Shown here piece by piece: positions 1 to 64,000 of a DNA stretch of 64,000 bases. The translations under genes were made by a program, and so were the position numbers. The DNA is taken from NCBI GenBank assembly GCA_963700755.1, contig CAVOYW010000002.1, positions 46,968-110,967 of the forward strand, given 5' to 3'. The notes below the pieces were generated by a model. The model saw only the letters and a list, made by a program, of their open reading frames with translations, was not told the origin of the DNA and searched no databases. How positions within the stretch are numbered: position 1 is the stretch's first letter; each line of letters starts with the position of its first letter. The stretch comes from an uncultured Acidimicrobiales bacterium. Lineage in GTDB: Bacteria > Actinomycetota > Acidimicrobiia > Acidimicrobiales > SZUA-35.

Positions 1-1242
1 CGGGTCCGTCGGAGCAGTGGGTCGGCCAACCCGAGGAGCTTGTCGGCGGCCGTGAGGACCCGACCCGACGCGCCGGGGGTGTCGGAGTCGACGAGGTTGC
101 CCATGACGCTCAGGGTGATGTTGGCGATCGACTGGGTGCCGACCGCGACCCTCAGGCCGGATCGGAGGATCAGCGGGTGGCCGATCAGGAAGGAGAATCG
201 GCGCCCGGTGCGCAGGAAGCTGTCGAACCGTTCACCGATCTGCCACGTCGTAGCGCTCGGGCGCCGTCGCCGGATTCTCGCAGGAACAGATCGGCGGCCA
301 GCATGCCCGACTCGAGTCCGTAGTCGATGCCCTCGCCGTTCATGGGATTGACGAGTCCGGCTGCATCGCCGATGGCGACCCAGCCGGCGCCGTGGCGTCG
401 AGTCGTACTCATGGGGAGCCGCCAGGCCCGAGGACGTTCGAGGTTGGGTCCGAGGTCCCATTCGTCGGTGACGAACGCCCGGTAGGACGTCGAGCAGGGT
501 GTTGAGGTTGAGCTTCTTGAACCCCTTCATCGTCGACAGCGCTCCGACGCCGATGTTCACGGTGCCGTCTCCGGCGGGGAACATCCAGCCGTAGCCGGGG
601 ATCGGGGTTCCGTGTTCGTCCTTCAACGTGAGGCAGGCCTCGAGATGTGCGTCGGCGTGTCGGGGTGACTCGGCGTAGGTCCGAATGGCGAGACCGAACG
701 GTTCGTCGGGGTCGCGGTCGGCGCCGAGCAGGCGGGAGGCGGCGCCCGGCGCGCCGCTGGCGAGGACGACGAGATCGGCGGCGAAGAACCGTCCGCCGGC
801 TTCGACGCCGATGACCCGCCCCGCGTCGTCGAGCGACGGGCATGGCCTCGGTCTCGAAGACCAGCTCGGCGCCGGCCTCGACGGCGGCGTCCATGAGGGC
901 GGCATCGAGGCGGCGGCGGGGCCACACGGCACCGTGGTTCGGGAAGCGGTTGGTGGTCGGCCAGTCGAGCTCGCGACGGGTCTTGTTTGCGATCATGCGG
1001 AGCCCGACGATGTGGTGGGCATCGGAGAGATCGATCTTGAGTTCGTTGAGGGCTCCGATGGCCCGGGGGGTCAACCCATCGCCGCACACCTTGTCTCGAC
1101 CGTGGCCGTCCCTTTCGAACACGATGACCTTGACGCCGCTGCCGGCGGCACGGATGGCGGTCGCGGCACCGGCTGGACCGGCACCGATCACGGCGATGTC
1201 ATAGGCGGCACCACGGGGAACGCGGTCGTCGTGGTTGGTCAC
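1..1242 (-). pseudogene. Geranylgeranyl reductase-family FAD-dependent oxidoreductase, disrupted by at least 3 frameshifts; the 3' end runs off the window
   Basis: The start is GTG at 1242, followed by AAYDIAVIGAGPAGAATAIRAA (GxGxxG), in the frame of ORF 409..1575 down to about 836. The recognisable sequence then continues in a second frame as LDDAGRVIGVEAGG...GYGWMFPAGDGTVNIGVG (about 835-488). It moves to the frame of ORF 185..412 as YRAFVTDEWDLG...WVAIGDAAGLVNPMNGEGIDYGLESG. It then changes frame again to ...GERFDSFLRTGRRFSFLIGHPL, running to position 1. Confidence 0.75.
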
Positions 1243-1368
1243 AGGAGAACTCGTTTCTGGGGTCACGCACCGGGATGGCCGGCGGCGGTCAGCGCTGGGC
1301 GAGGGGCGGCTCGAAATGCTGCCGCCGATGACCTCGGCCAACGTGGGGGAACCCCAGTGTCGAGCATT

Positions 1369-1442
1369 TGGAGCGGGTACGGGGAATCGAACCCCGATCG
1401 ACAGGATGGAAGCCTGTTGCTCTACCATTGAGCTACACCCGC
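1369..1442 (-). tRNA. tRNA-Gly (anticodon UCC), 74 nt with encoded CCA
   Basis: The reverse complement reads GCGGGTG-TA-GCTC-AATGGTA-GAGC-A-ACAGG-CTTCCAT-CCTGT-CGAT-CGGGG-TTCGATT-CCCCG-TACCCGC-T-CCA. This gives a full cloverleaf with a 7-bp acceptor stem, a TTCGATT T-loop and anticodon TCC (plus-strand 1408-1410). Confidence 0.92.
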
Positions 1443-1763
1443 ATGGGCAGACGGCGAACTCTACCAACTCTCCGCAGGGCTGACGCCTCGGATCGTCGAT
1501 GCTCGGGTCCGGCCCCCGCTGTCTCGATGGTCGGATGATCGGGTCCCCATGATCGGACCCGATCATGTGTTGCACATGGCTAACTTCGACCCCGATGCGG
1601 CGCCGATCAGATGACGATTTGATGACACCGCCGGGTCGGAGATCGGTGTTCGTGCAGGTCAGACGTGGTGGGGAGAGGGGTTTGTTTCACTCCGTTGGAA
1701 AGTCTCCCGGAAATCCTTTCAATCGTCGGATTCTGCCCCGAGAATAGTCGCAGGAGGTTCCCT

Positions 1764-1985
1764 GTGACCGAGAACGAAGAACGGCGACACCTTGCAAGTC
1801 TCCACGATGAGACCGCCGATGCGTGGGGACAATTCGCCGAGCGCAACGCGGTGACCATCGAGTCGCTGCTCGAGGCACTGGCCCCGATCCTGCTGGCGGC
1901 GACACCGGCGACGCTGAGTCTGCGGGCCGCTCTTCGTGATGCGGTCGAGTCGGCGAGATCGGTCTCGGCCCCGCTGACAGCCTGA
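1764..1985 (+). CDS. Small hypothetical protein (73 aa)
   Basis: GTG at 1764 is preceded by AGGAGG (1752-1757). The translation VTENEERRHLASLHDETADAWGQFAERNAVTIESLLEALAPILL is not low-complexity. I recognise no family. Confidence 0.35.
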   Translation: MTENEERRHLASLHDETADAWGQFAERNAVTIESLLEALAPILLAATPATLSLRAALRDAVESARSVSAPLTA

Positions 1986-2047
1986 ACCGGAGCCGATTGC
2001 CCGCTCCGGAGCCGGTTTCCCCTTCTGCGAAGACCGCGCGGTCTCCA

Positions 2048-3328
2048 TCAGCGAAGTTCGACGACCCCGGCTTCGGCCAGACGCTCGATCTCGTCGGAGG
2101 AGTACCCGGCCCTCGTGAGTACGTCCTCGGTGTGCTCGGCCCTGAGAGGGGCCGGCGCAGCTCGTCGGCGACCCGAGTCGTCGAACCGGAGCGGGGGCCT
2201 GATGGATCGAAACGGGCCGGCGACCGGGTGCTGGTGGTCTTCGAGGACGCCTCGATGGTGAGCGGGGTCGGACACGATGTCGTCGAGTGACGGGATCGGT
2301 GCCACCGGTACCCCGTGTCGGCTGCACAGGTCGATCCACTCGGCGGTCGTCCGGTTGGCCGCGATGCGGGCCAGCGTTCCGTACACCTCGTCGGCATTGT
2401 CGAGACGGGACCGGTGGGTCGCGAACACCGGCTGCTCCAGCAGGTGCTCCTGCCCGACGGCGGCGAACAGCGCCTGCCACTGTGCATCGGTGTAGGGCAG
2501 CATGGCGACGTGCCCGTCGAGGGTGCGGTGCGGGCCGCGATGGGGGGTCAGGACCCGGTTGTAGCCGGCCGGCTCTCCGGCAACGGCAGCTCGACCCAGG
2601 TGCTCCACCAGGTTGAAGGCCAGTGCCGCGTCGAACATCGGCACCTCGATTCGCTGGCCACGACCGGTCGTGCCGCGGGCGACCAGTGCGGCGAGAACAC
2701 CCTGTGCGATGAACATCCCGGCGACCTTGTCGGCGATGATCGACGGAACGAAGTGGGTCTGGTCGAACGCGATCTGGCCGAGCTGTGGGAAGCCGGCGAG
2801 GGCCTGGATGATGTCGTCGTAGGCCGGTCTCGCCGATTCGTCGCCGTCGGTGGCGAAACCCTGCGCCTGGCAGTAGACGAGTCGAGGGAGTCGGTCGGCC
2901 AGGCTCGCATGGTCGAGCCCGAGTCGTCGCAGCGGTTCGGGTCGAAGATTGGTGATCAGCACGTCGGACGACCCGAGCAGGCGCAGCACGATCTCTCGGC
3001 CGGCCGCCGCCTTGAGGTCGATGCCGATCGAACGCTTGTTGCGGTGCAGGTTCAGTGCGATGCCGCTGAGTTCGGGGTGCGGTCCGCCGCCCATGGCCCG
3101 GCTGCCATCACCGACCGAGGACTCGATCTTGATGACCTCGGCCCCGAGATCCCCGAGGAGTTGAGCGCCGTAGGGGGCCATGATGACCGTGGCGATCTCG
3201 ACGACGCGAATGCCGGCGAGTGGCCCCTGTCGTTCGGCCTCGACCGTGTCGTCGCGACGGTCCTCGGTCGGATCGGTGTGTCGGATCCCGTCGTCGACGG
3301 TGTCGTCGTGCCGCTGCTCGCCGGTCAC
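2048..3328 (-). CDS. CoA transferase, family III (CaiB/BaiF-like)
   Basis: 426 aa. The segment GIRVVEIATVIMAPYGAQLLGDLGAEVIKIE...LNLHRNKRSIGIDLK...SDVLITNLRP...YDDIIQA has the typical CaiB/BaiF N-terminal architecture. Confidence 0.9.
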   Translation of the reverse strand: MTGEQRHDDTVDDGIRHTDPTEDRRDDTVEAERQGPLAGIRVVEIATVIMAPYGAQLLGDLGAEVIKIESSVGDGSRAMGGGPHPELSGIALNLHRNKRSIGIDLKAAAGREIVLRLLGSSDVLITNLRPEPLRRLGLDHASLADRLPRLVYCQAQGFATDGDESARPAYDDIIQALAGFPQLGQIAFDQTHFVPSIIADKVAGMFIAQGVLAALVARGTTGRGQRIEVPMFDAALAFNLVEHLGRAAVAGEPAGYNRVLTPHRGPHRTLDGHVAMLPYTDAQWQALFAAVGQEHLLEQPVFATHRSRLDNADEVYGTLARIAANRTTAEWIDLCSRHGVPVAPIPSLDDIVSDPAHHRGVLEDHQHPVAGPFRSIRPPLRFDDSGRRRAAPAPLRAEHTEDVLTRAGYSSDEIERLAEAGVVELR

Positions 3329-3394
3329 GGTCGCTCGCTTTCTGCTCCAGCGCCGCGGCCCGTAGTGGGCGACGATCGTCTGCGCAGGATCGTT

Positions 3395-4903
3395 CTAGGT
3401 GAGCGACAGGAGTTCGTCGAATGCGTCGGCCACACAGCGCCGGAAATCATCGGGGGCGTCGATCGCCGATGGGTCGATGAACAGTCCGATGTCGAAACGG
3501 TTCTCGGCCGACATGGCCGTGGCGTTGCACGGCGTTCCGGCCAGCGGGCCCATGGGGACCGTTCCGACGATCCTGGCGCCACCGACGTAGAGCGGGAACG
3601 GAGCACTCCGGAGGTTGGAGGTGGCGAAATCGATGCGGGCCGCCTGGGACCGGGCTGCCTTGGTGACGACCGAGGTCGGGAGCAGGTTGGCGATCCCCGA
3701 AAGGGCCGTGACTCCGCCGCTGCGGGTTGCGGCTTCTCGTGCCTCGGCCAGCCGGTGATTGGTGTCGATCAGCCGTTCGGCGAGCGTCATTGCCCGGCCA
3801 TCGAGCGAAACCGGCACCGGGGTGAACGCGTTGCCTCCGCCTTCGTGGTCGGTTCGGGTACTGACGACGAACGAGGTGTGCAGGGTCTCGAGTTCGACGC
3901 CGCGGTCTTGGTGATAGGCCACGACCGCGTGGCCCATGGCGGCGAGGAAGGCATCGTTGATGGTGGCGCCATTCGCTTTCGCGGCCGCCTTCAGGCGGTC
4001 GAGGGGCACGACGACGTGTTCGAGGTGCCGATGCCGGGATCGATTCGCGAACAGGGGCGAGCCCGGGGTGCCGGCCTCGCCGCGGGGCACGAGCTGGCCA
4101 ACCGTTCCCTGGGCCAGGGTGGTCAGGTCACCGACCCGTTCGACGACCCGCGACGGATCGGCAGGCCAGATGGCGAGCTCGCCCATCAGGCGACGGCTGA
4201 GTCCGAGTTGGCGCCGAACGAGGTGGCCGGTCGACTTGGTGATCGTCGAGCGGAGGTCGATGGCGAGGTCGCCGCCCTGTTCCTTCGCCGTGTGTGAGGC
4301 GATGGCCTCGGCGAGCACGGCGTCGAGGTCGACGTCGGGGGCCGGGGGAGCGTCGGCTGCGGTGTCCTGGTAGAGCTCGGCCATCCGGATCTGCCCGATG
4401 CCGTCGCTGACGGCATGATGGGTGAGCATCCAGAGTGCTCCGCCGCCGTCCTCGAGGCCATCGATGACAACGAAACGCCACAGCGGTCGGGTGCGGTCGA
4501 GCGGGTCCTGATAGAGCTGGGCGGCGAGGTCGAACAGCTGCCGCCGGGTGCCCGGAGCGGGGAGGGTGACGTGGCGGAGGTGGTGGTCGAGATCGAATTC
4601 CGGATCCGGTGACCACGCAGGGGTCGAGATCCGCCCGAAGCCCGGGGTGACCCGCTGCATGAGGCGGGGCAGGTTGGCAACGGCGTGGCGCATCGTGTGC
4701 CGGAACCGGTCGAGGTCGATGGGTGTCTCGGTCAGCACCAGGGCGGCCCCGCTGGGGTTGAGCCACGGGTCCTTCTCGATGTTCCACATCAGTGCCTCGT
4801 GTTCCGACATGCGGTCGGCCGATGCCTGCGTTCGCGGTCGTCGTGGGGCACGGGTGACGGTGTCGTCGCCGTCGCCCCTCGTCGATGTGACCGGCCCGGT
4901 CAT
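3395..4903 (-). CDS. Wax ester synthase/diacylglycerol acyltransferase (WS/DGAT) family
   Basis: HHAVSDGIG matches the HHxxxDG active-site motif, and the N-terminus shows MSEHEALMWNIEKDPW. ATG at 4903 overlaps the upstream stop as ATGA (4900-4903). The ORF-track start at 5251 is upstream, Arg/Pro-rich and overlaps the neighbouring gene. Confidence 0.85.
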   Translation of the reverse strand: MTGPVTSTRGDGDDTVTRAPRRPRTQASADRMSEHEALMWNIEKDPWLNPSGAALVLTETPIDLDRFRHTMRHAVANLPRLMQRVTPGFGRISTPAWSPDPEFDLDHHLRHVTLPAPGTRRQLFDLAAQLYQDPLDRTRPLWRFVVIDGLEDGGGALWMLTHHAVSDGIGQIRMAELYQDTAADAPPAPDVDLDAVLAEAIASHTAKEQGGDLAIDLRSTITKSTGHLVRRQLGLSRRLMGELAIWPADPSRVVERVGDLTTLAQGTVGQLVPRGEAGTPGSPLFANRSRHRHLEHVVVPLDRLKAAAKANGATINDAFLAAMGHAVVAYHQDRGVELETLHTSFVVSTRTDHEGGGNAFTPVPVSLDGRAMTLAERLIDTNHRLAEAREAATRSGGVTALSGIANLLPTSVVTKAARSQAARIDFATSNLRSAPFPLYVGGARIVGTVPMGPLAGTPCNATAMSAENRFDIGLFIDPSAIDAPDDFRRCVADAFDELLSLT

Positions 4904-6333
4904 GACGACACCGACGTGTCGAAGCCGGGGCGGCGATCGAGCTCGGCGTTGGGGTCGCCCTTGTATCCCGGTGGGAACGTCAGTCGGAGCTCTTCCTCGG
5001 TCGGGGTGCGTCGCACCCGCGACTCCTCGGGGAGGAGGGCCGAGATCGCGGTCATGATCCGCTTGGTGTCGGAGTCGGCGCTGCGGTACTTGAGAGCAAC
5101 GGGAGGACCGACCGTGGCGGTCACCTTCGGGCGGTGTCGGGGGTCGATGTTCGGGAAACGAGCGCTGCGCGGCCAGACCTTCTCGGTGCCCCAGAGGCCG
5201 ATGGGGATGACCGGTGCCTTGGTCATGGCCGCGAGACGCGCCGCTCCCCACCGACCCTTCAGCTCGGGTTCGAAGAAGGCCGGACCCCGTGGGATCGTTC
5301 CCTCGGGTGCGATCATCAGGACCTCGCCGCCGGCCAAGGCCGTGGCCGCAGCCTCGAGCGGCTCGTCGGACCCGGTGCCTCGATCGACACGGACACCGCC
5401 GAGCCCCTTCATGAGGCGTCCGACGATCGGGACGTCGAAGACCTCTTTCTTGCCGAGGCCTCGCACGCTGCGACCGGCCTTGGCCATCACGTACCCCATC
5501 ACCGTCGGGTCGAAATAGGAGCGGTGGTTGAACACCACGATGGCCGGGCCGTCGGCGGGGATGTTCTCGATGCCCTCGATCTGCAGATCGGCCAGGGTCA
5601 GCAGTTCGGGCCGCATGAACGGCCGGGTCCAGTCCTGCAGCTCACGGCCGGCGATCTTGATGACGCCGTCGGACTTGTCGAAGTGCCGGGTCTTCCATCC
5701 CTTCAGCAGGGCGACGCCGCTGAGGCGGGGGTCGGGGTTGACGGCCACGGGGTCTCCGACCAGATCGAGCAGTGGTGCGTCGAAGTAGCTGTCGCTGTAG
5801 ACGTGGCTCCCCGACAGGTCGACACCATTGTCCTCGGCCCAAGCCGCGACGGCGCGGGCTTTCTCGCCGCCCCACACGAACGGGCCATCGAGCTCGCCGG
5901 TGAAGTGATCACCCTCGGTCTTCCACTCCGAGGCGACGACGGCATCGAACCCGAGTCGTTCGGCCAGGGGTCGCACGAACGGGGCGGGCGAGGTGGTCGC
6001 CAGGACGAGGAGATCGCCTGCGGCACGGTGTTGTTCGATCACGACCTTGGCGAAGGGCTGGAGTTCGTTCTCGATGTCGCGGGCCGCATCGGCCATGGCT
6101 GCGGCGACGTCGTCGATCTTCCAGCCGGCGGAGGTGCGCACCCCGAGTTTTGCCGGCTGCATCATGACCCAGCGCTCGCCGAACGTCTCGTAGAATTTCA
6201 AGAAGGCATCGGCCAGGGGGATGTGGGGCACGTCGGCCACACCGGCGGCGGCCAGGTGTTTCTGGAAGATCGGGGCCGAGGAGGATCGGATCAGGGTTCG
6301 GTCGAGGTCGAAGATGGCGGCCGTTCGGCTCAT
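4900..6333 (-). CDS. HAD-IB hydrolase / lysophospholipid acyltransferase (PlsC-type) fusion protein
   Basis: The N-terminal half has the HAD signature AIFDLDRTL. The C-terminal half has the acyltransferase motifs NHRSYFD (HX4D) and IAPEGT. The start is taken at ATG 6333 (MSRTAAIFDLDRT). Confidence 0.85.
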   Translation of the reverse strand: MSRTAAIFDLDRTLIRSSSAPIFQKHLAAAGVADVPHIPLADAFLKFYETFGERWVMMQPAKLGVRTSAGWKIDDVAAAMADAARDIENELQPFAKVVIEQHRAAGDLLVLATTSPAPFVRPLAERLGFDAVVASEWKTEGDHFTGELDGPFVWGGEKARAVAAWAEDNGVDLSGSHVYSDSYFDAPLLDLVGDPVAVNPDPRLSGVALLKGWKTRHFDKSDGVIKIAGRELQDWTRPFMRPELLTLADLQIEGIENIPADGPAIVVFNHRSYFDPTVMGYVMAKAGRSVRGLGKKEVFDVPIVGRLMKGLGGVRVDRGTGSDEPLEAAATALAGGEVLMIAPEGTIPRGPAFFEPELKGRWGAARLAAMTKAPVIPIGLWGTEKVWPRSARFPNIDPRHRPKVTATVGPPVALKYRSADSDTKRIMTAISALLPEESRVRRTPTEEELRLTFPPGYKGDPNAELDRRPGFDTSVSS

Positions 6334-6430
6334 GGCGGGTGTCCTCTGGGTTGCTGTCGTGTGACGTCGGTTGCCGGCAGCGGGTGGCTGTCGGTCTCCA
6401 CCGATCGGACATCGGGTGTCGGTCACGGGG

Positions 6431-6514
6431 TGTCGGTCGGTCTGTGTCGGTCGGTCTGTGTCGGTCGGTCTGTGTCGGTCGGTCTGTGTCGGTCGGTCTG
6501 TGTCGGTCGGTCTG
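6431..6514. repeat. Perfect tandem array, 6 x 14 bp (TGTCGGTCGGTCTG), followed by degenerate 14-bp-phased TGTCAG-type units to about 6614
   Basis: Read directly from the sequence. Units lie at 6431, 6445, 6459, 6473, 6487 and 6501. The array sits in the divergent intergenic region between 6333(-) and 6679(+). Confidence 0.95.
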
Positions 6515-6615
6515 TGTCAGGCAGTTTGTGTCAGACAGTTTGTGCCCGTCGGGCAGTTCGTGTCAGGTCGTCTGTGTGGTCAGTCCGTGCCAGGCAGTCT
6601 GCGACGGTCATTATG

Positions 6616-6630
6616 TGTCAGCCGCTGACA
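6616..6630. promoter_or_regulatory. 15-bp palindrome TGTCAG-CCG-CTGACA, candidate TetR operator
   Basis: It has perfect 6-bp inverted arms 12 bp upstream of the putative -35 of the TetR gene. The same hexamer (CTGACA) forms the -35 itself. Confidence 0.45.
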
Positions 6631-6641
6631 TTCGTCAATAG

Positions 6642-6670
6642 CTGACAAATGCCGGTGGCTGTCGTATGAT
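6642..6670 (+). promoter_or_regulatory. Sigma-70-like promoter for the TetR gene, probably giving a leaderless or near-leaderless mRNA
   Basis: The -35 is CTGACA (6642-6647), followed by a 17-nt spacer and the -10 TATGAT (6665-6670). ATG at 6679 lies 9 nt after the -10. Confidence 0.5.
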
Positions 6671-6678
6671 GTTCGGTC

Positions 6679-7407
6679 ATGACCGAGACCATGCTCAGCG
6701 GGCCCACGCTCACCGGGACCGTGCCGACCGGGACCGTGCCGACCGGGACCGTGCCGACCGGGACCGTGCCGACCGGGACCGTGCCGACCGGGACCGTGCC
6801 GACCGATGAGGTGGATGGCCGCCGCCGGGATCGCAAGAAACGGCAGACCCGCACGGCCCTGGTCGAGGCGGCCGCCGATCTGTTTGCCAGTCGTGGCTTC
6901 GACGAGATCACCACGGTCGACATCGCCGAGGCCGCCGACGTGTCCCAGCGCACGCTCTTCCGCCATTTCCCCACCAAAGAGGCACTGCTCTACGGCGACA
7001 TGGACGACCTGTACGACCGGCTCCGCTGGGCCTTCGCCGATCGGCCGGCCGACGAACCGATCGTGGATGTCGTTCGTCATGCCATGTCGAGCATCGCAGC
7101 CGACTTCGATCTGCATCGGGTCCGCCGGCTGCTCCAGGTGCGGCTGGCAGCGGCCACGCCGTCGGTGTCGGCCTACAGTCGTTCGGTGTTGCAGGCCAGC
7201 TGGGAGCGTGAAGTGATCCGGGCCGTCGCGGCACGGCTCGACGTGGATCCGATCGACGACCCACGACCCGAGATCCTCGCCGGAGCGGCCATGTCGGCGA
7301 TCCGGGTCGCCACCCGCCAGTGGTCCCGGTCCGATGGCGAGGTTCCGTTCGCCGACCTGGCCGATCGGGCGCTCGCGGCGATCGGGGCGCTCTCGCCACC
7401 GTCCTGA
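6679..7407 (+). CDS. TetR/AcrR family transcriptional regulator with an N-terminal (TGTVP)6 repeat
   Basis: The HTH region is TRTALVEAAADLFASRGFDEITTVDIAEAADVSQRTLFRHFPTKEALL. The stop is TGA at 7405-7407. Confidence 0.9.
   Translation: MTETMLSGPTLTGTVPTGTVPTGTVPTGTVPTGTVPTGTVPTDEVDGRRRDRKKRQTRTALVEAAADLFASRGFDEITTVDIAEAADVSQRTLFRHFPTKEALLYGDMDDLYDRLRWAFADRPADEPIVDVVRHAMSSIAADFDLHRVRRLLQVRLAAATPSVSAYSRSVLQASWEREVIRAVAARLDVDPIDDPRPEILAGAAMSAIRVATRQWSRSDGEVPFADLADRALAAIGALSPPS
6712..6801 (+). repeat. Perfect in-frame tandem array, 6 x 15 bp (ACCGGGACCGTGCCG), encoding (TGTVP)6
   Basis: Read directly from the sequence. The array lies inside the 5' end of the TetR CDS. Confidence 0.95.
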
Positions 7408-7428
7408 TGCTCATGTAAGGTCGCATTC

Positions 7429-8886
7429 GTGCCCATTGTCTCTCTTCTCGATCCCCACCCGGCCGACCAGATCGCACTCATCGAGGGTGATGAGCAGACG
7501 ACCTACGGCGAGCTGCGCGACCTCGTCGCCGAGACCCGCTCCGGGCTGGTCGCCGCCGGGCTGACCGCCGGTGACCGGGTGGCGATCATCTTCACCAATA
7601 CCCGTTCGTCGGTGGTGTCACTCCTGGCCGTGATCGGCGCCGGGATGGTGGCGGTCCCGCTCAATCCGTCGAGCCCGCCCCGCGAACTCGAACGCGAACT
7701 CGAGATGGTCTCGGCATCCCTGGTGCTCGTCGGGAGCGAGGACGCCGCCGACCTGTCGGTCCGCACCTCCACGCCGGCCGGCACGATCGTTCCGGGTGTG
7801 GAGCCCCTGCCCAAGGGTCCCCCCGTCGACCGGGTCGTCCTCACCGGCGAGCATCTCGCCGTGATGTTGTTCACCAGCGGAACTGCGGGTGCGCCCAAAC
7901 CGGCGATGCTCAGCTACGGGTGCCTGGTCTTCCTCCAGCGGTCGATCATCGACCACCCTCGTTCCGACGTCGACACCGAGACGGTCAATCTCGCCATCCT
8001 GCCGCTGTCGCACGTCTACGGCCTCAACGTGTCGCTCCTCACCACCCTGCGGGCCGGCGGTACCGTCGTCCTGGCACACCGGTTCAGCCCCACGCTCGCC
8101 GTCGAGCTGGTCGCCAGGCACAAGGTCACCCACTTCGCCGGTGTTCCACCCATGTGGCGGGCATTCCTCGATTCGCCCGACATCCCCGACGACGCGTTCG
8201 CCGGCGTCCGTCGCATGACATCGGGGGCCGCTGCTCTTCCCCGTGACCTGTTCGATGCCTTCCTCCAACGGTTCGGCGTCGAACTCAGTGAGGGCTACGG
8301 GCTGACCGAGACCGCCTCGGGTGTCACCTCCCATCTGGGCATCCCGATTCGTCCGGGCTCGGTTGGCCAGGCGTGGCCCGGCGTCGAGGTCCGGGTCGTC
8401 GACTACGACGATCGTCCGGCCCCGGTCGACGACTCCGGTGTGGTGAAGGTCCGTGGCCCCAACGTGTTCCTCGGATACTGGAACGACGAGGAGGCGACGA
8501 AGGCAGTCCTCGACGACGACGGGTGGCTCAACACCGGCGACATCGGGGTCCTGTCGGAAGACGGCTACCTCTACCTGGTCGACCGGGCCAAGGACCTCAT
8601 CATCGTGTCGGGCTTCAATGTCTACCCGTACGAGGTCGAAGAGGTCCTCAACCGCCACCCGGCGGTCGACCAGTGTGTCGTGGTCGGACGTCTTGACGAA
8701 CAGCGGGGCGAACGGGTGGTCGCCTACATCACCGTTGCCGACGGCCAGACCGCACCCACACTCGACGAGGTCGTCGACTTCTGCCGAGAGGAGTTGGCCC
8801 GCTACAAGTGTCCCACCGAACTGAAGGTCGTCGACACCCTGCCGATCGCCCCCAGCGGCAAGCCCGTCCGCCGGGACCTGATCTGA
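7429..8886 (+). CDS. AMP-dependent acyl-CoA synthetase/ligase (FadD-like)
   Basis: The AMP-binding motifs are MLFTSGTAGAPKPAML, GYGLTETA, TGDIG and DRAKDLIIVSGFNVYPYEVEEVL. The start is GTG at 7429. Confidence 0.9.
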   Translation: MPIVSLLDPHPADQIALIEGDEQTTYGELRDLVAETRSGLVAAGLTAGDRVAIIFTNTRSSVVSLLAVIGAGMVAVPLNPSSPPRELERELEMVSASLVLVGSEDAADLSVRTSTPAGTIVPGVEPLPKGPPVDRVVLTGEHLAVMLFTSGTAGAPKPAMLSYGCLVFLQRSIIDHPRSDVDTETVNLAILPLSHVYGLNVSLLTTLRAGGTVVLAHRFSPTLAVELVARHKVTHFAGVPPMWRAFLDSPDIPDDAFAGVRRMTSGAAALPRDLFDAFLQRFGVELSEGYGLTETASGVTSHLGIPIRPGSVGQAWPGVEVRVVDYDDRPAPVDDSGVVKVRGPNVFLGYWNDEEATKAVLDDDGWLNTGDIGVLSEDGYLYLVDRAKDLIIVSGFNVYPYEVEEVLNRHPAVDQCVVVGRLDEQRGERVVAYITVADGQTAPTLDEVVDFCREELARYKCPTELKVVDTLPIAPSGKPVRRDLI

Positions 8887-9647
8887 TGGCCTTCGAGACC
8901 GGTTGGCTCCAGCGCCCGCTGAAGACCGTCCTGCGCCCCGTGATCGAACGCCTGTGGGACATCGAGATCATCGGTCTGCAGAACGTTCCGGGCACGGGTC
9001 CGGCCCTGATCACGCCAAACCACATGGCGTTCATCGATTCGGTCTTCACCACGTTCATCATGCCCCGTCGCACGCTTGCCGTCGGCAAGGCCGAATACAT
9101 GGACAGCTGGAAGACCAAGTACATCTTTCCGGCCACCGGGATGATCCCCATCGACCGCTCCGGCGGCGCAGCCAGTGCCGACGCCCTCGAGGCGGCGGCC
9201 CAATCGCTGCTGGCGGGTGAACTCTTCTTGATCTACCCCGAGGGAACACGGACCCGCGACGGCTACCTGCACAAGGGTCGCACGGGGGCCGCCCGCCTGG
9301 CGCTGCGAACCGGTGCGCCGATCATCCCCGTCGGGCTCCGGGGCACCGCCGCCATCCAGCCGGTCGATACCACCAAACCCCGGTTCGGCCTGCCCTGTGA
9401 GATTCGCATCGGTCGTCCGATCGACGTCAGCCGCTTCCGGGACAAGACCGACGATCGCCGCCTGCTCCGCCAGATCACCGACGAGATGATGTTCGAGATC
9501 GCCGAACTGTCGGGCCAGACCTACGTGAACGTCTATGCGGGTGATCCGCTGCCCGACTCCCTGCCGCCAGAGGCACCCGCGGTCGAGCTCCGGAGCGGAC
9601 CCGGCAGCACCCATGCGGTCGAGGTTCCCTCGTCGGTCGTCGCCTGA
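8886..9647 (+). CDS. 1-acyl-sn-glycerol-3-phosphate acyltransferase (PlsC family)
   Basis: The motifs are PNHMAFIDS (HX4D) and IYPEGTRTRDG. ATG at 8886 overlaps the FadD stop as TGATG. Confidence 0.85.
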   Translation: MAFETGWLQRPLKTVLRPVIERLWDIEIIGLQNVPGTGPALITPNHMAFIDSVFTTFIMPRRTLAVGKAEYMDSWKTKYIFPATGMIPIDRSGGAASADALEAAAQSLLAGELFLIYPEGTRTRDGYLHKGRTGAARLALRTGAPIIPVGLRGTAAIQPVDTTKPRFGLPCEIRIGRPIDVSRFRDKTDDRRLLRQITDEMMFEIAELSGQTYVNVYAGDPLPDSLPPEAPAVELRSGPGSTHAVEVPSSVVA

Positions 9648-9666
9648 TCGTGTCCCGGTCGGTCCG

Positions 9667-10206
9667 ATGAACGAACCGGTAACCGACCCGGTGAACCAGG
9701 CCGTCGACAAGCGCTCGCTGAAGGCGCGCCTGATCGTCGGCGCCGTGCTCCTCGCCGGTCTCGTCTTCGCCTGGATCATGGGCAGCGCGGTGATCCCCCG
9801 ATGGTGGGGCCGTCGGATCGGTGATCTGGTCGACGGTCGGCTGTTCTACGGGAGCTTCCTCGGTGTCGTGATCGGCGCGGTCCTGACGCTCGTTCCGCTG
9901 ATGGTGCTCCTGATCGGCTGGCACTTTCGAGGCGGATGGAAACGGGGCCTCGGCTTCGTGCTGCTGGCCGGGATGTTGGCCACGCCGAATCTGGCCACGC
10001 TCGGGATCGTCGTCGGCGACGGCAGCGCGGCCCATGCCGGCGAGCGGATCCTCGACGTCGACGGACCGGGTTTCCGCGGCGGCACCCTGGTCGGTGTCGT
10101 GTTGGGCGCCCTGGCCGCCGTCGGACTCTGGTTTCTCACCTGGTCACGTCGCCGGAACAAGACCAAATTGAAGCAGCTGACCGCCGAACGCGCCGAGGAG
10201 TCGTGA
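9667..10206 (+). CDS. Hypothetical integral membrane protein (about 4 TM helices)
   Basis: The start is ATG at 9667 (MNEPVTDP). Four hydrophobic helices are visible, for example LIVGAVLLAGLVFAWIMG and VVLGALAAVGLWFLTW. I recognise no family. Confidence 0.6.
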   Translation: MNEPVTDPVNQAVDKRSLKARLIVGAVLLAGLVFAWIMGSAVIPRWWGRRIGDLVDGRLFYGSFLGVVIGAVLTLVPLMVLLIGWHFRGGWKRGLGFVLLAGMLATPNLATLGIVVGDGSAAHAGERILDVDGPGFRGGTLVGVVLGALAAVGLWFLTWSRRRNKTKLKQLTAERAEES

Positions 10207-10232
10207 CCGACGGCCCACCAGGAGGTTCAACC

Positions 10233-11153
10233 ATGGGAATCCGAGTCGCCGACGTTGCGTTCGTGCGCTTTGCCGCCCCCGACCTCGACGAGATGGAGTC
10301 GTTCCTCGTCGACTTCGGTCTGGTGCGCAGCGAGCGGACCGCCGACACGTTGTTCATGCGGGGTGTCGACGACGAAGGCTTCGTCCACGTCACCCATCTC
10401 GCCGAGGCACCGGCGTTCCTCGGCTTTGCGTTCGATGCCGAGTCGGTCGACGATCTCGAAACGCTGTCGGCACGCGACGACGTCTCGCCTGTGTTCGATC
10501 TCGAGGGCCCCGGTGGTGGCCGGACCGTGCGGCTGACCGACCCCGACGGATTCGAGATCGAGGTCGTCGCCGGCCGTGGGTCGGTCGGGGCGCTTGGTCT
10601 CGGTCGGTCGCTGGTCCACAACGACGCGCGGTCCCGGTCGCGGTTGGGGGAGCCGCTGCGGGTGAGCGCCGGGCCGTCGCAGGTGAAACGGCTGGGCCAC
10701 GTCGTGCTGAACGTGACCGACTTCGCGGTCTCGCAGTCGTGGTACAAGGAATGGTTCGGCCTGATCACCTCCGACGAGATCGTCCTCGATGAGCAGCGCT
10801 CGCTCGGGGCGTTCCTGCGCTGTGATCGCGGTGAACGGTTCGTCGATCATCACACCCTGTTCCTCATCGGGGCGGGATCGCCGTCGTTCAATCATGCTGC
10901 TTTCGAGGTCGTGAACGTCGACGATCTCATGGCCGGTCACACCCATCTCGGCGATCGAGACCGGCGTCACCATTGGGGCGTGGGCCGCCACGTGCTCGGC
11001 AGTCAGGTCTACGACTACTGGTGCGATCCCTGGGGTCAGGTGGTCGAACACTGGACCGACGGCGACCTGTTCGATGCGTCGACGCCGCCGGGCCGGGCCG
11101 GGTTGTCGGAACTGATGGGTTCGCAGTGGGGCCCGACCCACACCCGGCCGTGA
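10233..11153 (+). CDS. VOC-family (glyoxalase / extradiol dioxygenase-like) two-domain protein
   Basis: ATG at 10233 follows GGAGG. The two repeated VOC modules are VAFVRFAAPDLDEMESFLVDFGL...DPDGFEIEVV and LGHVVLNVTDFAVSQSWYKEWFGL...NHAAFEV. Confidence 0.8.
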   Translation: MGIRVADVAFVRFAAPDLDEMESFLVDFGLVRSERTADTLFMRGVDDEGFVHVTHLAEAPAFLGFAFDAESVDDLETLSARDDVSPVFDLEGPGGGRTVRLTDPDGFEIEVVAGRGSVGALGLGRSLVHNDARSRSRLGEPLRVSAGPSQVKRLGHVVLNVTDFAVSQSWYKEWFGLITSDEIVLDEQRSLGAFLRCDRGERFVDHHTLFLIGAGSPSFNHAAFEVVNVDDLMAGHTHLGDRDRRHHWGVGRHVLGSQVYDYWCDPWGQVVEHWTDGDLFDASTPPGRAGLSELMGSQWGPTHTRP

Positions 11154-11163
11154 GGAGCGCACC

Positions 11164-12768
11164 ATGACCGAAACCCCCGCCGCCGCCGTCTCGAGCCCGC
11201 GTCGGCCGAACGTCCTGTTCGTGATCACCGATCAGCAGCGGGCCGACCATGCCGGCTTTGCCGGCAATCCGGTGGTGCGGACCCCGCATCTCGATGCGCT
11301 GGCCGCCCGGGGCACCGTGTTCGAGTCGGCCTGGGTGGCCAACCCGATCTGCATGCCGAATCGCTCGACCATCATGACCGGCCGCATGCCCAGCGCCCAT
11401 GGGGTGATCTTCAACGATCGGTCCCTCGACTGGGGCGCCAACACGTTCGTCCGCTCCTTCGCCGATGCCGGATGGCGAACGGCCCTGATCGGGAAGTCCC
11501 ACCTGCAACACGGCATGAGCCGAAACTCGGTCATGCGGACCGATCGCGCTCCGGTCGGGGTCGACCCGTGGCCTCGAGGGTGGAACACGCTCGAGGACTT
11601 CGAGCACTTCCTCGACGGTGTCCCCGACTTCCCGGACTCGTTCTACGGGTTCGATCACGTGGAACTCTCGATCGACCACGGTGCCCGGATCACCGGGCAC
11701 CACCTGCACTGGGCACTCGATCGGGGTGGTCGCTACGAGGACCTGGTGGTGCCCATGTCCGACGAGGCACCGGCCCGGCGCCGCTCCGACCGGTGGTGGC
11801 AGGTCTACGAGCCGCCCTATGGGCCCGAACTGCATTCGACGACCTTCGTCACCGAGCGCACCATTGCCTTCATCGAGGAGGCCTCGGCCGAGGATCGCCC
11901 ATGGCTGGCGTTCGCGTCGTTCCCCGACCCGCACCATCCGATGACGCCACCGGGCGAATGGTTCGATCGTCACGATCCCGCCGACATGGAGCTGTCGCCC
12001 TCGATCGACGACCCGCTCGAGTCGGCACCGGCGTACCTGCGCCACTTCCAACAGACCCCACCGACCGAACAGCGGGGTTGGGTGGGGATGTGCGGTGCCA
12101 CCGACCATCAGGTGATGCGCGAGATGCTCGCCACCACCTACGGCCTCATCGAGATGATCGACGACGGAGTGGGCGCGGTGTTGGCGGCCATCGAGCGGCT
12201 CGGTCAGACCGACGACACGATCGTGGTCTTCACGTCGGATCACGGCGACATGATGGGTGATCACGGGCTCATGCTGAAGGGGTTCATGCCCTACCGAGGG
12301 ACCACCTCGGTCCCCCTGGTGATCGTGGATCCGTCGCGGTCGGCGGCTCGTACCGCGTCGCTGGCGGGCAGCATCGATCTCGGCCCGACACTGCTCGATC
12401 TGGTCGGGCTCCCGGGGTACGAGGGGATCCAGGGTCGGAGTCTCGTGCCACTGCTCGACGATCCGGCCGCAGCGGTGCGTGATGCTCTGCTGATCGAAGA
12501 CGACCTCCCATCCGGGATCGCGGCCCGCTCACCCATCCCGGCCAAGAGCCGCACGGTGGTGACCACCGACAACGGTGGCCGCACGGCCAAGTACACCCGT
12601 TTCAGCTCGGGTGAGGACCTGCTGTTCGATCTGACGGCCGACCCGCTGGAGCGACACGATCGATCGACCGACGACGCGGTCTTGCGTGCTCAGATGATCG
12701 AGCGGCTCACCGACACCCTGATCGCCTCGGCCGACGACGCCCGCGGCACGCCGACCCGCTCGGCCTGA
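11164..12768 (+). CDS. Sulfatase (arylsulfatase family)
   Basis: The motifs are PNVLFVITDQQRADH, CMPNRSTIMTG (the CxPxR formylglycine motif), and SDHGDMMGDHG. Confidence 0.9.
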   Translation: MTETPAAAVSSPRRPNVLFVITDQQRADHAGFAGNPVVRTPHLDALAARGTVFESAWVANPICMPNRSTIMTGRMPSAHGVIFNDRSLDWGANTFVRSFADAGWRTALIGKSHLQHGMSRNSVMRTDRAPVGVDPWPRGWNTLEDFEHFLDGVPDFPDSFYGFDHVELSIDHGARITGHHLHWALDRGGRYEDLVVPMSDEAPARRRSDRWWQVYEPPYGPELHSTTFVTERTIAFIEEASAEDRPWLAFASFPDPHHPMTPPGEWFDRHDPADMELSPSIDDPLESAPAYLRHFQQTPPTEQRGWVGMCGATDHQVMREMLATTYGLIEMIDDGVGAVLAAIERLGQTDDTIVVFTSDHGDMMGDHGLMLKGFMPYRGTTSVPLVIVDPSRSAARTASLAGSIDLGPTLLDLVGLPGYEGIQGRSLVPLLDDPAAAVRDALLIEDDLPSGIAARSPIPAKSRTVVTTDNGGRTAKYTRFSSGEDLLFDLTADPLERHDRSTDDAVLRAQMIERLTDTLIASADDARGTPTRSA

Positions 12769-12787
12769 TTCCGCCGACTCGGCTGCG

Positions 12788-12882
12788 GCACCCGTCCACC
12801 CGTTCTGGCGGGGTTGCGCACCCGTCCACCCGTTCTGGCGGGGTTGCGCACCCGTCCACCCGTTCTGGCGGGGTTGCGCACC
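12788..12882. repeat. Tandem array, about 3.2 x 30 bp (GCACCCGTCCACCCGTTCTGGCGGGGTTGC)
   Basis: Three perfect units start at 12788, 12818 and 12848, followed by a partial fourth. The array lies between the sulfatase stop and panE. Confidence 0.95.
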
Positions 12883-12945
12883 GGCCGGGGGACGCAGGCC
12901 CGCCAGAAGTTCGACAGAGGTGCGGTGGCTCGCCAGAATGCGAGC

Positions 12946-14037
12946 GTGACCGATCCTGCTCCCGACGATCCTGCTCCCGACGATTCTGCTGCCGACGATT
13001 CCGGCTCTCACGGTTCCGGCTCTCACGGTTCCGGCTCTGACGGTTCCGGCTCTCACGGTTCCGGCTCTCACGGTTCCGGCTCTCACGATTCTGGTTGTGG
13101 CGATCCTGGTTCTGGCGCGGCCGATGACGGGACGTCCGGGCCCGCCCGTGAGTCGGTCGTGGTCATCGGACCGGGCGCGATCGGTGGCGCGGTCGCCGGC
13201 GCCTTGATCCAGGCCGGGCACGATCCCGCTCTGGTGATGCGCTCGCCCTTCTCGACACTCGACGTCACCCTGCCCGACGGATCGGTCCGCGCCGAGGTGC
13301 GGGCCCTGACCGATCGCTCATCGGTCGGACCCGCCGATCAGGTGATCGTGGCCGTCAAGGCCCATCAGACCGGCACCATCGTGCCGTGGCTCGACGTGCT
13401 CGTCGACGACGACACCATGGTGACCATCCTCCAGAACGGTGTCGAGCACGTCGAGCGGTTTCGTCCGCTGGTGGCCTCGGGGGCCGAACTCGTACCGGTC
13501 GTGGTGGCGCTGCCGGCGCAGCGAACGGGACCCGGATCGGTCGTCGTCGGAGGGCGGGCCCGACTGACCGCCCCCCGGGGTGTCGGCGGTGACCGCCTGG
13601 CCGCCCTGCTGGCCGGAACGTTCATCGATGTCGTCCTGACCGAGGACTGGCCAACGGCGGCCTGGACCAAGCTCATGCTCAATGCGGCCTCGGGTGGGAT
13701 CTGTGTGTTCGCCGGGTCGGGCAACGGCCTGTTCGCCACCGACGGCGAGGCTTCCGCCCTGGCCGTGATGCTCATGGAGGAGGTCGCCGAGGTTGGGCGG
13801 GCCGAGGGCGCCCGGCTCGCCGGTGATCTCCCCGAGCGGGTCATGCGAGGTCTCGTCGACCGAGCCGGGGGGCATCGCAGCTCGATCGTGGTCGATCGGC
13901 TCGAGGGCCGGCCGATCGAGTGGGAGGCCCGCAACGGCGTCGTGGCCCGAGTCGCGCAGCGACACGGGATCGACGTTCCCCTGAATCGGCTGCTCGCGAC
14001 CCTGCTCCGACTGAGCGAGCCGACGATCGGGCCCTGA
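12946..14037 (+). CDS. panE: 2-dehydropantoate 2-reductase (ketopantoate reductase, PanE/ApbA family); start uncertain
   Basis: The Rossmann motif VVVIGPGAIGGAVAGAL is followed by VKAHQT and ILQNGV. GTG at 12946 would add a repeat-encoded D/S/G/P-rich leader. An alternative GTG lies at about 13156, right at the Rossmann fold. Confidence 0.8.
   Translation: MTDPAPDDPAPDDSAADDSGSHGSGSHGSGSDGSGSHGSGSHGSGSHDSGCGDPGSGAADDGTSGPARESVVVIGPGAIGGAVAGALIQAGHDPALVMRSPFSTLDVTLPDGSVRAEVRALTDRSSVGPADQVIVAVKAHQTGTIVPWLDVLVDDDTMVTILQNGVEHVERFRPLVASGAELVPVVVALPAQRTGPGSVVVGGRARLTAPRGVGGDRLAALLAGTFIDVVLTEDWPTAAWTKLMLNAASGGICVFAGSGNGLFATDGEASALAVMLMEEVAEVGRAEGARLAGDLPERVMRGLVDRAGGHRSSIVVDRLEGRPIEWEARNGVVARVAQRHGIDVPLNRLLATLLRLSEPTIGP
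12952..13116 (+). repeat. In-frame tandem array, 11 x 15 bp with a divergence gradient (GATCCTGCTCCCGAC to GGTTCCGGCTCTCAC to GATCCTGGTTCTGGC)
   Basis: Read directly from the sequence. It would encode DPAPD, DSAAD, (GSGSH)n and DSGCG if translated. Confidence 0.95.
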
Positions 14038-14189
14038 TCGACGTCGCTGTCCGCTTTCCCCTCGAGGCCGCGGCCCGGGTGATCGTGCCCTTTTCTCGTG
14101 ATTGGCTCGCATCATTGTCCGATAGTCCGTACATTTGAAGGCGGGTCGGGCATCGGGCGCTCGGCTGCAGACCGGATGAAGGGAATCCC

Positions 14190-15065
14190 ATGCGCGGACT
14201 ACTGGCCAGCCCCCTGGCCCTGCTCATCGGACTGTCGCTCGGCGCGCTCGGAGGCGGCGGTTCGATCCTGGCCATCCCGGCCCTGGTCTACGGCGCCGGG
14301 CAGGACGCCCGTTCCGCCACCTCGACCAGCCTCTTGATCGTCGGTCTGTCGGCGCTCATGAGCCTCACCGATCACGCCCGACGGGGCAACGTCCGCTGGT
14401 CATCGGGTCTTGCCTTCGGGGTGGCCGGGATCGGTGGGAACGTGATCGGCACCCACCTCAATCGCAGCGTCGACCCCGATCTGCTGCTGCTGGTCTTCAG
14501 CGGGCTCATGGTGGTCTCGGGGGTGGCCATGTTGCGTCGTTCCCGAGGTTCGGCCCCGGCGGCACGACGAGTTGATCAGGCGGTTGGGGCATCGGTGTCG
14601 ACGGCCTCGGGGTCGACCGTCGCCATCGGCGAATCCGGGTCCGCCGATGGACACGAACCCGCCACCGACGAGCCCGGCGGGACGATCGACAAGGGCCGTG
14701 TCCTGCGGATCGTGGCTGCCGGATCCCTCGTCGGCCTGCTGACCGGCTTCTTCGGTGTCGGTGGTGGCTTCGTGATCGTGCCGGCCCTGGTGCTGAGCCT
14801 CGGGTTCGCCATGCCCGAAGCGGTTGGGACGTCGCTCTTGATCATTGCCGTGAACGCAGGCGTGGCCCTTGCGCTGCGGGCGGGCGAGACCTCGATCGAC
14901 TGGTCCGTCGCCGGTCCGTTCGTGGTGGCGGCGGGGATCGGCGCCGTGCTTGGCAGCCGGGTTGCCTCGAAGGTCGATGCCGCTCGGCTGACCCGGTGGT
15001 TCGTCATGTTGTTGTTCGTGATCGCCGCCTACACCGCCGTGAGGAGTGCCGTCGCCCTGGCCTGA
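14190..15065 (+). CDS. TauE/SafE-family (sulfite exporter-like) membrane protein
   Basis: The two halves are GALGGGGSILAIPALVY and GFFGVGGGFVIVPALVL, the duplicated TauE signature. The protein is polytopic. Confidence 0.85.
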   Translation: MRGLLASPLALLIGLSLGALGGGGSILAIPALVYGAGQDARSATSTSLLIVGLSALMSLTDHARRGNVRWSSGLAFGVAGIGGNVIGTHLNRSVDPDLLLLVFSGLMVVSGVAMLRRSRGSAPAARRVDQAVGASVSTASGSTVAIGESGSADGHEPATDEPGGTIDKGRVLRIVAAGSLVGLLTGFFGVGGGFVIVPALVLSLGFAMPEAVGTSLLIIAVNAGVALALRAGETSIDWSVAGPFVVAAGIGAVLGSRVASKVDAARLTRWFVMLLFVIAAYTAVRSAVALA

Positions 15066-15101
15066 GTGGGTCGGCCCTGGCCTGACTGGAGGAGCGCGGG
15101 C

Positions 15102-17564
15102 CTACTCGGCGGGCTCGATGGTGTCGATCGGCCAGCAATTGCCGCTGTCGAGCGATTCGAGCTGGTGGAGCCCGTTGGCGATGCGGGTGCACAGCTTGTC
15201 GGGAACTCCGCCGGGGCTGCCGATGTCGGCCAGGGTCCCTTCGAAGTTCGATGCGTCGTCCCAAACGACCCAGGCGCCGGTGCCATCGGAGTAGGGCCCG
15301 GGCAGGCCGGCCGACTCGGGTTCGATGTTGGATCCGAAGATGTGGAGATGCAACGAATTGAGCGAGAAGAGCGCGGCGCCGTCTTCGGGGCTCCCGCGGT
15401 AGAAGGCCCGGATCAGCTCGCCGTCCCAGGTCACGTCCTGCATGCAGGCCCAGTTCTGCTTGGACCGGATCGCCTCGGTGCACTGCTCGTCGGGTTCCTG
15501 GTCGACCATGTCGTCGACGACGTCGGCGCCCTCGACAGAGGCGGCGTCGACGATCCGGGCGCGGGCCTGGTCGTCGAATACCCGACCGGTGAGTTCGACG
15601 GTCCGGCCACTCACGTCGACCGTCACGGGACTGAACGTCTCCTCGGCGACGGCGGCGACGGCGGCGGAGACCTCGGTCGGGTCGGGCATCGGTGACTCGG
15701 GCTCGGCGGTGGAACTGGTGGTGGTCGACTCCGAGGTCGTCGTCGCCGTGGTGCTCGACGCCGTGGGCGGGTCGGTGTCGCCGGCTGCGGTGTCATCGCC
15801 CCCCGACATCACGATGACCCCGCCGATCACGGCGGCCACCAGCAGGGCGCCGATCGCGGCCAGGAGCGGGATCCGACTGCGTCCGGCCGATTCGGGCTCT
15901 CGACTCCGGGCTGACCCCGGCGGGTCGAACGGAGGTGACGAGCCTGGACCCGACCCGTTCGGCGCATAGGTGGCACTACTGCCCTCGTGTGCGGAGGAGT
16001 GGGCGAACTCCGCTGCCGATGGGGGAGCGAACGCCGGAGGTGGCGAGGTGGTGAGGGTCTCGTTGGTGTTCGCCGAGGGGCCGGAATCGGTGGGGGCGGC
16101 CGCCGATGGGGTCGGGCCTGCGGTCGGGGTCGGGCCTGCAGCCGGGGTCGGGCCTGCGGTCGGGGTCGGGCCTGCAGCCGGGGTGGGGCCTGCGGTCGGG
16201 GTCGACCGGACATCGGGTGGCGGGCCCAGCGGTTCGGGTGTGGCGGGGGCCGGTGCCGCCGCAGCGGCTTCCCCGGCGGGTGTGGGTGCCGGTGGTGGGA
16301 CGATGGCCGCCGCCGCAGCGGGTGCGGCCGAGGGTGTGGGGGTCGGTGCGGGGGGTGGATCGGGCCACCGCGATTCGACCGGGGAGTCGGACTTCGGGGA
16401 CGGGACCTGGTTGGCGAGTAGGGCGGCAGCTGTTGCGGCGGCCGCAGTCGTCGCGACGGCCGCAGCCGTCGAGGCGGCCGACGCACCCGGCGACGAGCCA
16501 TACACCGCAGTACCGGCTGCGAGAGCAGCGCCGAGCGCGATGGCATGCTTGGGATGGGCGTCGACCGCAACCGGTCGGCCCAGTTCGGACCGGATCAACT
16601 GGGACACGAGCGGAATCCGCGACGAGCCCCCGACCAGGAGGACCGTGCTGATGTCGGAGTCGGTGATGTTGGCGTTGGCGATCGCTCGCTTCAGGGCGCC
16701 GATGCTGTCGTCGAGGCTCGGCCGGATCATCGTCTCGAACTCGCGACGGGTGAGCCGGACTTCGGTCTGCACGGTCGGGAGCAGGACCGGGATCGACACG
16801 TCGGTGTCGCTCGACAGCGCCTCCTTGGCGCCGACGCAGTCCTGGCGAACCCGGCTGACCGCCGTCAGCGATGCCGGGTCGTTCTCGTCGAGGGCCTCGA
16901 ATTCGTTGCCGAGACTGCGTACGACGTGGCGGAACACGGCGGCGTCGAAGTCGATCCCGCCGAGGCGCTCGATCCCTTCGGGCTGCCCGAGGATCTCGAA
17001 CCCCTCGACGGTCTTGCGGAGCACGGCGGCGTCGAAGGTGCCGCCACCGAGGTCGTAGACGGCGACGATCTGCCCCGGGGTGACCTGTTCCTTGGACGCG
17101 TAGTGGATGGCGGCGGCCTCGGGCTCGGTCAAGTAGGTGGCGACGCCGAGGTTGGCCATCCGGACGGCCTGGGCCAGGAGATCGAGTTTGTAGGGTCCCC
17201 AGTTCGCCGGGTGGCAAACGGCCAGGCCGGCGGCCGGTTCGCCCTGCCGCTGGGCGACCTCGTCGGCCACCCACCGTAGGAGCCGGGCCATCAATGCCTC
17301 GGCCGAATGGGGGCTGCCGCCGAGGAAGATCGGCGTGGTGTCGCCGACGCGCCGCTTGAATTCCCGGGCCACACGCTCGGGTTCGGTCACGCCCCGGCGA
17401 TTGGCCGCGTCGCCGGTCAGGATCGACAGATCCTCCTTGAGCAGCACGACCGATGGGATCGCTGCCGACTGATTGCCGAGGCTCGCGATCTCGGCGCGCC
17501 CGTCACGAAACGTCGCCGCAGCGGTGTATGCGGTACCGAGGTCGACCCCGAGTGCATAGGACAC
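15102..17564 (-). CDS. Hsp70-family ATPase fused to a Pro/Ala-rich linker, one TM helix and a Cys-containing C-terminal domain
   Basis: GTG at 17564 lies 9 nt after GGAGGG. The actin-like ATPase motifs are [13 protein letters not shown] and [14 protein letters not shown]. These are followed by a P/A/T-rich region, the TM helix [21 protein letters not shown], a BON-like stretch ([16 protein letters not shown]) and a domain containing four Cys residues. Confidence 0.85.
16108..16197 (-). repeat. In-frame tandem array, 5 x 18 bp (GGGGTCGGGCCTGC[GGTC/AGCC]), encoding [12 protein letters not shown] hexapeptides
   Basis: Read directly from the sequence. The array lies within the Pro-rich linker of the Hsp70-like gene. 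Confidence 0.9.
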
Positions 17565-17685
17565 GATGTGTTTCCCTCCAGAAATCTCGGGCCCGACCCT
17601 ACCCGAAGAGGCGATGGAAGGTCCATGGACCGCGGCCCGCCTAGGGTATTGGCGCACGCATTCCACCTCGCCAAGGGGTCCAGCC

Positions 17686-19018
17686 ATGACCGAACCCTTC
17701 TTCTCCTCGATCACCGAACCCATCCGCTACGCCGGTCCCGACAGCAGCGATCCCCTGAGCTTCCGTTGGTACGACGCCGACCGCGTCGTTGCCGGGCGCA
17801 CCATGGCCGATCACCTGCGGTTTGCGGCCTGCTACTGGCATTCGTTCGCCTGGGACGGGTCCGACATCTTCGGGTCGGGAACACTCGACCGGCCGTGGCT
17901 GAGCGGCAAGGGGGACCCGATCACACTGGCCGAGCACAAGCAGGACGCCGCCTTCGAGTTCTTCGCCAAGCTCGGGGTCCCCTTCTATTGCTTCCACGAC
18001 GTCGACATGGCGCCCGAGGGTGCCACCTTCGCCGAGTCGACGGCCAACCTCGACCACATGATCGAGAGGGCCCAGAGCCTAATGGCCGAGACCGGGGTGG
18101 AGCTGCTCTGGGGCACGGCCAACTTGTTCACGCATCCTCGCTACATGGGTGGAGCCGCCACCAACCCCGATCCCGAGGTCTTCGCCCGAGCGGCCGCCCA
18201 GGTGTGCAACATCCTCGAAGCCACCCATCGCCTCGGGGGAGCGAACTACGTGTTGTGGGGCGGCCGGGAAGGGTACGAGACCCTGCTCAACACCGATCTC
18301 GGTCGTGAGGGCGAGCAACTGGCTCGCTTCCTTCATCTCGTGGTCGAGCACAAACACCGCATCGGGTTCGACGGGCTCTTGCTACTCGAGCCCAAGCCGT
18401 TCGAGCCGACCAAGCATCAGTACGACCATGACACCGCCACCGTGCACGCGTTCCTGCAGCGCTGGGATCTCCTCGGGGAACTGTTCGTCAACATCGAGGT
18501 CAACCACGCCACGCTGGCCGGTCACGACTTCCAGCACGAGATCGCCTATGCGGTCGACGCCGGGATCTTCGGCTCGGTCGACGCCAACGCCGGCGACGAT
18601 CGCCTCGGCTGGGACGTCGATCGGTTCCCGGTCTCGGTCGAGCAGATGGCACTGGGCATGTACGAGGTCCTCCGAGGCGGCGGGCTCGGGCAGCGGCGGG
18701 CTCAATTTCGACGCCAAGCTCCGGCGTCAGAGCATCGACCGAAACGACCTCTTCCACGCCCACATCGGTGGCATGGACACCATGGCCCGTGCGCTGCTCG
18801 TTGCCGACTCCCTCCTGAGTTCGGGAGACCTCGAATCGTTGCGCACCGAGCGTTATGCCGGATGGGACACCGCCTTCGGGTCCGAGTTGCTGTCGGGATC
18901 GCTGAGCCTGCCCGACTTGCGCAGTCGCGCCGCCACGGCCACCGACCCCCAGCCGCGGTCGGGCCGCCAGGAGGAACTCGAGAACGTCGTCGCCCGTCAC
19001 GTCCAGCAGGCGATCTGA
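17686..19018 (+). pseudogene. xylA: Xylose isomerase with one +1 frameshift at about 18688-18690 (either a genuine lesion or a homopolymer sequencing error)
   Basis: From ATG 17686 the protein reads [30 protein letters not shown]...FHDVD...[16 protein letters not shown]. After ...VLRGGGLG the recognisable sequence ([29 protein letters not shown]...) continues in the frame of ORF 18149..19018. An extra G appears in CTCGGGCAGC. Confidence 0.85.
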
Positions 19019-19020
19019 GC

Positions 19021-20451
19021 GTGCCACTCGTGCTCGGGGTCGATTCGTCGACCCAGTCGACCAAGGTCGAACTCCGCCGGCTCGACGATGGCGGGCTCGT
19101 CGCCTCCGGCCGGTCGGGCCATCCCCCGACCTCGCCGCCGTGCAGCGAACAAGACCCCCGGGCCTGGTGGGAAGCGCTGGGTCGGGCGCTCGCCGAGGTC
19201 GGCGATCACCTGAGCGAGGTCGTCGCCCTGTCGGTGGCGGGCCAGCAGCACGGACTGGTCATCCTCGACGAACACGGCGAGCCACTCCGGCCGGCCAAGC
19301 TCTGGAACGACACCGAATCGGCGCCCCAGGCCGAGGCGATGGTCGCACGACTGGGCCCCGGAGCCTGGGCAAACGCCTGCGGATCGGTTCCGGTGGCCAG
19401 TTTCACGGTCACCAAGCTGGCCTGGGTCGCCGAACACGAGCCGCACCTCCTCGACCGGATCGCCCACGTCCTGCTGCCCCACGACTACCTCACCTACCGC
19501 CTGACCGGTCGGCCGGTCACCGACCGGGGCGACGCCTCCGGGACCGCCTGGTGGTCGCCGGTCCAGGGTCGGTACCGACCCGACCTGCTCGAGGCGGCCG
19601 GGCTCGCGCCGTCACTGATCGACCGCATGCCGACCGTGCTCGAACCGCTCGAGGCCGTCGGCGAGGTCACGGTGTCCGGGCTCGGCCTGCCCCCCGGCGT
19701 GGTCGTCGGGCCGGGATCGGGTGACAACATGGCCGGGGCGCTGGGGATCGGGCTGGCACCCGGTGACGTGGCCGTGTCGATCGGGACGTCGGGCACCGCG
19801 TACGCCGTGAGCGAGACGCCAACGGCCGACGCCACCGGCGCCGTCGCGGGGTTCGCCGACGCCAGTGGCCGCTATCTGCCGTTGATCGCCACCCTCAACG
19901 CCACCAAGGTGACCGACTGGATGGCCCGAATGCTCGGTCTCGATGCGCCGGCGTTGGCTGCACTGGCCCTCCAGGCCGAACCCGGCTCCGGTGGCGTGGT
20001 GACCGTGCCCTACTTCGATGGCGAGCGCACGCCGAATCGTCCCGACGCCACCGGAGCCCTGCACGGCCTCCGCACCGCGACCGAACGATCACAGCTGGCC
20101 CGGTCGGTTCACGAGGGGGTCGTGTGCGGACTCCTCGACGGTGTCGATGCGCTCATCGCGGCCGGGGTGCCGATCGACGGGTTGCTGCTGCTCATCGGAG
20201 GGGGTGCACGGTCGATGGCGTTCCGCACGATCATGGCGCAGCTCGCGGATCGGCCGGTCGTGGTCCCGAACGCCGACGAGGCCGTTGCCGCCGGCGCCTG
20301 CGTGCAGGCAGCGGCCGTCTTCACCGGGACCGATCCGGTCGCCGTTGCCAGGGCCTGGGGTATGGGCCACGGCCCGACGATCGACGTCGAGCCCGCCGAT
20401 GGCGCCGCCATCCGGGCTCACTACGGATCGGCTGCGGCCCTGGGCGACTGA
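19021..20451 (+). CDS. xylB: Xylulokinase (FGGY carbohydrate kinase family)
   Basis: GTG at 19021 lies 2 nt after the xylA stop. The motifs are [26 protein letters not shown] and [11 protein letters not shown]. Confidence 0.9.
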
Positions 20452-20476
20452 CCCCGCCCGGGCCCCCGGCGGGGGC

Positions 20477-22210
20477 CTAGCGGCCGGCGCGGAGGAGCCG
20501 ACCCGGCAGGGCGTCGGTTGGTCGGTCGTGATCCACGACGACGACCCCGTCGACGATCGTGGCGACGTAGCCGACGGCGTCCTGTACGAGTCTCTTGCCG
20601 CCGCCGGGGAGGTCGTAGGTCATGCGCGGTGTCGCCAGCGAGAGCCGGTCGTGGTCGATGACGTTGACGTCGGCCCTGGCTCCGACGACCAGTCGTCCGC
20701 GATCGTGGAAACCGAACAGCGAGGCCGGGTCGGCGGTGAGTCGCCGGACGACGAAGGGCACGTCGAGCCGATCACCGCGGGTTCGGTCTCGGGTCCAGTA
20801 GGACAGGGTCGAGGTGGTGGCGCTGGCATCGCAGATCACGCTGCAGTGCGCGCCGGCATCGCCGAGTCCCGGGACGGCCCCGTCGAAACGGATCATGTCG
20901 AGGGCGAAGTCGAGATTGCCGTCTGCATAGTTGCCGCTCGTCAGCAGCACGACCCCGTGGCCGCGTGCGCTCTGGTAGTGGTCGTAGAGCAGGGCCAGAG
21001 GCGGCGTGTTCGCGGCCCGGGCCCGGGCGCCGATCGATTCGCCGGGGTCCGGCTCGTAGTCGGGGTTCGGACCGAGGGCGAACATCGAGTCGACGACGGC
21101 GTCGTAGCCGGTACCCATCTCGGTGGCCTCGATGAGGATCTGCTCCCGGATGCCCTCGTCGGCCAGTGCGTGGAAGCGTCGCTCGAGGGGCAGGTCGGCG
21201 ATGACCGCGTAGGTCGGGCAATGGCTGAACGGGTGGCGGTTGGTCTCCCATCCGATCACGGCTCCGGTGGGCCGGGCCAGAACCTGCGGCCGCAGGTCCA
21301 CGCCATCGGCCCTTGCTGCGGCGGTGAGGTCGAGCATCCGGCGCCAACCATCGGGATGCGACCGGGTTTGCTTCAACGAATAGGTGATGGTGATCCCGGT
21401 GGACCGGGCGACCTCGATCAGCATGGCCAGTTCGTTGAGGACGTCGGGATAGCGGTTGAACTCGGGTGCGACCTGGAGCACCCCATGGCCGACCTCGGCG
21501 ATGGCCGAACCCAGGGCCAGGTATTCGTCGCGGTCGGCGAAACGGGACGGTGCCGGTCGACCGTCGCGGGTTCGTTGACCGACCAGGCGGGTCGACCCGA
21601 TGCCGACGGCCCCGGCCGCCAGCGCGTCGGCGGCCAGAGCCCGCATGGTGGCGCGTTCCGCGGCGTTCGCCGGTTCACCGCCGAGAGCCCGATCGAGTCC
21701 CATGGCCTCGACCCGGAGGCACGAGTGGGGCACCAGGCCGGCAAGGTTCATGTCGTAGGACCGCTCGGCGATGACGTCGAGGTAGTCGGGATAGCTCTCC
21801 CATGACCAGGACAGGCCGAGTTCGAGGACTGCTCGGGGGATGTCCTCGACCCCTTCCATGAGGTCGATGGTGAACTCGCGGTGTTCGGGCCGGCAGGGAG
21901 CGAAGCCGACCCCGCAGTTGCCCATGACGGTGGTCGTGATGCCGTGACCGGAGTTTGGGACCATGCGGTGTTCCCAGGTTGCGGCGGCGTCGAGGTGCGA
22001 GTGGGTGTCGATGAAGCCCGGGGTGACCAGGAGGCCGGTGGCGTCGATGTCGTGGCGGCCCGAACGCCGATCGGCACCCGGGCCCGGGTTCTCGACGGGC
22101 TCGACGGCGGTGATGTGCCCGTCGTCGATGACCACATCGCCTCGGAACGGCTCGCCGCCCGATCCGTCGACGACGAGACCGCCGCGGATGATCAGGTCGT
22201 GGTCGGTCAC
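20477..22210 (-). CDS. N-acyl-D-amino-acid deacylase (D-aminoacylase) family amidohydrolase
   Basis: The motifs are [28 protein letters not shown] and [16 protein letters not shown]. Confidence 0.9.
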
Positions 22211-22214
22211 CGTC

Positions 22215-23057
22215 TCACAGCCCCTGCCACTGCGGCGGCCGCTTCTCGCGGAACGCCCGGGTGGCCTCGGCCACCTCGCCGGTGGCGCTGCACATGATCT
22301 GGGTCCGGTTCTCGAGGTCGAGGGCGTGACGCAACGATGGGGCGTCGATGGTCTGCCACATGGTCTCCTTCGTCATCCAGGTTCCGAAGGGTGCGTTGAC
22401 CCGGATCAGGCGTGCGGTGTCGAGCGCCCGATCGACCACCGATCCATCGGGGACCACATCGACGACCAGGCCGATGGATTCGGCTTCGGCAGCCTCGAAG
22501 ATCCGGGCCGTCAGCAACAGCTCGGCCGATCGCGAGGCCCCGACGAGTCGGGGCAGGAAGTAACTGGTTCCCATGTCGCAGTTCGAGACGCCGATCTTCA
22601 AGAAGACGGCGCCGAAGGTCGCCGACTCGGCGGCGTGGCGGATGTCGCAGGCCAGCGCCATGGCGAACCCGCCACCGACACACGGCCCGTTGACGGCGGC
22701 GATCCAGGGCTTGCGGGAACGATGGATGCGTTCGTTGAGGGTGGCGATCTGGTCCTGACCCATGAACCCCGAGGCGATGGGCCCCGTGCCCTCCGAGCCG
22801 GGAGCCCGGGAATCGGTTCCGAGCAGATCGAGGCCGGCACAGAAACCGCGGCCGGCTCCGGTCAGGATCACGGCCCGAATGTGGGGGTCGAGGTCGACGG
22901 CGTCGACCACGGTCGTCACCTCGGCGATCAGTTGGGGGGTGATGGCGTTGAGGCGGTCCGGCCGGTTCAGGGTGACGAGGACCACGTCGTCGTCGATCTC
23001 GGCGACCGTGATGCAGGCGAACTCGGGAAGCCCGGACAGGGCGGCAGTGGCGGACAT
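22215..23057 (-). CDS. Enoyl-CoA hydratase/isomerase (crotonase) family
   Basis: The motifs are LVTLNRPDRLNAIT, ILTGAGRGFCAGLDL and AAVNGPCVGGGFAMALACDIR. Confidence 0.9.
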   Translation of the reverse strand: MSATAALSGLPEFACITVAEIDDDVVLVTLNRPDRLNAITPQLIAEVTTVVDAVDLDPHIRAVILTGAGRGFCAGLDLLGTDSRAPGSEGTGPIASGFMGQDQIATLNERIHRSRKPWIAAVNGPCVGGGFAMALACDIRHAAESATFGAVFLKIGVSNCDMGTSYFLPRLVGASRSAELLLTARIFEAAEAESIGLVVDVVPDGSVVDRALDTARLIRVNAPFGTWMTKETMWQTIDAPSLRHALDLENRTQIMCSATGEVAEATRAFREKRPPQWQGL

Positions 23058-23101
23058 GGGGTCAGTTCAGCACCGACTTCGCAGACTCCCAAACCCAGTC
23101 G

Positions 23102-23881
23102 TCAGCGAGCGCTGGCCCCGCCGTCGATGGTCAGGGTGGTCCCACTGATGTGGGAGGCCCGATCCGAAACGAGGAAGGTGACCACGTCGGCCACCTGTCG
23201 AACCGTTCCCGGTGGGGGATCGGTGGGCATGAGTTCCTCCCAGCGGCTTTCGTCGCCGAACCGGGCCTCGGCCTGACGGCGAAGGAGATCGGTCATCCGG
23301 TCGGTGTTGATCAGACCGGGGTTGACGGCGAGGACTCGAACGCCGGTGCGCATCGACGTGCTGCCGATCGCCCGGGTCATGGCGGCCAACGCCGAATTGC
23401 CGGCCGCGCCGGCGATGTAGCCGGGGCTCGGATGGTCGGCAGCCGCTCCGATGACGTTCAGGAGGACGCCCGCTGTGCGGACGCCGCTCGGTTCCAGCGC
23501 GGGGAGGAGCAGGCGCATGAGATTGATGTAGCCGAAGACCTTGAGGTCCCACGCCTCACGCCAGGTCTCCTCGTCGATCGTCGACAGCGACCCGCCGGGG
23601 ATGGCGCCGGCGTTGTTGATCACGATGTCGAGACGACCGGCCGTCGCCTGCTCGGCGAGTCGGTGCTGGTCGGCCGAACTCGACAGGTCGACGGCCGCCA
23701 CGTCGACGGTGACGCCGAACCGGTCGTGGAGGTCGGTGGCGATCCGGTGGAGCCGGTCGCCCGAGCGGGCGGCGAGCAGGAGGTCGACGCCTTCGCCGGC
23801 CAGCGATTCGGCGATGCCGAGACCGATGCCCTTCGAAGCGCCGGTGATGAGGGCCCGCCGACCGTTCAGTCCGAGTTCCAT
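23102..23881 (-). CDS. SDR-family oxidoreductase
   Basis: The motifs are ALITGASKGIGLGIA (TGxxxGxG), NNAG and the catalytic YxxxK region. Confidence 0.9.
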   Translation of the reverse strand: MELGLNGRRALITGASKGIGLGIAESLAGEGVDLLLAARSGDRLHRIATDLHDRFGVTVDVAAVDLSSSADQHRLAEQATAGRLDIVINNAGAIPGGSLSTIDEETWREAWDLKVFGYINLMRLLLPALEPSGVRTAGVLLNVIGAAADHPSPGYIAGAAGNSALAAMTRAIGSTSMRTGVRVLAVNPGLINTDRMTDLLRRQAEARFGDESRWEELMPTDPPPGTVRQVADVVTFLVSDRASHISGTTLTIDGGASAR

Positions 23882-23888
23882 TGCCGGT

Positions 23889-24614
23889 CTACCTCGCCAT
23901 CCGCTCGGCCATGTCGTCGGGTCGTCCGAACGGCAGGCCCCGTTCGTGGACGAGTGCCTCGGTCCGGGTCATGTCGGAACCGGAAGCGATGAGTCGCTTG
24001 ACGATTCGATTGGTTCCGGCGGAGTTGGCGACGATCTCGGTGGCCAAGGCCTGGACCGCAGCATCGAGTTGGTCGTCGGCGACGGCGTGGTCGACCAACC
24101 CGATCGCGGCAGCCGAGACGCCATCGATGCGCCGAGCCGTGAACATGAGCTCCTTGGCCATCGAGCGGCCGACCCGCTCGGGGAGTCGGATCGACATGCC
24201 CCAGATCGGCACCAGCCCCCACTGGCCGTGGGTGTCGCCGAGTGTGGTCGACTCGGCGGCGATCAGGAGGTCGCAGGCCAGGGCGAGTTCGAGACCGCCG
24301 GTGAAGCAGTGGCCGTGGATCTTGGCGATCGTGGGCTGGGGCAGGGCTTCGAGCGCGTCGACGGTCTCGGGCTCGAAGTCCTTGCTGGGGGCGTGTTCGC
24401 CGCTGGCGATCGAGCCGAGATCATGGCCTGCGCAGAAGGACCGACCGGCGCCGGTCAGGACGACGCACCGAACGGTTGGGTCGGCGGCGAGGTCGTCGAG
24501 GTGCTCACGGAGTCGGACGAAGACCGCCGGTGTCAGTGCATTGAGCTTGTCGGGTCGATTGAGCGTCAGGGTGCAGATGCCATCGTCGTCGGTTCGGATG
24601 ACGAGATCGGTCAT
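23889..24614 (-). CDS. Enoyl-CoA hydratase/isomerase family
   Basis: The start is ATG at 24614 (MTDLVIRTDDDGICTLTLNRPDKLNALT). Other motifs are VLTGAGRSFCAGHDL and GHCFTGGLELALACDL. Confidence 0.9.
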   Translation of the reverse strand: MTDLVIRTDDDGICTLTLNRPDKLNALTPAVFVRLREHLDDLAADPTVRCVVLTGAGRSFCAGHDLGSIASGEHAPSKDFEPETVDALEALPQPTIAKIHGHCFTGGLELALACDLLIAAESTTLGDTHGQWGLVPIWGMSIRLPERVGRSMAKELMFTARRIDGVSAAAIGLVDHAVADDQLDAAVQALATEIVANSAGTNRIVKRLIASGSDMTRTEALVHERGLPFGRPDDMAERMAR

Positions 24615-24636
24615 GGTCGTTCCTCTTCCGGAGGGG

Positions 24637-25092
24637 TCAGTCGGGTGTGGGTGTGCGTTGGTCGGCCGCCTGGCAGGCGCGGCACCGTCCCTCGAGTGCG
24701 AAGTGCCGTGGTCGGGCCGCGAACCCGTAGCGGTCGAGGAGGCCCTTGGTGTGTGCCCGGAAGTCCGCCGCCGGGACCTCGATGATCGTTTCGCAATCGG
24801 AGCACACCAGGTGGACGTGGTCGGGGACGGGTTGCACGTGGTAGACGGCGGGTCCGTGCGCGAGGTGGCCGTGCTCGACGATGTCGAGTTCGGTGAGGGT
24901 GTCGAGGAACCGGTAGATGGTGGACTCGGCGATTTCGGGGTGGTCGGCCGACACCGCATCGGCGAGTTCGATCGGGGTGAAGTGGTCGGGCATCGACAGC
25001 ATGGCGGTGGCCAGGATTCGTCGCGGTCCGGTGATGCGGTGACCGTTGGCGGCCAGGACGTCGAGGATCTGGGTGACATCGGCATCGGACAT
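24637..25092 (-). CDS. Fur-family metalloregulator (Zur/Fur/Mur type not resolved)
   Basis: 151 aa starting at ATG 25092. It has a winged-helix segment (STIYRFLDTLTELDIV), HVHLVCSDCETI and a C-terminal CRAC, so both CxxC pairs are present. Confidence 0.85.
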   Translation of the reverse strand: MSDADVTQILDVLAANGHRITGPRRILATAMLSMPDHFTPIELADAVSADHPEIAESTIYRFLDTLTELDIVEHGHLAHGPAVYHVQPVPDHVHLVCSDCETIIEVPAADFRAHTKGLLDRYGFAARPRHFALEGRCRACQAADQRTPTPD

Positions 25093-25181
25093 GTCCGCCA
25101 CCGTATCGATCGGGCCCGGCTGCTTCGCCCCGGCTCCGGCGAACGGGACCGGTCGGGACCTGTGGGCAGGGCGCGCCGGGC

Positions 25182-26867
25182 TCACGAACGCGAGAACTGG
25201 CGGATGACCCGTCCCGGACGTTCGCCGGTGTTGGTGCCCTGCTCGGTGACGACGGCCCCGTTGACGATCGTGGCGGCGTAGCCCCGGGAGCCGATCTTGA
25301 GGCGGCCGGCGCCGTTGGGGAAGTCGTTCGCATAGACCGGATGGTTTGAGGCGAGCGCGTCGAGATCGAAGACGTTCAGATCGGCAAAGTTCCCCGGGGC
25401 GAGCGTGCCTCGATCGATGAGCCCGAGTACCCCGGCGGGCATTGCGGTGAGGCGGCGCACCGCCTCGGGCAGCGAGGCGATGTTGCGGGTGCGATGCCAG
25501 TAGGCCAGATAGTGCGTGCTCATGTCGGCATCGCAGATCTGGCCGGCGTGGGCACCGGTGTCGGCGAGGCCGGGGTAGACGTGGTCGAGGGTGAGCAGGT
25601 GGTGGAGGCCCTCGGTGTTGCGGTTGAAGAACCACGTGTTGAACAGCTCTCGGCCGTCGCTCTCGATGAGCCGGTCGATCACGAACTCGACCGGGTGGAC
25701 GCCGAGTTCCTCTGCGTAGTGCGCGAGGGACCGGCCGCCGGCCTCGCTGTAGTCGGGTGAGGGGCCGTTGCCGAGGGGATAGATGTGGTTGGGGTCGTAC
25801 CACATGCCTTTCGTCTTGCCTTCGTCGACCAATCGGGCGCGAGTGGCCGGGTCCTTCAGTGCCGCAACCCGGTCGGCGAGCGTTGGCAGGTCGAGGAGCG
25901 CCTTCCACTGCTTGCCCTTGACCGGGGCGATCTGCGCCAGTCCGCAGAGCGACCCGCCCGGCCGTGACTGGCTCGCGAGCGTGATCCGCCCCACGTTGGC
26001 ATTGGTGTCGGCGAGAAAGCGGCCGAACATCTCGACTCCGGCGGTGCCGTGCCCGTTGCCGGCGCCGCCCGAGAAGAGCACGTCGCCACACGACCGGGCC
26101 ATTTCCCGGAGCAGGGTCATCTCGTGGTCGAACTTGGTGGCGAAGTCGTTGACCGCCTGGAAGAGTCCGCCTCCGGCTGCATTCATGCCGTCGGCGACGG
26201 CGAGGTATTCGTCGATGGGGGCCAGAGTGCCGGGCACGTAGCGGCCGTCGGGGACGACGTGGAGCAGGATGCGTGAGGTCGAGAAGCCGACGGCGCCACC
26301 GGCCACCGACTCCTCGGCGATGTCGCGCATCCGATTCAGTTCCTCGGGGGTGGCCGGCTCGTCGGTCAACGAGCGTTCGCCCATGACGTGATAGCGCACG
26401 GCGCAATGCCCGACCAGACCGACGATGTTGAGCGACGGCTTCATGCGTTCGACCGAGTCGAGGTATTCGGGATAGGTCTCCCAGTCCCACGGCAGCCCGT
26501 TCATGATGGCGTCGCGGGGGACGTCCTCGACGCTCTCCATCATCTCGGCCAGGTATTGGCGGTCGTCGGGGGCGACCGGAGCGAAGGTGACACCACAGTT
26601 GCCCATCAACACCGTGGTCACGCCGTGCCACGAACTCGACGTCATCAGGGGGTCCCACCCGACCTGGGCATCGAGATGGGTGTGGAGATCGACGAATCCG
26701 GGCGACACGATCAGCCCGTCGGCGTCGATCTCACGACGTGCGACGGCGGAGGACAGGTCACCGATCTCGGTGATCCGGTCGCCGTCGACGGCGACGTCGG
26801 CCCGGTAGGGTTCGCCCCCGGTTCCGTCGACGACCGTGCCCCTGCGGATGATGAGATCGTGTGCCAT
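25182..26867 (-). CDS. N-acyl-D-amino-acid deacylase family amidohydrolase (paralogue of 20477..22210)
   Basis: The motifs are LIIRRGTVVDGTGGEP, SPGFVDLHTHLD and GVTTVLMGNCGVTFAP. Confidence 0.9.
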   Translation of the reverse strand: MAHDLIIRRGTVVDGTGGEPYRADVAVDGDRITEIGDLSSAVARREIDADGLIVSPGFVDLHTHLDAQVGWDPLMTSSSWHGVTTVLMGNCGVTFAPVAPDDRQYLAEMMESVEDVPRDAIMNGLPWDWETYPEYLDSVERMKPSLNIVGLVGHCAVRYHVMGERSLTDEPATPEELNRMRDIAEESVAGGAVGFSTSRILLHVVPDGRYVPGTLAPIDEYLAVADGMNAAGGGLFQAVNDFATKFDHEMTLLREMARSCGDVLFSGGAGNGHGTAGVEMFGRFLADTNANVGRITLASQSRPGGSLCGLAQIAPVKGKQWKALLDLPTLADRVAALKDPATRARLVDEGKTKGMWYDPNHIYPLGNGPSPDYSEAGGRSLAHYAEELGVHPVEFVIDRLIESDGRELFNTWFFNRNTEGLHHLLTLDHVYPGLADTGAHAGQICDADMSTHYLAYWHRTRNIASLPEAVRRLTAMPAGVLGLIDRGTLAPGNFADLNVFDLDALASNHPVYANDFPNGAGRLKIGSRGYAATIVNGAVVTEQGTNTGERPGRVIRQFSRS

Positions 26868-26992
26868 GGGTCCCCCTCGGTGGTTGACCGACGCTACACA
26901 TGCCTCGCCGGTGGCGACAAAAGGGGGGCGCGTCGAGGAATCCTACCGCCCGACCTGTTGTTGCGAGCTGCTTGCCATTAGCCTGACGGACC

Positions 26993-28012
26993 ATGGCTTC
27001 CAAACTGCTTGCCCTGTTGGTGGCGCTGACCCTCGGTGCCGCTGCCTGCTCTTCCAGCGACGAGTCGAGCTCGACCGATGCGTCGGCGGCCGGGAGCGAG
27101 TCCTCCGGTCTCGTCATCGCCACCACGGTCGCCCCGATCACGAGCCTGACCAGTCAGATCGTGGGTGACCGGGCCGAAGTCGTCGGCATCGTGCCCGAGG
27201 GCACGAACTCGCACACCTATGAACCCAAGCCGAGCGTGGCCGAATTGCTCAACCGGGCCGACCTGGTCTTCGTCAACGGTCTCAAGCTCGAGGACCCGAC
27301 CCTCGAACTGGCCGAGGCCAACATGCGTGACGACGCCGAACTCGTCGAGCTCGGCACGGTCGTGTTGCCCGAGAGCGACTACCTCTACGACTTCTCGTTC
27401 CCCGAGTCCGAGGGCAAGCCCAATCCGCATCTGTGGACCGATCCGACCTATGCGCTGCAGTACGCCGAGGTCATCCGCGACACCGTGTCGGGGGCCGATC
27501 CCGACAACGCCGACTACTACGCCGAGAACTACGACGCCTTCGCCGCCCTGATCGACGAGTTCGACACGGCGATGCGCACGGCGTTCGACACGATCCCCGA
27601 GGGGCAGAAGAAGCTGCTCACCTATCACGACGCCTATGCCTACTTCGCCAAGACCTATGGCTGGGAGGTGATCGGGGCCATCCAGGTGTCGGACTTCGAG
27701 GATCCCAGTCCCCGGGAACTCGCCGACCTGATCGATCAGGTGAAGGCCGAGGGTGTCACCGCGGTGTTCGGTTCCGAGGTCTTCCCCAGCCCGGTGCTCG
27801 AGCAGATCGGGAACGAGGCCGGTGTCGAGTACGTCGACGTCCTGCGAGACGACGACCTTCCGGGTGAACCCGGCGATCCCGAGCACTCCTGGTTGGGCCT
27901 GATGGTGTTCGACTATGTCACCATGACCCGGGCGTTGGGCGGGGACCCGTCGGCGATCGAGGCCCTCGAGGTCCGCAACGTCGCCCCCGACACCGCGACC
28001 TACCCCCAATGA
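26993..28012 (+). CDS. Metal ABC transporter substrate-binding lipoprotein (ZnuA/TroA/MntC cluster-9 family)
   Basis: The signal peptide carries a lipobox (LTLGAAAC). Other motifs are NSHTYEPKPS, NPHLWTDP and LLTYHDAYAYFAKTYG. Confidence 0.9.
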   Translation: MASKLLALLVALTLGAAACSSSDESSSTDASAAGSESSGLVIATTVAPITSLTSQIVGDRAEVVGIVPEGTNSHTYEPKPSVAELLNRADLVFVNGLKLEDPTLELAEANMRDDAELVELGTVVLPESDYLYDFSFPESEGKPNPHLWTDPTYALQYAEVIRDTVSGADPDNADYYAENYDAFAALIDEFDTAMRTAFDTIPEGQKKLLTYHDAYAYFAKTYGWEVIGAIQVSDFEDPSPRELADLIDQVKAEGVTAVFGSEVFPSPVLEQIGNEAGVEYVDVLRDDDLPGEPGDPEHSWLGLMVFDYVTMTRALGGDPSAIEALEVRNVAPDTATYPQ

Positions 28013-28025
28013 CCGGAGAAACCCG

Positions 28026-28808
28026 ATGATCCGTTCCGGTGAACTGATCCAGCTCGAGCACGTCACCTGCAGCTACGGCGAGAGCCCGGTCCTGGTCGAT
28101 GTCGACCTGACCATCGCCGACCGCCAGTTCACCGGGATCGTCGGGCCATCGGGGTCGGGGAAGACCACCCTGTTGAAGGTCCTGCTCGGCACCATGCGGC
28201 CGATACACGGCTCGGTCTATCGGAGCTCGGGTCTCCAGATCGGCTACGTGCCACAGGTCGAGACCGTCGACTGGAGCTTCCCGCTCACCGTTGGTGAGTG
28301 TGTCCTCCTGGCCAGTCCCGGGAATCGGCGGTTGCCCTGGCCGAGCAAGGCCGAACGCAGTGCTGCTCGCGACGTGATGGATCGGCTGGGCATCGGCTCG
28401 CTTGCGGACCGCCATATTCGTGACCTGTCGGGTGGTCAGCAGCAGCGCATGTTCATCGCCCGGGCGTTGCTCGGCAAGCCCGAGCTGCTGGTGATGGACG
28501 AGCCGACATCGGGTGTCGATGTCAAGACCCGGCACGAGGTGCTCCACCTGCTGGCCGACCTGAACGACGAGGGACTGGCGGTGGTGCTCACGACGCACGA
28601 TCTCAACGGTATGGCATCGCACCTCCCGCACCTGGTGTGCATGAACACGCGGATCATCGAGAGCGGCCCGCCGTCTCGGGTGCTCACCTCCGAGGTGATG
28701 GAAGCGACGTTCGGGGCGGCCATGGACGTGTTCGACTACAGCGGACACCCCGTCGTCGTCGATCGTAAGGGCCCCAACCGGGTGATCCCGCTACGGAAGG
28801 AAGCCTGA
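28026..28808 (+). CDS. Metal ABC transporter ATP-binding protein (ZnuC-like)
   Basis: Walker A is GPSGSGKTTL, the signature is LSGGQQQRMFIARAL, and Walker B is LLVMDEPTSGVD. Confidence 0.9.
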   Translation: MIRSGELIQLEHVTCSYGESPVLVDVDLTIADRQFTGIVGPSGSGKTTLLKVLLGTMRPIHGSVYRSSGLQIGYVPQVETVDWSFPLTVGECVLLASPGNRRLPWPSKAERSAARDVMDRLGIGSLADRHIRDLSGGQQQRMFIARALLGKPELLVMDEPTSGVDVKTRHEVLHLLADLNDEGLAVVLTTHDLNGMASHLPHLVCMNTRIIESGPPSRVLTSEVMEATFGAAMDVFDYSGHPVVVDRKGPNRVIPLRKEA

Positions 28809-29650
28809 TGGACGAGTTCCTCCGGCCATTCGAGTTCGAGTTCTTCCGCAATGGGCTGATGGTCGCCACACTGGCCGGGGCACTGTGCGGCCTGATCGGG
28901 GTCTTCGTCGTGCTCAAGGGCATGAGCTACATCGGGCACGGTCTGTCACACGCCATCTTCGGCGGGTTCGCGGCGAGTGCGCTCCTCGGGATCAATTTCG
29001 TGCTCGGGGCCGGTGTGTGGGGTGTGGCTTCGGCGTTGATGATCAACGGGGTGACCCGGCGGCGGGTGATCGGTGCCGATGCGGCCATCGGGGTGATCAC
29101 GACGGCCTCGTTCGCCCTCGGCCTCGCCCTGTTCGCGTTGTTCGGTCGGCAGGGGCGAAGTTTCGAGGCCGCACTGTTCGGGAGCATCCTGGGTGTCGGG
29201 TACGACGACGTCGCCGCCGTGGCGATCGTGACGGTGCTCGTTTCGCTCGTGGTGTTCTTCGGCTATCGCCAGCTGCTGTTCACCACCTTCGATCCCGATG
29301 TCGCCGAATCGGCCGGGATCCGCACCGCTCGGGTCGATGCCATGTTGATGGTGGTGCTGGCCGCATCGATCCTGGTGAGCATGCAGGTGCTCGGTGTCAC
29401 CCTCATCGCCGCGACCCTCACGATCCCGGCTGCGGTGGCCAGGATGATGACCAATTCGTTCTCCACGATGTTGGGGCTGGCCACCGCAATCGGCGCGTTC
29501 ACCGGGTTCCTCGGCATGAACCTGAGCTATCACCTCGACATCCAGTCCGGGCCGACGATCGTGCTGGTCGGGGCCCTGTTGTTCGCCGGCACGTTCGTGA
29601 TCTCGGGTTCCCGGAACCGCAGTCGGTTGGCCGGGATCGATCACCACTGA
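28808..29650 (+). CDS. Metal ABC transporter permease (ZnuB/ABC-3 family)
   Basis: The protein is polytopic and its start overlaps the ATPase stop by 1 nt. It shows ABC-3 type sequence (GLSHAIFGG and LIAATLTIPAA). Confidence 0.9.
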   Translation: MDEFLRPFEFEFFRNGLMVATLAGALCGLIGVFVVLKGMSYIGHGLSHAIFGGFAASALLGINFVLGAGVWGVASALMINGVTRRRVIGADAAIGVITTASFALGLALFALFGRQGRSFEAALFGSILGVGYDDVAAVAIVTVLVSLVVFFGYRQLLFTTFDPDVAESAGIRTARVDAMLMVVLAASILVSMQVLGVTLIAATLTIPAAVARMMTNSFSTMLGLATAIGAFTGFLGMNLSYHLDIQSGPTIVLVGALLFAGTFVISGSRNRSRLAGIDHH

Positions 29651-29731
29651 GCGTCTCCGCCAGACAACGGAGACGCCCGATCGGGGCCAAGGTCCCGCCG
29701 ATCGGGCCGATCGCCCGGGCACACTCGATCC

Positions 29732-31297
29732 GTGATCGATGTCCTGGCCGACGAACCGATGCTGCTGCTCGGCCTGGTGCTCGCGGTCGGCTCGATCATC
29801 GGGGTCATCGAGGTCCGAGGTGTGAGCATCGGTCCGGCCGGCGCGCTCTTTGCCGGTCTCGCAGCGTCGGCGATCGACGACCGACTCGTCATCCCGAACA
29901 TCGTGGGTGTCGTCGGGCTGGCGTTGTTCACGTACTGCATCGGCTTGTCGACCGGGCCCGAATTCGTCAAGAGCCTCCGTTCGAGCATGCTGACGATGGC
30001 GATGATGGCGGTGGTCCTGGCGGGTCTGGCGCCGCTGGCCGCGGTGCTCGGTGCCGCTGCCGGCCTGGCTGATCCGCAGGTCGCCGGCCTCTATGCCGGC
30101 GCGTTGACCAACACACCGGCCCTGGCCGGGGTGCAGTCGTTGCTCGACGGATCCGACCTGGGACTACCGGTGGTGGGGTATGCGCTCGCCTATCCGTTCG
30201 GTGTCCTGGGCATGATCGCCGCGGCGGCGGTCGCCGGTCGATCGGGTGACGTCGATGACCATGCCGCCGTCGGTCTCGACAACGTCTCGGTCTGTGTCGG
30301 CCAGGGACGACCCGCCACGGTCGGTGCCTTGCGTCAGGTGCTCGGCGATCGGATCGTGCTCGGGCGCCTCCAGCGAGAGGACCACGAGTGGATCCCGTCC
30401 GATCGAGACGAGCTGCGGGCCAACGACATCGTGTCGATCACCGGCAACCCCGATCAGATCGACGATGCCGTTGCGGTGATCGGCGGTCGGATGCCGGGTC
30501 GTCTGGCCGACGATCGCCGCCGCCTGGACTTCCGCCGGATCGTCGTCTCGAACGAGTCGGTGGCCGGAGCTCGGCTCGCGGATCTCGAGTTCCCACAGCG
30601 GTACGGCGCGATCATCACCAGGATCCGTCGTGGTCGACAGGATCTCCTGGCCCATCGCGACTCGCGTCTCGAACCGGGGGATCGGGTCCGGGTGGTCGCA
30701 CCGCCCGAGGCCATGGATGCCATCGCCGCCGAACTCGGAGACGACGAGCGCCGGGCGGCGGAGTTCTACCCGCGGGGATTCTCGGTCGGCCTCGTCCTGG
30801 GTTTGTTGGTCGGGATCGTGCCGATCCCGATACCCGGAGCGGGAACGATCACGCTGGGAGCCGCGGGCGGGCCGCTCCTGGTCGGTCTGCTGCTCGGGTG
30901 GCGGGAGCGAACCGGTCCCCTCGTGTGGCAGGTGCCCCACGGCGTGAGCACCACGCTCCGCCAGCTGGGGAGCCTGCTCTTCCTGGGCATGGCCGGCACC
31001 TCCGGGGGCGCTGCGCTCCGCAAGGCGCTCTCCGACGGTGATGCCATCGCTCTTCTGGCCATCGGAGCGGTCATCACGACGGCATCGGCGTTGGCCATGA
31101 TGGCGATCGCCCGGGCTCGGTCGCTCGGCCCGGCCTCGACCGCCGGACTGCTCGGTGGAGCACAGACCCAACCGGCCGTGCTGGCCTTCGCCGCCGGACG
31201 CACCGACGACCCGGCGCTCGAGATCAACTACGCCCTCGCCCTGCCCGCCGCCATGGTCGTCAAGATCATCGCCGCTCAGCTGATGGTCCTGCTCTGA
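29732..31297 (+). CDS. YidE/YbjL-like (AspT/YidE/YbjL antiporter duplication) transporter with two central RCK_C/TrkA-C domains
   Basis: Two hydrophobic halves flank two soluble repeats (...LGRLQREDHEWIPSDRDELRANDIVSITG... and ...GAIITRIRRGRQDLLAHRDSRLEPGDRVRVVAP). Confidence 0.8.
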   Translation: MIDVLADEPMLLLGLVLAVGSIIGVIEVRGVSIGPAGALFAGLAASAIDDRLVIPNIVGVVGLALFTYCIGLSTGPEFVKSLRSSMLTMAMMAVVLAGLAPLAAVLGAAAGLADPQVAGLYAGALTNTPALAGVQSLLDGSDLGLPVVGYALAYPFGVLGMIAAAAVAGRSGDVDDHAAVGLDNVSVCVGQGRPATVGALRQVLGDRIVLGRLQREDHEWIPSDRDELRANDIVSITGNPDQIDDAVAVIGGRMPGRLADDRRRLDFRRIVVSNESVAGARLADLEFPQRYGAIITRIRRGRQDLLAHRDSRLEPGDRVRVVAPPEAMDAIAAELGDDERRAAEFYPRGFSVGLVLGLLVGIVPIPIPGAGTITLGAAGGPLLVGLLLGWRERTGPLVWQVPHGVSTTLRQLGSLLFLGMAGTSGGAALRKALSDGDAIALLAIGAVITTASALAMMAIARARSLGPASTAGLLGGAQTQPAVLAFAAGRTDDPALEINYALALPAAMVVKIIAAQLMVLL

Positions 31298-31321
31298 GCC
31301 CTGGTTCTCTGAGCCCTGGTT
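31292..31321. repeat. 2 x 15 bp tandem duplication (CTCTGAGCCCTGGTT) spanning the stop codon of the transporter gene
   Basis: Read directly from the sequence. It is followed by a short inverted repeat, CTGCT-CCG-AGCAG, between convergent genes. Confidence 0.85.
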
Positions 31322-31356
31322 CTGCTCCGAGCAGTGCGCCGATGGGTCCGGAAGGG

Positions 31357-32385
31357 TCAGAGGTTGTAGACGCGGGTGGCGGTTCCCCGGAACATCTGGT
31401 CCTGCTCGTCCGCCGTGTAGCCGGCAGCCAGCTTCTTGGCCGCGTTCCAGAACGTGCGGTACGAGAGCGAGAACCGATCGACGGGGAAGTTCGACTCGAA
31501 CATGCACCGATCCGGACCGAAGCACTCGATGGTGTGGTGGTAGTAGCGCGCCTGTGCCTCGACCAGCTCGTCGGACGAGGCGGGGCGGTCTCGCAGGTGC
31601 CAGCCGAAACCGTTGTCGGGCATGGCCAGACCACCCAGCTTGGCGACGACGTTGGGGCACTCGGCGATGGCGGCGATGTCGTCCTTCCACGACTCGAAGA
31701 TCTCGTCGGCCCGGCCGGCGAAGCGACCCACACCGAGTGGGGTCCCGAAGTGGTCGAGGATCATCGTGGTGCCGGGCACCGCCGCTGCGAGTTCGGCGAA
31801 GTCGGCGTTCTGGTGGTGGTAGTGCCAGGTGTCGAAGGTGAACCCCCGTTCCCCGAGACGGGCAACCCCTTCGCGGTACGCCGGATCGGCGTAGAGCCCA
31901 GCCGGCGCCCGGCCGGGAATGGAGAGGGCTCCCGGATCGGGGTCGCTGGCCCCGGCGTGCCGGATGCCCTTGAACAATCCACCGCCGGCTTCCACGTGTG
32001 CGTCGAGCACGGTGTCGAGCGACGCTCCGAGGCGCAGATCCGCCCTGGCCACGATGCCGGCGATCGTCGCCTTGCTTGGCGCCTCGGCCGAGCGGCGGGC
32101 GTTGTCGGCGACGAACTCGGTCTCGCCGACGCAGCGCAGGAGGTCTGGGCCCTCGGTCCGGTATGCGGCTCCGCATTCGATGAACACGGTCTTGTCGATC
32201 CGGTGGCCGTCGCCGGTGTCGGCGTGGAGGTCGGCCAGTTCGTAGGGGAGCGAGCCGCCGGGAGGCCAGAGGTGATGGTGAGGATCGACGATCACCCGAT
32301 CGGGGTCGATCACGTCTTCGAGACCGGTGGCCAACCATGCGGGCGTCTGCGGATCGGGGCGGTTGGTCGCTGACATGGCGGTCAT
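31357..32385 (-). CDS. Amidohydrolase-2 (TIM-barrel metal-dependent hydrolase) family protein
   Basis: The motifs are VDPHHHLW, MILDHFG and FESNFPVD. ATG at 32385 lies 8 nt after GGAG. Confidence 0.85.
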   Translation of the reverse strand: MTAMSATNRPDPQTPAWLATGLEDVIDPDRVIVDPHHHLWPPGGSLPYELADLHADTGDGHRIDKTVFIECGAAYRTEGPDLLRCVGETEFVADNARRSAEAPSKATIAGIVARADLRLGASLDTVLDAHVEAGGGLFKGIRHAGASDPDPGALSIPGRAPAGLYADPAYREGVARLGERGFTFDTWHYHHQNADFAELAAAVPGTTMILDHFGTPLGVGRFAGRADEIFESWKDDIAAIAECPNVVAKLGGLAMPDNGFGWHLRDRPASSDELVEAQARYYHHTIECFGPDRCMFESNFPVDRFSLSYRTFWNAAKKLAAGYTADEQDQMFRGTATRVYNL

Positions 32386-32467
32386 CGTCGTCGCTCCGGC
32401 GCAGCCACGCAATTGCGGCGCTCGGGTGGTGGCCGGTGGCGGGTGTTCTCGAGTGGTGGGTGCGACG

Positions 32468-33241
32468 TCAGTCGGCGAGATCGAGCGAGCGGCGCCGGAG
32501 GCGTTGCATCCCGCCGATCCAGCGGTCGACGTCGTCGCCCTTGCGCCGCACGTATTCGGCGACCTCGGGATGGGGCAGGATGTGGAACCGCTCGGCGGCC
32601 AGCCCTTCGACCACGGTCTCGGCCAACTGGTCGGCCTCGATGATGCCGTCGGTCTGTCCGTCGCCGAGGCCCCGCGGGGCCATGGCCGTGTTGACCCCCT
32701 GGGGGCAGAGCACCGAGACCTTGATGCCGTCGTCGCCGTGGGTGATCGCCAGGAACTCGGCCAGTTTGACCGCAGCGGCCTTGGTCACCGAGTAGGGACC
32801 CGAGCCGAGGGCGGCGAGGAGTCCGGCGGCGGATGCCGTGTTGAGCAGGTAGCCCTCGCCCCGGGCGATCATCGACGGCAACACGGCTCGGGCCGCATAG
32901 AGGTGGGACATCACGTGCAGTTCCCACTGCTGCTGCCAGACCTCGTTGGCGGCGTCGGTCAGCACCCCGGTTGCTCCGGCGCCGGCGTTGGAGCAGAAGA
33001 GATCGATCGGGCCGTGCCGTTCCATGGTCCACTCGACGAGATCGATGATCTGTTGCTCGTCGGTGACATCGCAGGCCCGGCCGTCACAGCCGAGTTTGGC
33101 GGCGGCTGCCATGACGGCCTCCTCGCTCAGGTCGGCGAGGACGATCGCCCGGGCCCCCCGATCGAGGAAGGCCTTGGCCATCGCCCGCCCGATACCCCCA
33201 CTTCCGCCGGTGATGACCACGACCTTGTCCTGGAGTTCCAT
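32468..33241 (-). CDS. SDR-family oxidoreductase
   Basis: The motifs are VVVITGGSGGIGRAMA, CSNAG and YSVTKAA. Confidence 0.9.
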   Translation of the reverse strand: MELQDKVVVITGGSGGIGRAMAKAFLDRGARAIVLADLSEEAVMAAAAKLGCDGRACDVTDEQQIIDLVEWTMERHGPIDLFCSNAGAGATGVLTDAANEVWQQQWELHVMSHLYAARAVLPSMIARGEGYLLNTASAAGLLAALGSGPYSVTKAAAVKLAEFLAITHGDDGIKVSVLCPQGVNTAMAPRGLGDGQTDGIIEADQLAETVVEGLAAERFHILPHPEVAEYVRRKGDDVDRWIGGMQRLRRRSLDLAD

Positions 33242-33567
33242 GGCCGCCGACCCTAATGGGACCCGACCGGCGTTGCCGAGTCCGTGTTGCCGGTACCGGG
33301 CCTGGGCCGGTTGGACCGGTCAGTCACACCGAACCGAGGAGCCGGCGTCCGATCCCGAACAACTGCGGGGCCTGCGTTCGCCGCACCGTTCGGAGGCCCC
33401 GCAGAATTCCGGAAGACGACGCTCGCCCCACGGTCGGGTGGTGGGGTAGTTGGGTGGTGGAGTGGTCGGAGGGTCGGAGGGTCGGGTGGCGACGGGGTCG
33501 GTCGGACCGGGCTGAGGTCCGACACCGGGGGTCGTGCGAAGATGTCCCGAGACGAAAGGGGAGCGAG

Positions 33568-34419
33568 GTGCTCACGAGACGCGGTGGTTACCTGCGGTGG
33601 GTGGCGGATGATTCGGTGCCGGCAGCGAGCCGGCAACTGCAGAACGAGGGATGGGTCCTGCTCCGGTCCGTACTGGACCACGACGAGGTCGCTGCGCTCG
33701 CCCGGTCGGTCGACGAGGTCTTCCGCACCCTGCCCGGCGATCGGAGGCGCCCCGACGCCGAGCCGGCGTTGGTCGACCAGTTCCGCTACGAGATGCTCAA
33801 TCGTTCGTCCGAGGCGCAGCAGGTCCTGGGGAACCGGCGCATCCTCGACGTGATCGAGCCGCTGTTGGGCGAGGACTGCCATGTCATCGCCAACACGGCG
33901 TGGCGCAATCCGCCGAACATCGAACACACCCACGGCGGAGGGTTCTGGCACATCGACGCCGGTCCCCACGTCCCCCTGCCCCCCGGCGTGGACTGGGACG
34001 AGGCGATTCCGCATCCGGTCTTCGCCGTCGCCGCTCACGTGCTCCTCCAGGACTGCCCGATCGAGTGCGGCCCCACCGGTGTGATCCCCCGGTCGCACCT
34101 CTCGGGTGAGCCCCCGCCGGCCGACCGGCGTGCGGATCCGTCTCTGCGCTGGCGGGACCGCGAATCGGTCGTCCTCGAGGCGGCGGCCGGCGACGTGCAG
34201 CTGTTCGTGTCCGATGTCTGGCATCGACGCATGCCGACCGGACCCGGTGACGCCGGACGCTTCTTCCTGCAGATCCACTACGGGCGGCGCGACATCGCGC
34301 AACGTCTCCGGACCACCGAGGAGTCGAACCAACTGTCGCCGGCGGCAATCGACCGAGCAGGCGACGATCGAGGGCGAACGCTGATCGGGCTCCATTCACC
34401 GTTCTTCTACGACGGCTGA
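33568..34419 (+). CDS. Phytanoyl-CoA dioxygenase (PhyH) family Fe(II)/2-oxoglutarate oxygenase
   Basis: GTG at 33568 follows AAAGGGGAG. FWHIDAG is the HxD motif, and GPTGVIPRSH and DVWHRR are also present. Confidence 0.8.
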   Translation: MLTRRGGYLRWVADDSVPAASRQLQNEGWVLLRSVLDHDEVAALARSVDEVFRTLPGDRRRPDAEPALVDQFRYEMLNRSSEAQQVLGNRRILDVIEPLLGEDCHVIANTAWRNPPNIEHTHGGGFWHIDAGPHVPLPPGVDWDEAIPHPVFAVAAHVLLQDCPIECGPTGVIPRSHLSGEPPPADRRADPSLRWRDRESVVLEAAAGDVQLFVSDVWHRRMPTGPGDAGRFFLQIHYGRRDIAQRLRTTEESNQLSPAAIDRAGDDRGRTLIGLHSPFFYDG

Positions 34420-34483
34420 GGGCCGATCCGTCGCCGACCCGGGCGATTGTCGACCATCACGGTCCTGACCTAGCGTTTCGGCC

Positions 34484-35281
34484 ATGGAACCCGTTCGTTA
34501 CGTCGACCTGTTGAACCAGCGCTACCGCCAGCAGGGATTCCCGCCCTACGAGTGGACGGTCAACGAACCGACCGGGCTCACCCCGCTCACCAAGCCGCTG
34601 GCCGAATGCCGGGTGTCGATGCTCACATCGGGCGGCGTCGCGCACTGCACGATGCCCACCTGGGACGCCACAGCCCGCAACGACTTCCGCCTCGACACCG
34701 TCGATCCGGCGGCGGCCGGCGCCGACTTCACGGTCAGCGACAGCTACTACGACACCGCCGACGCCGAGACCGACGTCAACACCGTGTTCCCGATCGACCG
34801 CCTCCGTGAACTCGAAGCCGACGGGACCATCGGTTCGGTGGCGCCCCGACTGTGGAGCGGTTTCATGGGACGGATCTACAAACGAACACACGTCACCGAC
34901 GTGGCGGCCCCGGCCCTGGCCGCCGAACTCCACGCCGACGAGGTCGACCTCGTCCTGCTGGTGCCCGCCTGACCTCTCGACCACCAGACAGTTGGTCTGG
35001 TCGCACGAGTGATCGAAGCCTCGGGTATCCCCACGGTGCTGGTCTCGACCGGCCGGGACCTCACCGAACTGGTCTGTCCACCCCGTTCGCTGTTCGTGAA
35101 CTTCCCGATGGGCAACCCGTTCGGCCCGCCGCACCAGCCCGACGTCCAGCGGGGAATCCTGCGCACGGCGCTCGAGCTGGCCGGCACCGACCTGGTCCCC
35201 GGCCAGATCGTCGACCTGCCCGATCAATGGCCCAGCGACTTCACCGACAAGGTGACCAAATCGCTCCTGGCCATGAGCTGA
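34484..35281 (+). CDS. GrdB/PrdB-family (glycine/sarcosine/betaine/D-proline reductase component B-like) protein with in-frame TGA at 34970-34972; candidate selenoprotein (265 codons)
   Basis: ORFs 34484..34972 and 35009..35281 share one frame. The junction reads LVLLVPA-TGA-PLDHQTVGLVARVIEASGIPTV. The N-terminal segment PLTKPLAECRVSMLTSGGV is typical of the family. Confidence 0.7.
34983..35001 (+). promoter_or_regulatory. Candidate bacterial SECIS stem-loop for the UGA at 34970
   Basis: The structure is A-CCAGAC / AGUUG / GUCUGG-U, a 7-bp stem. The loop G and U lie at +22 and +23 from the U of UGA. Confidence 0.5.
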
Positions 35282-35377
35282 GTCGTCTGTGGCGCGGTGC
35301 TGAGCTGTCGGGGTGCGCTGGCGCGCTGAGTCGTCGAGGCTGCGACACCGACCGGGGCGGCCGGGAGCCGACGCCGA

Positions 35378-36205
35378 TCAGCGGCCGTGGAAGGTCGGCT
35401 GGCGCTTCTCGGCGAAGGCCTTCGACGCCTCGAGATGGTCCTGGGTGCGAGCGGTGTGGCGGTGGTGGGTCGACTCGAGGTCGAGGGTTTCGCGGAGCTC
35501 GCCGGTGACCGACCGGTTGATGTTCTCCTTCATGTAGCGGTAGGCGATCGTCGGTCCGTTGGCGAGGCGCTCGGCGATCGAGCGCCAGGTGGTCTCGAGT
35601 TCGTCGGCCGGGACCACGGTGTTGACCAGGCCGAGCGACAACGCGGTGTCCATGTCGATGCGGTCCGACAGGTAGTAGAGCTCCTTGGCCTTGGCCGGGC
35701 CGACCAGTTGGGTCAGGAACCAGGTCCCGCCGTAGTCACCGGCCAACCCGACCTTGGCGAAAGCCGTGGTCATGACGGCGGTGTCGAGCGCAATCCGGAG
35801 GTCGCAGGCGAGGGCGAGCGAGAGCCCGGCACCGGCGGCCGCACCCGGGAGCACGGCCATGGTCGGTTTCGGCATCTCGAAGAGGGCTCCGGCGGTCGCT
35901 CGATGGCTCAGGCGCTGTTCGTGCACGCCCGCATCCCACGACGACGATCCGGCCGAGGCGCCTCCCCCTTCGGCGAAGCCCTTGACGTCACCGCCGGCAC
36001 AGAACGCTCCTCCGGCACCGGTGAGCACGACACAGCGGGCATCCTCGGCGGTTTCGATCTCGGCCAAGGCCCGACCGAGGCCCGACAGCATGGCGCCGGT
36101 CACGGCGTTGCGGCGCTCGGGGCGGTCGAAGGTGATCAGGGCGATGCCGTCGTCGTCGATCTCGGCTCGGAGGTTGTCGGTTCCGGTGTCGATGGTGCGG
36201 GCCAT
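35378..36205 (-). CDS. Enoyl-CoA hydratase/isomerase family
   Basis: ATG at 36205 follows GAGGAG. The motifs are ITFDRPERRNAV, VLTGAGGAFCAGGDV and PGAAAGAGLSLALACDLR. Confidence 0.9.
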   Translation of the reverse strand: MARTIDTGTDNLRAEIDDDGIALITFDRPERRNAVTGAMLSGLGRALAEIETAEDARCVVLTGAGGAFCAGGDVKGFAEGGGASAGSSSWDAGVHEQRLSHRATAGALFEMPKPTMAVLPGAAAGAGLSLALACDLRIALDTAVMTTAFAKVGLAGDYGGTWFLTQLVGPAKAKELYYLSDRIDMDTALSLGLVNTVVPADELETTWRSIAERLANGPTIAYRYMKENINRSVTGELRETLDLESTHHRHTARTQDHLEASKAFAEKRQPTFHGR

Positions 36206-36334
36206 GGTCGTACTCCTCGGGGCGTGCCGTCGTTCCGACGGCGTCGGGCTCGATGGCAGCCTGCTGGTCGAGGTGGCTTCGGTCAAGCCGACACCGGTCG
36301 GCCGCTTCGTTTCGCCGAGCCCGGTGTTCGGACC

Positions 36335-37141
36335 TCAGCCGGGCCCGGGTCCGTCGCCGTCCCAGAGGATCGGGAAGAGCGGGTGGTCCATCTCGACCCC
36401 GGCGGCGAGTTCGGACTCGAGGCCGGGGAACGGGGGCGAGGTCGTCCAGGGTCGGGGTGCGTGGACCATGTCGTCGCCGAGCAGGCGGACCGACAGCACC
36501 CGGCGGCGGTTCGGGCCCGCCACCCCTCCGGCGCCGTGGACGGTCGCCATGTCGAAGAACACCGCGTCGCCCGGTTCGAGCGCCCATCCGATGACCGGCC
36601 ACCGTTCGGGATCGGCGGCGAAGTCGGGCAGCTCGGCCAGGCTGCCCTCGGGGAACCACTTCGCCTGATCGTCGAGGAAGGTGCGGGGCAGGTACCAGGG
36701 GCCACGGTGGCTGCCGGCGATGAATTCGAGCGTGGCCGACCGGTCGACCGGATCGACCGGGAACCACATGCTGGCGTTCTGGCGCCCGTCGACGTTGTAG
36801 TAGGGCTGGTCCTGGTGCCACGGCGTGCGCTGCCTCGTCCCGGGCTCCTTCACCAGCACGTGGTCGTGATAGAGCCGGATGCGACGCGACCCGGTGAGTT
36901 CGGCGGCGATCCGGGCCGCGGGTGAGTGACGGATGAACCGCTCCATCGACGGCAGACGCGTCCAGTTGCAGAAGTCCTCGATGAACGGGGCGTCGTCGTC
37001 GGCGCTGGCCCGCTTGGCCCGAGGTGACAGATCGGCCAGGTTGGCGTCGATGGCCGCGGCGGCCCACTCGACGTGCTCGGCGCTGAAGGCCTGCCGCACG
37101 CAGACCGCCCCGTCGCGTTCGTAGTCGCCTTCGACGATCAT
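36335..37141 (-). CDS. Phytanoyl-CoA dioxygenase (PhyH) family oxygenase
   Basis: The motifs are TPWHQDQPY (HxD), FIAGSH and VHGAGG. Confidence 0.85.
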   Translation of the reverse strand: MIVEGDYERDGAVCVRQAFSAEHVEWAAAAIDANLADLSPRAKRASADDDAPFIEDFCNWTRLPSMERFIRHSPAARIAAELTGSRRIRLYHDHVLVKEPGTRQRTPWHQDQPYYNVDGRQNASMWFPVDPVDRSATLEFIAGSHRGPWYLPRTFLDDQAKWFPEGSLAELPDFAADPERWPVIGWALEPGDAVFFDMATVHGAGGVAGPNRRRVLSVRLLGDDMVHAPRPWTTSPPFPGLESELAAGVEMDHPLFPILWDGDGPGPG

Positions 37142-37259
37142 GTTGGTCGCTCGTCGGCCGCCTTCAGCACCGGATCAGTCTGCCACGTCGGCGTTCCCGG
37201 GCACGGCCGAGTCGGGCCCGGTAGGGTCGGTTTCATCGGCGAGCGAGGGGAAGACGCAC

Positions 37260-37961
37260 GTGGCAGACATCGAGCTGATGGACCGGGGCTATGCCGCCGT
37301 CATGGCGCAGATCGTGAAGACCGGCGCGGCGCCGCACTTCACCGAGCTGGCGGCCGAGCTCGGCATTCCGATCACCGACGCCCGGGATCTCATCCACGAA
37401 CTGGTCGCGGTCACGCCGGGGTGGACCCACCCGGGCACCGACTACCTGGCGTCGTTCCCGCCGTTCAACCTCCAGCCGACCCACTATCGCGTTTCGATCG
37501 ACGGTGAGCAGCGCTGGTACGCCCAGTGTGGTTTCGAGGCCATGGCCGTTCGCTGGCTCGTCCCGGGTCGTGAGGTTCGGATCGACGCCCCGTGCCTGTG
37601 CTGCGGCGAACCGATCTCGGTGACGATGTGCGACGAGGAGCTGTCGCTGATCGAACCGGCCGAGACCGTCGGCTACACCGCCTCGCAGGTCGGGGGTGAT
37701 GCGGCCAGTCGGCCGTTCCGCTGAGCGAACATGAACCTCTTCCGGTCGGAAGAACACGCACGCCGCTGGTCCGGATTCGACGAGTCGATGGCCTCGAGCC
37801 TGATGCCCGTCGCCGAGTGGGCCGACATCTTCTCGAACCCCTTCTTCCGGGAACGGGGCCGCCCCGACTACCTCTCGTGGACCCGTTCCGACGAAGGCGC
37901 CGCCGCGTTCACCGAACTCCGGGCCCGCCTGCCTCAACCCAGCCACCCCGACTCGGCCTGA
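37260..37961 (+). CDS. Organomercurial lyase (MerB)-like protein with in-frame TGA at 37722-37724; candidate selenoprotein
   Basis: ORFs 37140..37724 and 37731..37961 share one frame. RWYAQCGFEAMAV aligns with MerB YAWCALDTLIF, and APCLCCGEPISVTM aligns with SSHCAATGAPVSLTV. PFR-TGA-ANMNLFRSEEHARRW aligns with SFCCHVHFFASVPTAEDW. The start is GTG at 37260, with ATG 37278 as an alternative. Confidence 0.6.
37738..37753 (+). promoter_or_regulatory. Candidate bacterial SECIS stem-loop for the UGA at 37722
   Basis: The structure is UCUUCC / GGUC / GGAAGA, a 6-bp stem with a GGUC tetraloop at +23 to +26 from the U of UGA. From memory, the E. coli fdhF SECIS has GGUC at +22 to +25. Confidence 0.6.
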
Positions 37962-37965
37962 TTCG

Positions 37966-38001
37966 GAGAGTCTGAGCGACGGAACCGTCGCTCAGCCTCT
38001 C
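37966..38001. terminator. Long imperfect hairpin between convergent genes, followed on the plus strand by a G-rich tract to about 38058
   Basis: The structure is GAGAG-T-CTGAGCGAC / GGAACC / GTCGCTCAG-C-CTCTC, with 5 + 9 bp, one mismatch and a 6-nt loop. It is near-identical to the hairpin at 53063..53100. Confidence 0.55.
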
Positions 38002-38058
38002 GAGAACCCCGGGGAGAACCGGGGGAGGGGCGGGCGTGGGTTGGGGTCGGACGGTCGG

Positions 38059-39012
38059 TCAGGCTCGGGGCGAGTGGTTGCGTTGGCGGAACTCGTGCAC
38101 GGACAGGGAACGAAGCGTGGTCGGCTCGCTGGCCCGGACGGTGGCGCTGCGGGGTTGGCCGAGCATCGGGGCCAACTCGCCGATGTATTCGCCGGGGCCT
38201 CGCTGGGTCAGGACCGTCTCGGTGCCGTCGATGGCTTCGCGTACCACGTCGAGGCGGCCCTGCTCGACCAGATAGACCCGACTCCCCGTCGATCCCTGGC
38301 GGAACAGGATGTCGCCCGACGCGAGCTCGACGCTCGTCTCGGTGGAGTCGTCGTCGAGCGATGGAACGAGATCGATGGAGGTGTCGGCGATGGGCATCAG
38401 CCGGTCGTCGTGGGTCGACACCACCACGGTGTGGCCGGCGGTTGCGATGTCGCGCAGCAGCGAGATGATGCCCTCGGCCTGGACGTAGTCGAGGTTGGCG
38501 GTCGGTTCGTCGGCCAGCAGGAGCGGGGCCCCGCTGGCCAGACCTCGGGCGATTGCCACCCGCTGTTGCTGCCCCCCGGAGAGGTGACTCGGCCGGTGAT
38601 GGGCTCGGTCGCCGAGGCCGACCTGGTCGAGCAGGTTGGCCGCTCGTTGGCGGGCGGCTCCGGCCGACGTTCCGGTGAGGCGGAGCGGCATGGCGATGTT
38701 GTCGAGCGCCGAGAGCGAGGGGATGAGGTTGAACGCCTGGAAGACGAAGCCCACCGAGTTGCGGCGGTGCGACAACAGGGAGCGGTCGTCGAGGCCGGCG
38801 ATGTCGGTGCCGTCGACCATGATCTGTCCGGCCGTCGGTCGGAGGATGCCTCCGAGGCACGACAGCAGCGTGGTCTTGCCGCACCCGGATGGGCCGAGCA
38901 ACAGCGCCAGATCGCCGTCGCCGATGGAGGCGTTCAACCCGTCCAGGGGGCGGATCGGATAGCCGTTCGAGGTGTATTCGACGACGAGATCGCGTATCTG
39001 CAGGTTCGGCAT
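38059..39012 (-). CDS. ABC transporter ATP-binding protein (MacB/LolD-type) with a C-terminal cyclic-nucleotide-binding domain
   Basis: Walker A is GPSGCGKTTL, the signature is LSGGQQQRVAIARGL, and Walker B is LLLADEPTANLD. The C-terminal segment GEYIGELAPMLGQPRSATVRA is a cNMP-binding phosphate-binding cassette. ATG at 39012 lies 1 nt after the upstream stop. Confidence 0.9.
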   Translation of the reverse strand: MPNLQIRDLVVEYTSNGYPIRPLDGLNASIGDGDLALLLGPSGCGKTTLLSCLGGILRPTAGQIMVDGTDIAGLDDRSLLSHRRNSVGFVFQAFNLIPSLSALDNIAMPLRLTGTSAGAARQRAANLLDQVGLGDRAHHRPSHLSGGQQQRVAIARGLASGAPLLLADEPTANLDYVQAEGIISLLRDIATAGHTVVVSTHDDRLMPIADTSIDLVPSLDDDSTETSVELASGDILFRQGSTGSRVYLVEQGRLDVVREAIDGTETVLTQRGPGEYIGELAPMLGQPRSATVRASEPTTLRSLSVHEFRQRNHSPRA

Positions 39013-39013
39013 G

Positions 39014-41965
39014 TCAGGCTCCCGGCCCACCGAAGGCTGCGGCAGGATCGGTTCGTAGCGTTCGTCTGATGGCGCCGTAGCTGGCGGCGGCGGCCACGAT
39101 CATCGACACCGCGACCAGGACGATCCGGTCGCCGAGGTCGAGGTAGACACGAAGCGGGAAGACCGGGGCGAGCAGGGTCTGGACGATCAGGGCGATGATC
39201 GATGCCACCAATCCGATGACCAGGGCCTGGGCGGCCACGCCGATCGAGATCGGGCGGGACGCAACGCCCATGGCTCGGAGGACGGCGATGTCGCGCAGTC
39301 GATCGAGCGTGGCCAGGAAGACGACGGCTCCGATGATGAGCGAGGCAACGACCGCGAGGAGGACCTGCACGAGCCGCATCGTGGCGATCGGTCGTTCGAT
39401 CGGTCCAAGGGCGTCCTCGGCCACCTCGGCCGGCTCGAGTGATCGCAGGGTGGGCGGAAGTTCGGGGAGCTGGTCGACCACCAGGGCCGAGAGCAATGGT
39501 TGACCCTCGACGACGAGGTCGCGAGCTGCGTCGAGCGGAACGAACACCAGGGGCATCCCGGCGAAGACGGTCGTTTCGGCGACGACGCCGGTGACGGTGG
39601 CGTCGAGCGGGCCGAGTCGAACCCGGTCACCGACGCCGAAGGTCGAGTCTTCGGACACCACGACCTCGGCGGCACCCTGGGCCTGGCGACCGTCGATCAA
39701 GGGGGGAGCGTCGTCGGGCAGGTCGGCGTGGCCGACGAGGATCACGTCGAGATCGTTTGCGCCCTCGGCATCGGCCAGGCGATAGCGAGCGATCAGGACC
39801 CGCCCGAGGGCGTCGGCGCCGACCGGACCGAGGTCGGCCAGTGCCGAGTCGGCGAACGTGGCGCTCGAGGTGAAGATGCCGTCGGCCCCGGCCGGGACGA
39901 TCCAGTGCGAGCCGCCGAAGGACGAAACGGCCACGGTCGGTTCCCGGTTGAGTTGGTTGACGACGCCGGTCATCAGGAGGAGGAGGGCGAGCACGACGCT
40001 GGTGGCGGCAACGGCGACGACGAATCGGCGGGCCCGGAGCCGGAGGTCGGCCCATGCGAGCGACAGCGATCCGATGAGGGCGGCACCGGGCGATCGGTCG
40101 GGGGCCGGGCCGGTGTCGGTCGGTCTCGGTCGTGATCGCCCGGCTTCGAGTGCGGCGATCAGTGTCGGGTCGCCAACCGGCGGTTCGGCGCCGGCGAGGA
40201 ACGCGTCGATCAGGGCGGCCGATTGGGTTGCGCCGAGGGCGATCACCTGGCGGACCTTGCCGAATTCCAGAACGCTGAACTCCGACAGGTTGAGGTGCAC
40301 ATGACAGTCCACCGACCCGAGCGCCTCGACCCGGCGGCTGGCCGAGGCCACGGTGGTCGAACGCATCAGGGTGTCGAGCGGGTTCGGCACCCGGTTGGAT
40401 CGCATGCCCGGGATCAGGCGCCGAGCCAGCAGTCGCGGCCCCGACATCACGCGGGGGAGCGGTTCGGTCTTGCGGCCGTGGGGCGGGGCGAGGTCGACCA
40501 CGATCATCGAGCCCTCCCCGGTGAGAGCCCGCGCCCCCTCGACGGGGATGGCGTCGAAGACGGCGCCATCGATGTGAACGTGACCGTCGATGTCGACCGG
40601 CGGGAACACACCGGGGATCGAGATACTGGCGTAGATCGCGTCGGCCATCGGCCCGGTGGTGTGATTCACCGATTCGCCGAGGGTGAGATCGGTGGTGGCA
40701 ATCGAGAGCGGGATCCAGGTGTCGGTGATGTCACGGTCGCCGCACGCCTGCTGAATGCGGCGCCAGGCTCGCCCACCGGCGATGACCGCCCCCACCGGGA
40801 GCGTGTAGTCGAGCAGTTTGCGCATCGACCAGTCGGTCTTCTCGTCGAGGCCGTCGACCGCTCCCAGTACTCCCAGCCAGGCGGCGACGATCGAGCCGCC
40901 GCTCACCCCGGCCACGGCATCGACGGCGATTCCCCGATCGGCGAGGGCCTGGATCGTGCCGACGGCTCCGGCCGATCGCACACCCCCGGCGCCGATGGCC
41001 ATCGTGAGTGGACGACCAACGGCATGGCGAGCGACGCGGTCGAGGTCGGACGGCGTCCGCCGCCGCAGGTGGAGATGCCGGTCGACCTGGCGGCGCACGA
41101 GCCACTCCCGCGTCAGGCGGGGCCGGTCGGCGTCGGCCGGATGTACCAGCACGAGCAGGCGGACCGCGTTCGCCGCTCGGGGCACCGATTCGAGCAGCTG
41201 CTGTTCGGCCTGGCCGATGTCGGGGCCGTCGGCGGTGTCGAGAACGAACACGAGCCGGTCGGCAACCTTGGCGATGGCCCGGTTCCACTCGGGCCGGGCC
41301 GGGTCGCCGAGCAGCGTCACGCCTCGACTCCCGGCCGTTTCGGTGTCTTCCCGTCGGTGTTCGAAGTCGTCGAGCCAGCCGAGGGTTCCGGCCGAGGCGG
41401 CCTGTTCGAGCTCGGGGTGATCGGTGGGATCGATCACGACGTGCTGCCCGATCGACGCCGCCGCGGCGGCCAGAGCGCGTGCCTCGCCCATCACGGTCGA
41501 GTCCAACGGAACGAAGGCCACGACCTCGGTCGGCCCGCCGAGGTCGTCGGCGCCTCGGGTCAGGACGGCGTGCATGATGGCCATGGCTACGTCGGGTTGT
41601 GCGGCCATGAGCGAGATCAGCCACTCCCGGTCGAGCACGGCCAGTTCGGTGCGGCGAGCGGCCCGCATTCGGGCCCGGCGCACCCCGACCTCGAGCAGGG
41701 CCGCTTCGCCGATCAGTTCGCCGGGCCCGTGGAGCCCGATTCGTTGTTCGACACCGTTGCCGTCGATCCGGCTGGCGTGGATCCGGCCCCGGACGACGAC
41801 CCAGGCCGAGTGGCCGGAGTCGCCCACTTCGCAGAGCAGTTCCCCGGCATCGAGCTCGTGGGTGGTCAAGGCCGAGAGGTCGGAATGCCGACCCGCGCCC
41901 GGCAGCGCCCGCTCGAGGGCATCACGCAACAGGGCATCGGGGTCGGCGTCGGGCATGCAGGTCAT
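39014..41965 (-). CDS. Fusion protein: cNMP-binding domain, patatin-like phospholipase (NTE-like) and MacB/FtsX-type ABC permease
   Basis: The N-terminal cNMP-binding segment is GELIGEAALL...RRARMRA. The patatin motifs are GAGGVRSAG (GxGxxG), GVSGGS (GxSxG) and IDGAVFD (the catalytic Asp). The C-terminus has one TM helix, a large loop and three TM helices, with an FtsX-type AVLRAMGVASRPI segment. Confidence 0.85.
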   Translation of the reverse strand: MTCMPDADPDALLRDALERALPGAGRHSDLSALTTHELDAGELLCEVGDSGHSAWVVVRGRIHASRIDGNGVEQRIGLHGPGELIGEAALLEVGVRRARMRAARRTELAVLDREWLISLMAAQPDVAMAIMHAVLTRGADDLGGPTEVVAFVPLDSTVMGEARALAAAAASIGQHVVIDPTDHPELEQAASAGTLGWLDDFEHRREDTETAGSRGVTLLGDPARPEWNRAIAKVADRLVFVLDTADGPDIGQAEQQLLESVPRAANAVRLLVLVHPADADRPRLTREWLVRRQVDRHLHLRRRTPSDLDRVARHAVGRPLTMAIGAGGVRSAGAVGTIQALADRGIAVDAVAGVSGGSIVAAWLGVLGAVDGLDEKTDWSMRKLLDYTLPVGAVIAGGRAWRRIQQACGDRDITDTWIPLSIATTDLTLGESVNHTTGPMADAIYASISIPGVFPPVDIDGHVHIDGAVFDAIPVEGARALTGEGSMIVVDLAPPHGRKTEPLPRVMSGPRLLARRLIPGMRSNRVPNPLDTLMRSTTVASASRRVEALGSVDCHVHLNLSEFSVLEFGKVRQVIALGATQSAALIDAFLAGAEPPVGDPTLIAALEAGRSRPRPTDTGPAPDRSPGAALIGSLSLAWADLRLRARRFVVAVAATSVVLALLLLMTGVVNQLNREPTVAVSSFGGSHWIVPAGADGIFTSSATFADSALADLGPVGADALGRVLIARYRLADAEGANDLDVILVGHADLPDDAPPLIDGRQAQGAAEVVVSEDSTFGVGDRVRLGPLDATVTGVVAETTVFAGMPLVFVPLDAARDLVVEGQPLLSALVVDQLPELPPTLRSLEPAEVAEDALGPIERPIATMRLVQVLLAVVASLIIGAVVFLATLDRLRDIAVLRAMGVASRPISIGVAAQALVIGLVASIIALIVQTLLAPVFPLRVYLDLGDRIVLVAVSMIVAAAASYGAIRRTLRTDPAAAFGGPGA

Positions 41966-42064
41966 GTCAATGTCCTGGTGAGCGTCATGTCAAGTCGTCG
42001 CAGAGCGCATGAGGTTCCTCGTCTCGCGGGCCCCTCTGTCGGTCCCGGTCTCACGGTAGGTGGC

Positions 42065-42085
42065 GCGCTGTCAGTGCGCTGTCAG
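42065..42085. promoter_or_regulatory. Direct repeat GCGCTGTCAG-T-GCGCTGTCAG with 11-bp phasing, in the divergent promoter region
   Basis: Read directly from the sequence. It lies 100 bp upstream of ATG 41965(-) and about 230 bp upstream of 42313(+). Confidence 0.35.
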
Positions 42086-42128
42086 ACCGGGAACGCGGGC
42101 CTTCGGCGGGGCCGCTCGGCGCCGGCGG

Positions 42129-42146
42129 CTGACAGCAGAGTGTCAG
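42129..42146. promoter_or_regulatory. Inverted repeat CTGACA-N6-TGTCAG
   Basis: Read directly from the sequence. It uses the same hexamer as the direct repeats at 42065-42085. Confidence 0.3.
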
Positions 42147-42312
42147 CGTCGTCCGTACCGTCTGCAGAACGGCGACAATCGGCGGTGACCCGATACGCCG
42201 GCCGACCCCGCCCGAGCAGCACGGACGCGTTGCAGACCGACTGCAGACGGCATTTCGTACGGTCGGACGAGAACGACGTGCAACACTGTTCGACAAGCCC
42301 TGGGGGGTGGCG

Positions 42313-45300
42313 ATGGAGGTCCGGGTTCTCGGCCCGCTGGAGGTGTCGATCGACGGCTCTTCAATCGCGGTCGGCGGGCCACGCCTGCGCCGTCTCCTGC
42401 TCTGCCTCGTCGGTGGTGACGGGTCGGTGCGGTCGATCGACACCCTGATCGACGCCGTGTGGCCCGAGGAGGAACCACCCGAGGGCGCTCGCCGCACGCT
42501 GATGTCGTACGTGTCGCGACTCCGGGGCGTGTTGGTCGACGGCGCGATCGAGCAGATGGGCGCCGGTTACCGGCTGCGCACCGAGCTGGTCTCGGTCGAT
42601 GCGAACCGCTTCGTCGAACTGGTCGACCGCGGTCGGCGGGCGGCCCGGTCGGGCAACGCCTCCGGCGCCGTGACGCTGTACGACGAGGGGCTGGCTCTCT
42701 GGCGGGGCGAACCCGCCGCCGAGTTCGCGGGCGAGCACTGGATCGAGCCGGAACGAGTGCGGCTCGACGAACTGAGGCTGGCCGCCCTCGAGGGCCGGTT
42801 CGAGGCCAAGCTCGCGCTCGATGCCCATGCCGAGGTCCTCGTCGACCTCGAGCAGGCCGACGCGGCTCACCCCGAGCGGGAACGACTGGCCTACCTGTAC
42901 ATGCTGGCGCTCTACCGCTGTGGGCGTCAGATCGAGGCACTCCGACACTTCCAGGCCGTCCGCACCCGATTGGCCGATCTCGGCCTGGAACCGGCCCCGG
43001 AGCTGCGCGACCTCGAACGACAGATCCTCGATCACGATGCGGTGCTCCTGAGCAGCGACCCGGAGCCCGGGACGTCGATCCGGGGCTACGAACTGGGCGA
43101 GCGCATCGGTGAAGGGTCGTTCGGCACGATCCATCGGGCGATCCAGCCATCGGTCGGACGTGAGGTGGCGATCAAGGTGATCCGGCCCGAATTCGCCAAC
43201 GACCCCGGTTCGTCCGCCGGTTCGAGACCGAGGCCCAGCTCGTCGCCCGCCTCGAACACCCGCACATCGTGCCGCTCTACGACTACTGGCGCGAGCCCGA
43301 CGGCGCCTACCTGGTGATGCGGCTGCTGCGCGGCGGCAACGCCGAGGAGAGACTGGTCGCCCGAGGTCCGCTGCCCCTGCCCGATGTCGTCACGATCATC
43401 GACCAGATCGGGGGTGCGCTGGCCGTCGCCCACGCTCGCGGGGTGATCCATCGAGACGTGAAGCCGGCCAACATCTTGTTCGACGACGACGACATCGCCT
43501 ATCTGGCCGACTTCGGGATCGCCGTGCGGGACGAACTCGACACCGCCGACGGGGAGCTGCATTCGGCGGGGTCGCCGCTCTACGCCAGCCCCGAACAGGT
43601 ACGGGGTGGCGAGATCACGGTCCGGTCCGACATCTACAGCCTCGGGATCGCCGCCTACGAGTTGCTGGCGGGGCGGACGGCGTTCTCGGCGGATTCGGTC
43701 CAGGCGCTGCTCGAGACGAAGCTTCGGGCCTCGGTTCCGAGTGTCCGCGTGGTTCGTCCCGATGTGCCGCCTGCGGTCGACGTGGTCATCGATCGGGCGA
43801 CTGCGGTCGATCCCGAGCGTCGGTTCCCCGACATGGGCGAGATGGTGTTGGCGTTCCGGGCGGCGGCCGCATCATCGGCCCAGGCGGTCATGACCGGGGA
43901 TCCGGGGCGAGCCCGGCTCGAGGAGCGACCGCGGGCGGCCGCCAGTCGCACGCTGGTGAACGTCGAGCTGGCCCGAGTCAATCCCTACAAGGGTCTGCGG
44001 GCGTTCCAGGAAGCCGACAGCCAGGACTTCCATGGGCGAGACGTGCTCATCGGCGAGCTGGTCGAGCGGGTCTCGGCCCATCGGCTCGTCGCCGTGGTCG
44101 GGGCCTCGGGCTCGGGCAAGTCGTCGGTCGTGCGGGCCGGCCTGCTCCCGGCGGTCGCCGATCGATCGTGGTTCGTGGTCACGATCCTGCCCGGCGCCCA
44201 CCCGTTGGAGGAGCTCGAAGCGGGCCTGCTCCGGGTGGCGTCCGACGAGGTGCCCGGGCTGTTGGAACAACTGCAGAGCGAGGACCGTGGCCTGATCCGG
44301 GCCGTGCGGCGGGTCCTGCCCCCCGACGACAGCGAACTGTTGCTGGTGATCGATCAGTTCGAGGAGGTCTTCACGGCGGCCGCGGCCGAGGAGCGGGATC
44401 GCTTCCTCGATGGCCTCGTCCAGGCCATCGACGACGACCGCTCGAGGATCCGGGTCGTCGCCACGATCCGGGCCGATTTCTACGACCGCCCGCTCCGTCA
44501 CCGTGGCTTCGGCGCCCTGTTGCAGGACGCCACCCTCAACGTGTTGCCGATGTCGGCCGAGGAGCTCACCGCGGCCATCGAGGCGCCGGCGACACGGCTC
44601 GGGTCCCGGTTCGAGCCGGGACTGGTCGACATGATCGTCGCCGATGTCGGTGAGAACGCCGGGATGTTGCCGTTGCTGCAATACGCGCTGACCGAGCTCT
44701 ACGACCGTCGGATCGGCGACGAGATGACGCTGGCCGGTTACCGCGACATCGGCGGCGTCACCGGTGCCTTGGCCCGCCGGGCCGAGGAGCTGTTTTCGGA
44801 TCTCCACGAGCACGATCAGGCCGGCGCCCGGAGACTGTTCACCCGTCTGGTCACCCCGGGTGAGGGTGTCGAGGACACCCGCCGCCGAGCCCTTCGTTCC
44901 GAACTGACCGTCGTGTCCGACGAGATCATCGATTCGTTCGGTGCCCACCGGCTGCTGTCGTTCGACCGTGATCCGGCCACCCGGGCACCGACGGTCGAGG
45001 TGGCGCACGAGGCGTTGATCCGGGAGTGGGGCCGGTTGCGTCACTGGGTCGACGAGGACCGTCAGGGCCTCCGTACGTTGCGACATCTCACGGCGTCGAC
45101 GAAAGGCTGGATCGACGCCGATCGTGACCCGGCCGAGCTCTATCGCGGCGGCCGTCTCGACGCGGCCGCGGAGTGGGCTGACCAGCATCGCAACGACCTG
45201 GCCCCCGACGAGGTCGAGTTCCTCGAGGCCAGCCGGTCGTTGCGTGAGGTCGAACTGCGGGAGCAGGCCGAGCGGGCGGCGCTCCGCGAGCGGCAGAACC

Positions 45301-47616
45301 AGCGGCTCCGGCGGAGCCTCGTCGGGGTCGGGGTGTTGGCGATCATGGCCCTGCTGGCCGGCGGATTCGCCTTCCAGCAGTGGGGCAGCGCGGGCGCTCG
45401 GGCCGACGAGGCGGCCGAGGCCCGTGCCGCGGCCGAGACCAGGCGTCTGATCTCCGATGCCGGACAGTTGGCGCCCACCAATCGGCGCGTGGCGCTGCTG
45501 CTCGCTGCCGAGGGGTACCGGCGTGACCCCGGCCCAGCCGCCCTCGGTGGGCTGCAAGCGGTGCTCACCGACTCGACCGAGTTCCTCGGATTCCTGGCCG
45601 GCGACATCTCGTTCAACGACATCGCCTGGACCGGCAACGGCGATCTCGTCGGCACCCACTCGACCGGGGTGACATTGCTGTCGCCCGAAGGGGAACGGCT
45701 CCTCGAGATCCCGTTCTCGGGCGCACGGTTGCTGGCGGTGAGCAGCGACGACACCCTCGTCGCCGTGTCCGGACGCGACTCGACGGTGCGGGTCTTCGAC
45801 CTCCGCACCGGCGAACCGGCAACGGAGCCGCTGGTGCACGGTGCGGCGGTCACCAGCATGGCGTTCAGCGACACCGGAGGCCGGTTCGCCACCGGGGACT
45901 GGGCCGGCGACGTGCGGGTCTTCGACGACCGTTTCGAGCTGGTCCAGCAGATCGCCGCCCATCACGACGCCGGGCTCGAGCTGGATCCCGACAATCTACC
46001 GGAGGGGGTCGAACCACCGTTGGCCCACGACCCGCGGAGCTTCAATCTCGGTGTCGTCGATGTCGCGCTCGACATCGGATGGGCGCACGGTGGCGTCGGT
46101 CGGCGGTCAGGTCGTTCGCGCCTGGGATGTCGAGACGCTCGATCTGCTCGTCGATCGGCCACTGAGCCGGCTCACGGCTGATGGCGGGGAGGTCGCCATC
46201 GCTCCGACCGCGGTCGGATTCCTCGATGTCGATGGACGCGAGGTGATCGGCGCCGCCTCGTTGGCCTCGGTCCAGTTGGTGTCGCCCGATTCCGGCGAGC
46301 CGATCGATCGCTGGCCATTCGCCGGTGGGACACCAGGATTCCTTCGTGTCGAGACCACGACCAGCGTGGCCTTCGGTTCGGACATGGTGGCAACGCTGAG
46401 CGCCGATGGGCGAGTGCGGACCGCAGCGCCGGAACCCGATGACGCGACGATCTTCGACAGTCAGCTGACCGGTGAGCTGTCGCTCGACCTCGACGAGGAA
46501 CGAGGAAGGATCGTGGTGGCGGGGCCGGAGGGGGCCATGCGGTTGTCGCTCAACGGCGCCGGACTGATCTCGCGTTCGGTGCCCACAGGAGGGCTCTACG
46601 AGTTCTTCGTCTCCAACGACGGCCAGACCGTCCTCGGCTCCACGGTCGACGAACTCCCCTCGACGATGTGGCGGCTGGTCGGCGACGAGTACCGGGTCGC
46701 GCCGATCAGCGGTCCGACCGTGCACTTCGCCTTCACCGGGATGCCTGGCGGTCTGGGGATCGATCTCTCGACACTCATGATGCAGGAACGGGATCCGGTC
46801 ACCTTCGAGCCGTTCGGACCGGTCTACGGTCCCCACCGGACGTCGGAGGTCCTGACCTCGCCCGATGGGCGGTGGCTGGCGCTCTCGGTCGACCCTCCGG
46901 GTGACGTCGTCGGAGCACGGGTGTACGAGCGTTCGACCGGCGAGGTCGCCGCCGATCTGGACGAGGTCCTCGTCGACCCGAAGGACGCCATCCGGTCTCT
47001 CGGGTTCAGCCCCGACAGCAACCGAATGGTGGTCACGTCCATGGCAGGGGCAGCCCGGGTTTATGACACGGCGACGTGGAAGCCACTGGAACCCATGCTC
47101 AGCGGGGGAGGAGGAGCGGTGGTCGGAGCGGCCTTCACCCCCGACGGGAAGCACCTGGTGACCGCATCGATCGACGGGACCATCACCGTGCGAGACCCCG
47201 CAACGTTCCAACCCGACGGTCTGGCGATGCTCGGAAACACCGGTGCGGTCGAGGGGCAGGCCGTCGGGTCCCTTTTCAGTCCGGACGGCCACTGGATGGT
47301 GACGACCATGGACGGCGAGGCCAGGCTCTGGGACCTCGCCCAGCGTGTCGTGGTCGGAAGGCCGTTTCCGCACAACGGTGAGGCCAACCCCATGGCATCG
47401 GCCAACGCCCGCTACGTCCTGACCCACCTGGATGGGCGGACGGTCGTGTGGGAACTCGATCTCGATCGATGGCCGGAGATCGCCTGCCGGGCCGCCGGCC
47501 GGAACCTGACGATCGCCGAATGGGAGCAGTACGGCCCGGCCGGCGAGCCCTACATCGCGACGTGCCCGCAGTGGCCGTCACCGGACCAGATCGACGACAA
47601 CGGAGGTGCATCATGA
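42313..47616 (+). pseudogene. Giant SARP(BTAD)-Ser/Thr kinase-nSTAND-type P-loop NTPase-TM-WD40/beta-propeller protein, interrupted by two 1-nt frameshifts (about 43209 and about 46072)
   Basis: The N-terminus MEVRVLGPLEV...BTAD (LALYRCGRQIEALRHFQ) is SARP-type. The kinase starts at GEGSFGTIHRA...VAIKV in frame 1 and continues as FVRRFETEAQL...HRDVKPANIL...DFGIA in the frame of ORF 43269. The NTPase segment is NPYKGLRAFQEADSQDFHGRD...VVGASGSGKSS. The TM helix is LVGVGVLAIMALLAGGFAF. The WD-like blades continue after 46072 in the frame of ORF 45841 (SDGRTVASVGGQVVRAWDV). Confidence 0.85.
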
Positions 47617-48266
47617 CCGAGGAACAACACATCGAGGTGCAGGTCACTCGGCGGGCGGCGTTGAAACGCCTCGTGTTCGGCAGCGGCCTCGTGGTCGCCG
47701 GTGCCGTGGCCGGCGGGACCGCCGCTGCGGCCAGCACCGGGGGCGGAGGCTGGAAGCGTCAGAGCATCACGTTCGACGTGGCCTGTCTGGGTGAGACCTG
47801 GCGGGACTCCCCGGCCAACTGGGCCGCCGACGAAAGTGACTTCAGGGGGATTCCGTTCGCCGTCGAGGGCTGGATCTACCCCGAGAACCACATCCCGACG
47901 CCGGGCGATGGGTTCATCCCCACCCAGGACGGTTCGATCGGTCGCTGGCTGTGCCGGGGCAGCGTGCTCGTGCACGCCGAGCGACTCGAACCGCATGTGC
48001 AGACGACCCAGGAGTTCATCTTCGGGACCATGCTCGGTGACGATCTCTTCCCCGACGACACCATCACGACCGCCGGGAACGAAGGCACGTTCGAGACCCA
48101 TCAACTGGCCCGCCGGTCGGTCACCGGCGGAACGGGCATCTACATGGGGGCGACGGGTGAGGAGTTCCAGGACTGGAACGGGTTCAACACGTCGCTCAAC
48201 ACCGACGGAACCGGCAATGCCGCGAACTTCCGGATGCGGTTCGACCTGCTCTTGCCGGATCTGTGA
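47613..48266 (+). CDS. Tat-signal secreted hypothetical protein (217 aa)
   Basis: ATG at 47613 overlaps the upstream stop as ATGA and follows GGAGG. The twin-arginine leader is VTRRAALKRLVFGSGLVVAGAVAGGTAAAAS. The mature part has a GGTGIYMGATGE motif reminiscent of dirigent/allene-oxide-cyclase-like barrels, a resemblance I recall from memory. Confidence 0.75.
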   Translation: MTEEQHIEVQVTRRAALKRLVFGSGLVVAGAVAGGTAAAASTGGGGWKRQSITFDVACLGETWRDSPANWAADESDFRGIPFAVEGWIYPENHIPTPGDGFIPTQDGSIGRWLCRGSVLVHAERLEPHVQTTQEFIFGTMLGDDLFPDDTITTAGNEGTFETHQLARRSVTGGTGIYMGATGEEFQDWNGFNTSLNTDGTGNAANFRMRFDLLLPDL

Positions 48267-49849
48267 TGACCGGCGTGGCCGCACCCCCGCTCGACGCTCG
48301 ACCGCAGTTGCGGCTCGGTCGGTCGTCGTATCCGGTGGTGTTGCCGCGCCTGACCGACACCCGGCTCCACGTGGCGTCGGTCATCGTGTCGCTCCACGTC
48401 CTGGGCCAGCTCGTGCTGGGATTCCGGGTCTCGGTACCCCAGATCCTGGCCGCGATCTTGAGCTGCGCCCTGGCCGAGATGATCATCGCGTTCCGTCGGG
48501 AGCGAAGCATCGTGTGGCCGGCCAGCGCCATGCTGACCGGCAGCGGTGTCGGTCTGATCCTGCGTGACGCGTCGACCGAGGCCGGCGAGCACTGGACGTT
48601 TCGCCATTGGTGGCTGTTCGCCGGGATCGCCCTGTTCTCGCTGGCCACCAAGTACGCCATTCGCTGGCGCGGGTCCCACGTCTTCAACCCGTCGAACCTC
48701 GGCCTGGTCGTCGCCTTCATCGTCCTGGGGAGCGACCGGATCGAACCCCTCGACTTCTGGTGGGGACCGTTCAGCGTCTGGATGTTGCTGGCCTACTGGC
48801 TGATCGTTTCCGGCGGTGTTCTCGTGACCGAACGCCTCGGCCTGCTCGAGCTGGCCGGCGCCTTCTGGACCACGTTTGCACTCTGCATGGCAGCACTGTC
48901 GGCGTCGGGGCACTGCATCACGGCTCCGTGGTCGGCCTCGGCGGTGTGCGGCGGCCGATTCTGGTGGACCATCGTGACGTCACCCGAGCTCCTGGTCTTC
49001 GTGTTCTTCATGATCACCGACCCGCGCACCGTGCCGTCGAGTCGGGTCGGACGTGTCGCCTTCGGCATCGGCGTCGCCGTGGTCAGTTCGCTCCTGATCG
49101 CACCGCAGACCACCGAGTTCGGGGCCAAGGTGGGTCTCCTCGGAGGGCTGGTCGTGATGTGCGCCATCCCCCCGGTCATGCAGGTACTCGGCGTGCCGTC
49201 GGCCTGGGAACGGTCACGGCTGCGCACCGCCGGCGACCGGCACCTCATCGTCCGATCGTTCGCCGGAGTTGTCGTGCTCGGTCTCGTCCTGCCCGCCGTC
49301 GCCGCGGCCGGGGCCCCGGCCCGGTCGGCCGTCTCGGCCGCGGTGATCGAACCGCGGCCCGATCCCCGTGAGTACGTCTTCGATGTCGACGAAGCCCGCC
49401 TCGGCGTCATCACCGTCGATCCCGAGGTCGAGGTCCTCGACCCCGACCTGGTCGGACCCGGATCCCGGCTCGCTGCCATCGAACTGCTCCGCGGCCTCGA
49501 TGTCGAAGTCCTCGCCTTCGAACGTGGCGACGCCACCGTGTTGAGTGCCGTCGACCACGGCGGTCGACTCGTCGAGATGCGAGATCGATTGGCCCGGTAC
49601 CAGCCGGGTGACACGATCCCGAGCGACCACCGTTTCGACACCATGGAGCTCTCCGTCGTTCGGAGCCGAGGGCAGGGTGGGCTCCGGCTCGCCATCACCG
49701 GACGGGGTAGCATCGAGGAACGGGTTCTCGACGAGAGCGGTGGCATCCTCGCTCGGCATCGGGCCGGGTTCTCCGCCCAATTCGTCCTGAGGGCGGGCGA
49801 CGATGGACGATGGTTCATCGTCGAAGAACGCGCACAGGAAGATGGATGA
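48263..49849 (+). CDS. Polytopic membrane protein (RnfD/NqrB-like or UnbU-like core) with a soluble C-terminal domain
   Basis: The start overlaps the upstream stop (GTGATG). There are about 8 TM helices, with HVFNPSNLGL and FFMITDPRTVP motifs that resemble the RnfD/NqrB family (from memory). The C-terminal 170 aa are soluble. Confidence 0.8.
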   Translation: MMTGVAAPPLDARPQLRLGRSSYPVVLPRLTDTRLHVASVIVSLHVLGQLVLGFRVSVPQILAAILSCALAEMIIAFRRERSIVWPASAMLTGSGVGLILRDASTEAGEHWTFRHWWLFAGIALFSLATKYAIRWRGSHVFNPSNLGLVVAFIVLGSDRIEPLDFWWGPFSVWMLLAYWLIVSGGVLVTERLGLLELAGAFWTTFALCMAALSASGHCITAPWSASAVCGGRFWWTIVTSPELLVFVFFMITDPRTVPSSRVGRVAFGIGVAVVSSLLIAPQTTEFGAKVGLLGGLVVMCAIPPVMQVLGVPSAWERSRLRTAGDRHLIVRSFAGVVVLGLVLPAVAAAGAPARSAVSAAVIEPRPDPREYVFDVDEARLGVITVDPEVEVLDPDLVGPGSRLAAIELLRGLDVEVLAFERGDATVLSAVDHGGRLVEMRDRLARYQPGDTIPSDHRFDTMELSVVRSRGQGGLRLAITGRGSIEERVLDESGGILARHRAGFSAQFVLRAGDDGRWFIVEERAQEDG

Positions 49850-49853
49850 TCCG

Positions 49854-50906
49854 ATGAAGGAGGGTGGCGCCGTGGAATCCAGGACGAACGACGAACTCGT
49901 CGATGGGCGTGGCTCGCCCCGGCCTCGGCAACCAGCACCGACTACGCCGGCGCCGATGCCGATCGCCCGGCCGGCCGTCGTGGTTCGTTCGCCCGGCCGG
50001 ACACCGCTCCATCTCATGGTGACCGAACCGATCGAGATCGGACGCGAATGCGCCGGACTCCTCCTGGATGACCCGTTGATCTCTCGTCGCCACCTCGAGG
50101 TCCGCGCCGACGGAGACCGGGTCGTCGTGACCGATCTCGGGAGCACCAACGGCACCACGATCAGCGGCCGTCCGCTGACGGGGTCCAGTGTGATCGGGGT
50201 GGCCGACACCGTGAACTTCGGCGATTCGACCATCCACCTCGTCGTCGACGTCAAGGCCACCATGGCACCGGGACTGGTGAAGCCATCGTCGTCGGTGCCG
50301 GTGGACCTGCGGCGGACCTCGATCGACATCGTGGCCGAGGCCTACTCCGTCGATCGGCCCGCCGTCGACGAGGTGCCGGTCTCGCACGGAACGACCACCA
50401 TCGTGTTCAGCGACATCGAATCGTCGACAGCACGAGCCGAGGAGCTCGGGGACCAACGCTGGTTCGAGCTGCTGTCCACCCACAACGACGTGGTGCGTCG
50501 CCGGGTCGAATCCTTCCACGGCAAGGAGATCAAGGCCCAGGGCGACGGGTTCATGTTGTCGTTCCCGTCGGCCCGCGGTGCCGTGCAGTGCATGCTCGCC
50601 GTGCAACAGGACCTCGACGAACACAACCGTCGTCACCCCGATCGCCCCATCCGGGTCCGGGTCGGGATCCACACCGGCGAGGCCATCGTCGACGGCGACG
50701 GTGACCTGTTCGGAAAGCACGTGATCCTGGCGGCCCGGATCGCCAACGAGGCCGTCGGCGGTGAGATCCTCGTGTCGTCGCTGGTGCGCCAGATCATCGA
50801 AGCCCACGGCGACATGGAATTCGGTGAGGGCCGGGTCACTCAGCTGAAGGGGCTCGCCGGGACCTACACCGTGTTCCCGATCCTCCGCCGCTCGACCGAA
50901 AGCTGA
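49854..50906 (+). CDS. FHA domain-containing class III adenylate/guanylate cyclase
   Basis: The FHA segment is IEIGRECAGLLLDDPLISRRHLEV...VTDLGSTNGTTISG. The cyclase segment is TIVFSDIESSTARAE...KAQGDGFMLSF...VRVGIHTGEAI...FGKHVILAARI. The start is ambiguous: ATG at 49803, 49842 or 49854. Confidence 0.85.
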   Translation: MKEGGAVESRTNDELVDGRGSPRPRQPAPTTPAPMPIARPAVVVRSPGRTPLHLMVTEPIEIGRECAGLLLDDPLISRRHLEVRADGDRVVVTDLGSTNGTTISGRPLTGSSVIGVADTVNFGDSTIHLVVDVKATMAPGLVKPSSSVPVDLRRTSIDIVAEAYSVDRPAVDEVPVSHGTTTIVFSDIESSTARAEELGDQRWFELLSTHNDVVRRRVESFHGKEIKAQGDGFMLSFPSARGAVQCMLAVQQDLDEHNRRHPDRPIRVRVGIHTGEAIVDGDGDLFGKHVILAARIANEAVGGEILVSSLVRQIIEAHGDMEFGEGRVTQLKGLAGTYTVFPILRRSTES

Positions 50907-50936
50907 CCGGTTCCGGCGATCCCGACAGCCCGCCGA

Positions 50937-51977
50937 TCAGGAGCCGGTCGTCGCCGGAAGCTCGACCCGCGGATCGACCACGACCACGTGCCATTCCCGC
51001 AGGGAGATCGGACCCCAGCGCAGGATCTTCCGGCCGCCGATGCGCACGACCCAGCGCAGTTGCGTCTTCGCCCCGCTGAAGCTCGGTGCTGCGTCGATCG
51101 GGACCTCGAAGGTGGCGACACCCGAGTCGTCGAAGCGCAGCTGGTGCTGGTACGCCTCGAAGGTCTCGAATTGGCCGGCGGTCACCCGCCCACCGCGCGC
51201 CTCGAACGACCTGCGGTTCGCGCCCGTCACCAGCCCGCCCGCAGAAGGGATCCCCGACGTGTAGATTCCCATGTAGCTCTCGACCCCCAAAAAGACGACG
51301 GGCCGCAGTCGACCGCCCACGTGTCGAACGGTGACCCGATCGCCCGGGCGGACCACGGTCGGCTCGACGACGAGATCCGGCGATCGCGGTGTTCGGGGCC
51401 ACACCGTGCGGAGCGCCAGGAAAGCGGCCGCGAGCGGAACGATCGAGACCACGAGGGCTCCGATCGGAAGCGCAGTCGGAGGCGGGTTCTCCACGTCGGC
51501 CATCAGGGCGTAGAGGCCGAAGGCGGCGAACATGGCGAAGAACGACAGTCCCATGAAGATCGAGAGGACGTGCTCGCCGATGAGGCTTCGAAGCCTCGGG
51601 GGGCGTCCTCCGGCCGTCGCCAGGATCTCGGGGCTCGGGCCCGGCGGATGCGAATTGTCGATCTCGATCGGGGCGGACTGTTCGCCGACGAGCGCGGCGG
51701 CCTTGCCTCTGGTCACCACGACCCAGGTGATGCCGACCCGCTTGGCCTTCTGCGTCGGCAGGGCATCGTCGGGCACCTGGATCTGGAATCGACCGGTGGC
51801 CGAGTCGGACGTCGTGCGTCCGTACGGAACGCCTGTGACCGGGAGCGTGACCGTGCCGTTGGATTCGCGGCGTTCCAGCCAGACATCCACCGAGCGCGGG
51901 TCGCCGTCGTCGTCGACGATCGATCCGTTGACGAAATCGCCGGCCCGTACATGCGTCGTATCGAGTTCGATGGCCAT
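50937..51977 (-). CDS. Hypothetical membrane protein (two central TM helices between two beta-rich halves)
   Basis: ATG at 51977 follows GGAGGG. The TM helices are VLSIFMGLSFFAMFAAFGLYAL and IGALVVSIVPLAAAFLAL. I recognise no family. Confidence 0.7.
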   Translation of the reverse strand: MAIELDTTHVRAGDFVNGSIVDDDGDPRSVDVWLERRESNGTVTLPVTGVPYGRTTSDSATGRFQIQVPDDALPTQKAKRVGITWVVVTRGKAAALVGEQSAPIEIDNSHPPGPSPEILATAGGRPPRLRSLIGEHVLSIFMGLSFFAMFAAFGLYALMADVENPPPTALPIGALVVSIVPLAAAFLALRTVWPRTPRSPDLVVEPTVVRPGDRVTVRHVGGRLRPVVFLGVESYMGIYTSGIPSAGGLVTGANRRSFEARGGRVTAGQFETFEAYQHQLRFDDSGVATFEVPIDAAPSFSGAKTQLRWVVRIGGRKILRWGPISLREWHVVVVDPRVELPATTGS

Positions 51978-52041
51978 CGGTTCCCTCCAAGGCTCGACGA
52001 ACCGTAGCCGCGGTGACCCGACGCGAGCTTGGGCGAGCGGG

Positions 52042-53040
52042 TCAGAGCGGACGAAGGTGATCGGGGACGTCGATCCCGAGCTCGGTCGCCAGCCCCATGC
52101 CGGGCTCGTTGACCCGGACACCGATGGCATCGAGGAGCCGGTTCATCATCTCGAAGTTGCCGGCACAACCGGCGGCGCGAACGACCCCGTCGTCTCCGGT
52201 CACTCGCCGCAGGGCCTCACGAGCGCCCGGCATCTCATCCGCGTCTCGGAGAACGGCTGCGTCGGCGAAGGCCAGCAGCTCGCGTCCGCCGGCCAGGAGG
52301 GGATCGGCGAAGGGATCGATGATCGCCCGGAGATCGACCGGCCGATCGGTTCGTTTGCCGCTCACACGGAGCATGCCGGCATGGGCCAGCAGTCAATAGA
52401 AGCACTCGTTGAGCCGCGACGTCCGCGCCGCAACGAGTTCCATCTGCGTTCGGTGCAGACCCCGGTCGATGTCCATGTCGACCATCTGTTGCATCGACAG
52501 GTAGAGCGTGGTGTGGACGTCGTGCATGGCCTCGTGCTCGGAGGGCACGAGCGAGAGTGCGGACGGAGGCCAGGCCACGCCGACGGTCGGTACCCATCCG
52601 CCATCGATGGCGGCATCGGCTGCGATGGCGCCGGTCGGCGGTTCGGTGCTGCCCGCGGGGACCTCCACCGGTGGAACGCCGAGCGCGAAACAGAACGTGT
52701 CGACGGCGGTCAATCGGGCCACGATCCCCAGGACCTCGACATAGGCCGCAGCGTCGATGCCTGCGGCGTCGAGTTCGGTCAGCCATTCGGGTCGAATCGT
52801 GTGCGACGCGACGGTGAGGCGCCACACGAGCTCACCCGGGGGATCCTCTGGTGGGTCAGCGGGACGGCCAAGGGCGAACTCTCGGCTCAACGTCGCCACC
52901 TCGCCGCGCTGGAGCCCGGTGAGCGACGGACCCGGCGCAGCGATCGTGGCCGCGGTCCGCTCCAGCAAGGCCGCTTCCGGACCGGGGATCGACGGTTGCA
53001 TCACCGAACCATAGGCCGATGCCCCGGTCCTCCGCCGCAC
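52042..53040 (-). CDS. AhpD/carboxymuconolactone-decarboxylase (CMD)-like protein with in-frame TGA (plus-strand 52393-52395) giving a C-F-Y-U motif; candidate selenoprotein
   Basis: ORFs 52393..53040 and 52042..52374 share one frame. The junction reads ELVAARTSRLNECFY-TGA-LLAHAGM, which matches the CMD signature E-x(7-9)-N-x-C-x-x-C-x(3)-H with the second Cys replaced. The start is 53040 or ATG 53001. Confidence 0.65.
52357..52380 (-). promoter_or_regulatory. Possible SECIS stem-loop for the UGA at 52395 (weaker than the other two)
   Basis: The minus-strand RNA is GCC-GGCAU-GCUC / CGUGU / GAGC-GGC, with loop G and U at +29 and +30. An alternative hairpin, GCUGG/CCCAUG/CCGGC, lies at +6 to +21. 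Confidence 0.3.
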
Positions 53041-53062
53041 GCGCTCGATCCCCAGGCGATTT

Positions 53063-53100
53063 CGAGAGCCTGAGCGTCGATTCTGTCGCTCAGACTCTCG
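53063..53100. terminator. Long imperfect hairpin, a sibling of the one at 37966..38001
   Basis: The arms are CGAGAG-C-CTGAGCG ... CGCTCAG-A-CTCTCG, with 14-nt arms, one mismatch and a central GATTCT-type loop. It lies downstream (minus sense) of the gene ending at 53255 and upstream of the CMD-like gene. Confidence 0.5.
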
Positions 53101-53105
53101 AAATC

Positions 53106-53254
53106 GGCGGGGTGGGTGGGGTGGGTGGGGCGGTGGGGTGGGTGGGGCGCAGCGGGGCGGTGGGGTGGGTGGGGCGGGTGGGGTGGGTGGGGCGCAGCGG
53201 GGCGGTGGGGTGGGTGGGGCGCAGTGGATCGGTGGGGTGGGTCGCGGATCGGGG
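53106..53254. repeat. G-rich (plus strand) or C-rich (minus strand) tandem array built from GGTGGGGTGGGTGGGGCG-type units with a higher-order repeat of about 45 bp
   Basis: Read directly from the sequence. It contains more than 20 runs of GGG/GGGG separated by 1-3 nt. It starts immediately after the stop codon (53255-53257) of the minus-strand amidohydrolase. Confidence 0.9.
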
Positions 53255-55105
53255 TCAGGCGGCGCGGCGGGAGCGGGTCAGGTGGTCGGCGATGAACTGC
53301 GCCACCTCGCAGCCGCAGCCGTGGTCACCGCCCAGGGACGTCGCGGCACGGGGCGCCGAGCCCAGCAGACCGGCTGCGGCGCCCCCGGCACGAGTGGCCC
53401 GGAGCCCGTCGGCGACCGGGAACCAGCGTCCCTCGAAGATCGTGCCCCTGACCGGGATGCGACCGAGGTCGGCGGGGTCGACCTCGAACGGGTCGTCGCC
53501 CAGGACCGTGAAGGTGGCGAGCTTGCCGACCTCGATCGAGCCGAGCTCGTCTTCGCGCTGCCACGAGTGGGCGGCACCGATCGTGACCGCCTCGAGCGCC
53601 TGCTGCACCGAGATCCGCTGATCGGGTCCGGCCACCCGACCGTTGCCCGTGACGCGGTTGACGGCGAACGACGCCAGAGCGAGGGGGTCGCTCGGTCCCA
53701 TGGGAAGATCGGAGTGGAACGAGAGCGGGATGCCGCGCTCGACCACCGACGCGGACCGGACCATGACGTCGGCCCGCTCGGGGCCCAACCCGACCTCACC
53801 GTACTTGTCGGCGAAACCGACCGGGTAGTAGGGGTTGGCCGAGACGATGGCCCCCAACCGGGCGATGCGGTCGACCTGCTCTTCGGTCGAGTTGGCGAAG
53901 TGGACGACGACGGTTCGATGATCGATCCGGGGCCGACGTCGCATGGCGTCGTCGATCACGTCGAGCAGAACGTCGAGACCCAGATCGCCGTTGACGTGGA
54001 CATGGATCTGCCACCCGGCATCCCAGTACACGTCGAAGAACCGACGGAGCTCATCGGGCTCCATGATCCACTCGCCGTGATGATGCGGATCGCGGCGGCC
54101 CTCGGCGTCGAGGTAGCCGTCCCGCATCTGCATCAGCTGCGAGATGATGGCGCCGTCGGCGAACAGCTTCACCTGGCCCGACTCCACGCGAACCTTGCCG
54201 TCGGGGGCCCGGGCGATCTGGGTCAGGGCGTCGTCGACGGCGGTGGCGGGATCGAGGCCTCGAACCGATTGGGTTCGCCCGTCGACGAGGAACGTCGAGC
54301 CGAACGGCACGTCGTCGGCTCCCAGGATCTCCTGGTAGAGCTCCCAGGGTTCGATCGCCCAGGCGATGCCCGGTTCGTTGATGGCGGTCACGCCGTTCAT
54401 GTGGAGATAGTCGACCAGCTGTGACAGGCCGGCTCGGAACCGTTCCTCGGTGAGGAACCGGGGCATGAGGTACCGCGACAGCAGCACCATGAACCCGTTC
54501 TCCCAGAAATGACCCCGTTCGAGGTCGACCATGTCGCTGGCCGGCCCGTGACCGGCCATGTTCTCGGCCGTGATCCCGAGCGCGTCGATGGCGGCACTGT
54601 TGAGGTACCACTCGTGGCACGAGCGCTGCCAGACCGCCGTCGGGCGGTCACCGACGATGACGTCGAGCCGGGACCGGCTGAGGTCGCCGTGCCAGAGCGA
54701 ATGGAAGCCCCACGAGTAGAGCCACTCGCCGGGCTCGAGCGAGTCGTGGGCTTCGAGGAGTCGGGCGTCGTAGGCCTCGACCGTTTCGGCCGCGGGGAAG
54801 ACCCGCCGGGGCAGCACCCACGCCTCGGGTGCGATCACCTCGGTCGTCAGCGTGCTCGCCCCGAGCAACGGGTGGAGGTGTTGGTCGATCAGGCCTGGAA
54901 CCAGCACCGTGTCGACGAATCGGTCATCGAACTCGTGGCGGACGTCGCCGATTTCGGCCAGCACCTCGGTGACCGATCCGACAGCCACGATCCTGCCGTC
55001 GGCGACGGCAACGCTGTCGGCCCGAGGCCGAGTTGGATCCATCGTGATGACCGAACGGGCACGAAGAATCCTCGTCGTACCGGTACCGGTCTCGTCGTTG
55101 GTCAC
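53255..55105 (-). CDS. Amidohydrolase-3 family (large metal-dependent TIM-barrel hydrolase)
   Basis: The motifs are VPGLIDQHLHPL, QIHVHVNGD, VVVHFAN and SFHSDLP. The start is GTG at 55105 (VTNDETG), with ATG 55174 as an alternative. Confidence 0.85.
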   Translation of the reverse strand: MTNDETGTGTTRILRARSVITMDPTRPRADSVAVADGRIVAVGSVTEVLAEIGDVRHEFDDRFVDTVLVPGLIDQHLHPLLGASTLTTEVIAPEAWVLPRRVFPAAETVEAYDARLLEAHDSLEPGEWLYSWGFHSLWHGDLSRSRLDVIVGDRPTAVWQRSCHEWYLNSAAIDALGITAENMAGHGPASDMVDLERGHFWENGFMVLLSRYLMPRFLTEERFRAGLSQLVDYLHMNGVTAINEPGIAWAIEPWELYQEILGADDVPFGSTFLVDGRTQSVRGLDPATAVDDALTQIARAPDGKVRVESGQVKLFADGAIISQLMQMRDGYLDAEGRRDPHHHGEWIMEPDELRRFFDVYWDAGWQIHVHVNGDLGLDVLLDVIDDAMRRRPRIDHRTVVVHFANSTEEQVDRIARLGAIVSANPYYPVGFADKYGEVGLGPERADVMVRSASVVERGIPLSFHSDLPMGPSDPLALASFAVNRVTGNGRVAGPDQRISVQQALEAVTIGAAHSWQREDELGSIEVGKLATFTVLGDDPFEVDPADLGRIPVRGTIFEGRWFPVADGLRATRAGGAAAGLLGSAPRAATSLGGDHGCGCEVAQFIADHLTRSRRAA

Positions 55106-55263
55106 GGCGAGAAACGTAGGGGCCGGCCGTCGTCGCCGCAACCGGAGTCGACCGTGCCGTTCGGGTCGCCTCATCAGGGGTACGGTGGAGTCCGGGCCCG
55201 CAGCAGGGGCGCCGGATGAGGCGTCGGCCGGGGGCCGACCAGGGGTCGGGAGACCGGCAGCAA

Positions 55264-55319
55264 CACATCGCCACATCGCCACATCGCCACATCGGGGCAT
55301 CGAGGCATCGAGGATCGGG
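55264..55319. repeat. Tandem array, 7 x 8 bp with a CATCG core (CACATCGC x3, CACATCGG, GGCATCGA x2, GGATCGGG)
   Basis: Read directly from the sequence. The array ends 8 nt before ATG 55327. Confidence 0.9.
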
Positions 55320-55326
55320 GGACAGC

Positions 55327-58300
55327 ATGGCCATTCCGTCGGGCGACTACCGCATCGAGAACCGGTATGCCGAGGAGTCGGGTCGCGTGATCCTGACCGG
55401 CGTGCAGGCGCTCGCCCGCCTGCCGATCGAGCAGCTGCGGGCCGATCGGCTCACCGGCCGCCACACGGCGGCCTTCGTCAGTGGATACCAGGGTTCACCG
55501 CTCGGCGGCATGGGGGAGGAGGCCGCCAGGGCGGCCCGTCTCGCCCCCGATCTCGAGATCGTGGTTCGGCCCGGCACCAACGAAGAGTTGGCGGCAACGG
55601 CGGTCATGGGGTCGCAGTTGGCGTCGTCGCAGCCCGATGCCCGTCACGACGGCGTGGTCGGGATCTGGTACGGGAAGGCCCCAGGCGTCGATCGGGCCGT
55701 TGATGCCCTGCGGCATGCGGTCTACGCCGGTACGTCACGCTGGGGCGGCGCGGTTGCGCTCGTCGGTGACGACCCGAACGCCAAGAGTTCGACCATTCCC
55801 TCGTCGTCGGCAGGCGTGGTTGCCGACATGCACATGCCGCTGCTGTACCCGGGGGATCCCTCCGAGGTACTCGATCTCGGACGCCATGCCATCGCGCTGT
55901 CCCGTTTCAGCGGGCTCTGGACCGCCATCAAGATCGTGGCCGACGTCGCCGACGGGATGGCCTCGGTCGATCTGGCCCCCGACCGCGTGCGGCCGCTGGC
56001 TCCCGACGGTTTCGACGAGGCCACTCGACGCCGTCCCGACGGTCGTCTCCTGACACCTCGCACCGTCGAACTCGAGCAGGAGATCTACGACATCCGCTAC
56101 CCGCTGGCCGTGAGCTACGCATCGAAGAACAACCTCAACTCCACCACCGTCGACCCCTCCGACGCATGGATCGGAATCGCCGCTTCGGGCATCACCTACC
56201 GCGAGGTCCGTGAGGCGCTGTCCCGTCTCGGTCTCGCCTCCGACGACGACATTGCTGCAGCCGGCATTCGCCTCCTGCGCATGCACATGCCGATCCCGTT
56301 CGATCCCGAGACGATCCGTCACTTCGCCCGAGGCGTCGAGACACTTCTGGTCGTCGAAGAAAAGCAGCCATTCGTCGAGGCGCTGATCACGCAAGCGCTC
56401 TACTCGTCGCCGCACCGACCCGCGGTACTGGGCAAACACGATCATCGTGGAGCACCGCTGTTCAGGACCTACGGCCACCTCGACGCCGACGAGATCATCG
56501 GCCCGCTCCGGCGGGTCCTGTCCGAACGCGTCGCCGATCGGCTGGTGCCCGAGAAGCCGGCGCGGCAGCGCATCCCGGTCGACGTCGGAACGACCCGATC
56601 CCCCTACTACTGCTCGGGTTGCCCTCACAATCGCAGCACCGAGGTGCCCGAGGGATCGTTGGTGGGTGCCGGGATCGGGTGCCACACGATGGCGCTCCTG
56701 ATGGACGAGCATCGGGTCGGCGACATCGCCGGTATCACGTGCATGGGCAACGAGGGAACCCAGTGGATCGGCATGGCCGAGTTCGTCGAGCGGGACCACT
56801 TCATCCAGAACCTCGGCGACGGCACCTACTTCCACAGCGGTCAGGTCGCCATCCAGGCCGCTCGGGCCGCCGGTGTCAACATCACCTACAAACTGCTCTA
56901 CAACGGCACGGTGGCCATGACCGGTGGCCAGGATCCGCAGGGTCAGCTCGGCGTCGGACAGGTCGCGGCCATGCTCCGGTCGAGCGGTGTGTCACAGGTG
57001 CTGGTCACGACCGACGAGCCGTCGAAGTACGCCCGGGGTGAACTGCCGCCGGGCGTCGAGGTGTGGGACCGCACCCGGATCGTCGAGGCCCAGGAGGCCC
57101 TGGCCCGTGTCCCCGGGGTGACGGTGCTCATCCACGATCAACGCTGTGCCGCCGAGCTGCGCCGTGATCGCAAGCGGGGTACGGTCGTCGCCCCGACCCA
57201 GCGGGTGGTGATCAACCACCGCATCTGCGAGGGCTGCGGCGACTGCGGTCAGGTGAGCAACTGTCTGTCGGTGCAGCCGCTCGATACCGCGTACGGCCGC
57301 AAGACCACGATCGACCAGTCGACCTGCAACCTCGACTTCTCGTGTCTCGAAGGCGATTGCCCGTCGTTCATGACCATCGAACTCGACGACGCCCCACGGG
57401 TCGCGAGTGCTTCGGCGTTCACGGCGCCGGCCTCACCCGAGCCGACGCTGGTCGTGCCGGCCGACCACTTCTCGATGCGGATCACCGGTATCGGCGGGAC
57501 GGGAATCGTCACGGTGTCGCAGATCATCGGGACCGCAGGGATGCTCGATGGCTACACCGTCACCGGGCTCGATCAGATCGGGCTGTCGCAGAAGGCCGGA
57601 CCGGTCGTCAGCGATGTCCGGTTGTCGAGACTGGGACCCGACGCCACGAATCGACTGGGACGCGAACAGGCCGACCTCCTCCTGGCCTGTGACCAGCTCG
57701 TTGCGGCCACCGACCGCTCGCTCGACGTCTGCTCACCGGGCCATACCGTGGTGGTGGGCTCGACGGCCTCGACCCCGACCGGCGAGATGATCCTCGACCC
57801 CGAACGCCACCTGGCCTCGCCCGAGGAATTGGCAGCGGTGATCGCTTCGGAGACCGCCGCCGAACACCACGTCTGGGCCGATGCCGAGGCCATCACCATC
57901 GCCTTGTTCGGTGACGCCGTCATGGCCAACACCTTCGTGCTCGGCATGGCCGTCCAGGCCGGTGCCCTCCCCGTCTCGTCGGCGTCGCTGCGCCGAGCCA
58001 TCGAGCTGAACGGTGTTGCCGTCGACAAGAACCTCGCCGCCTTCGACTGGGGGCGGGCCCACGTGCACGACCCGTCCTCGACCGAGCATCTGCGGGCCGC
58101 CGCCCCGGTGATGTCGGTCGAGCTCCCAGCTGCTTTGGCGGCCCGGGTCGATGAGCTCGGGGCGATCACGGGCCTGCGACCCGATCTGATTCGGCTGGTC
58201 GACGATCTGATCGGCTTCCAGGACGAGACCACGGCGGCCGGCTATCTCGACCTCATCGAGCGAGTGGCCAAGGCCGACGCCGACATCGGTCGGGGCTTCG

Positions 58301-58794
58301 AGCTGACCCGTGCCGCCGCGATCAACCTGCACAAGGTCACGGCCTACAAGGACGAATACGAGGTCGCCCGACTGATGCTTGCCGACGAGGGTTTGGCCGA
58401 GGCCCGCCGACTCGCCGGTTCGGACAGCCGGATCCGGTACCGGCTGCACCCGCCGATGCTGAGGGCCTTGGGTATGCATCGCAAGTTGGCGGTGCCGGTG
58501 AAGGCGGGTGCCGCCTTCGGTGTGCTGGCCAAGGGCAAACGGCTGCGGGGAACCAAGCTCGATCCGTTCCGATTCCCCGAGGTCCGACGGATCGAACGGG
58601 AACTCGTCGGCGAGTACCGCCAAACGCTCGGGCGCCTGATCTGCGGGCTCGACGAATCGAACTACGACCTCGCCGTCGAGATAGCGGGCCTGCCCGACAT
58701 CGTGCGGGGTTACGAAGAGCTGAAGATCGAGCGGGCGGGCGAATACCGTCGTCGAAGCGTCGAGCTGATGTCGAGGTTCCACGGGCGGCCCTGA
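55327..58794 (+). CDS. Indolepyruvate:ferredoxin oxidoreductase family protein (fused IorA/IorB, 1155 aa)
   Basis: The motifs are RVILTGVQALARLPIEQ, YQGSPLGG, YCSGCPHN, GIGCHTM, GDGTYFHSG and a CEGCGDCG ferredoxin-like cluster. Confidence 0.9.
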   Translation: MAIPSGDYRIENRYAEESGRVILTGVQALARLPIEQLRADRLTGRHTAAFVSGYQGSPLGGMGEEAARAARLAPDLEIVVRPGTNEELAATAVMGSQLASSQPDARHDGVVGIWYGKAPGVDRAVDALRHAVYAGTSRWGGAVALVGDDPNAKSSTIPSSSAGVVADMHMPLLYPGDPSEVLDLGRHAIALSRFSGLWTAIKIVADVADGMASVDLAPDRVRPLAPDGFDEATRRRPDGRLLTPRTVELEQEIYDIRYPLAVSYASKNNLNSTTVDPSDAWIGIAASGITYREVREALSRLGLASDDDIAAAGIRLLRMHMPIPFDPETIRHFARGVETLLVVEEKQPFVEALITQALYSSPHRPAVLGKHDHRGAPLFRTYGHLDADEIIGPLRRVLSERVADRLVPEKPARQRIPVDVGTTRSPYYCSGCPHNRSTEVPEGSLVGAGIGCHTMALLMDEHRVGDIAGITCMGNEGTQWIGMAEFVERDHFIQNLGDGTYFHSGQVAIQAARAAGVNITYKLLYNGTVAMTGGQDPQGQLGVGQVAAMLRSSGVSQVLVTTDEPSKYARGELPPGVEVWDRTRIVEAQEALARVPGVTVLIHDQRCAAELRRDRKRGTVVAPTQRVVINHRICEGCGDCGQVSNCLSVQPLDTAYGRKTTIDQSTCNLDFSCLEGDCPSFMTIELDDAPRVASASAFTAPASPEPTLVVPADHFSMRITGIGGTGIVTVSQIIGTAGMLDGYTVTGLDQIGLSQKAGPVVSDVRLSRLGPDATNRLGREQADLLLACDQLVAATDRSLDVCSPGHTVVVGSTASTPTGEMILDPERHLASPEELAAVIASETAAEHHVWADAEAITIALFGDAVMANTFVLGMAVQAGALPVSSASLRRAIELNGVAVDKNLAAFDWGRAHVHDPSSTEHLRAAAPVMSVELPAALAARVDELGAITGLRPDLIRLVDDLIGFQDETTAAGYLDLIERVAKADADIGRGFELTRAAAINLHKVTAYKDEYEVARLMLADEGLAEARRLAGSDSRIRYRLHPPMLRALGMHRKLAVPVKAGAAFGVLAKGKRLRGTKLDPFRFPEVRRIERELVGEYRQTLGRLICGLDESNYDLAVEIAGLPDIVRGYEELKIERAGEYRRRSVELMSRFHGRP

Positions 58795-58876
58795 GAGCCG
58801 CCGACCGTCTGCCGGCCGTCCAACATGGAACGGTCGAAACCGTGCCGAGTCGCCCGACTGGCGGGCCCGGATCGGC

Positions 58877-59896
58877 TCAGCGGCCCTCGACCGGTGTGAG
58901 CCAGCCGTGGGTGTCTTCGGCCTTGCCGATCTGGATGTCGGTGAGTGCCTCGCGCAGCCGGAGGGTGTTCGGTCCGGGTTGTCCGTCCTGCACGGTCTTG
59001 GTCCGGTCGGCGTCGACGAGGGTGCCGACGGGTGCGATGACGGCGGCGGTGCCCGAGAGGAACACCTCGCCGTCCCAGGCGAAGAGTTCGTCGAGCGGGA
59101 TCGAGCGTTCCTCGACGGTGTACCCGAGGTCGTGTCCGATCTGGATGACCGATTTGCGGGTCACGCCGTGCAGGAACGAGTCGTCGAGGTGACGGGTGAT
59201 CAGGCGGTCGTCGTCGACGAGGAAGAAGTTGGACGCACCGGTCTCGGTGGTGTCGCCACCGGTGGCGAACAGCACCTGGTCGACGCCGTACTTCGCCTTG
59301 GCCTCGAGGGTCGGTCCGAGCGCCATCACGTAGTTGGCTCCGCTCTTGACCATGCCGAACTGTGGTGTGGTGCGTGGGGTGACGGTTTCGACGTAGATGC
59401 TGAGCGGGCGGATCCCGCCGGCGAAATAGTCGCCGACGGGTGAGTTGATGACGTAGAAGATGCCGGTGGAACTCGGGGCGGCGGCGGCACCGATGTTCTC
59501 CTGGGTGCCGATCAGGGTGGGACGGACGTAGAGCGAACCCGGGGGCATCGGTGTCGCCGCCGCATTGGCCGAGCAGGCATCGATGATCATCCGACGAACC
59601 ATCTCGGGCTCGGGAACTCGCATCATGAGGCGGCGGACCGACTGTTCGAATCGGGCAACGTGGTCGTCGAGCCGGAAGATGGCGACCGAGCCGTCGATCT
59701 GGCGATGCGCCTTCAGGCCCTCGAAGCACTCCGACGCATAGTGGAACACGTGGGCTCCGGGATGCATCTCGAACGGCCGGAGTGGTTCGGCCGAGCCCGA
59801 ATACACATAGCCGTCGCCGTCGTCGACGGCGACGGTGAACGAGTCGGCGAAGAGCGAGCCGAAGGGGGCGGTGGCGGGATCGAGGTCTTGGGTCAT
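58877..59896 (-). CDS. ilvE: Branched-chain amino acid aminotransferase
   Basis: The motifs are HYASECFEGLKA, YVRPTLIG, KSGANY, ETGASNFF, GVTRKS and LSGTAA. Confidence 0.9.
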   Translation of the reverse strand: MTQDLDPATAPFGSLFADSFTVAVDDGDGYVYSGSAEPLRPFEMHPGAHVFHYASECFEGLKAHRQIDGSVAIFRLDDHVARFEQSVRRLMMRVPEPEMVRRMIIDACSANAAATPMPPGSLYVRPTLIGTQENIGAAAAPSSTGIFYVINSPVGDYFAGGIRPLSIYVETVTPRTTPQFGMVKSGANYVMALGPTLEAKAKYGVDQVLFATGGDTTETGASNFFLVDDDRLITRHLDDSFLHGVTRKSVIQIGHDLGYTVEERSIPLDELFAWDGEVFLSGTAAVIAPVGTLVDADRTKTVQDGQPGPNTLRLREALTDIQIGKAEDTHGWLTPVEGR

Positions 59897-60089
59897 GGGC
59901 GGCGCATTCCGATCGGATTCCGGGAAGCCCCAAGACTACGCCGCGTCGACGCCACTGTCGGCTTCGTTTCGATCGCGCGGTCGGTCACCGGTCCGCCCTG
60001 AGCCGCGTCGACCGGTGGGGCCTCGGACGTGTCGACCGCAGACGTGGAACTCGCCCGACCGTTCGTGGGTGCGGCGCTGCAGGCTGGTC

Positions 60090-60767
60090 TCAGATGGGAA
60101 CGTCGCCGCCGGCGATGTCTTCGAGGAGCCCGGTGTCGACGATGGTGATCCGTCCTCGGCCCGTCGCGATCGCCCCGGCCCGTCGCAACAGCGCCAGCGA
60201 CCGTGCGGCCGCCTCACGGGTGGCGCCCACCCATGCCGCGACCTCGTCCTGGGTGACGGGCACCTCGATCGATGTCCCGTTCCCATGCCGTTCGAACTTG
60301 GTGCCCAACTCGACGAGGAGATTGGCCACCCGTTGGTTGGAGGTCTCGGCCGATCGGGCGGAGAGCCGTATGTTGGCCCGCATGAGGTGCGAGACCAGTT
60401 CCCGCAGGACGACGAGGGCCAGATCCGACTCGCCGTCGAGCGCATCGAGGAAGGCCGGGCCGGGGAGGCAGTGGACCACGGTCGGTTCCATCGCCTGCGC
60501 AGTCGCGGATCGCACCGATCGGGAGATGGCCGAGAGTTCACCGAATCCCTCGACCGGGGTCTTCGTGCCCAGGATGACCTCTCGGCCGTTCGGCGAGGTG
60601 ACGAACAGGTTGATGCGGCCCTTCGTGCAGGCATAGACGGTCGACGACCGTTCGCCCTGCAAGAAGAGCGTCTCGCCGGCGTCGAGATGCTGCGGTTCAC
60701 CGCGGTGGGTGACGAACGCACCCAGCGCCATTCGGTGCTCGGCACCGGGCGGTGGCGGGCGATTCAC
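60090..60767 (-). CDS. Crp/Fnr-family transcriptional regulator
   Basis: It has a cNMP-binding fold (GFGELSAISRSVRSATAQA) and a C-terminal HTH (TQDEVAAWVGATREAAARSLALLRRAG). ATG 60731 is an alternative start. Confidence 0.85.
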   Translation of the reverse strand: MNRPPPPGAEHRMALGAFVTHRGEPQHLDAGETLFLQGERSSTVYACTKGRINLFVTSPNGREVILGTKTPVEGFGELSAISRSVRSATAQAMEPTVVHCLPGPAFLDALDGESDLALVVLRELVSHLMRANIRLSARSAETSNQRVANLLVELGTKFERHGNGTSIEVPVTQDEVAAWVGATREAAARSLALLRRAGAIATGRGRITIVDTGLLEDIAGGDVPI

Positions 60768-60880
60768 GAGATTCCTTCGTGCCGTGTGATGGCCGTCATG
60801 GAAGAGCCCTCCTCATCGGCGCAGAGTGATCGTAGCGCTCGCAACCGATGCGGGTGGGAGGATCAGGACAGGGGAGTCCA

Positions 60881-61117
60881 ATGCTCATCATCAGCCATCG
60901 CTCACATCAACCGATCGAAGTCGGCGCTTCGGTCGAGACACGGACCGCTGCCGATCATGCGGGACGAATCACGGCCACACTCTCGGCCTTCTTCCATCGC
61001 CTGGTCGCCTTTGCCCGGATGACACCGGAGTTCCACAACACCCCCGAGCAGCGGATCGAGCGGGCCAACTTCATGGCCCACCGTGATCAGGTCCGGTCGG
61101 AGACCTTCTTCCGCTGA
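60881..61117 (+). CDS. Small hypothetical protein (78 aa)
   Basis: ATG at 60881 follows AGGGGAG. The translation is non-repetitive. I recognise no family. Confidence 0.3.
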   Translation: MLIISHRSHQPIEVGASVETRTAADHAGRITATLSAFFHRLVAFARMTPEFHNTPEQRIERANFMAHRDQVRSETFFR

Positions 61118-61217
61118 GGGGTCAGGGGGCGGGCTGGATCTGCCGATCCTCACCGATCCGTTGCTGGGCTAGCGTTGCCGACGCAGCGCCGGGCGCAGCC
61201 GGAGCCGGAGAGGATCG

Positions 61218-62468
61218 ATGATGACCCAGTTCGCGACCAACCGACTCGCTCTCGATCGGGAATGGCGGGATCGTGCCGCCTCGGTGATCCCCGGCGGGAT
61301 GTACGGCCATCAGAGTGCGGTTCACCTGCCCGACGCCTACCCCCAGTTCTTCGAACGGGGCGAGGGTTCGCACATCTGGGACGTCGACGGCAACGAATAC
61401 ATCGACTTCATGTGCAGCTATGGGCCGATCATCATGGGGCATCACCACCCAGGCATCGATGCTGCGGCCCAGGCCCAGGCGGCGCTGGCCGACTGCCAGA
61501 ACGGGCCGGCCACGGTTGCGGTGGAACTGGCCGAGCGGCTCGTCGAGCGGGTGAGTCACGCCGAATGGGCGATCTTCTCGAAGAACGGGACCGATGCGAC
61601 GACGGCATGTGTCACCATCGCCCGGGCGGCCACCCGACGAGGCCAGGTGCTCGTCGCCAAGGGCGCCTATCACGGTGCCGCCCCGTGGTGCACGCCGAAT
61701 CCCAATGGGGTGATGCCCGAAGACCGGGCCCATCTCGATCACTACCGGTTCAACGACCTCGACTCCGTGATTGCCGCCGTCGAGCGGGCCGGCGACGATC
61801 TCGCCGCCATCGTCGTGTCGCCGTTTCGTCACGACGCTCGCCACGAGCAGGAACTGGTCGATCCCGACTTCGCCCGTGGGCTGCGCCGCATCTGCGATGA
61901 CACCGGCGCGGCGCTGATCCTCGACGACGTCCGATGCGGGTTCCGACTCTCGACCGGTGGCAGCTGGGAAACGATCGGCGTCGAGCCGGATCTGTCGGCG
62001 TGGAGCAAGGGCATCGCCAACGGGTACGCACTCGCGGCGGTCCTCGGCAACGACCGGTTCCGAGACGGCGCGGCCAGGATCTTCGTGACGGGTTCGTTCT
62101 GGTTCTCGGCGGTGTCGATGGCCGCGTCGCTCGCCACCCTCGACGCACTCGTCGCCGAGCACGCCATCGAGACGATGGTGTCGACCGGGCAGCGGCTCCG
62201 TGACGGGTTGGCCTCGCAGGCCTCGAGTCATGGACTCGTGATCAACCAGACCGGGCCCGTCCAGATGCCGCTGCTCACCTTCGCCGACGACGCCGACTTC
62301 GCCAAGGCCAATCTCTGGGCCAACGAGGCGGTTCGTCGGGGTACCTATGTGCACCCCTGGCACAACTGGTTCATGAGCGCCGCCCACACGACCGACGACA
62401 TCGACCGGGCGTTGCTGGCCACCGACGACGCATTCGCCGCGGTCGTTGCCGCCCACGGCCGGAGCTGA
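61218..62468 (+). CDS. Class-III PLP aminotransferase (glutamate-1-semialdehyde aminomutase-like)
   Basis: The motifs are DVDGNEYIDFMCSYGPIIMGH, SKNGTDAT, LILDDVRCGFR and the PLP-Lys segment WSKGIANG. Confidence 0.9.
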   Translation: MMTQFATNRLALDREWRDRAASVIPGGMYGHQSAVHLPDAYPQFFERGEGSHIWDVDGNEYIDFMCSYGPIIMGHHHPGIDAAAQAQAALADCQNGPATVAVELAERLVERVSHAEWAIFSKNGTDATTACVTIARAATRRGQVLVAKGAYHGAAPWCTPNPNGVMPEDRAHLDHYRFNDLDSVIAAVERAGDDLAAIVVSPFRHDARHEQELVDPDFARGLRRICDDTGAALILDDVRCGFRLSTGGSWETIGVEPDLSAWSKGIANGYALAAVLGNDRFRDGAARIFVTGSFWFSAVSMAASLATLDALVAEHAIETMVSTGQRLRDGLASQASSHGLVINQTGPVQMPLLTFADDADFAKANLWANEAVRRGTYVHPWHNWFMSAAHTTDDIDRALLATDDAFAAVVAAHGRS

Positions 62469-62474
62469 CCGCGT

Positions 62475-63374
62475 TCAGGGGCCCAGCAGGAGTTCTCGGA
62501 ACGGCGCAACGCCGCCGGGCAGGGCCTCGGTGCTCTCGACGAAGTCCCGGATGGTCTCGACGAGACGGGCCGGATCCTCGACGTGGGGGAAGTGGCCGCA
62601 ACCCTCGAACACCTCGAGCCGGCTGTGGGGAATGGCCTCGTGAGCGGCTCGGGCGTGGGCGATCGGGATGATCGGATCGCGATCACCCCACACGATCAGG
62701 GTCGGCATCGCAGCCGCCAGGTACAGACGATCGGTGGCGTTCACGGTCTGCCCGCCGGGGTCGATCACCGATCGAAGGGTCCGCACGAAAGCACGCCGGT
62801 TCTCGGCCTGGCTGAGCGAGGAGTAGGCCCGCCACATCTCGCCCAGTTGGGGGATGCCGAAGCCACGGTCGTGGATCGCCTGGCTGATCGCGTCGCCTGG
62901 CTCGCGAACGAAGTTGGGGAAGATGAGCGGCATCAGGTATTCGGCGCCCGGTAGCGTCAAGATTCGCAGCAACCAACTGACCTCGCGCCCCAGCCCTCCG
63001 CTTCCGACCAGGACCAGACGGTCGACCAGCTCGGGGTGTTGGTAGGCCAGTTGCATCGCCACCCCGCCACCGAGCGAATGGCCGACGACGGTCACCGGTC
63101 CGATGCCGAGCACGGCGAGTAGGTCACGGAGTCCGCTGGCGAAGGCCCCCAACGAGTAGTCACCCATCGGCTTGGCCGACTCACCGTGCCCGATCAGGTC
63201 GGGTGCGAGAACCGTGTAGTCCTCGGCCAGCGCCGGCATCACGTTCTTCCAGGTCCGGGAGTTGCCGGCCATCCCGTGGATCAGCAGGATCGTCGGGCGT
63301 GATGGGTCGGACTCGGACAGCCGGTACGTGACGTCGTGCCCGTGGATCGTGACATGGCGCGCCGGAATGCTCAT
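62475..63374 (-). CDS. Alpha/beta-fold hydrolase
   Basis: The motifs are LLIHGMAGNS, the nucleophile elbow VGHSLGG, and the C-terminal GCGHFPH. Confidence 0.9.
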   Translation of the reverse strand: MSIPARHVTIHGHDVTYRLSESDPSRPTILLIHGMAGNSRTWKNVMPALAEDYTVLAPDLIGHGESAKPMGDYSLGAFASGLRDLLAVLGIGPVTVVGHSLGGGVAMQLAYQHPELVDRLVLVGSGGLGREVSWLLRILTLPGAEYLMPLIFPNFVREPGDAISQAIHDRGFGIPQLGEMWRAYSSLSQAENRRAFVRTLRSVIDPGGQTVNATDRLYLAAAMPTLIVWGDRDPIIPIAHARAAHEAIPHSRLEVFEGCGHFPHVEDPARLVETIRDFVESTEALPGGVAPFRELLLGP

Positions 63375-63419
63375 GCCATCAAGTTACTCCTGGGTAACCG
63401 GGGTGCCCAGGGTACGAGG

Positions 63420-64000
63420 TCACCGGGCGTCGGGCTGCGACAACCCCACGAACGCGTCGGCCATGACCTCGGCGAAACGATCCCAGACGGTGGCGATCCA
63501 GCGGGGGTCGTCGTCGGCGAACGCCGCCCGGACCTGGGCCCGGATGGTTGCGGCATCGGGCGAGCGGGGATCACCGTGGGCGTGGAGCCAGGCGTCGGCC
63601 CGCAGTGCCTGGAGCACGGTGATCGGGTCGACGGTGCCGAACTCGAGCGCAGCCGCCGTGACGTCGGCCTTCGGAGCGAGCGAACCCACGACCCCGAGCC
63701 AGTCTCCCTGCAGTTCGGCCGAGACGCTTTGTTCGGAGCCCATGGGGATCACCTCGCCCCACCAGGCCAACGCCCGGCGGTGCTCGGGACTGCCGGCGGC
63801 CTCGTGCCCGATCAGTTCACCGTGCCCGGACGGACCGAGCCCGGTGTGGAGATCGATCACGCCCACTCGCCGAGCGGCAGCGAGTGCGTCCGCCGACCAG
63901 GTCCGAAGCCAGCGATGCGACCAGATCGGCCCGCCACCCCCGTGGAACACCCCGGTCGGATCGTTGTACTGGCCTCGGCTGATGATGTCCTGTGCGTGTT
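63420..64000 (-). CDS. DUF2817/M14-carboxypeptidase-like family protein (C-terminal part; the 5' end lies outside the window)
   Basis: The frame is open to the window edge. It shows VIDLHTGLGPSGHGE and EFGT motifs. The family assignment is from memory only. Confidence 0.6.
   Translation of the reverse strand, partial: HAQDIISRGQYNDPTGVFHGGGGPIWSHRWLRTWSADALAAARRVGVIDLHTGLGPSGHGELIGHEAAGSPEHRRALAWWGEVIPMGSEQSVSAELQGDWLGVVGSLAPKADVTAAALEFGTVDPITVLQALRADAWLHAHGDPRSPDAATIRAQVRAAFADDDPRWIATVWDRFAEVMADAFVGLSQPDAR

What the first reader, a model, noticed from the sequence alone, without database searches (positions are those of the whole stretch)
34484..53040. Three Cys-column UGA codons within 18 kb imply an active, relatively rich selenocysteine-decoding trait whose machinery lies outside the window
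Three unrelated families (GrdB/PrdB-like, MerB-like and CMD/AhpD-like) each carry exactly one in-frame TGA at a catalytic or redox Cys column. Each is followed by a hairpin 13-25 nt downstream. Random nonsense mutations would not be expected to hit three such columns.

Global TGA reassignment is excluded. TGA is the ordinary terminator of many well-supported genes here, for example at 7405-7407, 8884-8886, 19016-19018 and 47614-47616. No selA, selB, selD or tRNA-Sec is present in this window. None of the classic Sec enzymes such as formate dehydrogenase is present either. If this is real, the density suggests a larger than usual selenoproteome for a high-GC actinobacterium. Standard annotation would call all three genes pseudogenes or split ORFs.
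Basis: inference. Interest (0 to 1): 0.72.

Follow-up and report, generated by a model that had tools for sequence, protein, structure and literature searches.

The report
Three genuine selenocysteine genes in Acidimicrobiales
Three neighbouring genes that look broken by a stop codon are real selenoprotein genes of an Acidimicrobiales bacterium; two belong to catalogued families, and the third, a MerB-like enzyme, appears to be missing from current catalogues.

Summary
In-frame TGAs lie at 34970-34972 (+), 37722-37724 (+) and 52393-52395 (-), in a PrdB/GrdB-like, a MerB-like and an AhpD-related gene.

- **Same codon in relatives.** TGA sits at the same column in 79 of 80 genome loci for the PrdB-like gene, in 58 of 58 metagenome loci for the MerB-like gene, and in all 9 DNA loci read for the AhpD-related gene (7 distinct).
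- **Cys counterparts.** Each has a homologue with Cys at that column: L070, P0273, and the CxxC of solved AhpD-core proteins.
- **Translation continues.** Substitutions downstream of each TGA fall mainly on third codon positions.
- **SECIS-like hairpins.** Each TGA is followed by a conserved hairpin with GU in its apical loop, starting 21-28 nt from the U of UGA.

The window's closest relative found is an Acidimicrobiales MAG, 89-96% identical in protein. Published tables report SelA/B/D and 7-15 selenoproteins in cultured members of this order.

The AhpD-related gene passes NCBIfam NF041238. The PrdB-like gene belongs to a class abundant in marine metagenomes. The MerB-like gene is not SaoL and matches no curated selenoprotein model.

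The Sec machinery is absent from the window and could not be located elsewhere. Overall novelty is modest.

The parts
34484..35281 (+). PrdB/GrdB-like selenoprotein gene, 265 aa, Sec163, motif VPA-U-PLDHQTVGLV
   Evidence: Translation. Pfam GRDB 39.6 bits against a cut-off of 22. TIGR04483 PrdB 131 bits, below its cut-off of 300. Full-length matches in 80 genome loci, 58-93% identical.
34970..34972 (+). UGA read as selenocysteine (PrdB-like gene)
   Evidence: 79 of 80 orthologous loci have TGA at this column; L070 has TGC. Against L006, changes downstream fall 7/5/29 on codon positions 1/2/3.
34983..35001 (+). SECIS-like hairpin: 7-bp stem, apical loop N-G-U-N-G (AGUUG here) starting 21 nt from the U of UGA
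   Evidence: RNAalifold consensus over 79 unique sequences. Pair 18-28 is GC 69, AU 6, GU 1, AC 3 (Fisher p = 2e-6). Loop positions 21 and 24 covary: CG 50, AU 16, GC 7, other 6. GU is invariant in the Sec forms.
37260..37961 (+). MerB-like selenoprotein gene, 233 aa, Sec155; Cys90 and Glu93 align to MerB Cys96 and Asp99
   Evidence: Translation. Pfam MerB 70.4 bits against 27. Alignment to solved MerB. The window's database entry P0001 stops at 154 aa.
37722..37724 (+). UGA read as selenocysteine (MerB-like gene), at the column of MerB Cys159
   Evidence: TGA in 57 of 58 related loci by tblastn. The remaining locus, L143, also has it once aligned by motif. The Cys homologue P0273 is 44% identical over 210 aa, with Cys at this column. 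Of 110 representative proteins matching the C-terminal 78 aa, nearly all are short orphan ORFs starting two codons after the TGA.
37738..37753 (+). SECIS-like hairpin UCUUCC-GGUC-GGAAGA, loop starting 23 nt from the U of UGA
   Evidence: Codons +5 to +9 (CTC TTC CGG TCG GAA) show almost no synonymous variation in 53 unique sequences whose proteins are 42-93% identical to the window's. Flanking 4- to 6-fold degenerate codons show 1.3-2.0 bits.
52042..53040 (-). AhpD-related (CFYU) selenoprotein gene, 332 aa from the GTG start, Sec216, motif NECFY-U-LLAH
   Evidence: Translation. NCBIfam NF041238 AhpD_rel_CFYUT 223 bits against 175. The window's database entry P0121 stops at 215 aa.
52393..52395 (-). 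UGA read as selenocysteine (AhpD-related gene), at the second Cys of the CxxC motif
   Evidence: TGA at the same column in L004, L144-L151. About 120 database homologues cover only about 62% of the query. In every relative looked up, a 108-111 aa ORF follows in frame 18 nt later. The position aligns to CFYC of 2pfx and 3c1l. Against L144, changes downstream fall 8/3/29 on codon positions 1/2/3.
52357..52376 (-). SECIS-like hairpin: 5-bp stem, one bulge and 2 outer pairs, apical loop CGUGU starting 28 nt from the U of UGA
   Evidence: The same hairpin and CGUGN loop occur in all 10 sequences (8 distinct), including L004, which is only 32% identical in protein. The outer pairs change from GC/GC to GG/CC.

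Best explanation
The window comes from an Acidimicrobiales bacterium (class Acidimicrobiia, Actinomycetota) that decodes UGA as selenocysteine at defined sites. It carries three unlinked, stand-alone selenoprotein genes.

**How decoding works (inferred).** In each gene the ribosome meets UGA followed by a short mRNA hairpin inside the coding sequence. The apical loop of that hairpin presents G-U 21-28 nt downstream of the U of UGA. By the standard bacterial mechanism, SelB bound to GTP and Sec-tRNA(Sec) binds this hairpin and delivers Sec. tRNA(Sec) would be made by SelA using selenophosphate from SelD. Translation then continues for 78-116 more codons. TGA elsewhere remains the normal terminator.

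**The proteins.**
1. A PrdB/GrdB-fold protein with Sec in VPA-U-PLDHQ. It has no resolving Cys and no PrdA partner, so it is not D-proline reductase. Its substrate is unknown.
2. A MerB-fold protein whose active-site triad is Cys90 / Glu93 / Sec155, in place of MerB's Cys96 / Asp99 / Cys159. It most likely cleaves a carbon-metal or similar bond with Sec as the attacking or metal-holding residue. It lies outside any mer operon.
3. An AhpD-related protein with C-F-Y-U, a thiol/selenol redox pair like the CxxC of AhpD.

**Shown here:** the positions of the TGAs, their conservation, the Sec/Cys pairs, purifying selection downstream, and conservation and covariation of the hairpins.

**Inferred, not shown:** selA, selB, selC and selD elsewhere in this genome, actual selenium incorporation, and the biochemical functions.
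For: **TGA fixed at one column across wide divergence.**
- PrdB-like: 79 of 80 loci from several phyla.
- MerB-like: 58 of 58 loci, down to 42% protein identity.
- AhpD-related: 9 of 9 relatives' DNA loci (7 distinct), plus about 120 truncated database homologues.

**Cys counterparts.** L070 has TGC. P0273 and P0299 have Cys. Solved AhpD-core proteins have CFYC. The MerB-like Sec aligns to MerB Cys159.

**Coding constraint downstream of TGA.** Differences by codon position are 7/5/29, 8/4/16 and 8/3/29.

**RNA constraint.**
- Compensatory GC-to-AU change and loop covariation in the PrdB-like hairpin.
- Near-zero synonymous variation over the MerB-like hairpin.
- The AhpD-related hairpin is kept at 32% protein identity.
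- The only Cys-form PrdB-like locus has lost the loop GU.

**Family and lineage context.**
- NF041238 is passed above its cut-off.
- TGA ends almost all other genes in the window.
- The lineage is Acidimicrobiales.
- Published tables give Ilumatobacter and Microthrix SelA/B/D with 15, 10 and 7 selenoproteins (PMC5029168).
- A preprint reports the machinery in all 84 complete Actinomarina genomes.
Against: - No selA, selB, selD or tRNA-Sec is in the window, nor in 1.66 Mb of related loci. The machinery is undemonstrated for this genome.
- Hairpin folding energies are no better than shuffled controls.
- The assembly carries at least two frameshifts, in xylA near 18.6 kb and in the kinase gene near 43.2 kb. 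It is not error-free, though these are indels, not substitutions.
- No selenium incorporation or enzyme activity has been measured for any of the three families as far as I could find.
Confidence: 0.92

Rival explanations
1. The three genes are pseudogenes or assembly errors. Random nonsense substitutions, or sequencing mistakes, turned Cys codons into TGA in a decaying or error-prone genome.
For: Two other genes in the window are frameshifted: xylA near 18.6 kb and the BTAD-kinase-STAND-WD40 gene near 43.2 kb. Hairpin energies are unremarkable.
Against: The same TGA occurs in nearly every relative examined, from independent assemblies. Downstream codons are under purifying selection. The defects seen elsewhere in the window are indels, not substitutions.
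Confidence: 0.01
2. UGA is read through or reassigned without selenium, for example as Trp or Gly, or by near-cognate suppression to Cys or Trp. The full-length proteins would then be made without Sec.
For: Two JGI gene calls, P0002 and P0003, translate the TGA as W. The machinery was not found in the sequence available.
Against: TGA terminates almost all other genes in the window. The recoded column is a catalytic or redox Cys in homologues, not a Trp or Gly column. Each site carries a conserved GU-loop hairpin at SECIS spacing. The W in the JGI calls is most simply a choice of translation table.
Confidence: 0.04
3. Each locus is expressed as two separate polypeptides: an N-terminal fragment ending at TGA, and a small downstream ORF starting at a nearby Met. 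The two would work as a split protein.
For: Gene callers consistently find a downstream ORF starting 2 codons (MerB-like) or 6 codons (AhpD-related) after the TGA.
Against: The two pieces are always in frame and only 6 or 18 nt apart. The Met is not universal: L004 has Leu. Cys-form homologues are single chains. The split would fall in the middle of the active-site motif.
Confidence: 0.03

Closest known systems
Marine 'proline reductase PrdB' selenoproteins (pfam07355) of the Sargasso Sea and GOS surveys (PMC1088965, PMC2398784)
   Same: PrdB-sized GRDB-fold protein with Sec at the same column. Overwhelmingly Sec rather than Cys: 42 Sec against 1 Cys in the Sargasso Sea, 79 against 1 here. Found in aerobic environmental bacteria without a glycine or proline reductase operon.
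   Different: The published motif is UxxC. The window's subfamily has U-P-L-D, with Asp in place of the resolving Cys. The UxxC form (UPVCHQ) is present as a separate paralogue in six loci. The score is below the TIGR04483 PrdB cut-off.
AhpD-related (seleno)protein NF041238 (AhpD_rel_CFYUT), called 'hypothetical protein 1' in the Sargasso Sea study
   Same: Passes the curated model (223 bits against 175). Has the name-giving C-F-Y-U motif, a CxxU redox pair.
   Different: The residue after Sec is Leu (CFYULL), not Thr as in the model's name. L004 has CFYUTT. Otherwise an ordinary member.
MerB-like selenoproteins: SaoL (NF040728; Haft & Gwadz 2023) and 'organic mercuric lyase MerB2' (Peng et al. 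2016, supplement)
   Same: MerB fold with Sec in the C-terminal active-site segment. Truncated in databases well before the true C-terminus.
   Different: SaoL has a Cys-Sec (CU) dipeptide and sits in the multi-gene SAO operon of anaerobes. The window's protein has F-R-U with Sec at the Cys159 column. It scores 26.8 bits against SaoL's cut-off of 140. It has no conserved neighbours and comes from Acidimicrobiia.
Organomercurial lyase MerB (PDB 1s6l, 3f0o and others)
   Same: Pfam MerB domain. The first catalytic Cys is kept, and the second catalytic position is occupied by Sec.
   Different: Glu replaces Asp99. Scores are far below the NCBIfam MerB cut-offs: 38 against 193 and 34 against 200. 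There is an extra C-terminal tail of about 50 aa. No merA, merR, merT or merP appeared among the families matched in neighbours of nine further loci, nor among the window's own neighbours.
Bacterial SECIS element as in E. coli fdhF (my own knowledge of the GGUC apical loop; general model in PMC1088965)
   Same: A hairpin inside the coding sequence just after UGA, with conserved G(U) in the apical loop. The MerB-like hairpin has a GGUC loop, and seven of the 79 PrdB-like sequences have GGUCG.
   Different: SelB binding and function were not tested here. No Rfam family reached its gathering score at these sites.

Membership tests
Bacterial selenoprotein gene (UGA-Sec with SECIS) | In-frame UGA at a column occupied by Cys in homologues | tested here: met
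   L070 has TGC. P0273 has Cys, and the position aligns to MerB Cys159. CFYC in 2pfx and 3c1l.
Bacterial selenoprotein gene (UGA-Sec with SECIS) | The protein-coding frame is conserved downstream of the UGA | tested here: met
   Full-length tblastn matches across the TGA. Third-position bias of changes downstream.
Bacterial selenoprotein gene (UGA-Sec with SECIS) | Hairpin just downstream of the UGA with conserved G(U) in the apical loop; I recall the published spacing as about 16-37 nt | tested here: met
   Loops start at nt 21, 23 and 28 from the U of UGA. They are conserved, show covariation or suppressed synonymous change. Folding energy alone is not significant.
Bacterial selenoprotein gene (UGA-Sec with SECIS) | selA, selB, selD and tRNA-Sec present in the same genome | not testable with these tools
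   Absent from the window. The window's own contig is not retrievable. Only literature on related genera is available.
Bacterial selenoprotein gene (UGA-Sec with SECIS) | Selenium demonstrably incorporated | not testable with these tools
   Needs 75Se labelling or mass spectrometry.
NF041238 AhpD_rel_CFYUT (seleno)protein | Score at or above the curated cut-off, with the CFYU motif | tested here: met
   223 bits against 175; motif NECFY-U-LLAH.
D-proline reductase PrdB (TIGR04483) | Score at or above the equivalog cut-off of 300 bits | tested here: not met
   131 bits.
D-proline reductase PrdB (TIGR04483) | UxxC motif and a proline reductase gene context | tested here: not met
   The motif is U-P-L-D. 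No neighbour family is shared by more than 5 of 87 neighbouring ORFs from 22 loci, and no reductase-operon family appears among the families listed.
Pfam GRDB (PF07355) | Gathering score of 22 bits | tested here: met
   39.6 bits, covering profile positions 188-345.
Organomercurial lyase MerB (NF033555 / NF009710) | Score at or above the curated cut-offs of 200 and 193 bits | tested here: not met
   34 and 38 bits. The Pfam MerB domain is met at 70.4 against 27.
Organomercurial lyase MerB (NF033555 / NF009710) | Catalytic Cys96, Asp99 and Cys159 | tested here: inconclusive
   By alignment to 1s6l and 3f2g the residues are Cys90, Glu93 and Sec155. Same positions, but two of the three residues differ.
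Organomercurial lyase MerB (NF033555 / NF009710) | Location in a mer operon (merA, merR, merT, merP) | tested here: not met
   The window's neighbours are PhyH, enoyl-CoA hydratase and an ABC ATPase. No mer-operon family appears among the families listed for neighbours in nine further loci.
SaoL MerB-like selenoprotein (NF040728) | Score at or above 140 bits, with a Cys-Sec dipeptide | tested here: not met
   26.8 bits. The motif is F-R-U, not C-U.

The most novel reading that the evidence does not exclude
The MerB-like gene may represent a selenoprotein family not yet catalogued.

- It is almost always the Sec form. Of the 110 representative proteins (one per 50%-identity cluster) that match its C-terminal 78 aa, nearly all are orphan mini-ORFs.
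- Only two Cys forms were seen.
- Four metagenome loci carry Sec at both catalytic Cys positions.
- It is found mainly in Acidimicrobiia and lies outside mer operons.
- Database entries are truncated and named 'organomercurial lyase' or 'hypothetical protein'.

If so, Sec-dependent carbon-metal bond chemistry would extend to aerobic soil and marine Actinomycetota. A MerB active site built from two selenols would be unprecedented.
Probability: 0.5. Interest if true: 0.55.

Novelty: new member of a known kind. Interest (0 to 1): 0.4.

Why it matters
**Annotation.** All three genes, and hundreds of their relatives in public databases, are stored as truncated or split ORFs. This includes NCBI MAG records of the AhpD-related family, for which a curated model (NF041238) exists. 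Correct read-through calls would repair them.

**Biology.** The window adds to evidence that Acidimicrobiales are the selenoprotein-rich branch of Actinomycetota. The MerB-like family looks undescribed, and its active site uses Sec at the Cys159 position, and in some relatives at the Cys96 position too. That makes it a tractable target for asking what Sec adds to carbon-metal bond cleavage.

**Limits.** None of this changes the known mechanism of Sec decoding.

Tried and rejected
- **Retrieving the window's own contig to look for sel genes.** The look-up of encoding contigs found no record for a window SDR protein or for P0001. P0001 comes from a 144,672-bp contig that could not be reached.
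- **tblastn with E. coli SelA, SelB and SelD, and ARAGORN, on all fetched loci (1.66 Mb).** The only hit, in L009, proved to be EF-Tu.
- **Folding energies against shuffled controls.** Not significant, so I turned to comparative tests instead.
- **Rfam.** No family other than tRNA-Gly reached its gathering score.
- **Other in-frame TGA junctions.** Those at 7405, 12766, 29648 and 36335 are ordinary ends of one gene followed by an unrelated gene in the same frame.
- **Conserved gene neighbourhoods.**
  - MerB-like: none, and no mer genes.
  - PrdB-like: none, and no reductase partner. A methyltransferase occurs among 5 of the 87 neighbouring ORFs scanned.
- **Structure prediction of the full-length MerB-like protein.** I did not pursue it, since distances could not have been read out anyway.
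- **Literature.** No description of this MerB-like Sec family turned up in the 2026 catalogue, the Haft preprint, the GOS paper or the deep-Sep paper. Haft & Tolstoy 2025 is not held.

Full report
**What is there**

The window is 66-71% GC throughout. Codon-position GC statistics and Pfam scans give about 48 genes. Nearly all end in TGA.

Three genes in 34.4-53.1 kb contain one in-frame TGA each.

| Gene | Coordinates | TGA | Protein |
|---|---|---|---|
| PrdB/GrdB-like | 34484-35281 (+) | 34970-34972 | 265 aa, ...LVPA-U-PLDHQTVGLV... |
| MerB-like | 37260-37961 (+) | 37722-37724 | 233 aa, ...SRPFR-U-ANMNLFRSEEH... |
| AhpD-related | 53040-52042 (-) | 52395-52393 | 332 aa, ...NECFY-U-LLAH... 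|

Family scores:
- PrdB-like: Pfam GRDB 39.6 bits (cut-off 22). TIGR04483 PrdB 131 bits (cut-off 300, not reached).
- MerB-like: Pfam MerB 70.4 bits (cut-off 27). NCBIfam MerB models 34-38 bits (cut-offs 193-200). SaoL 26.8 bits (cut-off 140).
- AhpD-related: Pfam CMD 27.2 bits (cut-off 23). NCBIfam NF041238 'AhpD_rel_CFYUT, alkylhydroperoxidase-related (seleno)protein' 223 bits (cut-off 175, passed).

**Is it more than chance or error?**

*PrdB-like gene.* A scan of one genome per species returned 80 loci matching the protein end to end at 58-93% identity. They come from Acidimicrobiales, other Actinomycetota, Alpha-, Gamma- and Deltaproteobacteria, Myxococcota, Spirochaetales and others.
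- 79 of the 80 have TGA at the same codon.
- One, L070 (Minwuia sp.), has TGC.

*MerB-like gene.* A metagenome scan returned 61 loci.
- All 58 that cover the site have TGA, at protein identities down to 42%.
- The first catalytic Cys column stays TGC or TGT in 55 loci.
- In four loci (L107, L111, L112, L115) that column is also TGA.
- In the 5.8-billion-protein database, 117 of the best 120 homologues end at the TGA column, at 153-165 aa. The exceptions are P0002 and P0003, which read through the TGA as W, and P0095, which carries extra N-terminal sequence but also ends there.
- The C-terminal 78 aa, searched against 1.84 billion representative proteins, hit 110 of them (one per 50%-identity cluster). 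Nearly all are 50-120 aa orphan ORFs beginning at the Met two codons after the TGA.
- Two hits carry Cys at the Sec column. P0273 is a full-length 224-aa protein, 44% identical over 210 aa. P0299 has an unrelated-looking N-terminus.

*AhpD-related gene.*
- About 120 homologues cover only about 62% of the query.
- In all nine DNA loci examined (seven distinct), TGA sits in C-F-[YF]-U.
- In every relative looked up, a 108-111 aa ORF follows in frame 18 nt later.

*Selection downstream of the TGA.* I compared the window with its closest relatives and counted differences by codon position (1/2/3) downstream of each TGA.
- PrdB-like: 7/5/29.
- MerB-like: 8/4/16.
- AhpD-related: 8/3/29.

The pattern upstream is the same. 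The sequence after the TGA is therefore translated and under purifying selection. Random nonsense mutation, sequencing error and global TGA reassignment are excluded.

**Cys columns**

- The PrdB-like Sec column holds Cys in L070. It holds Sec in a UxxC paralogue (UPVCHQTVSL) found in six loci.
- The MerB-like Sec aligns to Cys159 of solved MerB. Cys90 aligns to Cys96, and Glu93 to Asp99.
- The AhpD-related Sec aligns to the second Cys of CFYC in the solved AhpD-core proteins 2pfx and 3c1l.

**The hairpins**

Taken singly, the downstream 60-mers fold no better than shuffles: z = -0.40, +0.75 and -0.18. Comparative analysis is decisive.

*PrdB-like.* 79 unique sequences share a 7-bp stem at nt 14-20 and 26-32 from the U of UGA, with a 5-nt loop N-G-U-N-G.
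- The Gln codon (CAG or CAA) and the Leu codon (CTG or TTG) covary to keep a pair: GC 69, AU 6, GU 1, AC 3 (Fisher p = 2e-6).
- Loop positions 1 and 4 covary: C/G 50, A/U 16, G/C 7, other 6.
- The one Cys-form locus keeps the stem but has lost the loop GU, reading CGCCG. This is a single case.

*MerB-like.* The hairpin is (C)UCUUCC-GGUC-GGAAGA(G), with its loop at nt 23-26.
- Codons +5 to +9 are essentially fixed at the nucleotide level in 53 unique sequences: CTC 52/52, TTC 53/53, CGG 51/52, TCG 53/53, GAA 46/48.
- Neighbouring 4- to 6-fold degenerate codons show 1.3-2.0 bits of synonymous entropy.

*AhpD-related.* The hairpin is UGCUC-CGUGN-GAGCR plus two or three outer pairs, with its loop at nt 28-32.
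- It recurs in all ten sequences (eight distinct), including L004 at 32% protein identity.
- The outer pairs change in a compensatory way.

All three hairpins put G-U at loop positions 2-3. [quoted passage not shown] I recall the GGUC loop of E. coli fdhF and the usual 16-37 nt spacing from my own knowledge.

A window-wide scan asked for an in-frame TGA, such a hairpin, and coding-like third-position GC on both sides. It singles out these three sites. Two other sites reach similar third-position GC, 28492 (+) and 55495 (-). I dismissed both by eye as lying outside a real coding frame.

**Whose genome, and where is the machinery?**

The best relative is L006, an uncultured Acidimicrobiales MAG (MFD09964.bin.1.7). 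It is syntenic over the PrdB-like and MerB-like genes at 89-96% protein identity.

- The window has no tRNA-Sec. ARAGORN and Rfam find only a tRNA-Gly.
- There is no SelA, SelB or SelD match.
- None turned up in 1.66 Mb of related loci. An apparent SelB hit was EF-Tu.
- The window's own contig, 144,672 bp according to the entries for P0001 and P0121, could not be retrieved.
- The machinery is therefore inferred, not shown.

Published data fit that inference.
- Peng et al. 2016 list SelD, SelA and SelB as present in Ilumatobacter coccineus, I. nonamiensis and Candidatus Microthrix parvicella.
- The same tables give those species 15, 10 and 7 selenoproteins, against about 1 in most Actinobacteria (PMC5029168 supplements).
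- A 2026 preprint reports selA, selC, selD and a divergent selB in all 84 complete Actinomarina genomes.

**Function and context**

None of the three genes has a conserved neighbourhood.
- Only L006, among 80 loci, has the MerB-like gene near the PrdB-like gene.
- Neighbours of the MerB-like gene in nine further loci share no family in more than three of 67 ORFs. No mer-operon family appears among those listed.
- No neighbour family of the PrdB-like gene is shared by more than 5 of 87 ORFs from 22 loci. Those five are a methyltransferase. No PrdA-type or reductase partner appears among those listed.

So the PrdB-like protein is not D-proline reductase. It also has Asp where PrdB has the resolving Cys. 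The MerB-like protein is not a classical mercury-resistance enzyme.

The most likely roles, by homology, are these.
- AhpD-related: a thiol/selenol redox protein.
- MerB-like: a lyase with a Cys/Glu/Sec active site, acting on a carbon-metal or similar bond.
- PrdB-like: a GRDB-fold selenoenzyme of unknown substrate.

**Comparison with what is known**

- NF041238 is the 'hypothetical protein 1' of the Sargasso Sea study.
- 'PrdB' (pfam07355) was the third most abundant Sargasso selenoprotein, with 42 Sec forms and 1 Cys form. It had 235 members in GOS.
- MerB-like selenoproteins are known as SaoL (CU motif, SAO operon) and 'MerB2'.
- The window's F-R-U family fails the SaoL model. I did not find it in the 2026 catalogue, the Haft preprint, the GOS paper or the deep-Sep paper.
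- One relevant paper, Haft & Tolstoy 2025, is not held. The claim that the family is uncatalogued is therefore provisional.

**Verdict**

- Three bona fide selenoprotein genes lie in an order already known to be rich in selenoproteins.
- Two belong to catalogued families.
- The third is a probable new subfamily of a known kind, with double-Sec relatives.
- Three sites in 18.6 kb should not be extrapolated to the whole genome. At 7-15 per genome one would expect far fewer, and the adjacency is not conserved beyond a close relative.

Noticed in passing
window 17566-19018 (+), frame change within about 18560-18700: A xylose-isomerase-like gene reads in one frame up to about 18.6 kb and continues in the next frame to its TGA stop at 19016-19018. 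This is a frameshift, either an assembly indel or a pseudogene. The FGGY sugar-kinase gene follows in the first frame with no stop between them, giving a spurious 961-aa ORF.
   Followed up: partly
window 42307-47616 (+), especially about 43210-43225 and 45840-46180: One very large gene (BTAD, Ser/Thr kinase, nSTAND1 NTPase, WD40) is spread over three reading frames. Inside the kinase domain the DNA reads GGTTCGTCC where GGTTTCGTCC would keep the frame. That suggests a 1-nt deletion in a T run, consistent with long-read assembly error.
   Followed up: partly
window 53107-53242: A G-rich imperfect tandem repeat (GGGGTGGGTGGGGCG..., periods 27, 45 and 72) fills the gap between the amidohydrolase gene and the start of the AhpD-related selenoprotein gene. 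It is C-rich on the coding strand of that gene.
   Followed up: no
window 6430-6532, 6712-6805, 12788-12882: Perfect (100%) short tandem repeats: a 14-mer x6.4 in an intergenic region, a 15-mer x6.3 encoding a repeated TGTVP at the N-terminus of a TetR regulator, and a 30-mer x3.2 just upstream of the PanE/ApbA domain.
   Followed up: no
window 33256-34419 (+) versus L006 9793-10001: A PhyH-like ORF of 387 aa lies between the SDR gene and the PrdB-like gene in the window. It has no counterpart in the otherwise syntenic relative L006, where the two genes are only about 200 bp apart.
   Followed up: partly
L107 about 6250 and 6445; L111 294 and 489; L112 6265 and 6460; L115 472 and 667: Four metagenome relatives of the MerB-like gene have TGA at both catalytic Cys columns (the equivalents of Cys96 and Cys159). 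These would be double-selenocysteine active sites.
   Followed up: partly
L034, L059, L060, L063, L064, L080: A second PrdB-like selenoprotein paralogue (motif U-P-V-C-H-Q-T-V-S-L, 32-39% identical) lies within 10 kb of the UPLDHQ form in six loci. In L060 and L080 it is immediately adjacent.
   Followed up: no
P0002, P0003 (JGI gene calls): Two JGI 'hypothetical proteins' are full-length MerB-like sequences with W at the TGA positions. P0003 has W at both catalytic columns. They were apparently translated with a table that reads TGA as Trp.
   Followed up: no
window 38059-41965 (-), 49803-50906 (+), 60090-60767 (-): A concentration of cyclic-nucleotide signalling genes. They comprise an ABC ATPase with a cNMP-binding domain, a 983-aa protein combining cNMP-binding, patatin and FtsX permease domains, an FHA-domain adenylate/guanylate cyclase, and a Crp-type regulator.
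   Followed up: no
L070 10484-10520: The only Cys-form (TGC) PrdB-like locus keeps the hairpin stem but has Val changed to Ala, turning the loop from CGUGG to CGCCG. The invariant GU is lost exactly where Sec decoding is no longer needed. This is a single case.
   Followed up: partly

What the first reader, a model, noticed from the sequence alone, without database searches (positions are those of the whole stretch)
37260..37961. MerB-like lyase with UGA at the catalytic Cys159-equivalent position and an fdhF-like GGUC SECIS hairpin
ORFs 37140..37724 and 37731..37961 are one reading frame. They are split only by TGA at 37722-37724 and two sense codons. The joined product aligns along its whole core with organomercurial lyase MerB, whose R831b sequence I recall from memory.
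- QRWYAQCGFEAMA aligns with RRLYAWCALDTLI (the Cys96 and Asp99 region).
- APCLCCGEPISVTM aligns with SSHCAATGAPVSLTV.
- PFR-U-ANMNLFRS..EHARRW aligns with SF-C159-C-HVHFFAS..AEDW.

The stop codon therefore falls exactly on the second catalytic cysteine column. Sixteen nt downstream, UCUUCC-GGUC-GGAAGA (37738-37753) forms a 6-bp stem with a GGUC tetraloop at +23 to +26 from the U of UGA. The canonical E. coli fdhF SECIS has GGUC at +22 to +25, with G23 and U24 essential. A Sec-for-Cys swap in a C-Hg or C-metal lyase fold is not a textbook selenoprotein family as far as I know. Sec would be expected to bind soft metals even more tightly than Cys.
Basis: partly seen in the sequence, partly recalled or inferred. 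Interest (0 to 1): 0.82.

Follow-up and report, generated by a model that had tools for sequence, protein, structure and literature searches.

The report
Selenocysteine-containing MerB-like lyase gene
The two "genes" at 37260-37961 are one gene for a relative of the mercury-carbon bond-cleaving enzyme MerB, and its internal UGA most likely encodes selenocysteine at a catalytic position; this widespread clade is still annotated as a truncated protein, although a selenocysteine MerB relative (SaoL) is already known.

Summary

**What the window holds.** GTG 37260 to TGA 37959-61 is one reading frame, interrupted only by TGA 37722-24.

**Family and catalytic column.** The joined 233-aa product is a full-length MerB-fold protein (Pfam PF03243). 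The TGA sits on the column of MerB Cys159.

**Conservation.**
- All 84 orthologous loci examined carry TGA, never TAA or TAG, at this column.
- Those loci come from Acidimicrobiia, Binatia and Chloroflexota.
- About 70 conserved in-frame codons follow the TGA.
- An almost invariant hairpin, CUCUUCC-GGUC-GGAAGAG, follows it, with compensatory changes in one clade.

**Supporting evidence for selenocysteine (Sec).**
- More distant homologues have Cys at the same column.
- 28 of the 84 loci carry a second TGA on the other catalytic Cys column (Cys96 equivalent), with its own conserved hairpin.
- Two genomes that carry the gene also have a Sec-type selD.

**What remains untested.** The Sec machinery of the window's own genome could not be checked. 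The substrate is unknown: there is no mer operon and no conserved neighbourhood.

**Novelty.** The concept is not new. SaoL (Haft & Gwadz 2022) is a MerB-like selenoprotein with Sec at the same column. This clade clearly fails the SaoL and MerB family models. It lacks the CU motif and the SAO locus, includes two-Sec forms, and is still annotated as a 154-aa "organomercurial lyase" plus a 73-aa ORF.

The parts
37260..37961 (+). Complete coding sequence of the MerB-like selenoprotein. It is 233 aa plus the stop, with Sec at residue 155. GTG is the start and TGA 37959-61 is the true stop.
   Evidence: One frame. The N-terminus matches homologues. Pfam MerB matches across the internal TGA. An AF2 model of a homologue, searched with Foldseek, gives only MerB/MerB2 as significant hits, aligned over the full length.
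37260..37430 (+). N-terminal helical, winged-helix-like domain (residues 1 to about 57).
   Evidence: The AF2 model of homologue P0006 has helices at 4-21, 27-34 and 38-50. There is a weak HTH_IclR hit (E 0.04). Domain limits are approximate.
37527..37529 (+). TGT, Cys90: the first metal-ligand column, equivalent to MerB Cys96.
   Evidence: phmmer alignment to PDB MerB. This column is TGA in 28 of 84 orthologous loci and TGC or TGT in the rest.
37536..37538 (+). GAG, Glu93: the column of the MerB proton donor Asp99.
   Evidence: alignment (C-G-F-E against C-A-L-D). Glu is invariant in the 12 sequences of alignment A2.
37722..37724 (+). In-frame TGA, read as selenocysteine 155; equivalent to MerB Cys159.
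   Evidence: TGA in 84 of 84 loci. Cys in distant homologues P0242, P0245, P0250, P0345, P0353 and P0384.
37737..37754 (+). SECIS-like hairpin. Stem 37737-43 pairs with 37748-54, and pair 37737/37754 is a C·A mismatch here. The apical loop GGUC is at 37744-47. The same bases encode L-F-R-S-E-E.
   Evidence: Loop invariant in 83 of 83 loci, 97.7% of cells paired, and 3 pairs with compensatory changes. Strong suppression of synonymous change at codons +5 to +10. pS is 0.31 here against 0.64 in the flanks.
37725..37958 (+). C-terminal 78 codons translated only after UGA recoding. Databases list them as a separate 72-76-aa ORF.
   Evidence: Open and conserved in all 84 loci. pN 0.355 is well below pS 0.637. 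It is called as a separate small ORF in 351 database proteins. MerB homology extends into it.
37972..37995 (.). Perfect 11-nt inverted repeat (CTGAGCGACGG-AA-CCGTCGCTCAG) 11 nt after the true stop, between convergent genes. It is probably a terminator hairpin.
   Evidence: Read directly from the sequence. It has no T-run, so the consensus scan did not flag it. Its function is inferred.

Best explanation
A single gene (GTG 37260 to TGA 37961) encodes a 233-aa MerB-fold enzyme, and its internal UGA (37722) is decoded as selenocysteine.

**Recoding (inferred).** The hairpin 13 nt downstream of the UGA, with a GGUC apical loop at +23..26, acts as a bacterial SECIS. It recruits SelB·GTP·Sec-tRNA(Sec) to the ribosome paused at UGA. 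Translation then continues for 78 more codons.

**Active site.** The product has the MerB triad in the form Cys90 / Glu93 / Sec155, corresponding to MerB Cys96 / Asp99 / Cys159.

**Chemistry, inferred by analogy with MerB.**
1. The thiolate and the selenolate bind the soft metal of an organometallic substrate.
2. The carboxylate protonates the leaving carbon, cleaving the carbon-metal bond.
3. In sister lineages both ligands are Sec.

**What is shown here:** one frame, MerB fold and family, the TGA on the catalytic column, family-wide conservation of the TGA, the hairpin and the downstream coding sequence, Cys/Sec alternation, and Sec-type selD in two carrier genomes.

**What is inferred:** actual Sec insertion in this organism, lyase activity, and the substrate. 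Organomercurials are the leading candidate but are unproven.
For: **One gene of the MerB family.**
- Pfam MerB scores 70.9 bits across the stop against 45.9 bits for the upstream part alone.
- phmmer against PDB MerB aligns the TGA with Cys159 and C-x-x-E with C96..D99.
- An AF2 model of full-length homologue P0006 has pLDDT 85.9 and pTM 0.83.
- Its only significant Foldseek PDB hits are MerB and MerB2, over about 225 aligned columns.

**Conserved recoding signal.**
- 179 GTDB species genomes have relatives, and the best 80 loci plus 3 JGI contigs were read.
- The internal stop is TGA in 84 of 84. Terminal stops of the same genes are TGA 51, TAG 24, TAA 8.
- The spacing to the conserved Met and the frame never vary.
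- Codons +5..+10 are almost frozen: CTC 78/82, TTC 83/83, CGG 79/83, TCG 79/83, GAA 82/83. Comparable Arg, Leu and Ser codons elsewhere use 4-6 synonyms.
- The hairpin is paired in 97.7% of cells and the loop GGUC is invariant.
- Clade L079/81/82/83 has UUGUUCA-GGUC-UGAACAA, with 3 pairs changed on both sides.

**The downstream part is coding.**
- There are no stops or frameshifts in 84 loci.
- pN is 0.355 and pS is 0.637.

**Cys/Sec alternation.**
- Distant full-length homologues have Cys at the column and translate with the standard code.
- They lack the GGUC loop.
- 28 of 84 loci also have TGA on the Cys96-equivalent column.
- L076 (TGT) is 90% identical to L060 (TGA).
- Those 28 loci all have a second hairpin with G22-U23 in the loop and frozen CTG and CGC codons. 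Only 21 of 56 Cys-forms can form that stem.

**Sec usage in carrier genomes.**
- L053 has a selD with TGA on the E. coli Cys17 column, 4 kb from the gene.
- The 6,302,723-bp chromosome that carries L052 has the same Sec-type selD.
- Sec machinery is reported as universal in Actinomarinales, class Acidimicrobiia (preprint 10.64898/2026.04.03.716425).

**Breadth.** At least 120 metagenome contigs carry the identical TGA+hairpin module in MerB-like genes that are only 28-71% identical to this one.

**Precedent.** SaoL has Sec on the same column. Selone-based MerB mimics cleave Hg-C bonds faster than the sulfur analogues (PMC11639659).
Against: - No tRNA-Sec, selA, selB or selD lies in the 64-kb window. 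The rest of this genome could not be read.
- No selA, selB or tRNA-Sec was found in about 1.8 Mb of flanking DNA from related loci. Only selD was found, and selD is not specific to Sec insertion, although the Sec-type form implies it.
- The window's hairpin alone is not thermodynamically exceptional (z = +1.21).
- No Rfam SECIS model matches.
- The compensatory changes all lie in one clade, so they represent few independent events.
- The invariant ATG two codons after the TGA would also fit translational reinitiation.
- For the function: there are no mer genes and no conserved neighbourhood. The commonest neighbour family occurs in 19 of 84 loci, and neighbours are SDR, crotonase, P450, M20 and luciferase-like enzymes.
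- Asp99 is replaced by Glu.
- The protein scores far below the MerB equivalog cut-offs.
Confidence: 0.85

Rival explanations
1. Two real genes. A truncated 154-aa MerB-like protein ends at TGA 37722, and a separate 76-aa protein starts at ATG 37731, possibly by termination-reinitiation. The two pieces work separately or as a split enzyme.
For: - Every gene caller produces this picture: over 100 homologues of 153-154 aa and 351 small ORFs of 72-76 aa.
- The ATG two codons after the TGA is invariant in 83 of 83 loci.
Against: - The stop is TGA in 84 of 84 loci, although the same genes end with TAG or TAA in 39% of cases.
- The frame and the 6-nt spacing never vary.
- Neither piece would contain the residue that full-length homologues and MerB place at this column, which is Cys.
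- The Met column is Met or Ile in uninterrupted Cys-forms, so it is a structural residue.
- In the 28 two-TGA loci, the middle 64-aa fragment has no conserved start codon.
- The asymmetric GGUC loop and the frozen synonymous sites have no role in this model.
Confidence: 0.04
2. UGA is read through, but not as selenocysteine. Trp, Cys or Gly is inserted by a near-cognate or suppressor tRNA, or the lineage has a reassigned code. The hairpin merely stimulates read-through.
For: - Sec machinery was not seen in the window.
- JGI's own gene calls translate the TGA as Trp in P0002, P0003 and P0006.
Against: - TGA is the commonest true terminator of these very genes (51 of 83), so the code is not reassigned.
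- The Trp calls are a code-4 gene-calling artefact on short contigs. The loci do not translate to the stated protein under table 11.
- Both TGA positions fall exactly on the two metal-ligand Cys columns and alternate with Cys codons. That is the signature of Sec, not of Trp or Gly.
- The hairpin has the spacing and GU-containing loop of bacterial SECIS elements.
- Two carrier genomes have Sec-type selD.
Confidence: 0.05
3. A pseudogene: a nonsense mutation or sequencing error (TGC or TGT changed to TGA) in an ordinary Cys-containing merB-like gene.
For: A single base separates TGA from TGC or TGT. The source appears to be a metagenome-assembled contig.
Against: The same TGA is present in 84 of 84 independent species-level loci from three phyla. 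It is also present in at least 120 further metagenome contigs, with the downstream frame intact.
Confidence: 0.01
4. It is a selenoprotein of the MerB fold but not a carbon-metal lyase. It could be, for example, a high-affinity soft-metal (Hg, Cu, Cd) or selenium binding or trafficking protein, or a redox protein that uses a Cys-Sec or Sec-Sec selenenylsulfide couple.
For: - There is no mer operon, no merA and no conserved operon partner.
- It is far below the MerB equivalog cut-offs.
- Asp99 is replaced by Glu.
- A Se/Se or S/Se site would hold Hg(II) very tightly, which makes turnover without a partner problematic (inference).
- According to Haft & Gwadz, MerB itself is known to bind other metals.
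Against: - All three catalytic columns of MerB are retained, with a carboxylate kept at the proton-donor position. Glu is invariant in the 12 sequences of alignment A2.
- The whole MerB core fold is retained.
- Selenium analogues of MerB mimics cleave Hg-C bonds faster than the sulfur ones.
Confidence: 0.25

Closest known systems
SaoL, the MerB-like organometallic lyase selenoprotein (NCBIfam NF040728; Haft & Gwadz 2022, bioRxiv 10.1101/2022.07.06.499078)
   Same: - It belongs to Pfam PF03243.
[quoted passage not shown]
- Databases routinely truncate it at the UGA.
- Rare Cys variants exist.
   Different: - The window protein scores 27 bits against the SaoL cut-off of 140. Four metagenomic sister groups score 34-45 bits.
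- The motif here is R-U-[A/G/S], not C-U.
- The proton-donor column is Glu, not Asp.
- There is no nine-gene SAO locus and no conserved neighbourhood at all.
- The hosts are Acidimicrobiia, Binatia and Chloroflexota from soil, sea and sponges, not strict anaerobes such as Clostridioides, Brachyspira and Syntrophobacter.
- A third of the loci have a second Sec on the Cys96 column, whereas the 2026 review lists one Sec for SaoL.
Organomercurial lyase MerB (R831b; PDB 1s6l, 3f0p) and MerB2 (5c17)
   Same: - The fold is the same (Foldseek E 1e-8, TM 0.53-0.63, full length).
- Sequence homology is detectable (E 1e-7).
- The catalytic columns Cys96, Asp99 and Cys159 are all occupied by functionally equivalent residues.
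   Different: - Identity is only about 15-20%.
- Scores are 35-39 bits against equivalog cut-offs of 193-200.
- Cys159 is replaced by Sec, Asp99 by Glu, and there is no Cys160.
- It is not in a mer operon (no merA, merR, merT or merP nearby).
- Activity is untested.
E. coli fdhF SECIS element (bacterial SelB-binding hairpin)
   Same: - It is a hairpin immediately 3' of the UGA and inside the coding sequence.
- It has a GGUC apical loop with G and U at about +23/+24. Here GGUC is at +23..26, whereas in fdhF it is at +22..25 (from established knowledge).
- The low-GC clade even reads CAGGUCUG, as in fdhF.
   Different: - The stem is shorter (6-7 bp), with no bulged U and no long lower helix.
- SelB binding has not been tested.
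- No Rfam model detects it.
Sec-type selenophosphate synthetase SelD (Sec in place of Cys17)
   Same: It is another case of Sec/Cys alternation at a catalytic Cys. It was found here in two genomes that carry the MerB-like gene, and it is likewise truncated by gene callers (316 aa).
   Different: It is an unrelated fold and function. It serves here only as a marker that these lineages decode UGA as Sec.

Membership tests
Bacterial selenoprotein gene (UGA-Sec plus SECIS) | An in-frame UGA that is conserved across orthologues, with the reading frame continuing and conserved downstream. | tested here: met
   - TGA in 84 of 84 loci against 61% TGA at terminal stops.
- About 70 downstream codons are open in all loci.
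- pN is 0.355 and pS is 0.637.
Bacterial selenoprotein gene (UGA-Sec plus SECIS) | Homologues with Cys at the UGA column. | tested here: met
   - P0242, P0245, P0250, P0345, P0353 and P0384 have Cys there, and so does MerB (Cys159).
- P0242, P0245 and P0353 were confirmed to translate under the standard code.
- On the other catalytic column, TGA and TGY alternate within 78-90% identical pairs.
Bacterial selenoprotein gene (UGA-Sec plus SECIS) | A stem-loop starting about 11-20 nt after the UGA, with G/U in the apical loop, conserved as RNA. | tested here: met
   - A 6-7-bp stem with an invariant GGUC loop at +23..26.
- Frozen synonymous sites.
- 3 pairs with compensatory change.
- 97.7% of cells paired, against 41-58% when the pairing partner is slid.
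Bacterial selenoprotein gene (UGA-Sec plus SECIS) | The genome encodes selA, selB, selC (tRNA-Sec) and selD. | tested here: inconclusive
- Two other carrier genomes have Sec-type selD: L053, and the 6.30-Mb chromosome of L052.
- selA, selB and selC were not located.
Bacterial selenoprotein gene (UGA-Sec plus SECIS) | Selenium shown in the protein (75Se labelling or mass spectrometry). | not testable with these tools
   This needs an experiment.
MerB superfamily (Pfam PF03243, MerB fold) | A score above the Pfam gathering threshold, and the MerB fold. | tested here: met
   - 70.9 bits against a cut-off of 27.
- The only significant Foldseek PDB hits are MerB and MerB2, over the full length.
MerB superfamily (Pfam PF03243, MerB fold) | A catalytic triad on the Cys96, Asp99 and Cys159 columns. 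| tested here: met
   The columns hold Cys90, Glu93 and Sec155. These are conservative equivalents (Asp to Glu, Cys to Sec).
Organomercurial lyase MerB in the strict sense (NCBIfam NF033555 / NF009710) | A score above the curated equivalog cut-off. | tested here: not met
   34.6 bits against 200, and 38.6 bits against 193.
Organomercurial lyase MerB in the strict sense (NCBIfam NF033555 / NF009710) | mer operon context (merR, merT, merP, merA). | tested here: not met
   - The window neighbours are PhyH, enoyl-CoA hydratase, SDR, and ABC/cNMP proteins.
- Recurrent neighbours in 84 loci are P450, M20, luciferase-like, CoA-transferase and GltD-like proteins.
Organomercurial lyase MerB in the strict sense (NCBIfam NF033555 / NF009710) | Protonolysis of Hg-C bonds. 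| not testable with these tools
   This needs an enzyme assay.
SaoL (NF040728) | A score above the curated cut-off of 140 bits. | tested here: not met
   27.2 bits, covering residues 68-135 only.
SaoL (NF040728) | A C-U dipeptide at the Cys159 column. | tested here: not met
   The motif is F-R-U-[A/G/S/M]. No locus has Cys before the U.
SaoL (NF040728) | Location in the nine-gene SAO locus of anaerobes. | tested here: not met
   No conserved neighbourhood was found; the best neighbour family occurs in 19 of 84 loci.

The most novel reading that the evidence does not exclude
The window gene represents a large, unrecognised environmental superfamily of MerB-fold selenoenzymes, found in soils, oceans and sponge symbionts.

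- Carriers include Acidimicrobiia, Binatia, Chloroflexota and further lineages that are only 28-46% identical.
- The metal-binding pair in these enzymes is Cys/Sec or Sec/Sec.
- They all share one almost invariant 18-nt SECIS, which doubles as the conserved peptide LFRSEE.
- They would act as stand-alone, MerA-independent, very-high-affinity lyases for methylmercury or another organometal(loid) at environmental trace concentrations.

If so, this would be an overlooked, selenium-dependent branch of the mercury or organometal cycle in oxic habitats.
Probability: 0.3. Interest if true: 0.85.

Novelty: new variant of a known kind. Interest (0 to 1): 0.66.

Why it matters
**Annotation.**
- In at least 179 species genomes and hundreds of metagenome contigs, this gene is split into a 154-aa "organomercurial lyase" (or a 90-aa stub in two-Sec forms) and an anonymous 73-aa ORF.
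- On some JGI contigs it is translated with Trp at the Sec positions.
- Surveys of merB and of selenoproteomes therefore mis-count it.
- Neither NCBIfam (June 2026 release) nor the 2026 selenoproteome review has an entry for this clade.

**Biochemistry.**
- It extends the SaoL precedent from a rare system of anaerobes to abundant lineages, most of them probably aerobic.
- It provides natural S/Se and Se/Se versions of the MerB metal site.
- These make the question [quoted passage not shown] directly testable, using matched Cys and Sec forms that are 90% identical (L076 and L060).

**RNA.**
- The very short, nearly invariant SECIS is embedded in conserved coding sequence.
- A second, weaker SECIS 5' of it in the same gene makes this a compact model for bacterial Sec recoding.

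**Ecology.** If the substrate is methylmercury, this would be an unrecognised demethylation capacity that depends on selenium supply.

Tried and rejected
- **Thermodynamics alone.** The 76-nt region folds no better than shuffles (z = +1.21). This was not used as evidence.
- **Rfam.** There was no SECIS or other RNA family hit at gathering threshold or at E ≤ 10. Bacterial SECIS elements are poorly covered, so this is uninformative.
- **tRNA-Sec and sel genes.**
  - ARAGORN found only tRNA-Gly in the window. It found no tRNA-Sec in 1.4 Mb plus 0.39 Mb of related loci.
  - tblastn with E. coli SelA, SelB and SelD found only one selD, in L053.
  - selA, selB and selC remain unlocated.
- **Conserved operon.** All-against-all clustering of flanking ORFs gave no neighbour family in more than 19 of 84 loci, and nothing related to mercury. 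A mer-operon or SAO-locus reading was rejected.
- **Structure prediction of the window protein with Cys in place of Sec.** Full-length homologue P0006 was modelled instead, with Trp at both Sec positions from a code-4 gene call. The loop around the Sec (residues about 141-160) has low confidence for that reason.
- **Terminator reading of the hairpin.** The consensus scan flags it on the minus strand. This was rejected because the hairpin is conserved inside the coding frame in 83 genomes with different neighbours, and its asymmetric GGUC loop is strand-specific.
- **Context of the Cys-forms.** The contigs are too short to say anything about function.
Full report
**1. The observation**

- Frame 0 is open from ATG 37140, or GTG 37260, to TGA 37722-24. 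It resumes at once (GCG AAC ATG ...) and runs to TGA 37959-61.
- The palindromic stretch UCUUCC-GGUC-GGAAGA is at 37738-37753. GGUC falls at +23..+26 from the U of the UGA.
- RNAfold puts this hairpin in the minimum-energy structure. The 76-nt region is nevertheless no more stable than shuffled sequence in this GC-rich DNA (z = +1.21). The hairpin alone is therefore not beyond chance.
- Homologues start MA(D/E)xELxDRGY. The real start is therefore GTG 37260.

**2. It is one MerB-family protein**

- With Cys placed at the stop, the 233-aa product matches Pfam MerB (PF03243) at 70.9 bits, E 1.2e-19. The match runs through the stop (residues 70-187, profile positions 2-117 of 126).
- The upstream ORF alone reaches 45.9 bits and stops at profile position 67. 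The 76-aa ORF alone matches nothing.
- phmmer against PDB chains of MerB (1s6l, 3f0p and others; E 1.5e-7) aligns Y-A-Q-C-G-F-E with Y-A-W-C96-A-L-D99. It aligns F-R-[TGA]-A-N-M-N-L-F-R-S with S-F-C159-C-H-V-H-F-F-A-S.
- An AlphaFold2 model of a full-length homologue has pLDDT 85.9 and pTM 0.83.
- Its only significant Foldseek PDB matches are the eleven MerB and MerB2 chains, aligned over about 225 columns (TM 0.53-0.63, E down to 1e-8).
- The part encoded after the TGA therefore belongs to the same fold.

**3. Homologues**

- A protein search returned over 100 relatives at 68-83% identity, and all are 153-154 aa long. They are cut at the same column, and several are named "organomercurial lyase" by NCBI.
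- The 76-aa ORF has 351 relatives of 72-76 aa on the same kinds of contigs.
- Three JGI proteins were full length, with Trp at the stop column. Two of them also have Trp on the first catalytic Cys column.
- Their DNA shows TGA at these positions. The Trp residues are a code-4 gene-calling artefact.
- A scan of one genome per GTDB species found relatives in 179 species. The best 80 loci were read.
- These are Acidimicrobiia (including Ilumatobacteraceae, Microthrix and the sponge symbiont Poriferisodalis), Binatia (often labelled Deltaproteobacteria) and Chloroflexota.
- All 84 sequences (80 loci, 3 JGI contigs and the window) carry TGA at the Cys159 column.
- In every locus except L002 (see section 11) the TGA is followed by x-x-M-N-L-F-R-S-E-E-H-A-R-x-W, and in all 84 by about 60 more conserved in-frame codons.
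- The terminal stops of the same genes are TGA 51, TAG 24 and TAA 8. If the internal stop were an ordinary terminator, 84 of 84 TGA would be very improbable.
- Downstream of the hairpin, non-synonymous differences (pN 0.355) are far fewer than synonymous ones (pS 0.637). Upstream the values are 0.257 and 0.637.

**4. The hairpin is constrained as RNA**

- Codons +5 to +10 after the TGA are almost frozen: CTC 78/82, TTC 83/83, CGG 79/83, TCG 79/83, GAA 82/83 and GAG 67/78.
- By contrast, the Arg codon just before the TGA uses five synonyms, and other Leu, Ser and Arg codons use four to six.
- pS over codons 156-166 is half that of the flanks (0.31 against 0.64).
- On an 83-sequence alignment, the 7-bp helix is paired in 97.7% of cells. 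It is paired in 41-58% when the partner strand is slid.
- The GGUC loop is invariant.
- Three pairs change on both sides in the low-GC marine clade L079/81/82/83, which reads UUGUUCA-GGUC-UGAACAA.
- These compensatory changes come from one clade, so they are few events. The frozen synonymous sites are the stronger argument.
- The loop is asymmetric (GGUC against GACC on the other strand). This argues for a strand-specific RNA element rather than a DNA palindrome.
- The position and loop match the E. coli fdhF SECIS to within one nucleotide (established knowledge; GGUC at +22..25).

**5. Cys/Sec alternation and a second Sec**

- A profile search of 1.84 billion representative proteins gave 710 hits.
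- The uninterrupted full-length hits (P0242, P0245, P0250, P0345, P0353, P0384) have Cys exactly at the TGA column. They have Met or Ile at the following "ATG" column.
- Three of them were confirmed to translate under the standard code. They lack the GGUC loop.
- In 28 of the 84 loci the other metal-ligand column (Cys96 equivalent, Cys90 here) is also TGA.
- Cys and TGA forms can be very close. L076 (TGT) is 90% identical to L060 (TGA), and L068 is 78% identical to L073.
- All 28 can form a second hairpin at nt 15-20 / 26-31 after that UGA. G22-U23 is invariant in its loop, and the codons are frozen (CTG 27/28, CGC 28/28, Val obligatory).
- Only 21 of 56 Cys-forms can form that stem, and only 11 of 56 have the GU.
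- After the first TGA there is no conserved start codon. A "three separate genes" reading is therefore not viable.
- Many representative proteins of about 90 aa end exactly at this first column. The two-Sec form is therefore diverse in metagenomes.

**6. Sec decoding in carrier genomes**

- The window has only a tRNA-Gly and no sel genes. Its wider genome cannot be read here.
- tblastn with E. coli SelA, SelB and SelD, taken from MG1655, found one selD among 1.4 Mb of related loci. It is in L053, 4 kb from the gene.
- It carries TGA on the Cys17 column (H-G-A-G-TGA-G-C-K). This is the well-known Sec-type SelD.
- A search with that SelD returned mostly 316-aa proteins, which are N-terminally truncated. 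One of them lies on a 6,302,723-bp contig.
- That is the length of OZ244139.1, the chromosome that carries locus L052, a two-Sec form.
- Its DNA again shows TGA at the same SelD column.
- A 2026 preprint reports selA, selB, selC and selD in all 84 complete Actinomarina genomes, which belong to class Acidimicrobiia.
- Sec decoding is therefore documented in the lineage and in two carrier genomes, but not yet in this organism.

**7. Breadth**

- All 80 loci returned are MerB-like genes, yet they are only 28-71% identical to the window protein.
- They have different residues before the Sec: PYA 24, VFT 12, AFN 5, PFR 4 and others.
- 39 of the 55 with a readable first column have TGA there as well.
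- 73 of 75 have no stop in the next 65 codons.
- One group (VFT-U) keeps C-A-W-D, that is the MerB Asp.
- Representatives of four groups score 34-45 bits on the SaoL model (cut-off 140). They score 21-37 bits on the MerB models (cut-offs 193-200).

**8. Context and function**

- Upstream and divergent in the window is a PhyH dioxygenase (36338-37141), followed by an enoyl-CoA hydratase, a second PhyH and an SDR.
- Downstream and convergent is an ABC ATPase fused to a cNMP-binding domain, followed by a patatin-cNMP-FtsX protein.
- A perfect 11-nt inverted repeat (37972-37995) follows the true stop.
- Across the 84 loci no neighbour family occurs in more than 19.
- The recurrent neighbours are P450, M20 amidohydrolase, luciferase-like oxidoreductase, CoA-transferase III, 2-hydroxyacid dehydrogenase and GltD-like proteins.
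- There are no mer genes and no SAO locus.
- The mechanism is therefore inferred from the fold and the retained triad: Cys or Sec, then Glu, then Sec.
- In this model the soft-metal centre of an organometallic substrate is bound by the thiolate or selenolate pair. The carboxylate protonates the leaving carbon.
- Selenium analogues of small-molecule MerB mimics cleave Hg-C bonds faster than the sulfur ones (PMC11639659).
- How the very tightly bound metal would be released without MerA is unexplained. Substrates other than organomercurials are equally open.

**9. Comparison with what is known**

- Haft & Gwadz (bioRxiv 10.1101/2022.07.06.499078) described SaoL.
  - It is a MerB-like selenoprotein with a C-U motif whose U aligns with Cys159.
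  - It is truncated in databases.
  - It is restricted to a nine-gene locus of strict anaerobes.
- The 2022 and 2026 reviews of prokaryotic selenoproteomes list only this form, with one Sec.
- The present clade works like SaoL in that Sec sits on the same catalytic column of the same fold. It is not a member, for four reasons:
  - it scores 27 bits against a cut-off of 140;
  - it has no C-U motif;
  - it has Glu instead of Asp;
  - it has no SAO locus, and its hosts are different.
- It also fails the MerB equivalog models and lacks mer context.
- No NCBIfam model covers it, and NCBI still names the truncated products.
- I therefore rate it a new variant of a known kind. It is a distinct, widespread and still mis-annotated branch of MerB-fold selenoproteins, with two-Sec forms as the most unusual feature.

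**10. Verdict**

- Confidence that this is a Sec-encoding UGA in a single MerB-fold gene is about 0.85-0.9.
- Confidence that the protein is a carbon-metal lyase is about 0.5-0.6.
- Confidence that the substrate is an organomercurial is about 0.3-0.4.
- Interest is moderate to high. It is not the first Sec-MerB, but it is an unrecognised and abundant family with natural S/Se and Se/Se active sites and a compact conserved SECIS.

**11. An exception**

One locus, L002, is a 1.15-kb JGI contig. It keeps the TGA but has an 11-codon deletion that removes the hairpin. It is probably a defective copy or an assembly artefact, and it is the only exception among the 84.

Noticed in passing
L053 14625-15701 (-); L209 9902-10951 (+): selD (selenophosphate synthetase) carries an in-frame TGA on the column of E. 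coli Cys17 (H-G-A-G-TGA-G-C-K). This is the Sec-type SelD. Gene callers start it after the TGA, so most close relatives in the protein database are 316-317 aa and N-terminally truncated.
   Followed up: partly
L041, L047, L048, L050, L051, L054, L057, L070, L072 (about 10001-11110 in each; L070 and L072 at other coordinates): In the Poriferisodalis (sponge symbiont) clade, the MerB-like selenoprotein continues in frame for about 145 further residues after the usual C-terminus. This extension has no Pfam match.
   Followed up: partly
L002 209-868: This is the only orthologue that keeps the TGA but lacks the hairpin. An 11-codon deletion removes M-N-L-F-R-S-E-E-H-A-R. It may be a dead copy, an assembly artefact, or a copy that uses a different recoding signal.
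   Followed up: no
L089-L168 (metagenome contigs): The identical 23-nt TGA-proximal module (ATGAAYCTCTTCCGGTCGGAAGA) occurs in MerB-like genes only 28-46% identical to the window protein. They fall into distinct groups: PYA-U, VFT-U (with a C-A-W-D motif), AFN-U and PFL-U. Some have long extra C-terminal regions (331-622 aa as extracted, with boundaries not checked).
   Followed up: partly
P0002, P0003, P0006 (loci L001-L003): JGI protein records of this family carry Trp at the Sec positions, because short contigs were called with a TGA=Trp code. Such records would mislead alignments of the catalytic columns.
   Followed up: yes
window 37972-37995: A perfect 11-nt inverted repeat (CTGAGCGACGG AA CCGTCGCTCAG) lies between the convergent MerB-like gene and the ABC ATPase gene. 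It is probably a bidirectional terminator without a T-run.
   Followed up: no
window 38062-39030 (-) and 39017-41965 (-): An ABC ATPase is fused to a cyclic-nucleotide-binding domain. It overlaps by 14 nt a 983-aa protein that combines cNMP-binding, NTE P-loop-like, patatin phospholipase and FtsX permease domains. This is an unusual transporter and lipase pair that appears to be regulated by cyclic nucleotides.
   Followed up: no
window 42307-43314 (+) and 43269-46178 (+): A SARP/BTAD-type regulator is followed by, and overlaps, a 970-aa protein with Ser/Thr kinase, nSTAND1 NTPase and WD40 domains.
   Followed up: no
window 36338-37141 (-) and 33256-34416 (+): Two PhyH-family (phytanoyl-CoA dioxygenase-like) genes flank an enoyl-CoA hydratase and an SDR, just upstream of the selenoprotein gene. 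SDR and crotonase neighbours recur in 18-19 of the 84 related loci.
   Followed up: partly
P0106: A 257-aa database protein joins an HD-domain segment (PF13487, PF01966) to the N-terminus of a truncated MerB-like sequence. It could be a gene-call fusion or a real fusion.
   Followed up: no
window 37737-37754 (- strand reading): The consensus terminator scan reports the SECIS hairpin, read on the minus strand, as its only terminator-like site in the region. No minus-strand gene ends there.
   Followed up: yes

What the first reader, a model, noticed from the sequence alone, without database searches (positions are those of the whole stretch)
38059..41965. Rosetta-stone fusion: a cNMP-gated patatin lipase fused to a MacB/FtsX permease, partnered by an ABC ATPase with its own cNMP domain
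The 983-aa product of 39014..41965 strings together three parts:
- A cyclic-nucleotide-binding domain.
- An NTE-like patatin phospholipase with GxGxxG, GVSGGS and DGA motifs.
- A complete FtsX/MacB-type permease: one TM helix, a large extracytoplasmic loop and three TM helices.

The next gene, 38059..39012, has its start 1 nt after the upstream stop. It is a MacB/LolD-type ATPase carrying a second cNMP-binding domain at its C-terminus. From memory, Mycobacterium tuberculosis has the same three modules as separate neighbouring genes: Rv2563 (permease), Rv2564 (ATPase with a cNMP domain) and Rv2565 (cNMP plus patatin). All three are functionally uncharacterised.

The covalent fusion here argues that the lipase and the transporter act as one machine. 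This could be cAMP-controlled hydrolysis coupled to extrusion or flipping of a lipid product. I know of no experimental description of such a system.
Basis: partly seen in the sequence, partly recalled or inferred. Interest (0 to 1): 0.72.

Follow-up and report, generated by a model that had tools for sequence, protein, structure and literature searches.

The report
Lipase fused to ABC transporter permease
A soil-type actinobacterium (order Acidimicrobiales) encodes a membrane transporter subunit with a complete cyclic-nucleotide-sensing lipase fused to its cytoplasmic end; the fusion is real, rare and has arisen more than once, which argues that related genes that lie separate but adjacent in other actinobacteria, reportedly including the tuberculosis bacterium, work together as one lipid-handling machine.

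Summary
39014..41965(-) encodes a 983-aa protein: cNMP-binding domain, NTE P-loop-like domain, patatin lipase with an intact Ser355/Asp466 dyad, a linker, then a complete four-helix type VII ABC permease whose closest solved relative is the heme extractor HrtB. One nucleotide downstream, 38059..39012(-) encodes a MacB/LolD-type ATPase with intact catalytic motifs and a canonical C-terminal cNMP domain.

The fusion is not an artefact. It is one uninterrupted ORF in at least eight other Acidimicrobiales assemblies, including the complete genome of the isolate Actinospongicola halichondriae Hal317, and an ATPase-cNMP gene always follows it. Relatives carry the same modules as a patatin→permease→ATPase operon with overlapping stop/start codons. 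Some fused genes keep the old permease start codon as an internal relic. A bootstrap tree indicates at least two independent fusions. The fused form is rare: about 6-7 clusters among 1.84 billion representative proteins.

One regulated lipase-transporter complex is therefore well supported. cAMP gating and product extrusion remain inference.

[quoted passage not shown] MFS-cNMP-patatin fusions are an independent parallel.

Verdict: a new variant of a known kind, of moderate to high interest.

The parts
39014..41965 (-). Fusion gene, 983 aa: cNMP-binding domain, NTE P-loop-like domain, patatin lipase, linker, type VII ABC permease
   Evidence: ORF and translation. Pfam domains. Full-length homologues at 39-89% identity. 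GC3 0.85, typical of coding sequence in this window.
41603..41857 (-). N-terminal cyclic-nucleotide-binding domain (aa 37-121). The phosphate-binding cassette is G86-E87...R96-x-A98.
   Evidence: PF00027, E 1.7e-14. G86, E87, R96 and A98 are invariant in 14 fused homologues. Foldseek matches CRP/GlxR cAMP-binding domains.
41054..41299 (-). NTE-family P-loop-like domain (Pfam match aa 223-304; the alpha/beta fold spans about aa 147-315 in the model)
   Evidence: PF24179, 28.5 bits against a cut-off of 27. Also precomputed for the homologues. The AF2 secondary structure is alternating strand and helix.
40532..40999 (-). Patatin catalytic core (aa 323-478). Oxyanion motif G327-G328-x-R330, nucleophile Ser355 in GVSGG, Asp466 in DGA.
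   Evidence: PF01734, E 4.3e-21. All catalytic residues are invariant in alignment A1. Motif positions. The closest solved structure by sequence is PlpD, 5fqu, E 2.6e-16.
40058..40165 (-). Variable Pro/Arg-rich linker (aa about 601-636) joining the lipase to the permease; the former gene boundary
   Evidence: Poorly conserved and variable in length in A1. pLDDT below 50 at residues 611-625. Corresponds to the overlapping stop/start junction of split operons and to relic Met/Val codons in other fused genes.
39026..40057 (-). Complete type VII (HrtB/MacB-fold) ABC permease (aa 637-980): TM1 at 648-666, extracytoplasmic domain at about 667-867, TM2-4 at 868-966
   Evidence: Matches HrtB chain 7w78_B over its whole length, E 1.8e-12. 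Foldseek TM-score normalised to the target is 0.75-0.77 for HrtB, followed by MacB, LolCDE and YbbAP. PF02687 is above its cut-off. Hydropathy and charge bias.
38059..39012 (-). Partner ABC ATPase, 317 aa. The start codon lies one base after the fusion gene's stop codon.
   Evidence: An orthologous gene directly follows every fused gene examined.
38368..39012 (-). Nucleotide-binding domain (aa 1-215) of the MacB/LolD/FtsE type with intact Walker A, Q-loop, signature, Walker B-Glu and H-loop motifs
   Evidence: PF00005, E 6.8e-34. NCBIfam FtsE, LolD, DevA and MacB are the top matches. The MacB-fold-type ATPases of MacB, LolD, YtrE, FtsE and YbbA are among the closest PDB matches; the two best are Rv1281c (OppD) chains. 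Motif conservation in 120 homologues.
38083..38331 (-). C-terminal cyclic-nucleotide-binding domain of the ATPase (aa 228-310) with the canonical cassette GEL...PRSATV
   Evidence: PF00027, E 1.3e-19. In 120 homologues the cassette residues G, E, R and A are 100% conserved and S and T are 89% conserved.

Best explanation
**What it is.** This is a self-contained two-gene cassette for a cyclic-nucleotide-regulated type VII ABC transporter. An NTE-type patatin (lyso)phospholipase is built into the cytoplasmic N-terminus of its permease.

**Inferred assembly.** By analogy with HrtBA and MacB, the complex would be (fusion)2(ATPase)2. It would then carry two membrane-tethered lipase modules and four cNMP-binding domains, all on the cytoplasmic face. 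Two extracytoplasmic domains of about 200 aa would face the cell wall.

**Origin (shown).** The cassette arose from a three-gene operon, patatin then permease then ATPase, by loss of an overlapping stop/start junction. This happened at least twice.

**Proposed working (inferred).**
1. A rise in cAMP, or another cNMP, is read by both polypeptides at once.
2. The lipase module is released to deacylate glycerophospholipid or lysophospholipid at the inner leaflet, as NTE does on the ER membrane.
3. The ATPase is licensed at the same time. Its cycle squeezes the HrtB-like helix bundle to pull an amphiphilic product, either free fatty acid or lysolipid that has reached the outer leaflet, out of the bilayer and expel it.

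The overall effect would be signal-controlled membrane-lipid turnover or detoxification by one machine.
For: **Shown by computation.**
- Domain architecture and intact catalytic, ATPase and cNMP-cassette residues.
- N-in topology with no transmembrane segment or signal peptide before residue 648.
- An HrtB-like fold for the permease.
- The fused ORF is uninterrupted in L001-L007, L016, L099 (Actinospongicola halichondriae Hal317, complete chromosome) and L100. An ATPase-cNMP gene always lies directly downstream, while other neighbours are not conserved.
- Fifteen split-collinear operons have overlapping GTGA or TGATG junctions between patatin and permease, the mark of translational coupling.
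- L014 has the three genes as neighbours with the patatin gene convergent.
- Relic start codons lie inside the fused genes L016, P0186 and P0187.
- Bootstrap support: the one-cNMP fused clade 100%; the two-cNMP fused trio grouped with split L018 93%; all fused forms monophyletic 0%.
- The same lipase family is independently fused to MFS transporters.
- A class III nucleotide cyclase and a CRP-family regulator lie in the same window, so the organism has cNMP signalling.

**From the literature.**
- HrtBA extracts a hydrophobic ligand from the outer leaflet and expels it on ATP binding (PMC9271180).
Against: - No biochemical data exist for any member of this family.
- Type VII transporters have no transmembrane cavity and pick substrates from the outer leaflet, whereas the lipase is on the cytoplasmic side. 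A product hand-over therefore needs spontaneous or assisted flip-flop.
- Most relatives of this permease/ATPase-cNMP pair have no patatin gene nearby: 22 of 33 informative metagenome loci, plus L008 and L015. The transporter thus has a function of its own that does not need the lipase.
- Some close cNMP-patatin homologues have no FtsX neighbour (L012, L013).
- The lipase's cNMP cassette lacks the usual Ser/Thr after the Arg. In eukaryotic NTE, nucleotide binding by these domains is debated (my own knowledge).
- The AF2 model is only moderately confident (mean pLDDT 71.7, and low over residues 385-530 of the patatin domain). It says nothing reliable about how the domains pack.
Confidence: 0.5

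Rival explanations
1. Regulatory coupling without product transport. The ABC module works purely by mechanotransmission or flux sensing, as in FtsEX or BceAB-BceS. Its ATP-driven conformational cycle, or its load of an unrelated membrane substrate, switches the tethered lipase on or off allosterically, or the lipase state modulates the transporter. No lipase product passes through or along the permease.
For: Type VII transporters characteristically transmit conformational changes to partner proteins rather than moving substrates across the bilayer (PMC12646458; PMC9271180). The lipase joins the permease at the cytoplasmic N-terminus of TM1, where MacB carries its fused nucleotide-binding domain (established knowledge; topology). 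The permease/ATPase-cNMP pair exists widely without any lipase.
Against: All known mechanotransmission partners are extracytoplasmic or intramembrane, not cytoplasmic. Independent fusion of the same lipase family to MFS transporters, which have no mechanotransmission mechanism, points to a shared substrate logic rather than a shared allosteric one.
Confidence: 0.2
2. The ABC part is an HrtBA-like exporter of heme or another hydrophobic toxin. The lipase is a co-regulated membrane-repair enzyme that became fused only because the genes overlapped.
For: HrtB is the only PDB sequence matched by the permease part (E 5.5e-13) and the best structural match. An invariant Glu857 lies at the outer end of TM2, two residues from the position aligned to the heme ligand Glu219 of HrtB.
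Against: HMMER aligns HrtB Glu219 to Pro859, not to a Glu, and identity is only about 20%. No heme-responsive regulator such as HssRS, ChrSA or HrtR lies near the cassette. HrtA has no cNMP domain (my own knowledge). Recurrent fusion and translational coupling argue for physical cooperation rather than accident.
Confidence: 0.12
3. An anti-phage or abortive-infection effector. A cyclic-nucleotide alarm signal activates a membrane-destroying patatin lipase, as with CBASS CapV or Pycsar effectors, and the permease serves as a membrane anchor.
For: Patatin lipases and cNMP-binding effectors occur in defence systems. PADLOC gives domain-level matches to Pycsar families. A STAND NTPase gene is the neighbour in five related genomes.
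Against: PADLOC matches cover only the cNMP or ATPase domains, and no CapV-type or whole-protein match appears. No CD-NTase or Pycsar cyclase is adjacent; the nearest cyclase is an FHA-class III enzyme 8 kb away. The cassette sits in unrelated housekeeping contexts in distant relatives. A dedicated, catalytically intact ATPase is always retained. The split form is reported as a core chromosomal locus in mycobacteria.
Confidence: 0.05
4. The fusion is an assembly or sequencing artefact: a lost stop codon or an indel joined two genes.
For: The window shows apparent frameshifts in the neighbouring SARP-kinase-STAND gene. Related long-read MAGs have frameshifts elsewhere (L001, L011).
Against: At least ten independent assemblies from different projects carry a single uninterrupted ORF at 39-89% identity, including a complete genome of a cultured isolate. 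The linker is 30-40 aa long and coding-like, which a single-base slip would not produce.
Confidence: 0.01

Closest known systems
YbbAP-TesA of Escherichia coli, a type VII ABC transporter-lipid hydrolase complex (PMC12646458, 2025)
   Same: A MacB-fold ABC transporter is physically combined with an esterase or lysophospholipase. The proposed role is handling lipids or other hydrophobic molecules of the cytoplasmic membrane. The genes are neighbours. YbbP and YbbA appear among the structural and sequence matches.
   Different: TesA is an SGNH hydrolase, secreted to the periplasm and bound non-covalently to YbbP's periplasmic domains. YbbP has 10 TM helices and two periplasmic domains, and there is no cNMP domain. 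Here the hydrolase is a patatin/NTE-type enzyme, cytoplasmic and covalently fused to the N-terminus of a 4-TM permease, and both polypeptides carry cNMP-binding domains.
HrtBA heme extractor of Corynebacterium diphtheriae (PDB 7W78-7W7D; PMC9271180)
   Same: It is the best sequence and structure match to the permease part over its full length. Both have 4 TM helices plus an extracytoplasmic domain of about 200 aa, a separate ATPase, and a Gram-positive host.
   Different: Identity is only about 20%. The heme ligand Glu219 aligns to Pro859, although an invariant Glu lies two residues away. HrtB has no cytoplasmic enzyme domain, HrtA has no cNMP domain, and no heme-regulatory genes are nearby.
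Mycobacterium tuberculosis Rv2563-Rv2564-Rv2565 (and Rv0072/Rv0073)
   Same: Rv2563/Rv2564 are described as a type VII (MacB-like) permease plus an ATPase with an extra regulatory domain. Rv2564 and Rv2565 both carry PF00027. Rv2565 is listed as an esterase. This is the same set of modules as here, in split form, and their function is uncertain.
   Different: They are three separate genes in the order permease, ATPase, lipase. Here there are two genes in the order lipase-permease fusion, ATPase. I could not fetch the M. tuberculosis locus with these tools, so orthology to this clade is untested.
MFS-cNMP-patatin fusion proteins (P0046-P0060; from memory, the class of M. tuberculosis Rv3239c and Rv3728)
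   Same: The same cNMP-binding NTE-type patatin module is covalently fused to a membrane transporter.
   Different: The transporter is a major-facilitator protein placed N-terminal to the lipase. It has no ATPase partner and is driven by proton-motive force, not ATP.
Neuropathy target esterase (PNPLA6, Swiss-cheese, yeast Nte1)
   Same: The order cNMP-binding domain(s), NTE P-loop-like domain, patatin domain is the same, and the enzyme is tethered to a membrane with its catalytic side facing the cytosol (PF24179 is named after this family).
   Different: NTE is anchored by a single N-terminal TM helix and has no transporter part. Here the anchor is a C-terminal four-helix ABC permease.

Membership tests
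Type VII (MacB/FtsX-fold) ABC transporter permease | Four TM helices with a large extracytoplasmic domain inserted between TM1 and TM2, and both termini cytoplasmic | tested here: met
   Hydropathy peaks at 648-666, 868-886, 910-928 and 948-966. The loop between TM1 and TM2 is about 200 aa. Arg/Lys bias marks the predicted cytoplasmic segments. The AF2 secondary structure agrees.
Type VII (MacB/FtsX-fold) ABC transporter permease | FtsX C-terminal domain (PF02687) and MacB-like periplasmic core domain (PF12704) | tested here: met
   PF02687 scores 35.2 bits against a cut-off of 25.5. PF12704 scores 24.2 bits, just under its cut-off of 27, but the fold matches HrtB, MacB and LolCDE with Foldseek probability 1.00.
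Type VII (MacB/FtsX-fold) ABC transporter permease | Partner nucleotide-binding domain of the MacB/LolD/FtsE subfamily, encoded adjacently or fused | tested here: met
   The adjacent gene's best NCBIfam matches are FtsE, LolD, DevA and MacB. The MacB-fold-type ATPases of MacB, LolD, YtrE, FtsE and YbbA are among the closest PDB matches; the two best matches are Rv1281c (OppD) chains. All catalytic motifs are intact.
Type VII (MacB/FtsX-fold) ABC transporter permease | Mechanotransmission or outer-leaflet extraction instead of transbilayer transport | not testable with these tools
   Needs structures in different nucleotide states or transport assays.
HrtBA heme exporter | Glutamate heme ligand at the outer end of TM2 (Glu219 in C. 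diphtheriae HrtB) | tested here: inconclusive
   HMMER aligns Glu219 to Pro859. An invariant Glu857-Arg858 lies two residues upstream and could be equivalent if the alignment shifts.
HrtBA heme exporter | Heme-responsive regulatory context (HssRS, ChrSA or HrtR) | tested here: not met
   None appears among the neighbours in the window or in L099, L100, L011, L014 or L016.
Patatin-like phospholipase, NTE subfamily | Ser-Asp catalytic dyad in GxSxG and DG[AG], and a GGxR oxyanion hole | tested here: met
   G327-G328-V-R330, G353-V-S355-G-G357 and D466-G467-A are invariant in 14 homologues.
Patatin-like phospholipase, NTE subfamily | N-terminal cNMP-binding domain(s) followed by the NTE P-loop-like domain | tested here: met
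   PF00027 is followed by PF24179, both above their cut-offs. Relatives have one or two cNMP domains.
Patatin-like phospholipase, NTE subfamily | (Lyso)phospholipase activity | not testable with these tools
   Needs an enzyme assay with a Ser355Ala control.
Ligand-competent cyclic-nucleotide-binding domain (PF00027) | Phosphate-binding cassette with the Gly-Glu pair and the Arg-[Ser/Thr/Ala]-Ala motif | tested here: met
   The ATPase has GEL...PRSATV, with G, E, R and A conserved in 100% of 120 homologues. The lipase has GE...R-x-A invariant, but the residue after Arg is Arg, Gly, Ala or Gln rather than Ser or Thr. Actual binding and nucleotide specificity are untested.
YbbAP-TesA-type ABC-hydrolase complex | A periplasmic SGNH hydrolase docked on the periplasmic domains of a 10-TM YbbP | tested here: not met
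   The hydrolase here is a cytoplasmic patatin fused N-terminally, and the permease has 4 TM helices. It resembles YbbAP-TesA in concept only.
Cyclic-nucleotide anti-phage systems (CBASS CapV, Pycsar) | An adjacent CD-NTase or Pycsar cyclase, and an effector matching the defence-system models over its whole length | tested here: not met
   PADLOC matches are confined to the cNMP and ATPase domains. No cyclase is adjacent.

The most novel reading that the evidence does not exclude
This would be the first type VII ABC transporter whose enzymatic partner is cytoplasmic and covalently attached. In that reading it is a second-messenger-gated, ATP-driven machine that couples deacylation of inner-leaflet phospholipid to extraction of the lipid product from the bilayer. 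Its split form, which reportedly includes M. tuberculosis Rv2563-Rv2565, would then be a previously unrecognised output arm of actinobacterial cAMP signalling that controls membrane-lipid turnover.
Probability: 0.3. Interest if true: 0.8.

Novelty: new variant of a known kind. Interest (0 to 1): 0.6.

Why it matters
- **A functional link for uncharacterised genes.** Domain fusions are among the most reliable computational signs that separate proteins work together. This one is conserved, recurrent and backed by translationally coupled split operons. It ties an NTE-type lipase to a type VII ABC transporter and to cyclic-nucleotide signalling. That gives a concrete, testable hypothesis for genes that have stayed uncharacterised since the M. 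tuberculosis genome was annotated (Rv2563-Rv2565, and by extension the MFS-lipase fusions).
- **A new layout for type VII ABC transporters.** The 2025 YbbAP-TesA work showed that a type VII ABC transporter can be paired with a lipid hydrolase. This cassette places the hydrolase on the opposite side of the membrane and under second-messenger control.
- **Experimental access.** The cassette is present in a cultured isolate with a complete genome, Actinospongicola halichondriae Hal317. The fused form should make a stoichiometric complex easier to purify for cryo-EM.

Tried and rejected
- **Artefact hypothesis.** Rejected, because uninterrupted orthologous ORFs occur in at least ten independent assemblies.
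- **Defence-system membership.** PADLOC gave only domain-level matches.
- **Promoter and terminator scan of 37600-42400.** No promoter-like site, and only three weak terminator-like hairpins, two of them inside genes.
- **Literature.**
  - No paper in the held library combines patatin with FtsX in one protein.
  - Searches for descriptions of the mycobacterial cNMP-binding proteins found little.
  - The McCue 2000 and Bai 2011 papers are not held.
  - PMC2447327 did not mention the genes.
- **Cluster look-up of representative proteins.** It gave few organism names, only Egibacteraceae and Nitriliruptoraceae for the nearest split lipases.
- **Metagenome scan.**
  - It used the peptide pattern RD[FV]A[VI][LM][KR]A[VML]G, which excludes the window's own RDIAVLRAMG.
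  - Its count of zero fused loci is therefore a biased sample and not a census.
- **Correction of an earlier reading.** L009 and L010 first looked fused from tblastn. Stop-to-stop ORF analysis showed them to be split-collinear.
- **Bootstrap tree.** The first attempt timed out and was redone with numpy.

Full report
**1. The observation**

39014..41965(-) is a 983-codon ATG-initiated ORF, and 38059..39012(-) follows it. The junction reads TGA, one base, ATG, with a GGAG about 8 nt upstream of the ATG. Both ORFs have the GC3 (about 0.85-0.88) of real genes in this 69% G+C window.

Pfam finds these domains in the long protein:
- cNMP_binding, residues 37-121.
- NTE_Ploop, residues 223-304.
- Patatin, residues 323-478.
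- MacB_PCD, residues 650-817, marginally under its cut-off.
- FtsX, residues 868-974.

In the short protein Pfam finds ABC_tran (23-172) and cNMP_binding (228-310). The ATPase is of the FtsE/LolD/DevA/MacB kind.

Hydropathy gives four strong helices at 648-666, 868-886, 910-928 and 948-966, with a loop of about 200 aa after the first. Nothing membrane-spanning lies before residue 648, and there is no signal peptide. Arg/Lys-rich stretches sit before TM1, in the TM2-TM3 loop and at the C-terminus. The cNMP-P-loop-patatin part is therefore cytoplasmic.

**2. The fusion is genuine**

A word-indexed search of 5.8 billion protein clusters returned fifteen full-length or nearly full-length fused relatives at 39-89% identity. 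One is the annotated 967-aa protein of the cultured Actinospongicola halichondriae.

In an alignment of 14 of them the reading frame runs through a variable Pro/Arg-rich linker. Every catalytic residue is invariant, and so are the cNMP cassette residues G86, E87, R96 and A98.

A scan of one genome per species (185,579 species) found ten loci, nine from Acidimicrobiales and one (L008) from an unclassified Actinomycetota MAG. Stop-to-stop ORF analysis shows seven of them (L001-L007) with all four modules in one ORF. Further intact fused genes are L016 (1,108 aa, two cNMP domains), L099 (Hal317 complete chromosome) and L100. L011 is fused but carries a frameshift.

The concern about indels is legitimate, because the neighbouring giant gene in this window is broken into three frames. 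It does not apply to the fusion.

**3. The cassette and its relatives**

In every fused locus the next gene, 0-30 nt downstream, is the ATPase with a C-terminal cNMP domain. Nothing else is conserved between distant relatives, so this is a two-gene cassette.

The ATPase-cNMP family is very large. 7,999 of the 8,000 scored candidates reach E ≤ 1e-20, and the top 120 all have the same two-domain architecture. In those 120:
- The Walker A, Q-loop, signature, Walker B-Glu and H-loop motifs are conserved.
- The cNMP cassette is canonical: G, E, R and A at 100%, S and T at 89%.

Following these ATPases and the nearest stand-alone permeases into their contigs gave three further states:
- **Split-collinear operons.** The order is patatin, permease, ATPase (L009, L010, L017, L018 and eleven metagenome loci).
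- **Split with the lipase convergent.** This is L014: FtsX 348 aa, ABC-cNMP 367 aa, cNMP-NTE_Ploop-patatin 610 aa.
- **Permease plus ATPase-cNMP with no lipase nearby.** These are L008, L015 and 22 metagenome loci with at least 2.5 kb of upstream sequence.

**4. How the fusion arose**

In the split-collinear operons the lipase stop and the permease start overlap. The junction reads ...GCGTGATCCTG... (GTGA) or ...CTGATGTTG... (TGATG), the usual mark of translationally coupled subunits.

Fused genes of the two-cNMP type still contain the old initiator, preceded by 25-35 read-through residues:
- L016 reads ...FGMILLTFRDLQHR.
- P0186 reads ...RGMLTLTAADIRYR.
- P0187 reads ...HGVLLLTLRDLQYR.

I built a neighbour-joining tree of 41 permease domains over 343 columns with 200 bootstraps. 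The results are:
- The one-cNMP fused clade, which contains the window, has 100% support.
- The fused trio P0187/L016/L011 groups with the split L018 at 93%.
- All fused forms are never monophyletic (0%).

At least two fusions, or a fusion followed by a fission, therefore occurred. This is a distance tree with an uncertain root, so the exact number of events is provisional.

**5. How common it is**

An exhaustive HMMER search of 1.84 billion representatives clustered at 50% identity gave 1,555 relatives at E ≤ 1e-30. Only six or seven of the listed representatives are full-length fusions: P0009, P0183, P0012, P0184, P0186, P0187 and perhaps P0210. The rest are mostly two-cNMP-patatin proteins of about 740 aa or stand-alone permeases of about 350 aa.

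The fused form is thus rare and, as far as organism names are available, confined to Acidimicrobiales.

**6. What the parts resemble**

- **Permease.** Its only PDB sequence match is HrtB of Corynebacterium diphtheriae, over the whole chain (E 5.5e-13). The AlphaFold model has mean pLDDT 71.7; the permease part is good and part of the patatin domain is poor. Its best Foldseek matches are HrtB (TM-score 0.75-0.77 normalised to the target), then MacB, LolCDE, Spr0694-0695, YbbAP, YtrEF and BceAB.
- **HrtBA mechanism.** HrtBA takes heme laterally from the outer leaflet and squeezes it out when the ATPase dimerises. It has no transmembrane cavity (PMC9271180). The heme ligand Glu219 aligns to Pro859 here, although an invariant Glu857 lies two residues away. 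I therefore do not file the cassette as a heme exporter.
- **Defence systems.** PADLOC models match only at the level of single domains.

**7. Literature**

- **YbbAP-TesA.** McAndrew et al. 2025 (PMC12646458) describe YbbAP-TesA as a type VII ABC transporter-lipid hydrolase complex. There, however, the hydrolase is periplasmic, of the SGNH type, non-covalently bound and not regulated by cNMP.
- **M. tuberculosis.** PMC7761784 describes Rv2563/Rv2564 as MacB-like, type VII, non-essential and of uncertain function. PMC4886424 lists PF00027 in both Rv2564 and Rv2565. PMC10865251 lists Rv2565 and Rv3728 among the esterases.
- **The fusion itself.** No paper in the held library describes a patatin-FtsX fusion.
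- **MFS parallel.** Proteins P0046-P0060 are MFS-cNMP-patatin fusions, with the transporter N-terminal. This is an independent joining of the same lipase family to an unrelated transporter class.

**8. Mechanism**

*Shown by computation:*
- The architecture, the intact active sites and the N-in topology.
- The HrtB-like fold of the permease.
- The obligate ATPase partner.
- Recurrent fusion, and translational coupling in the split forms.

*Inferred:*
- A (fusion)2(ATPase)2 complex with four cytoplasmic cNMP sensors.
- One second messenger switching on both a lipase at the inner leaflet and an ATP-driven extractor.
- A lipase product, or a related amphiphile, as the extractor's substrate.

The window itself encodes an FHA-class III nucleotide cyclase (49803..50906) and a CRP-family regulator (60090..60767), so cNMP signalling is present in this organism.

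The main difficulties are two. First, the sidedness is wrong for a direct hand-over: the lipase is inside, whereas type VII transporters take substrate from the outer leaflet. Second, most relatives of the transporter work without any lipase. I therefore give about 0.5 to the coupled lipid-processing model as a whole. The "one physical complex" part rates far higher, about 0.85, and the "product extrusion" step lower.

The rivals are pure allosteric or mechanotransmission coupling (0.2), an HrtBA-like toxin exporter with a co-regulated repair lipase (0.12), a defence effector (0.05) and an artefact (0.01).

**9. Verdict**

It is a new variant of known kinds: type VII ABC transporters with hydrolase partners, and NTE-type lipases fused to transporters. 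It is not a categorically new system. Its value lies in giving a firm, testable functional link for an uncharacterised cAMP-related gene set in actinobacteria, reportedly including M. tuberculosis, and in offering a natural single-chain version suited to structural work.

Noticed in passing
window 42304-47565 (+): A giant gene for a SARP/BTAD DNA-binding domain, a Ser/Thr kinase, an nSTAND1 NTPase and WD40 repeats is one 1,824-aa ORF in L002 (2387..7858). In the window it lies in three frames: 42304-43206, 43191-45926 and 46381-47565. That means two frameshifts, so it is either a pseudogene or carries long-read indel errors. L001 is broken at a different place.
   Followed up: partly
window 42307-46181 versus L001-L004: The SARP-kinase-STAND gene is the immediate neighbour of the cassette in five related genomes, although its orientation differs. 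It is divergent in the window and L001, and co-directional and upstream in L002-L004. It is absent in more distant relatives. It could be a dedicated transcriptional activator of the cassette; this was not tested.
   Followed up: partly
window 49803-50906 (+) and 60090-60767 (-): An FHA-domain class III adenylate/guanylate cyclase lies about 8 kb from the cassette, and a CRP-family cNMP-binding transcription factor about 18 kb away. The window therefore holds a source and another reader of the same second messenger.
   Followed up: no
proteins P0046-P0060 (not in the window): Proteins of about 1,060-1,137 aa have an N-terminal MFS transporter, a cNMP-binding domain and a C-terminal patatin domain. 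This is an independent fusion of the same lipase family to a different transporter superfamily.
   Followed up: partly
L016 7017-8333 (-), L012 7785-9140 (-), L014 1-4910: Lipid-related neighbours occur around some relatives. A PF04185 phosphoesterase (phospholipase C family) lies next to the fused cassette L016. An MMPL transporter and a YceI protein lie next to a stand-alone cNMP-patatin gene. Steroid and fatty-acid beta-oxidation genes lie next to the split locus L014. Such genes are common in actinobacterial genomes, so enrichment is unproven.
   Followed up: no
window 37140-37724 (+): A 194-aa ORF with a partial alkylmercury lyase (MerB) domain starts 2 nt inside the end of the convergently oriented PhyH gene (36335..37141). 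Its orthologue in L001 shows an apparent frameshift.
   Followed up: no
window 34484-34972 (+): A 162-aa ORF matches only the C-terminal half (profile positions 188-345 of 347) of glycine/sarcosine/betaine reductase selenoprotein B. I did not check whether an upstream part exists across an in-frame UGA.
   Followed up: no
L003 12016-13794 (+), L075 8053-10200 (-), L096 3490-4641 (-): Additional proteins with two cNMP-binding domains lie within a few kb of several permease/ATPase-cNMP pairs. This suggests local clustering of cNMP-responsive genes.
   Followed up: no
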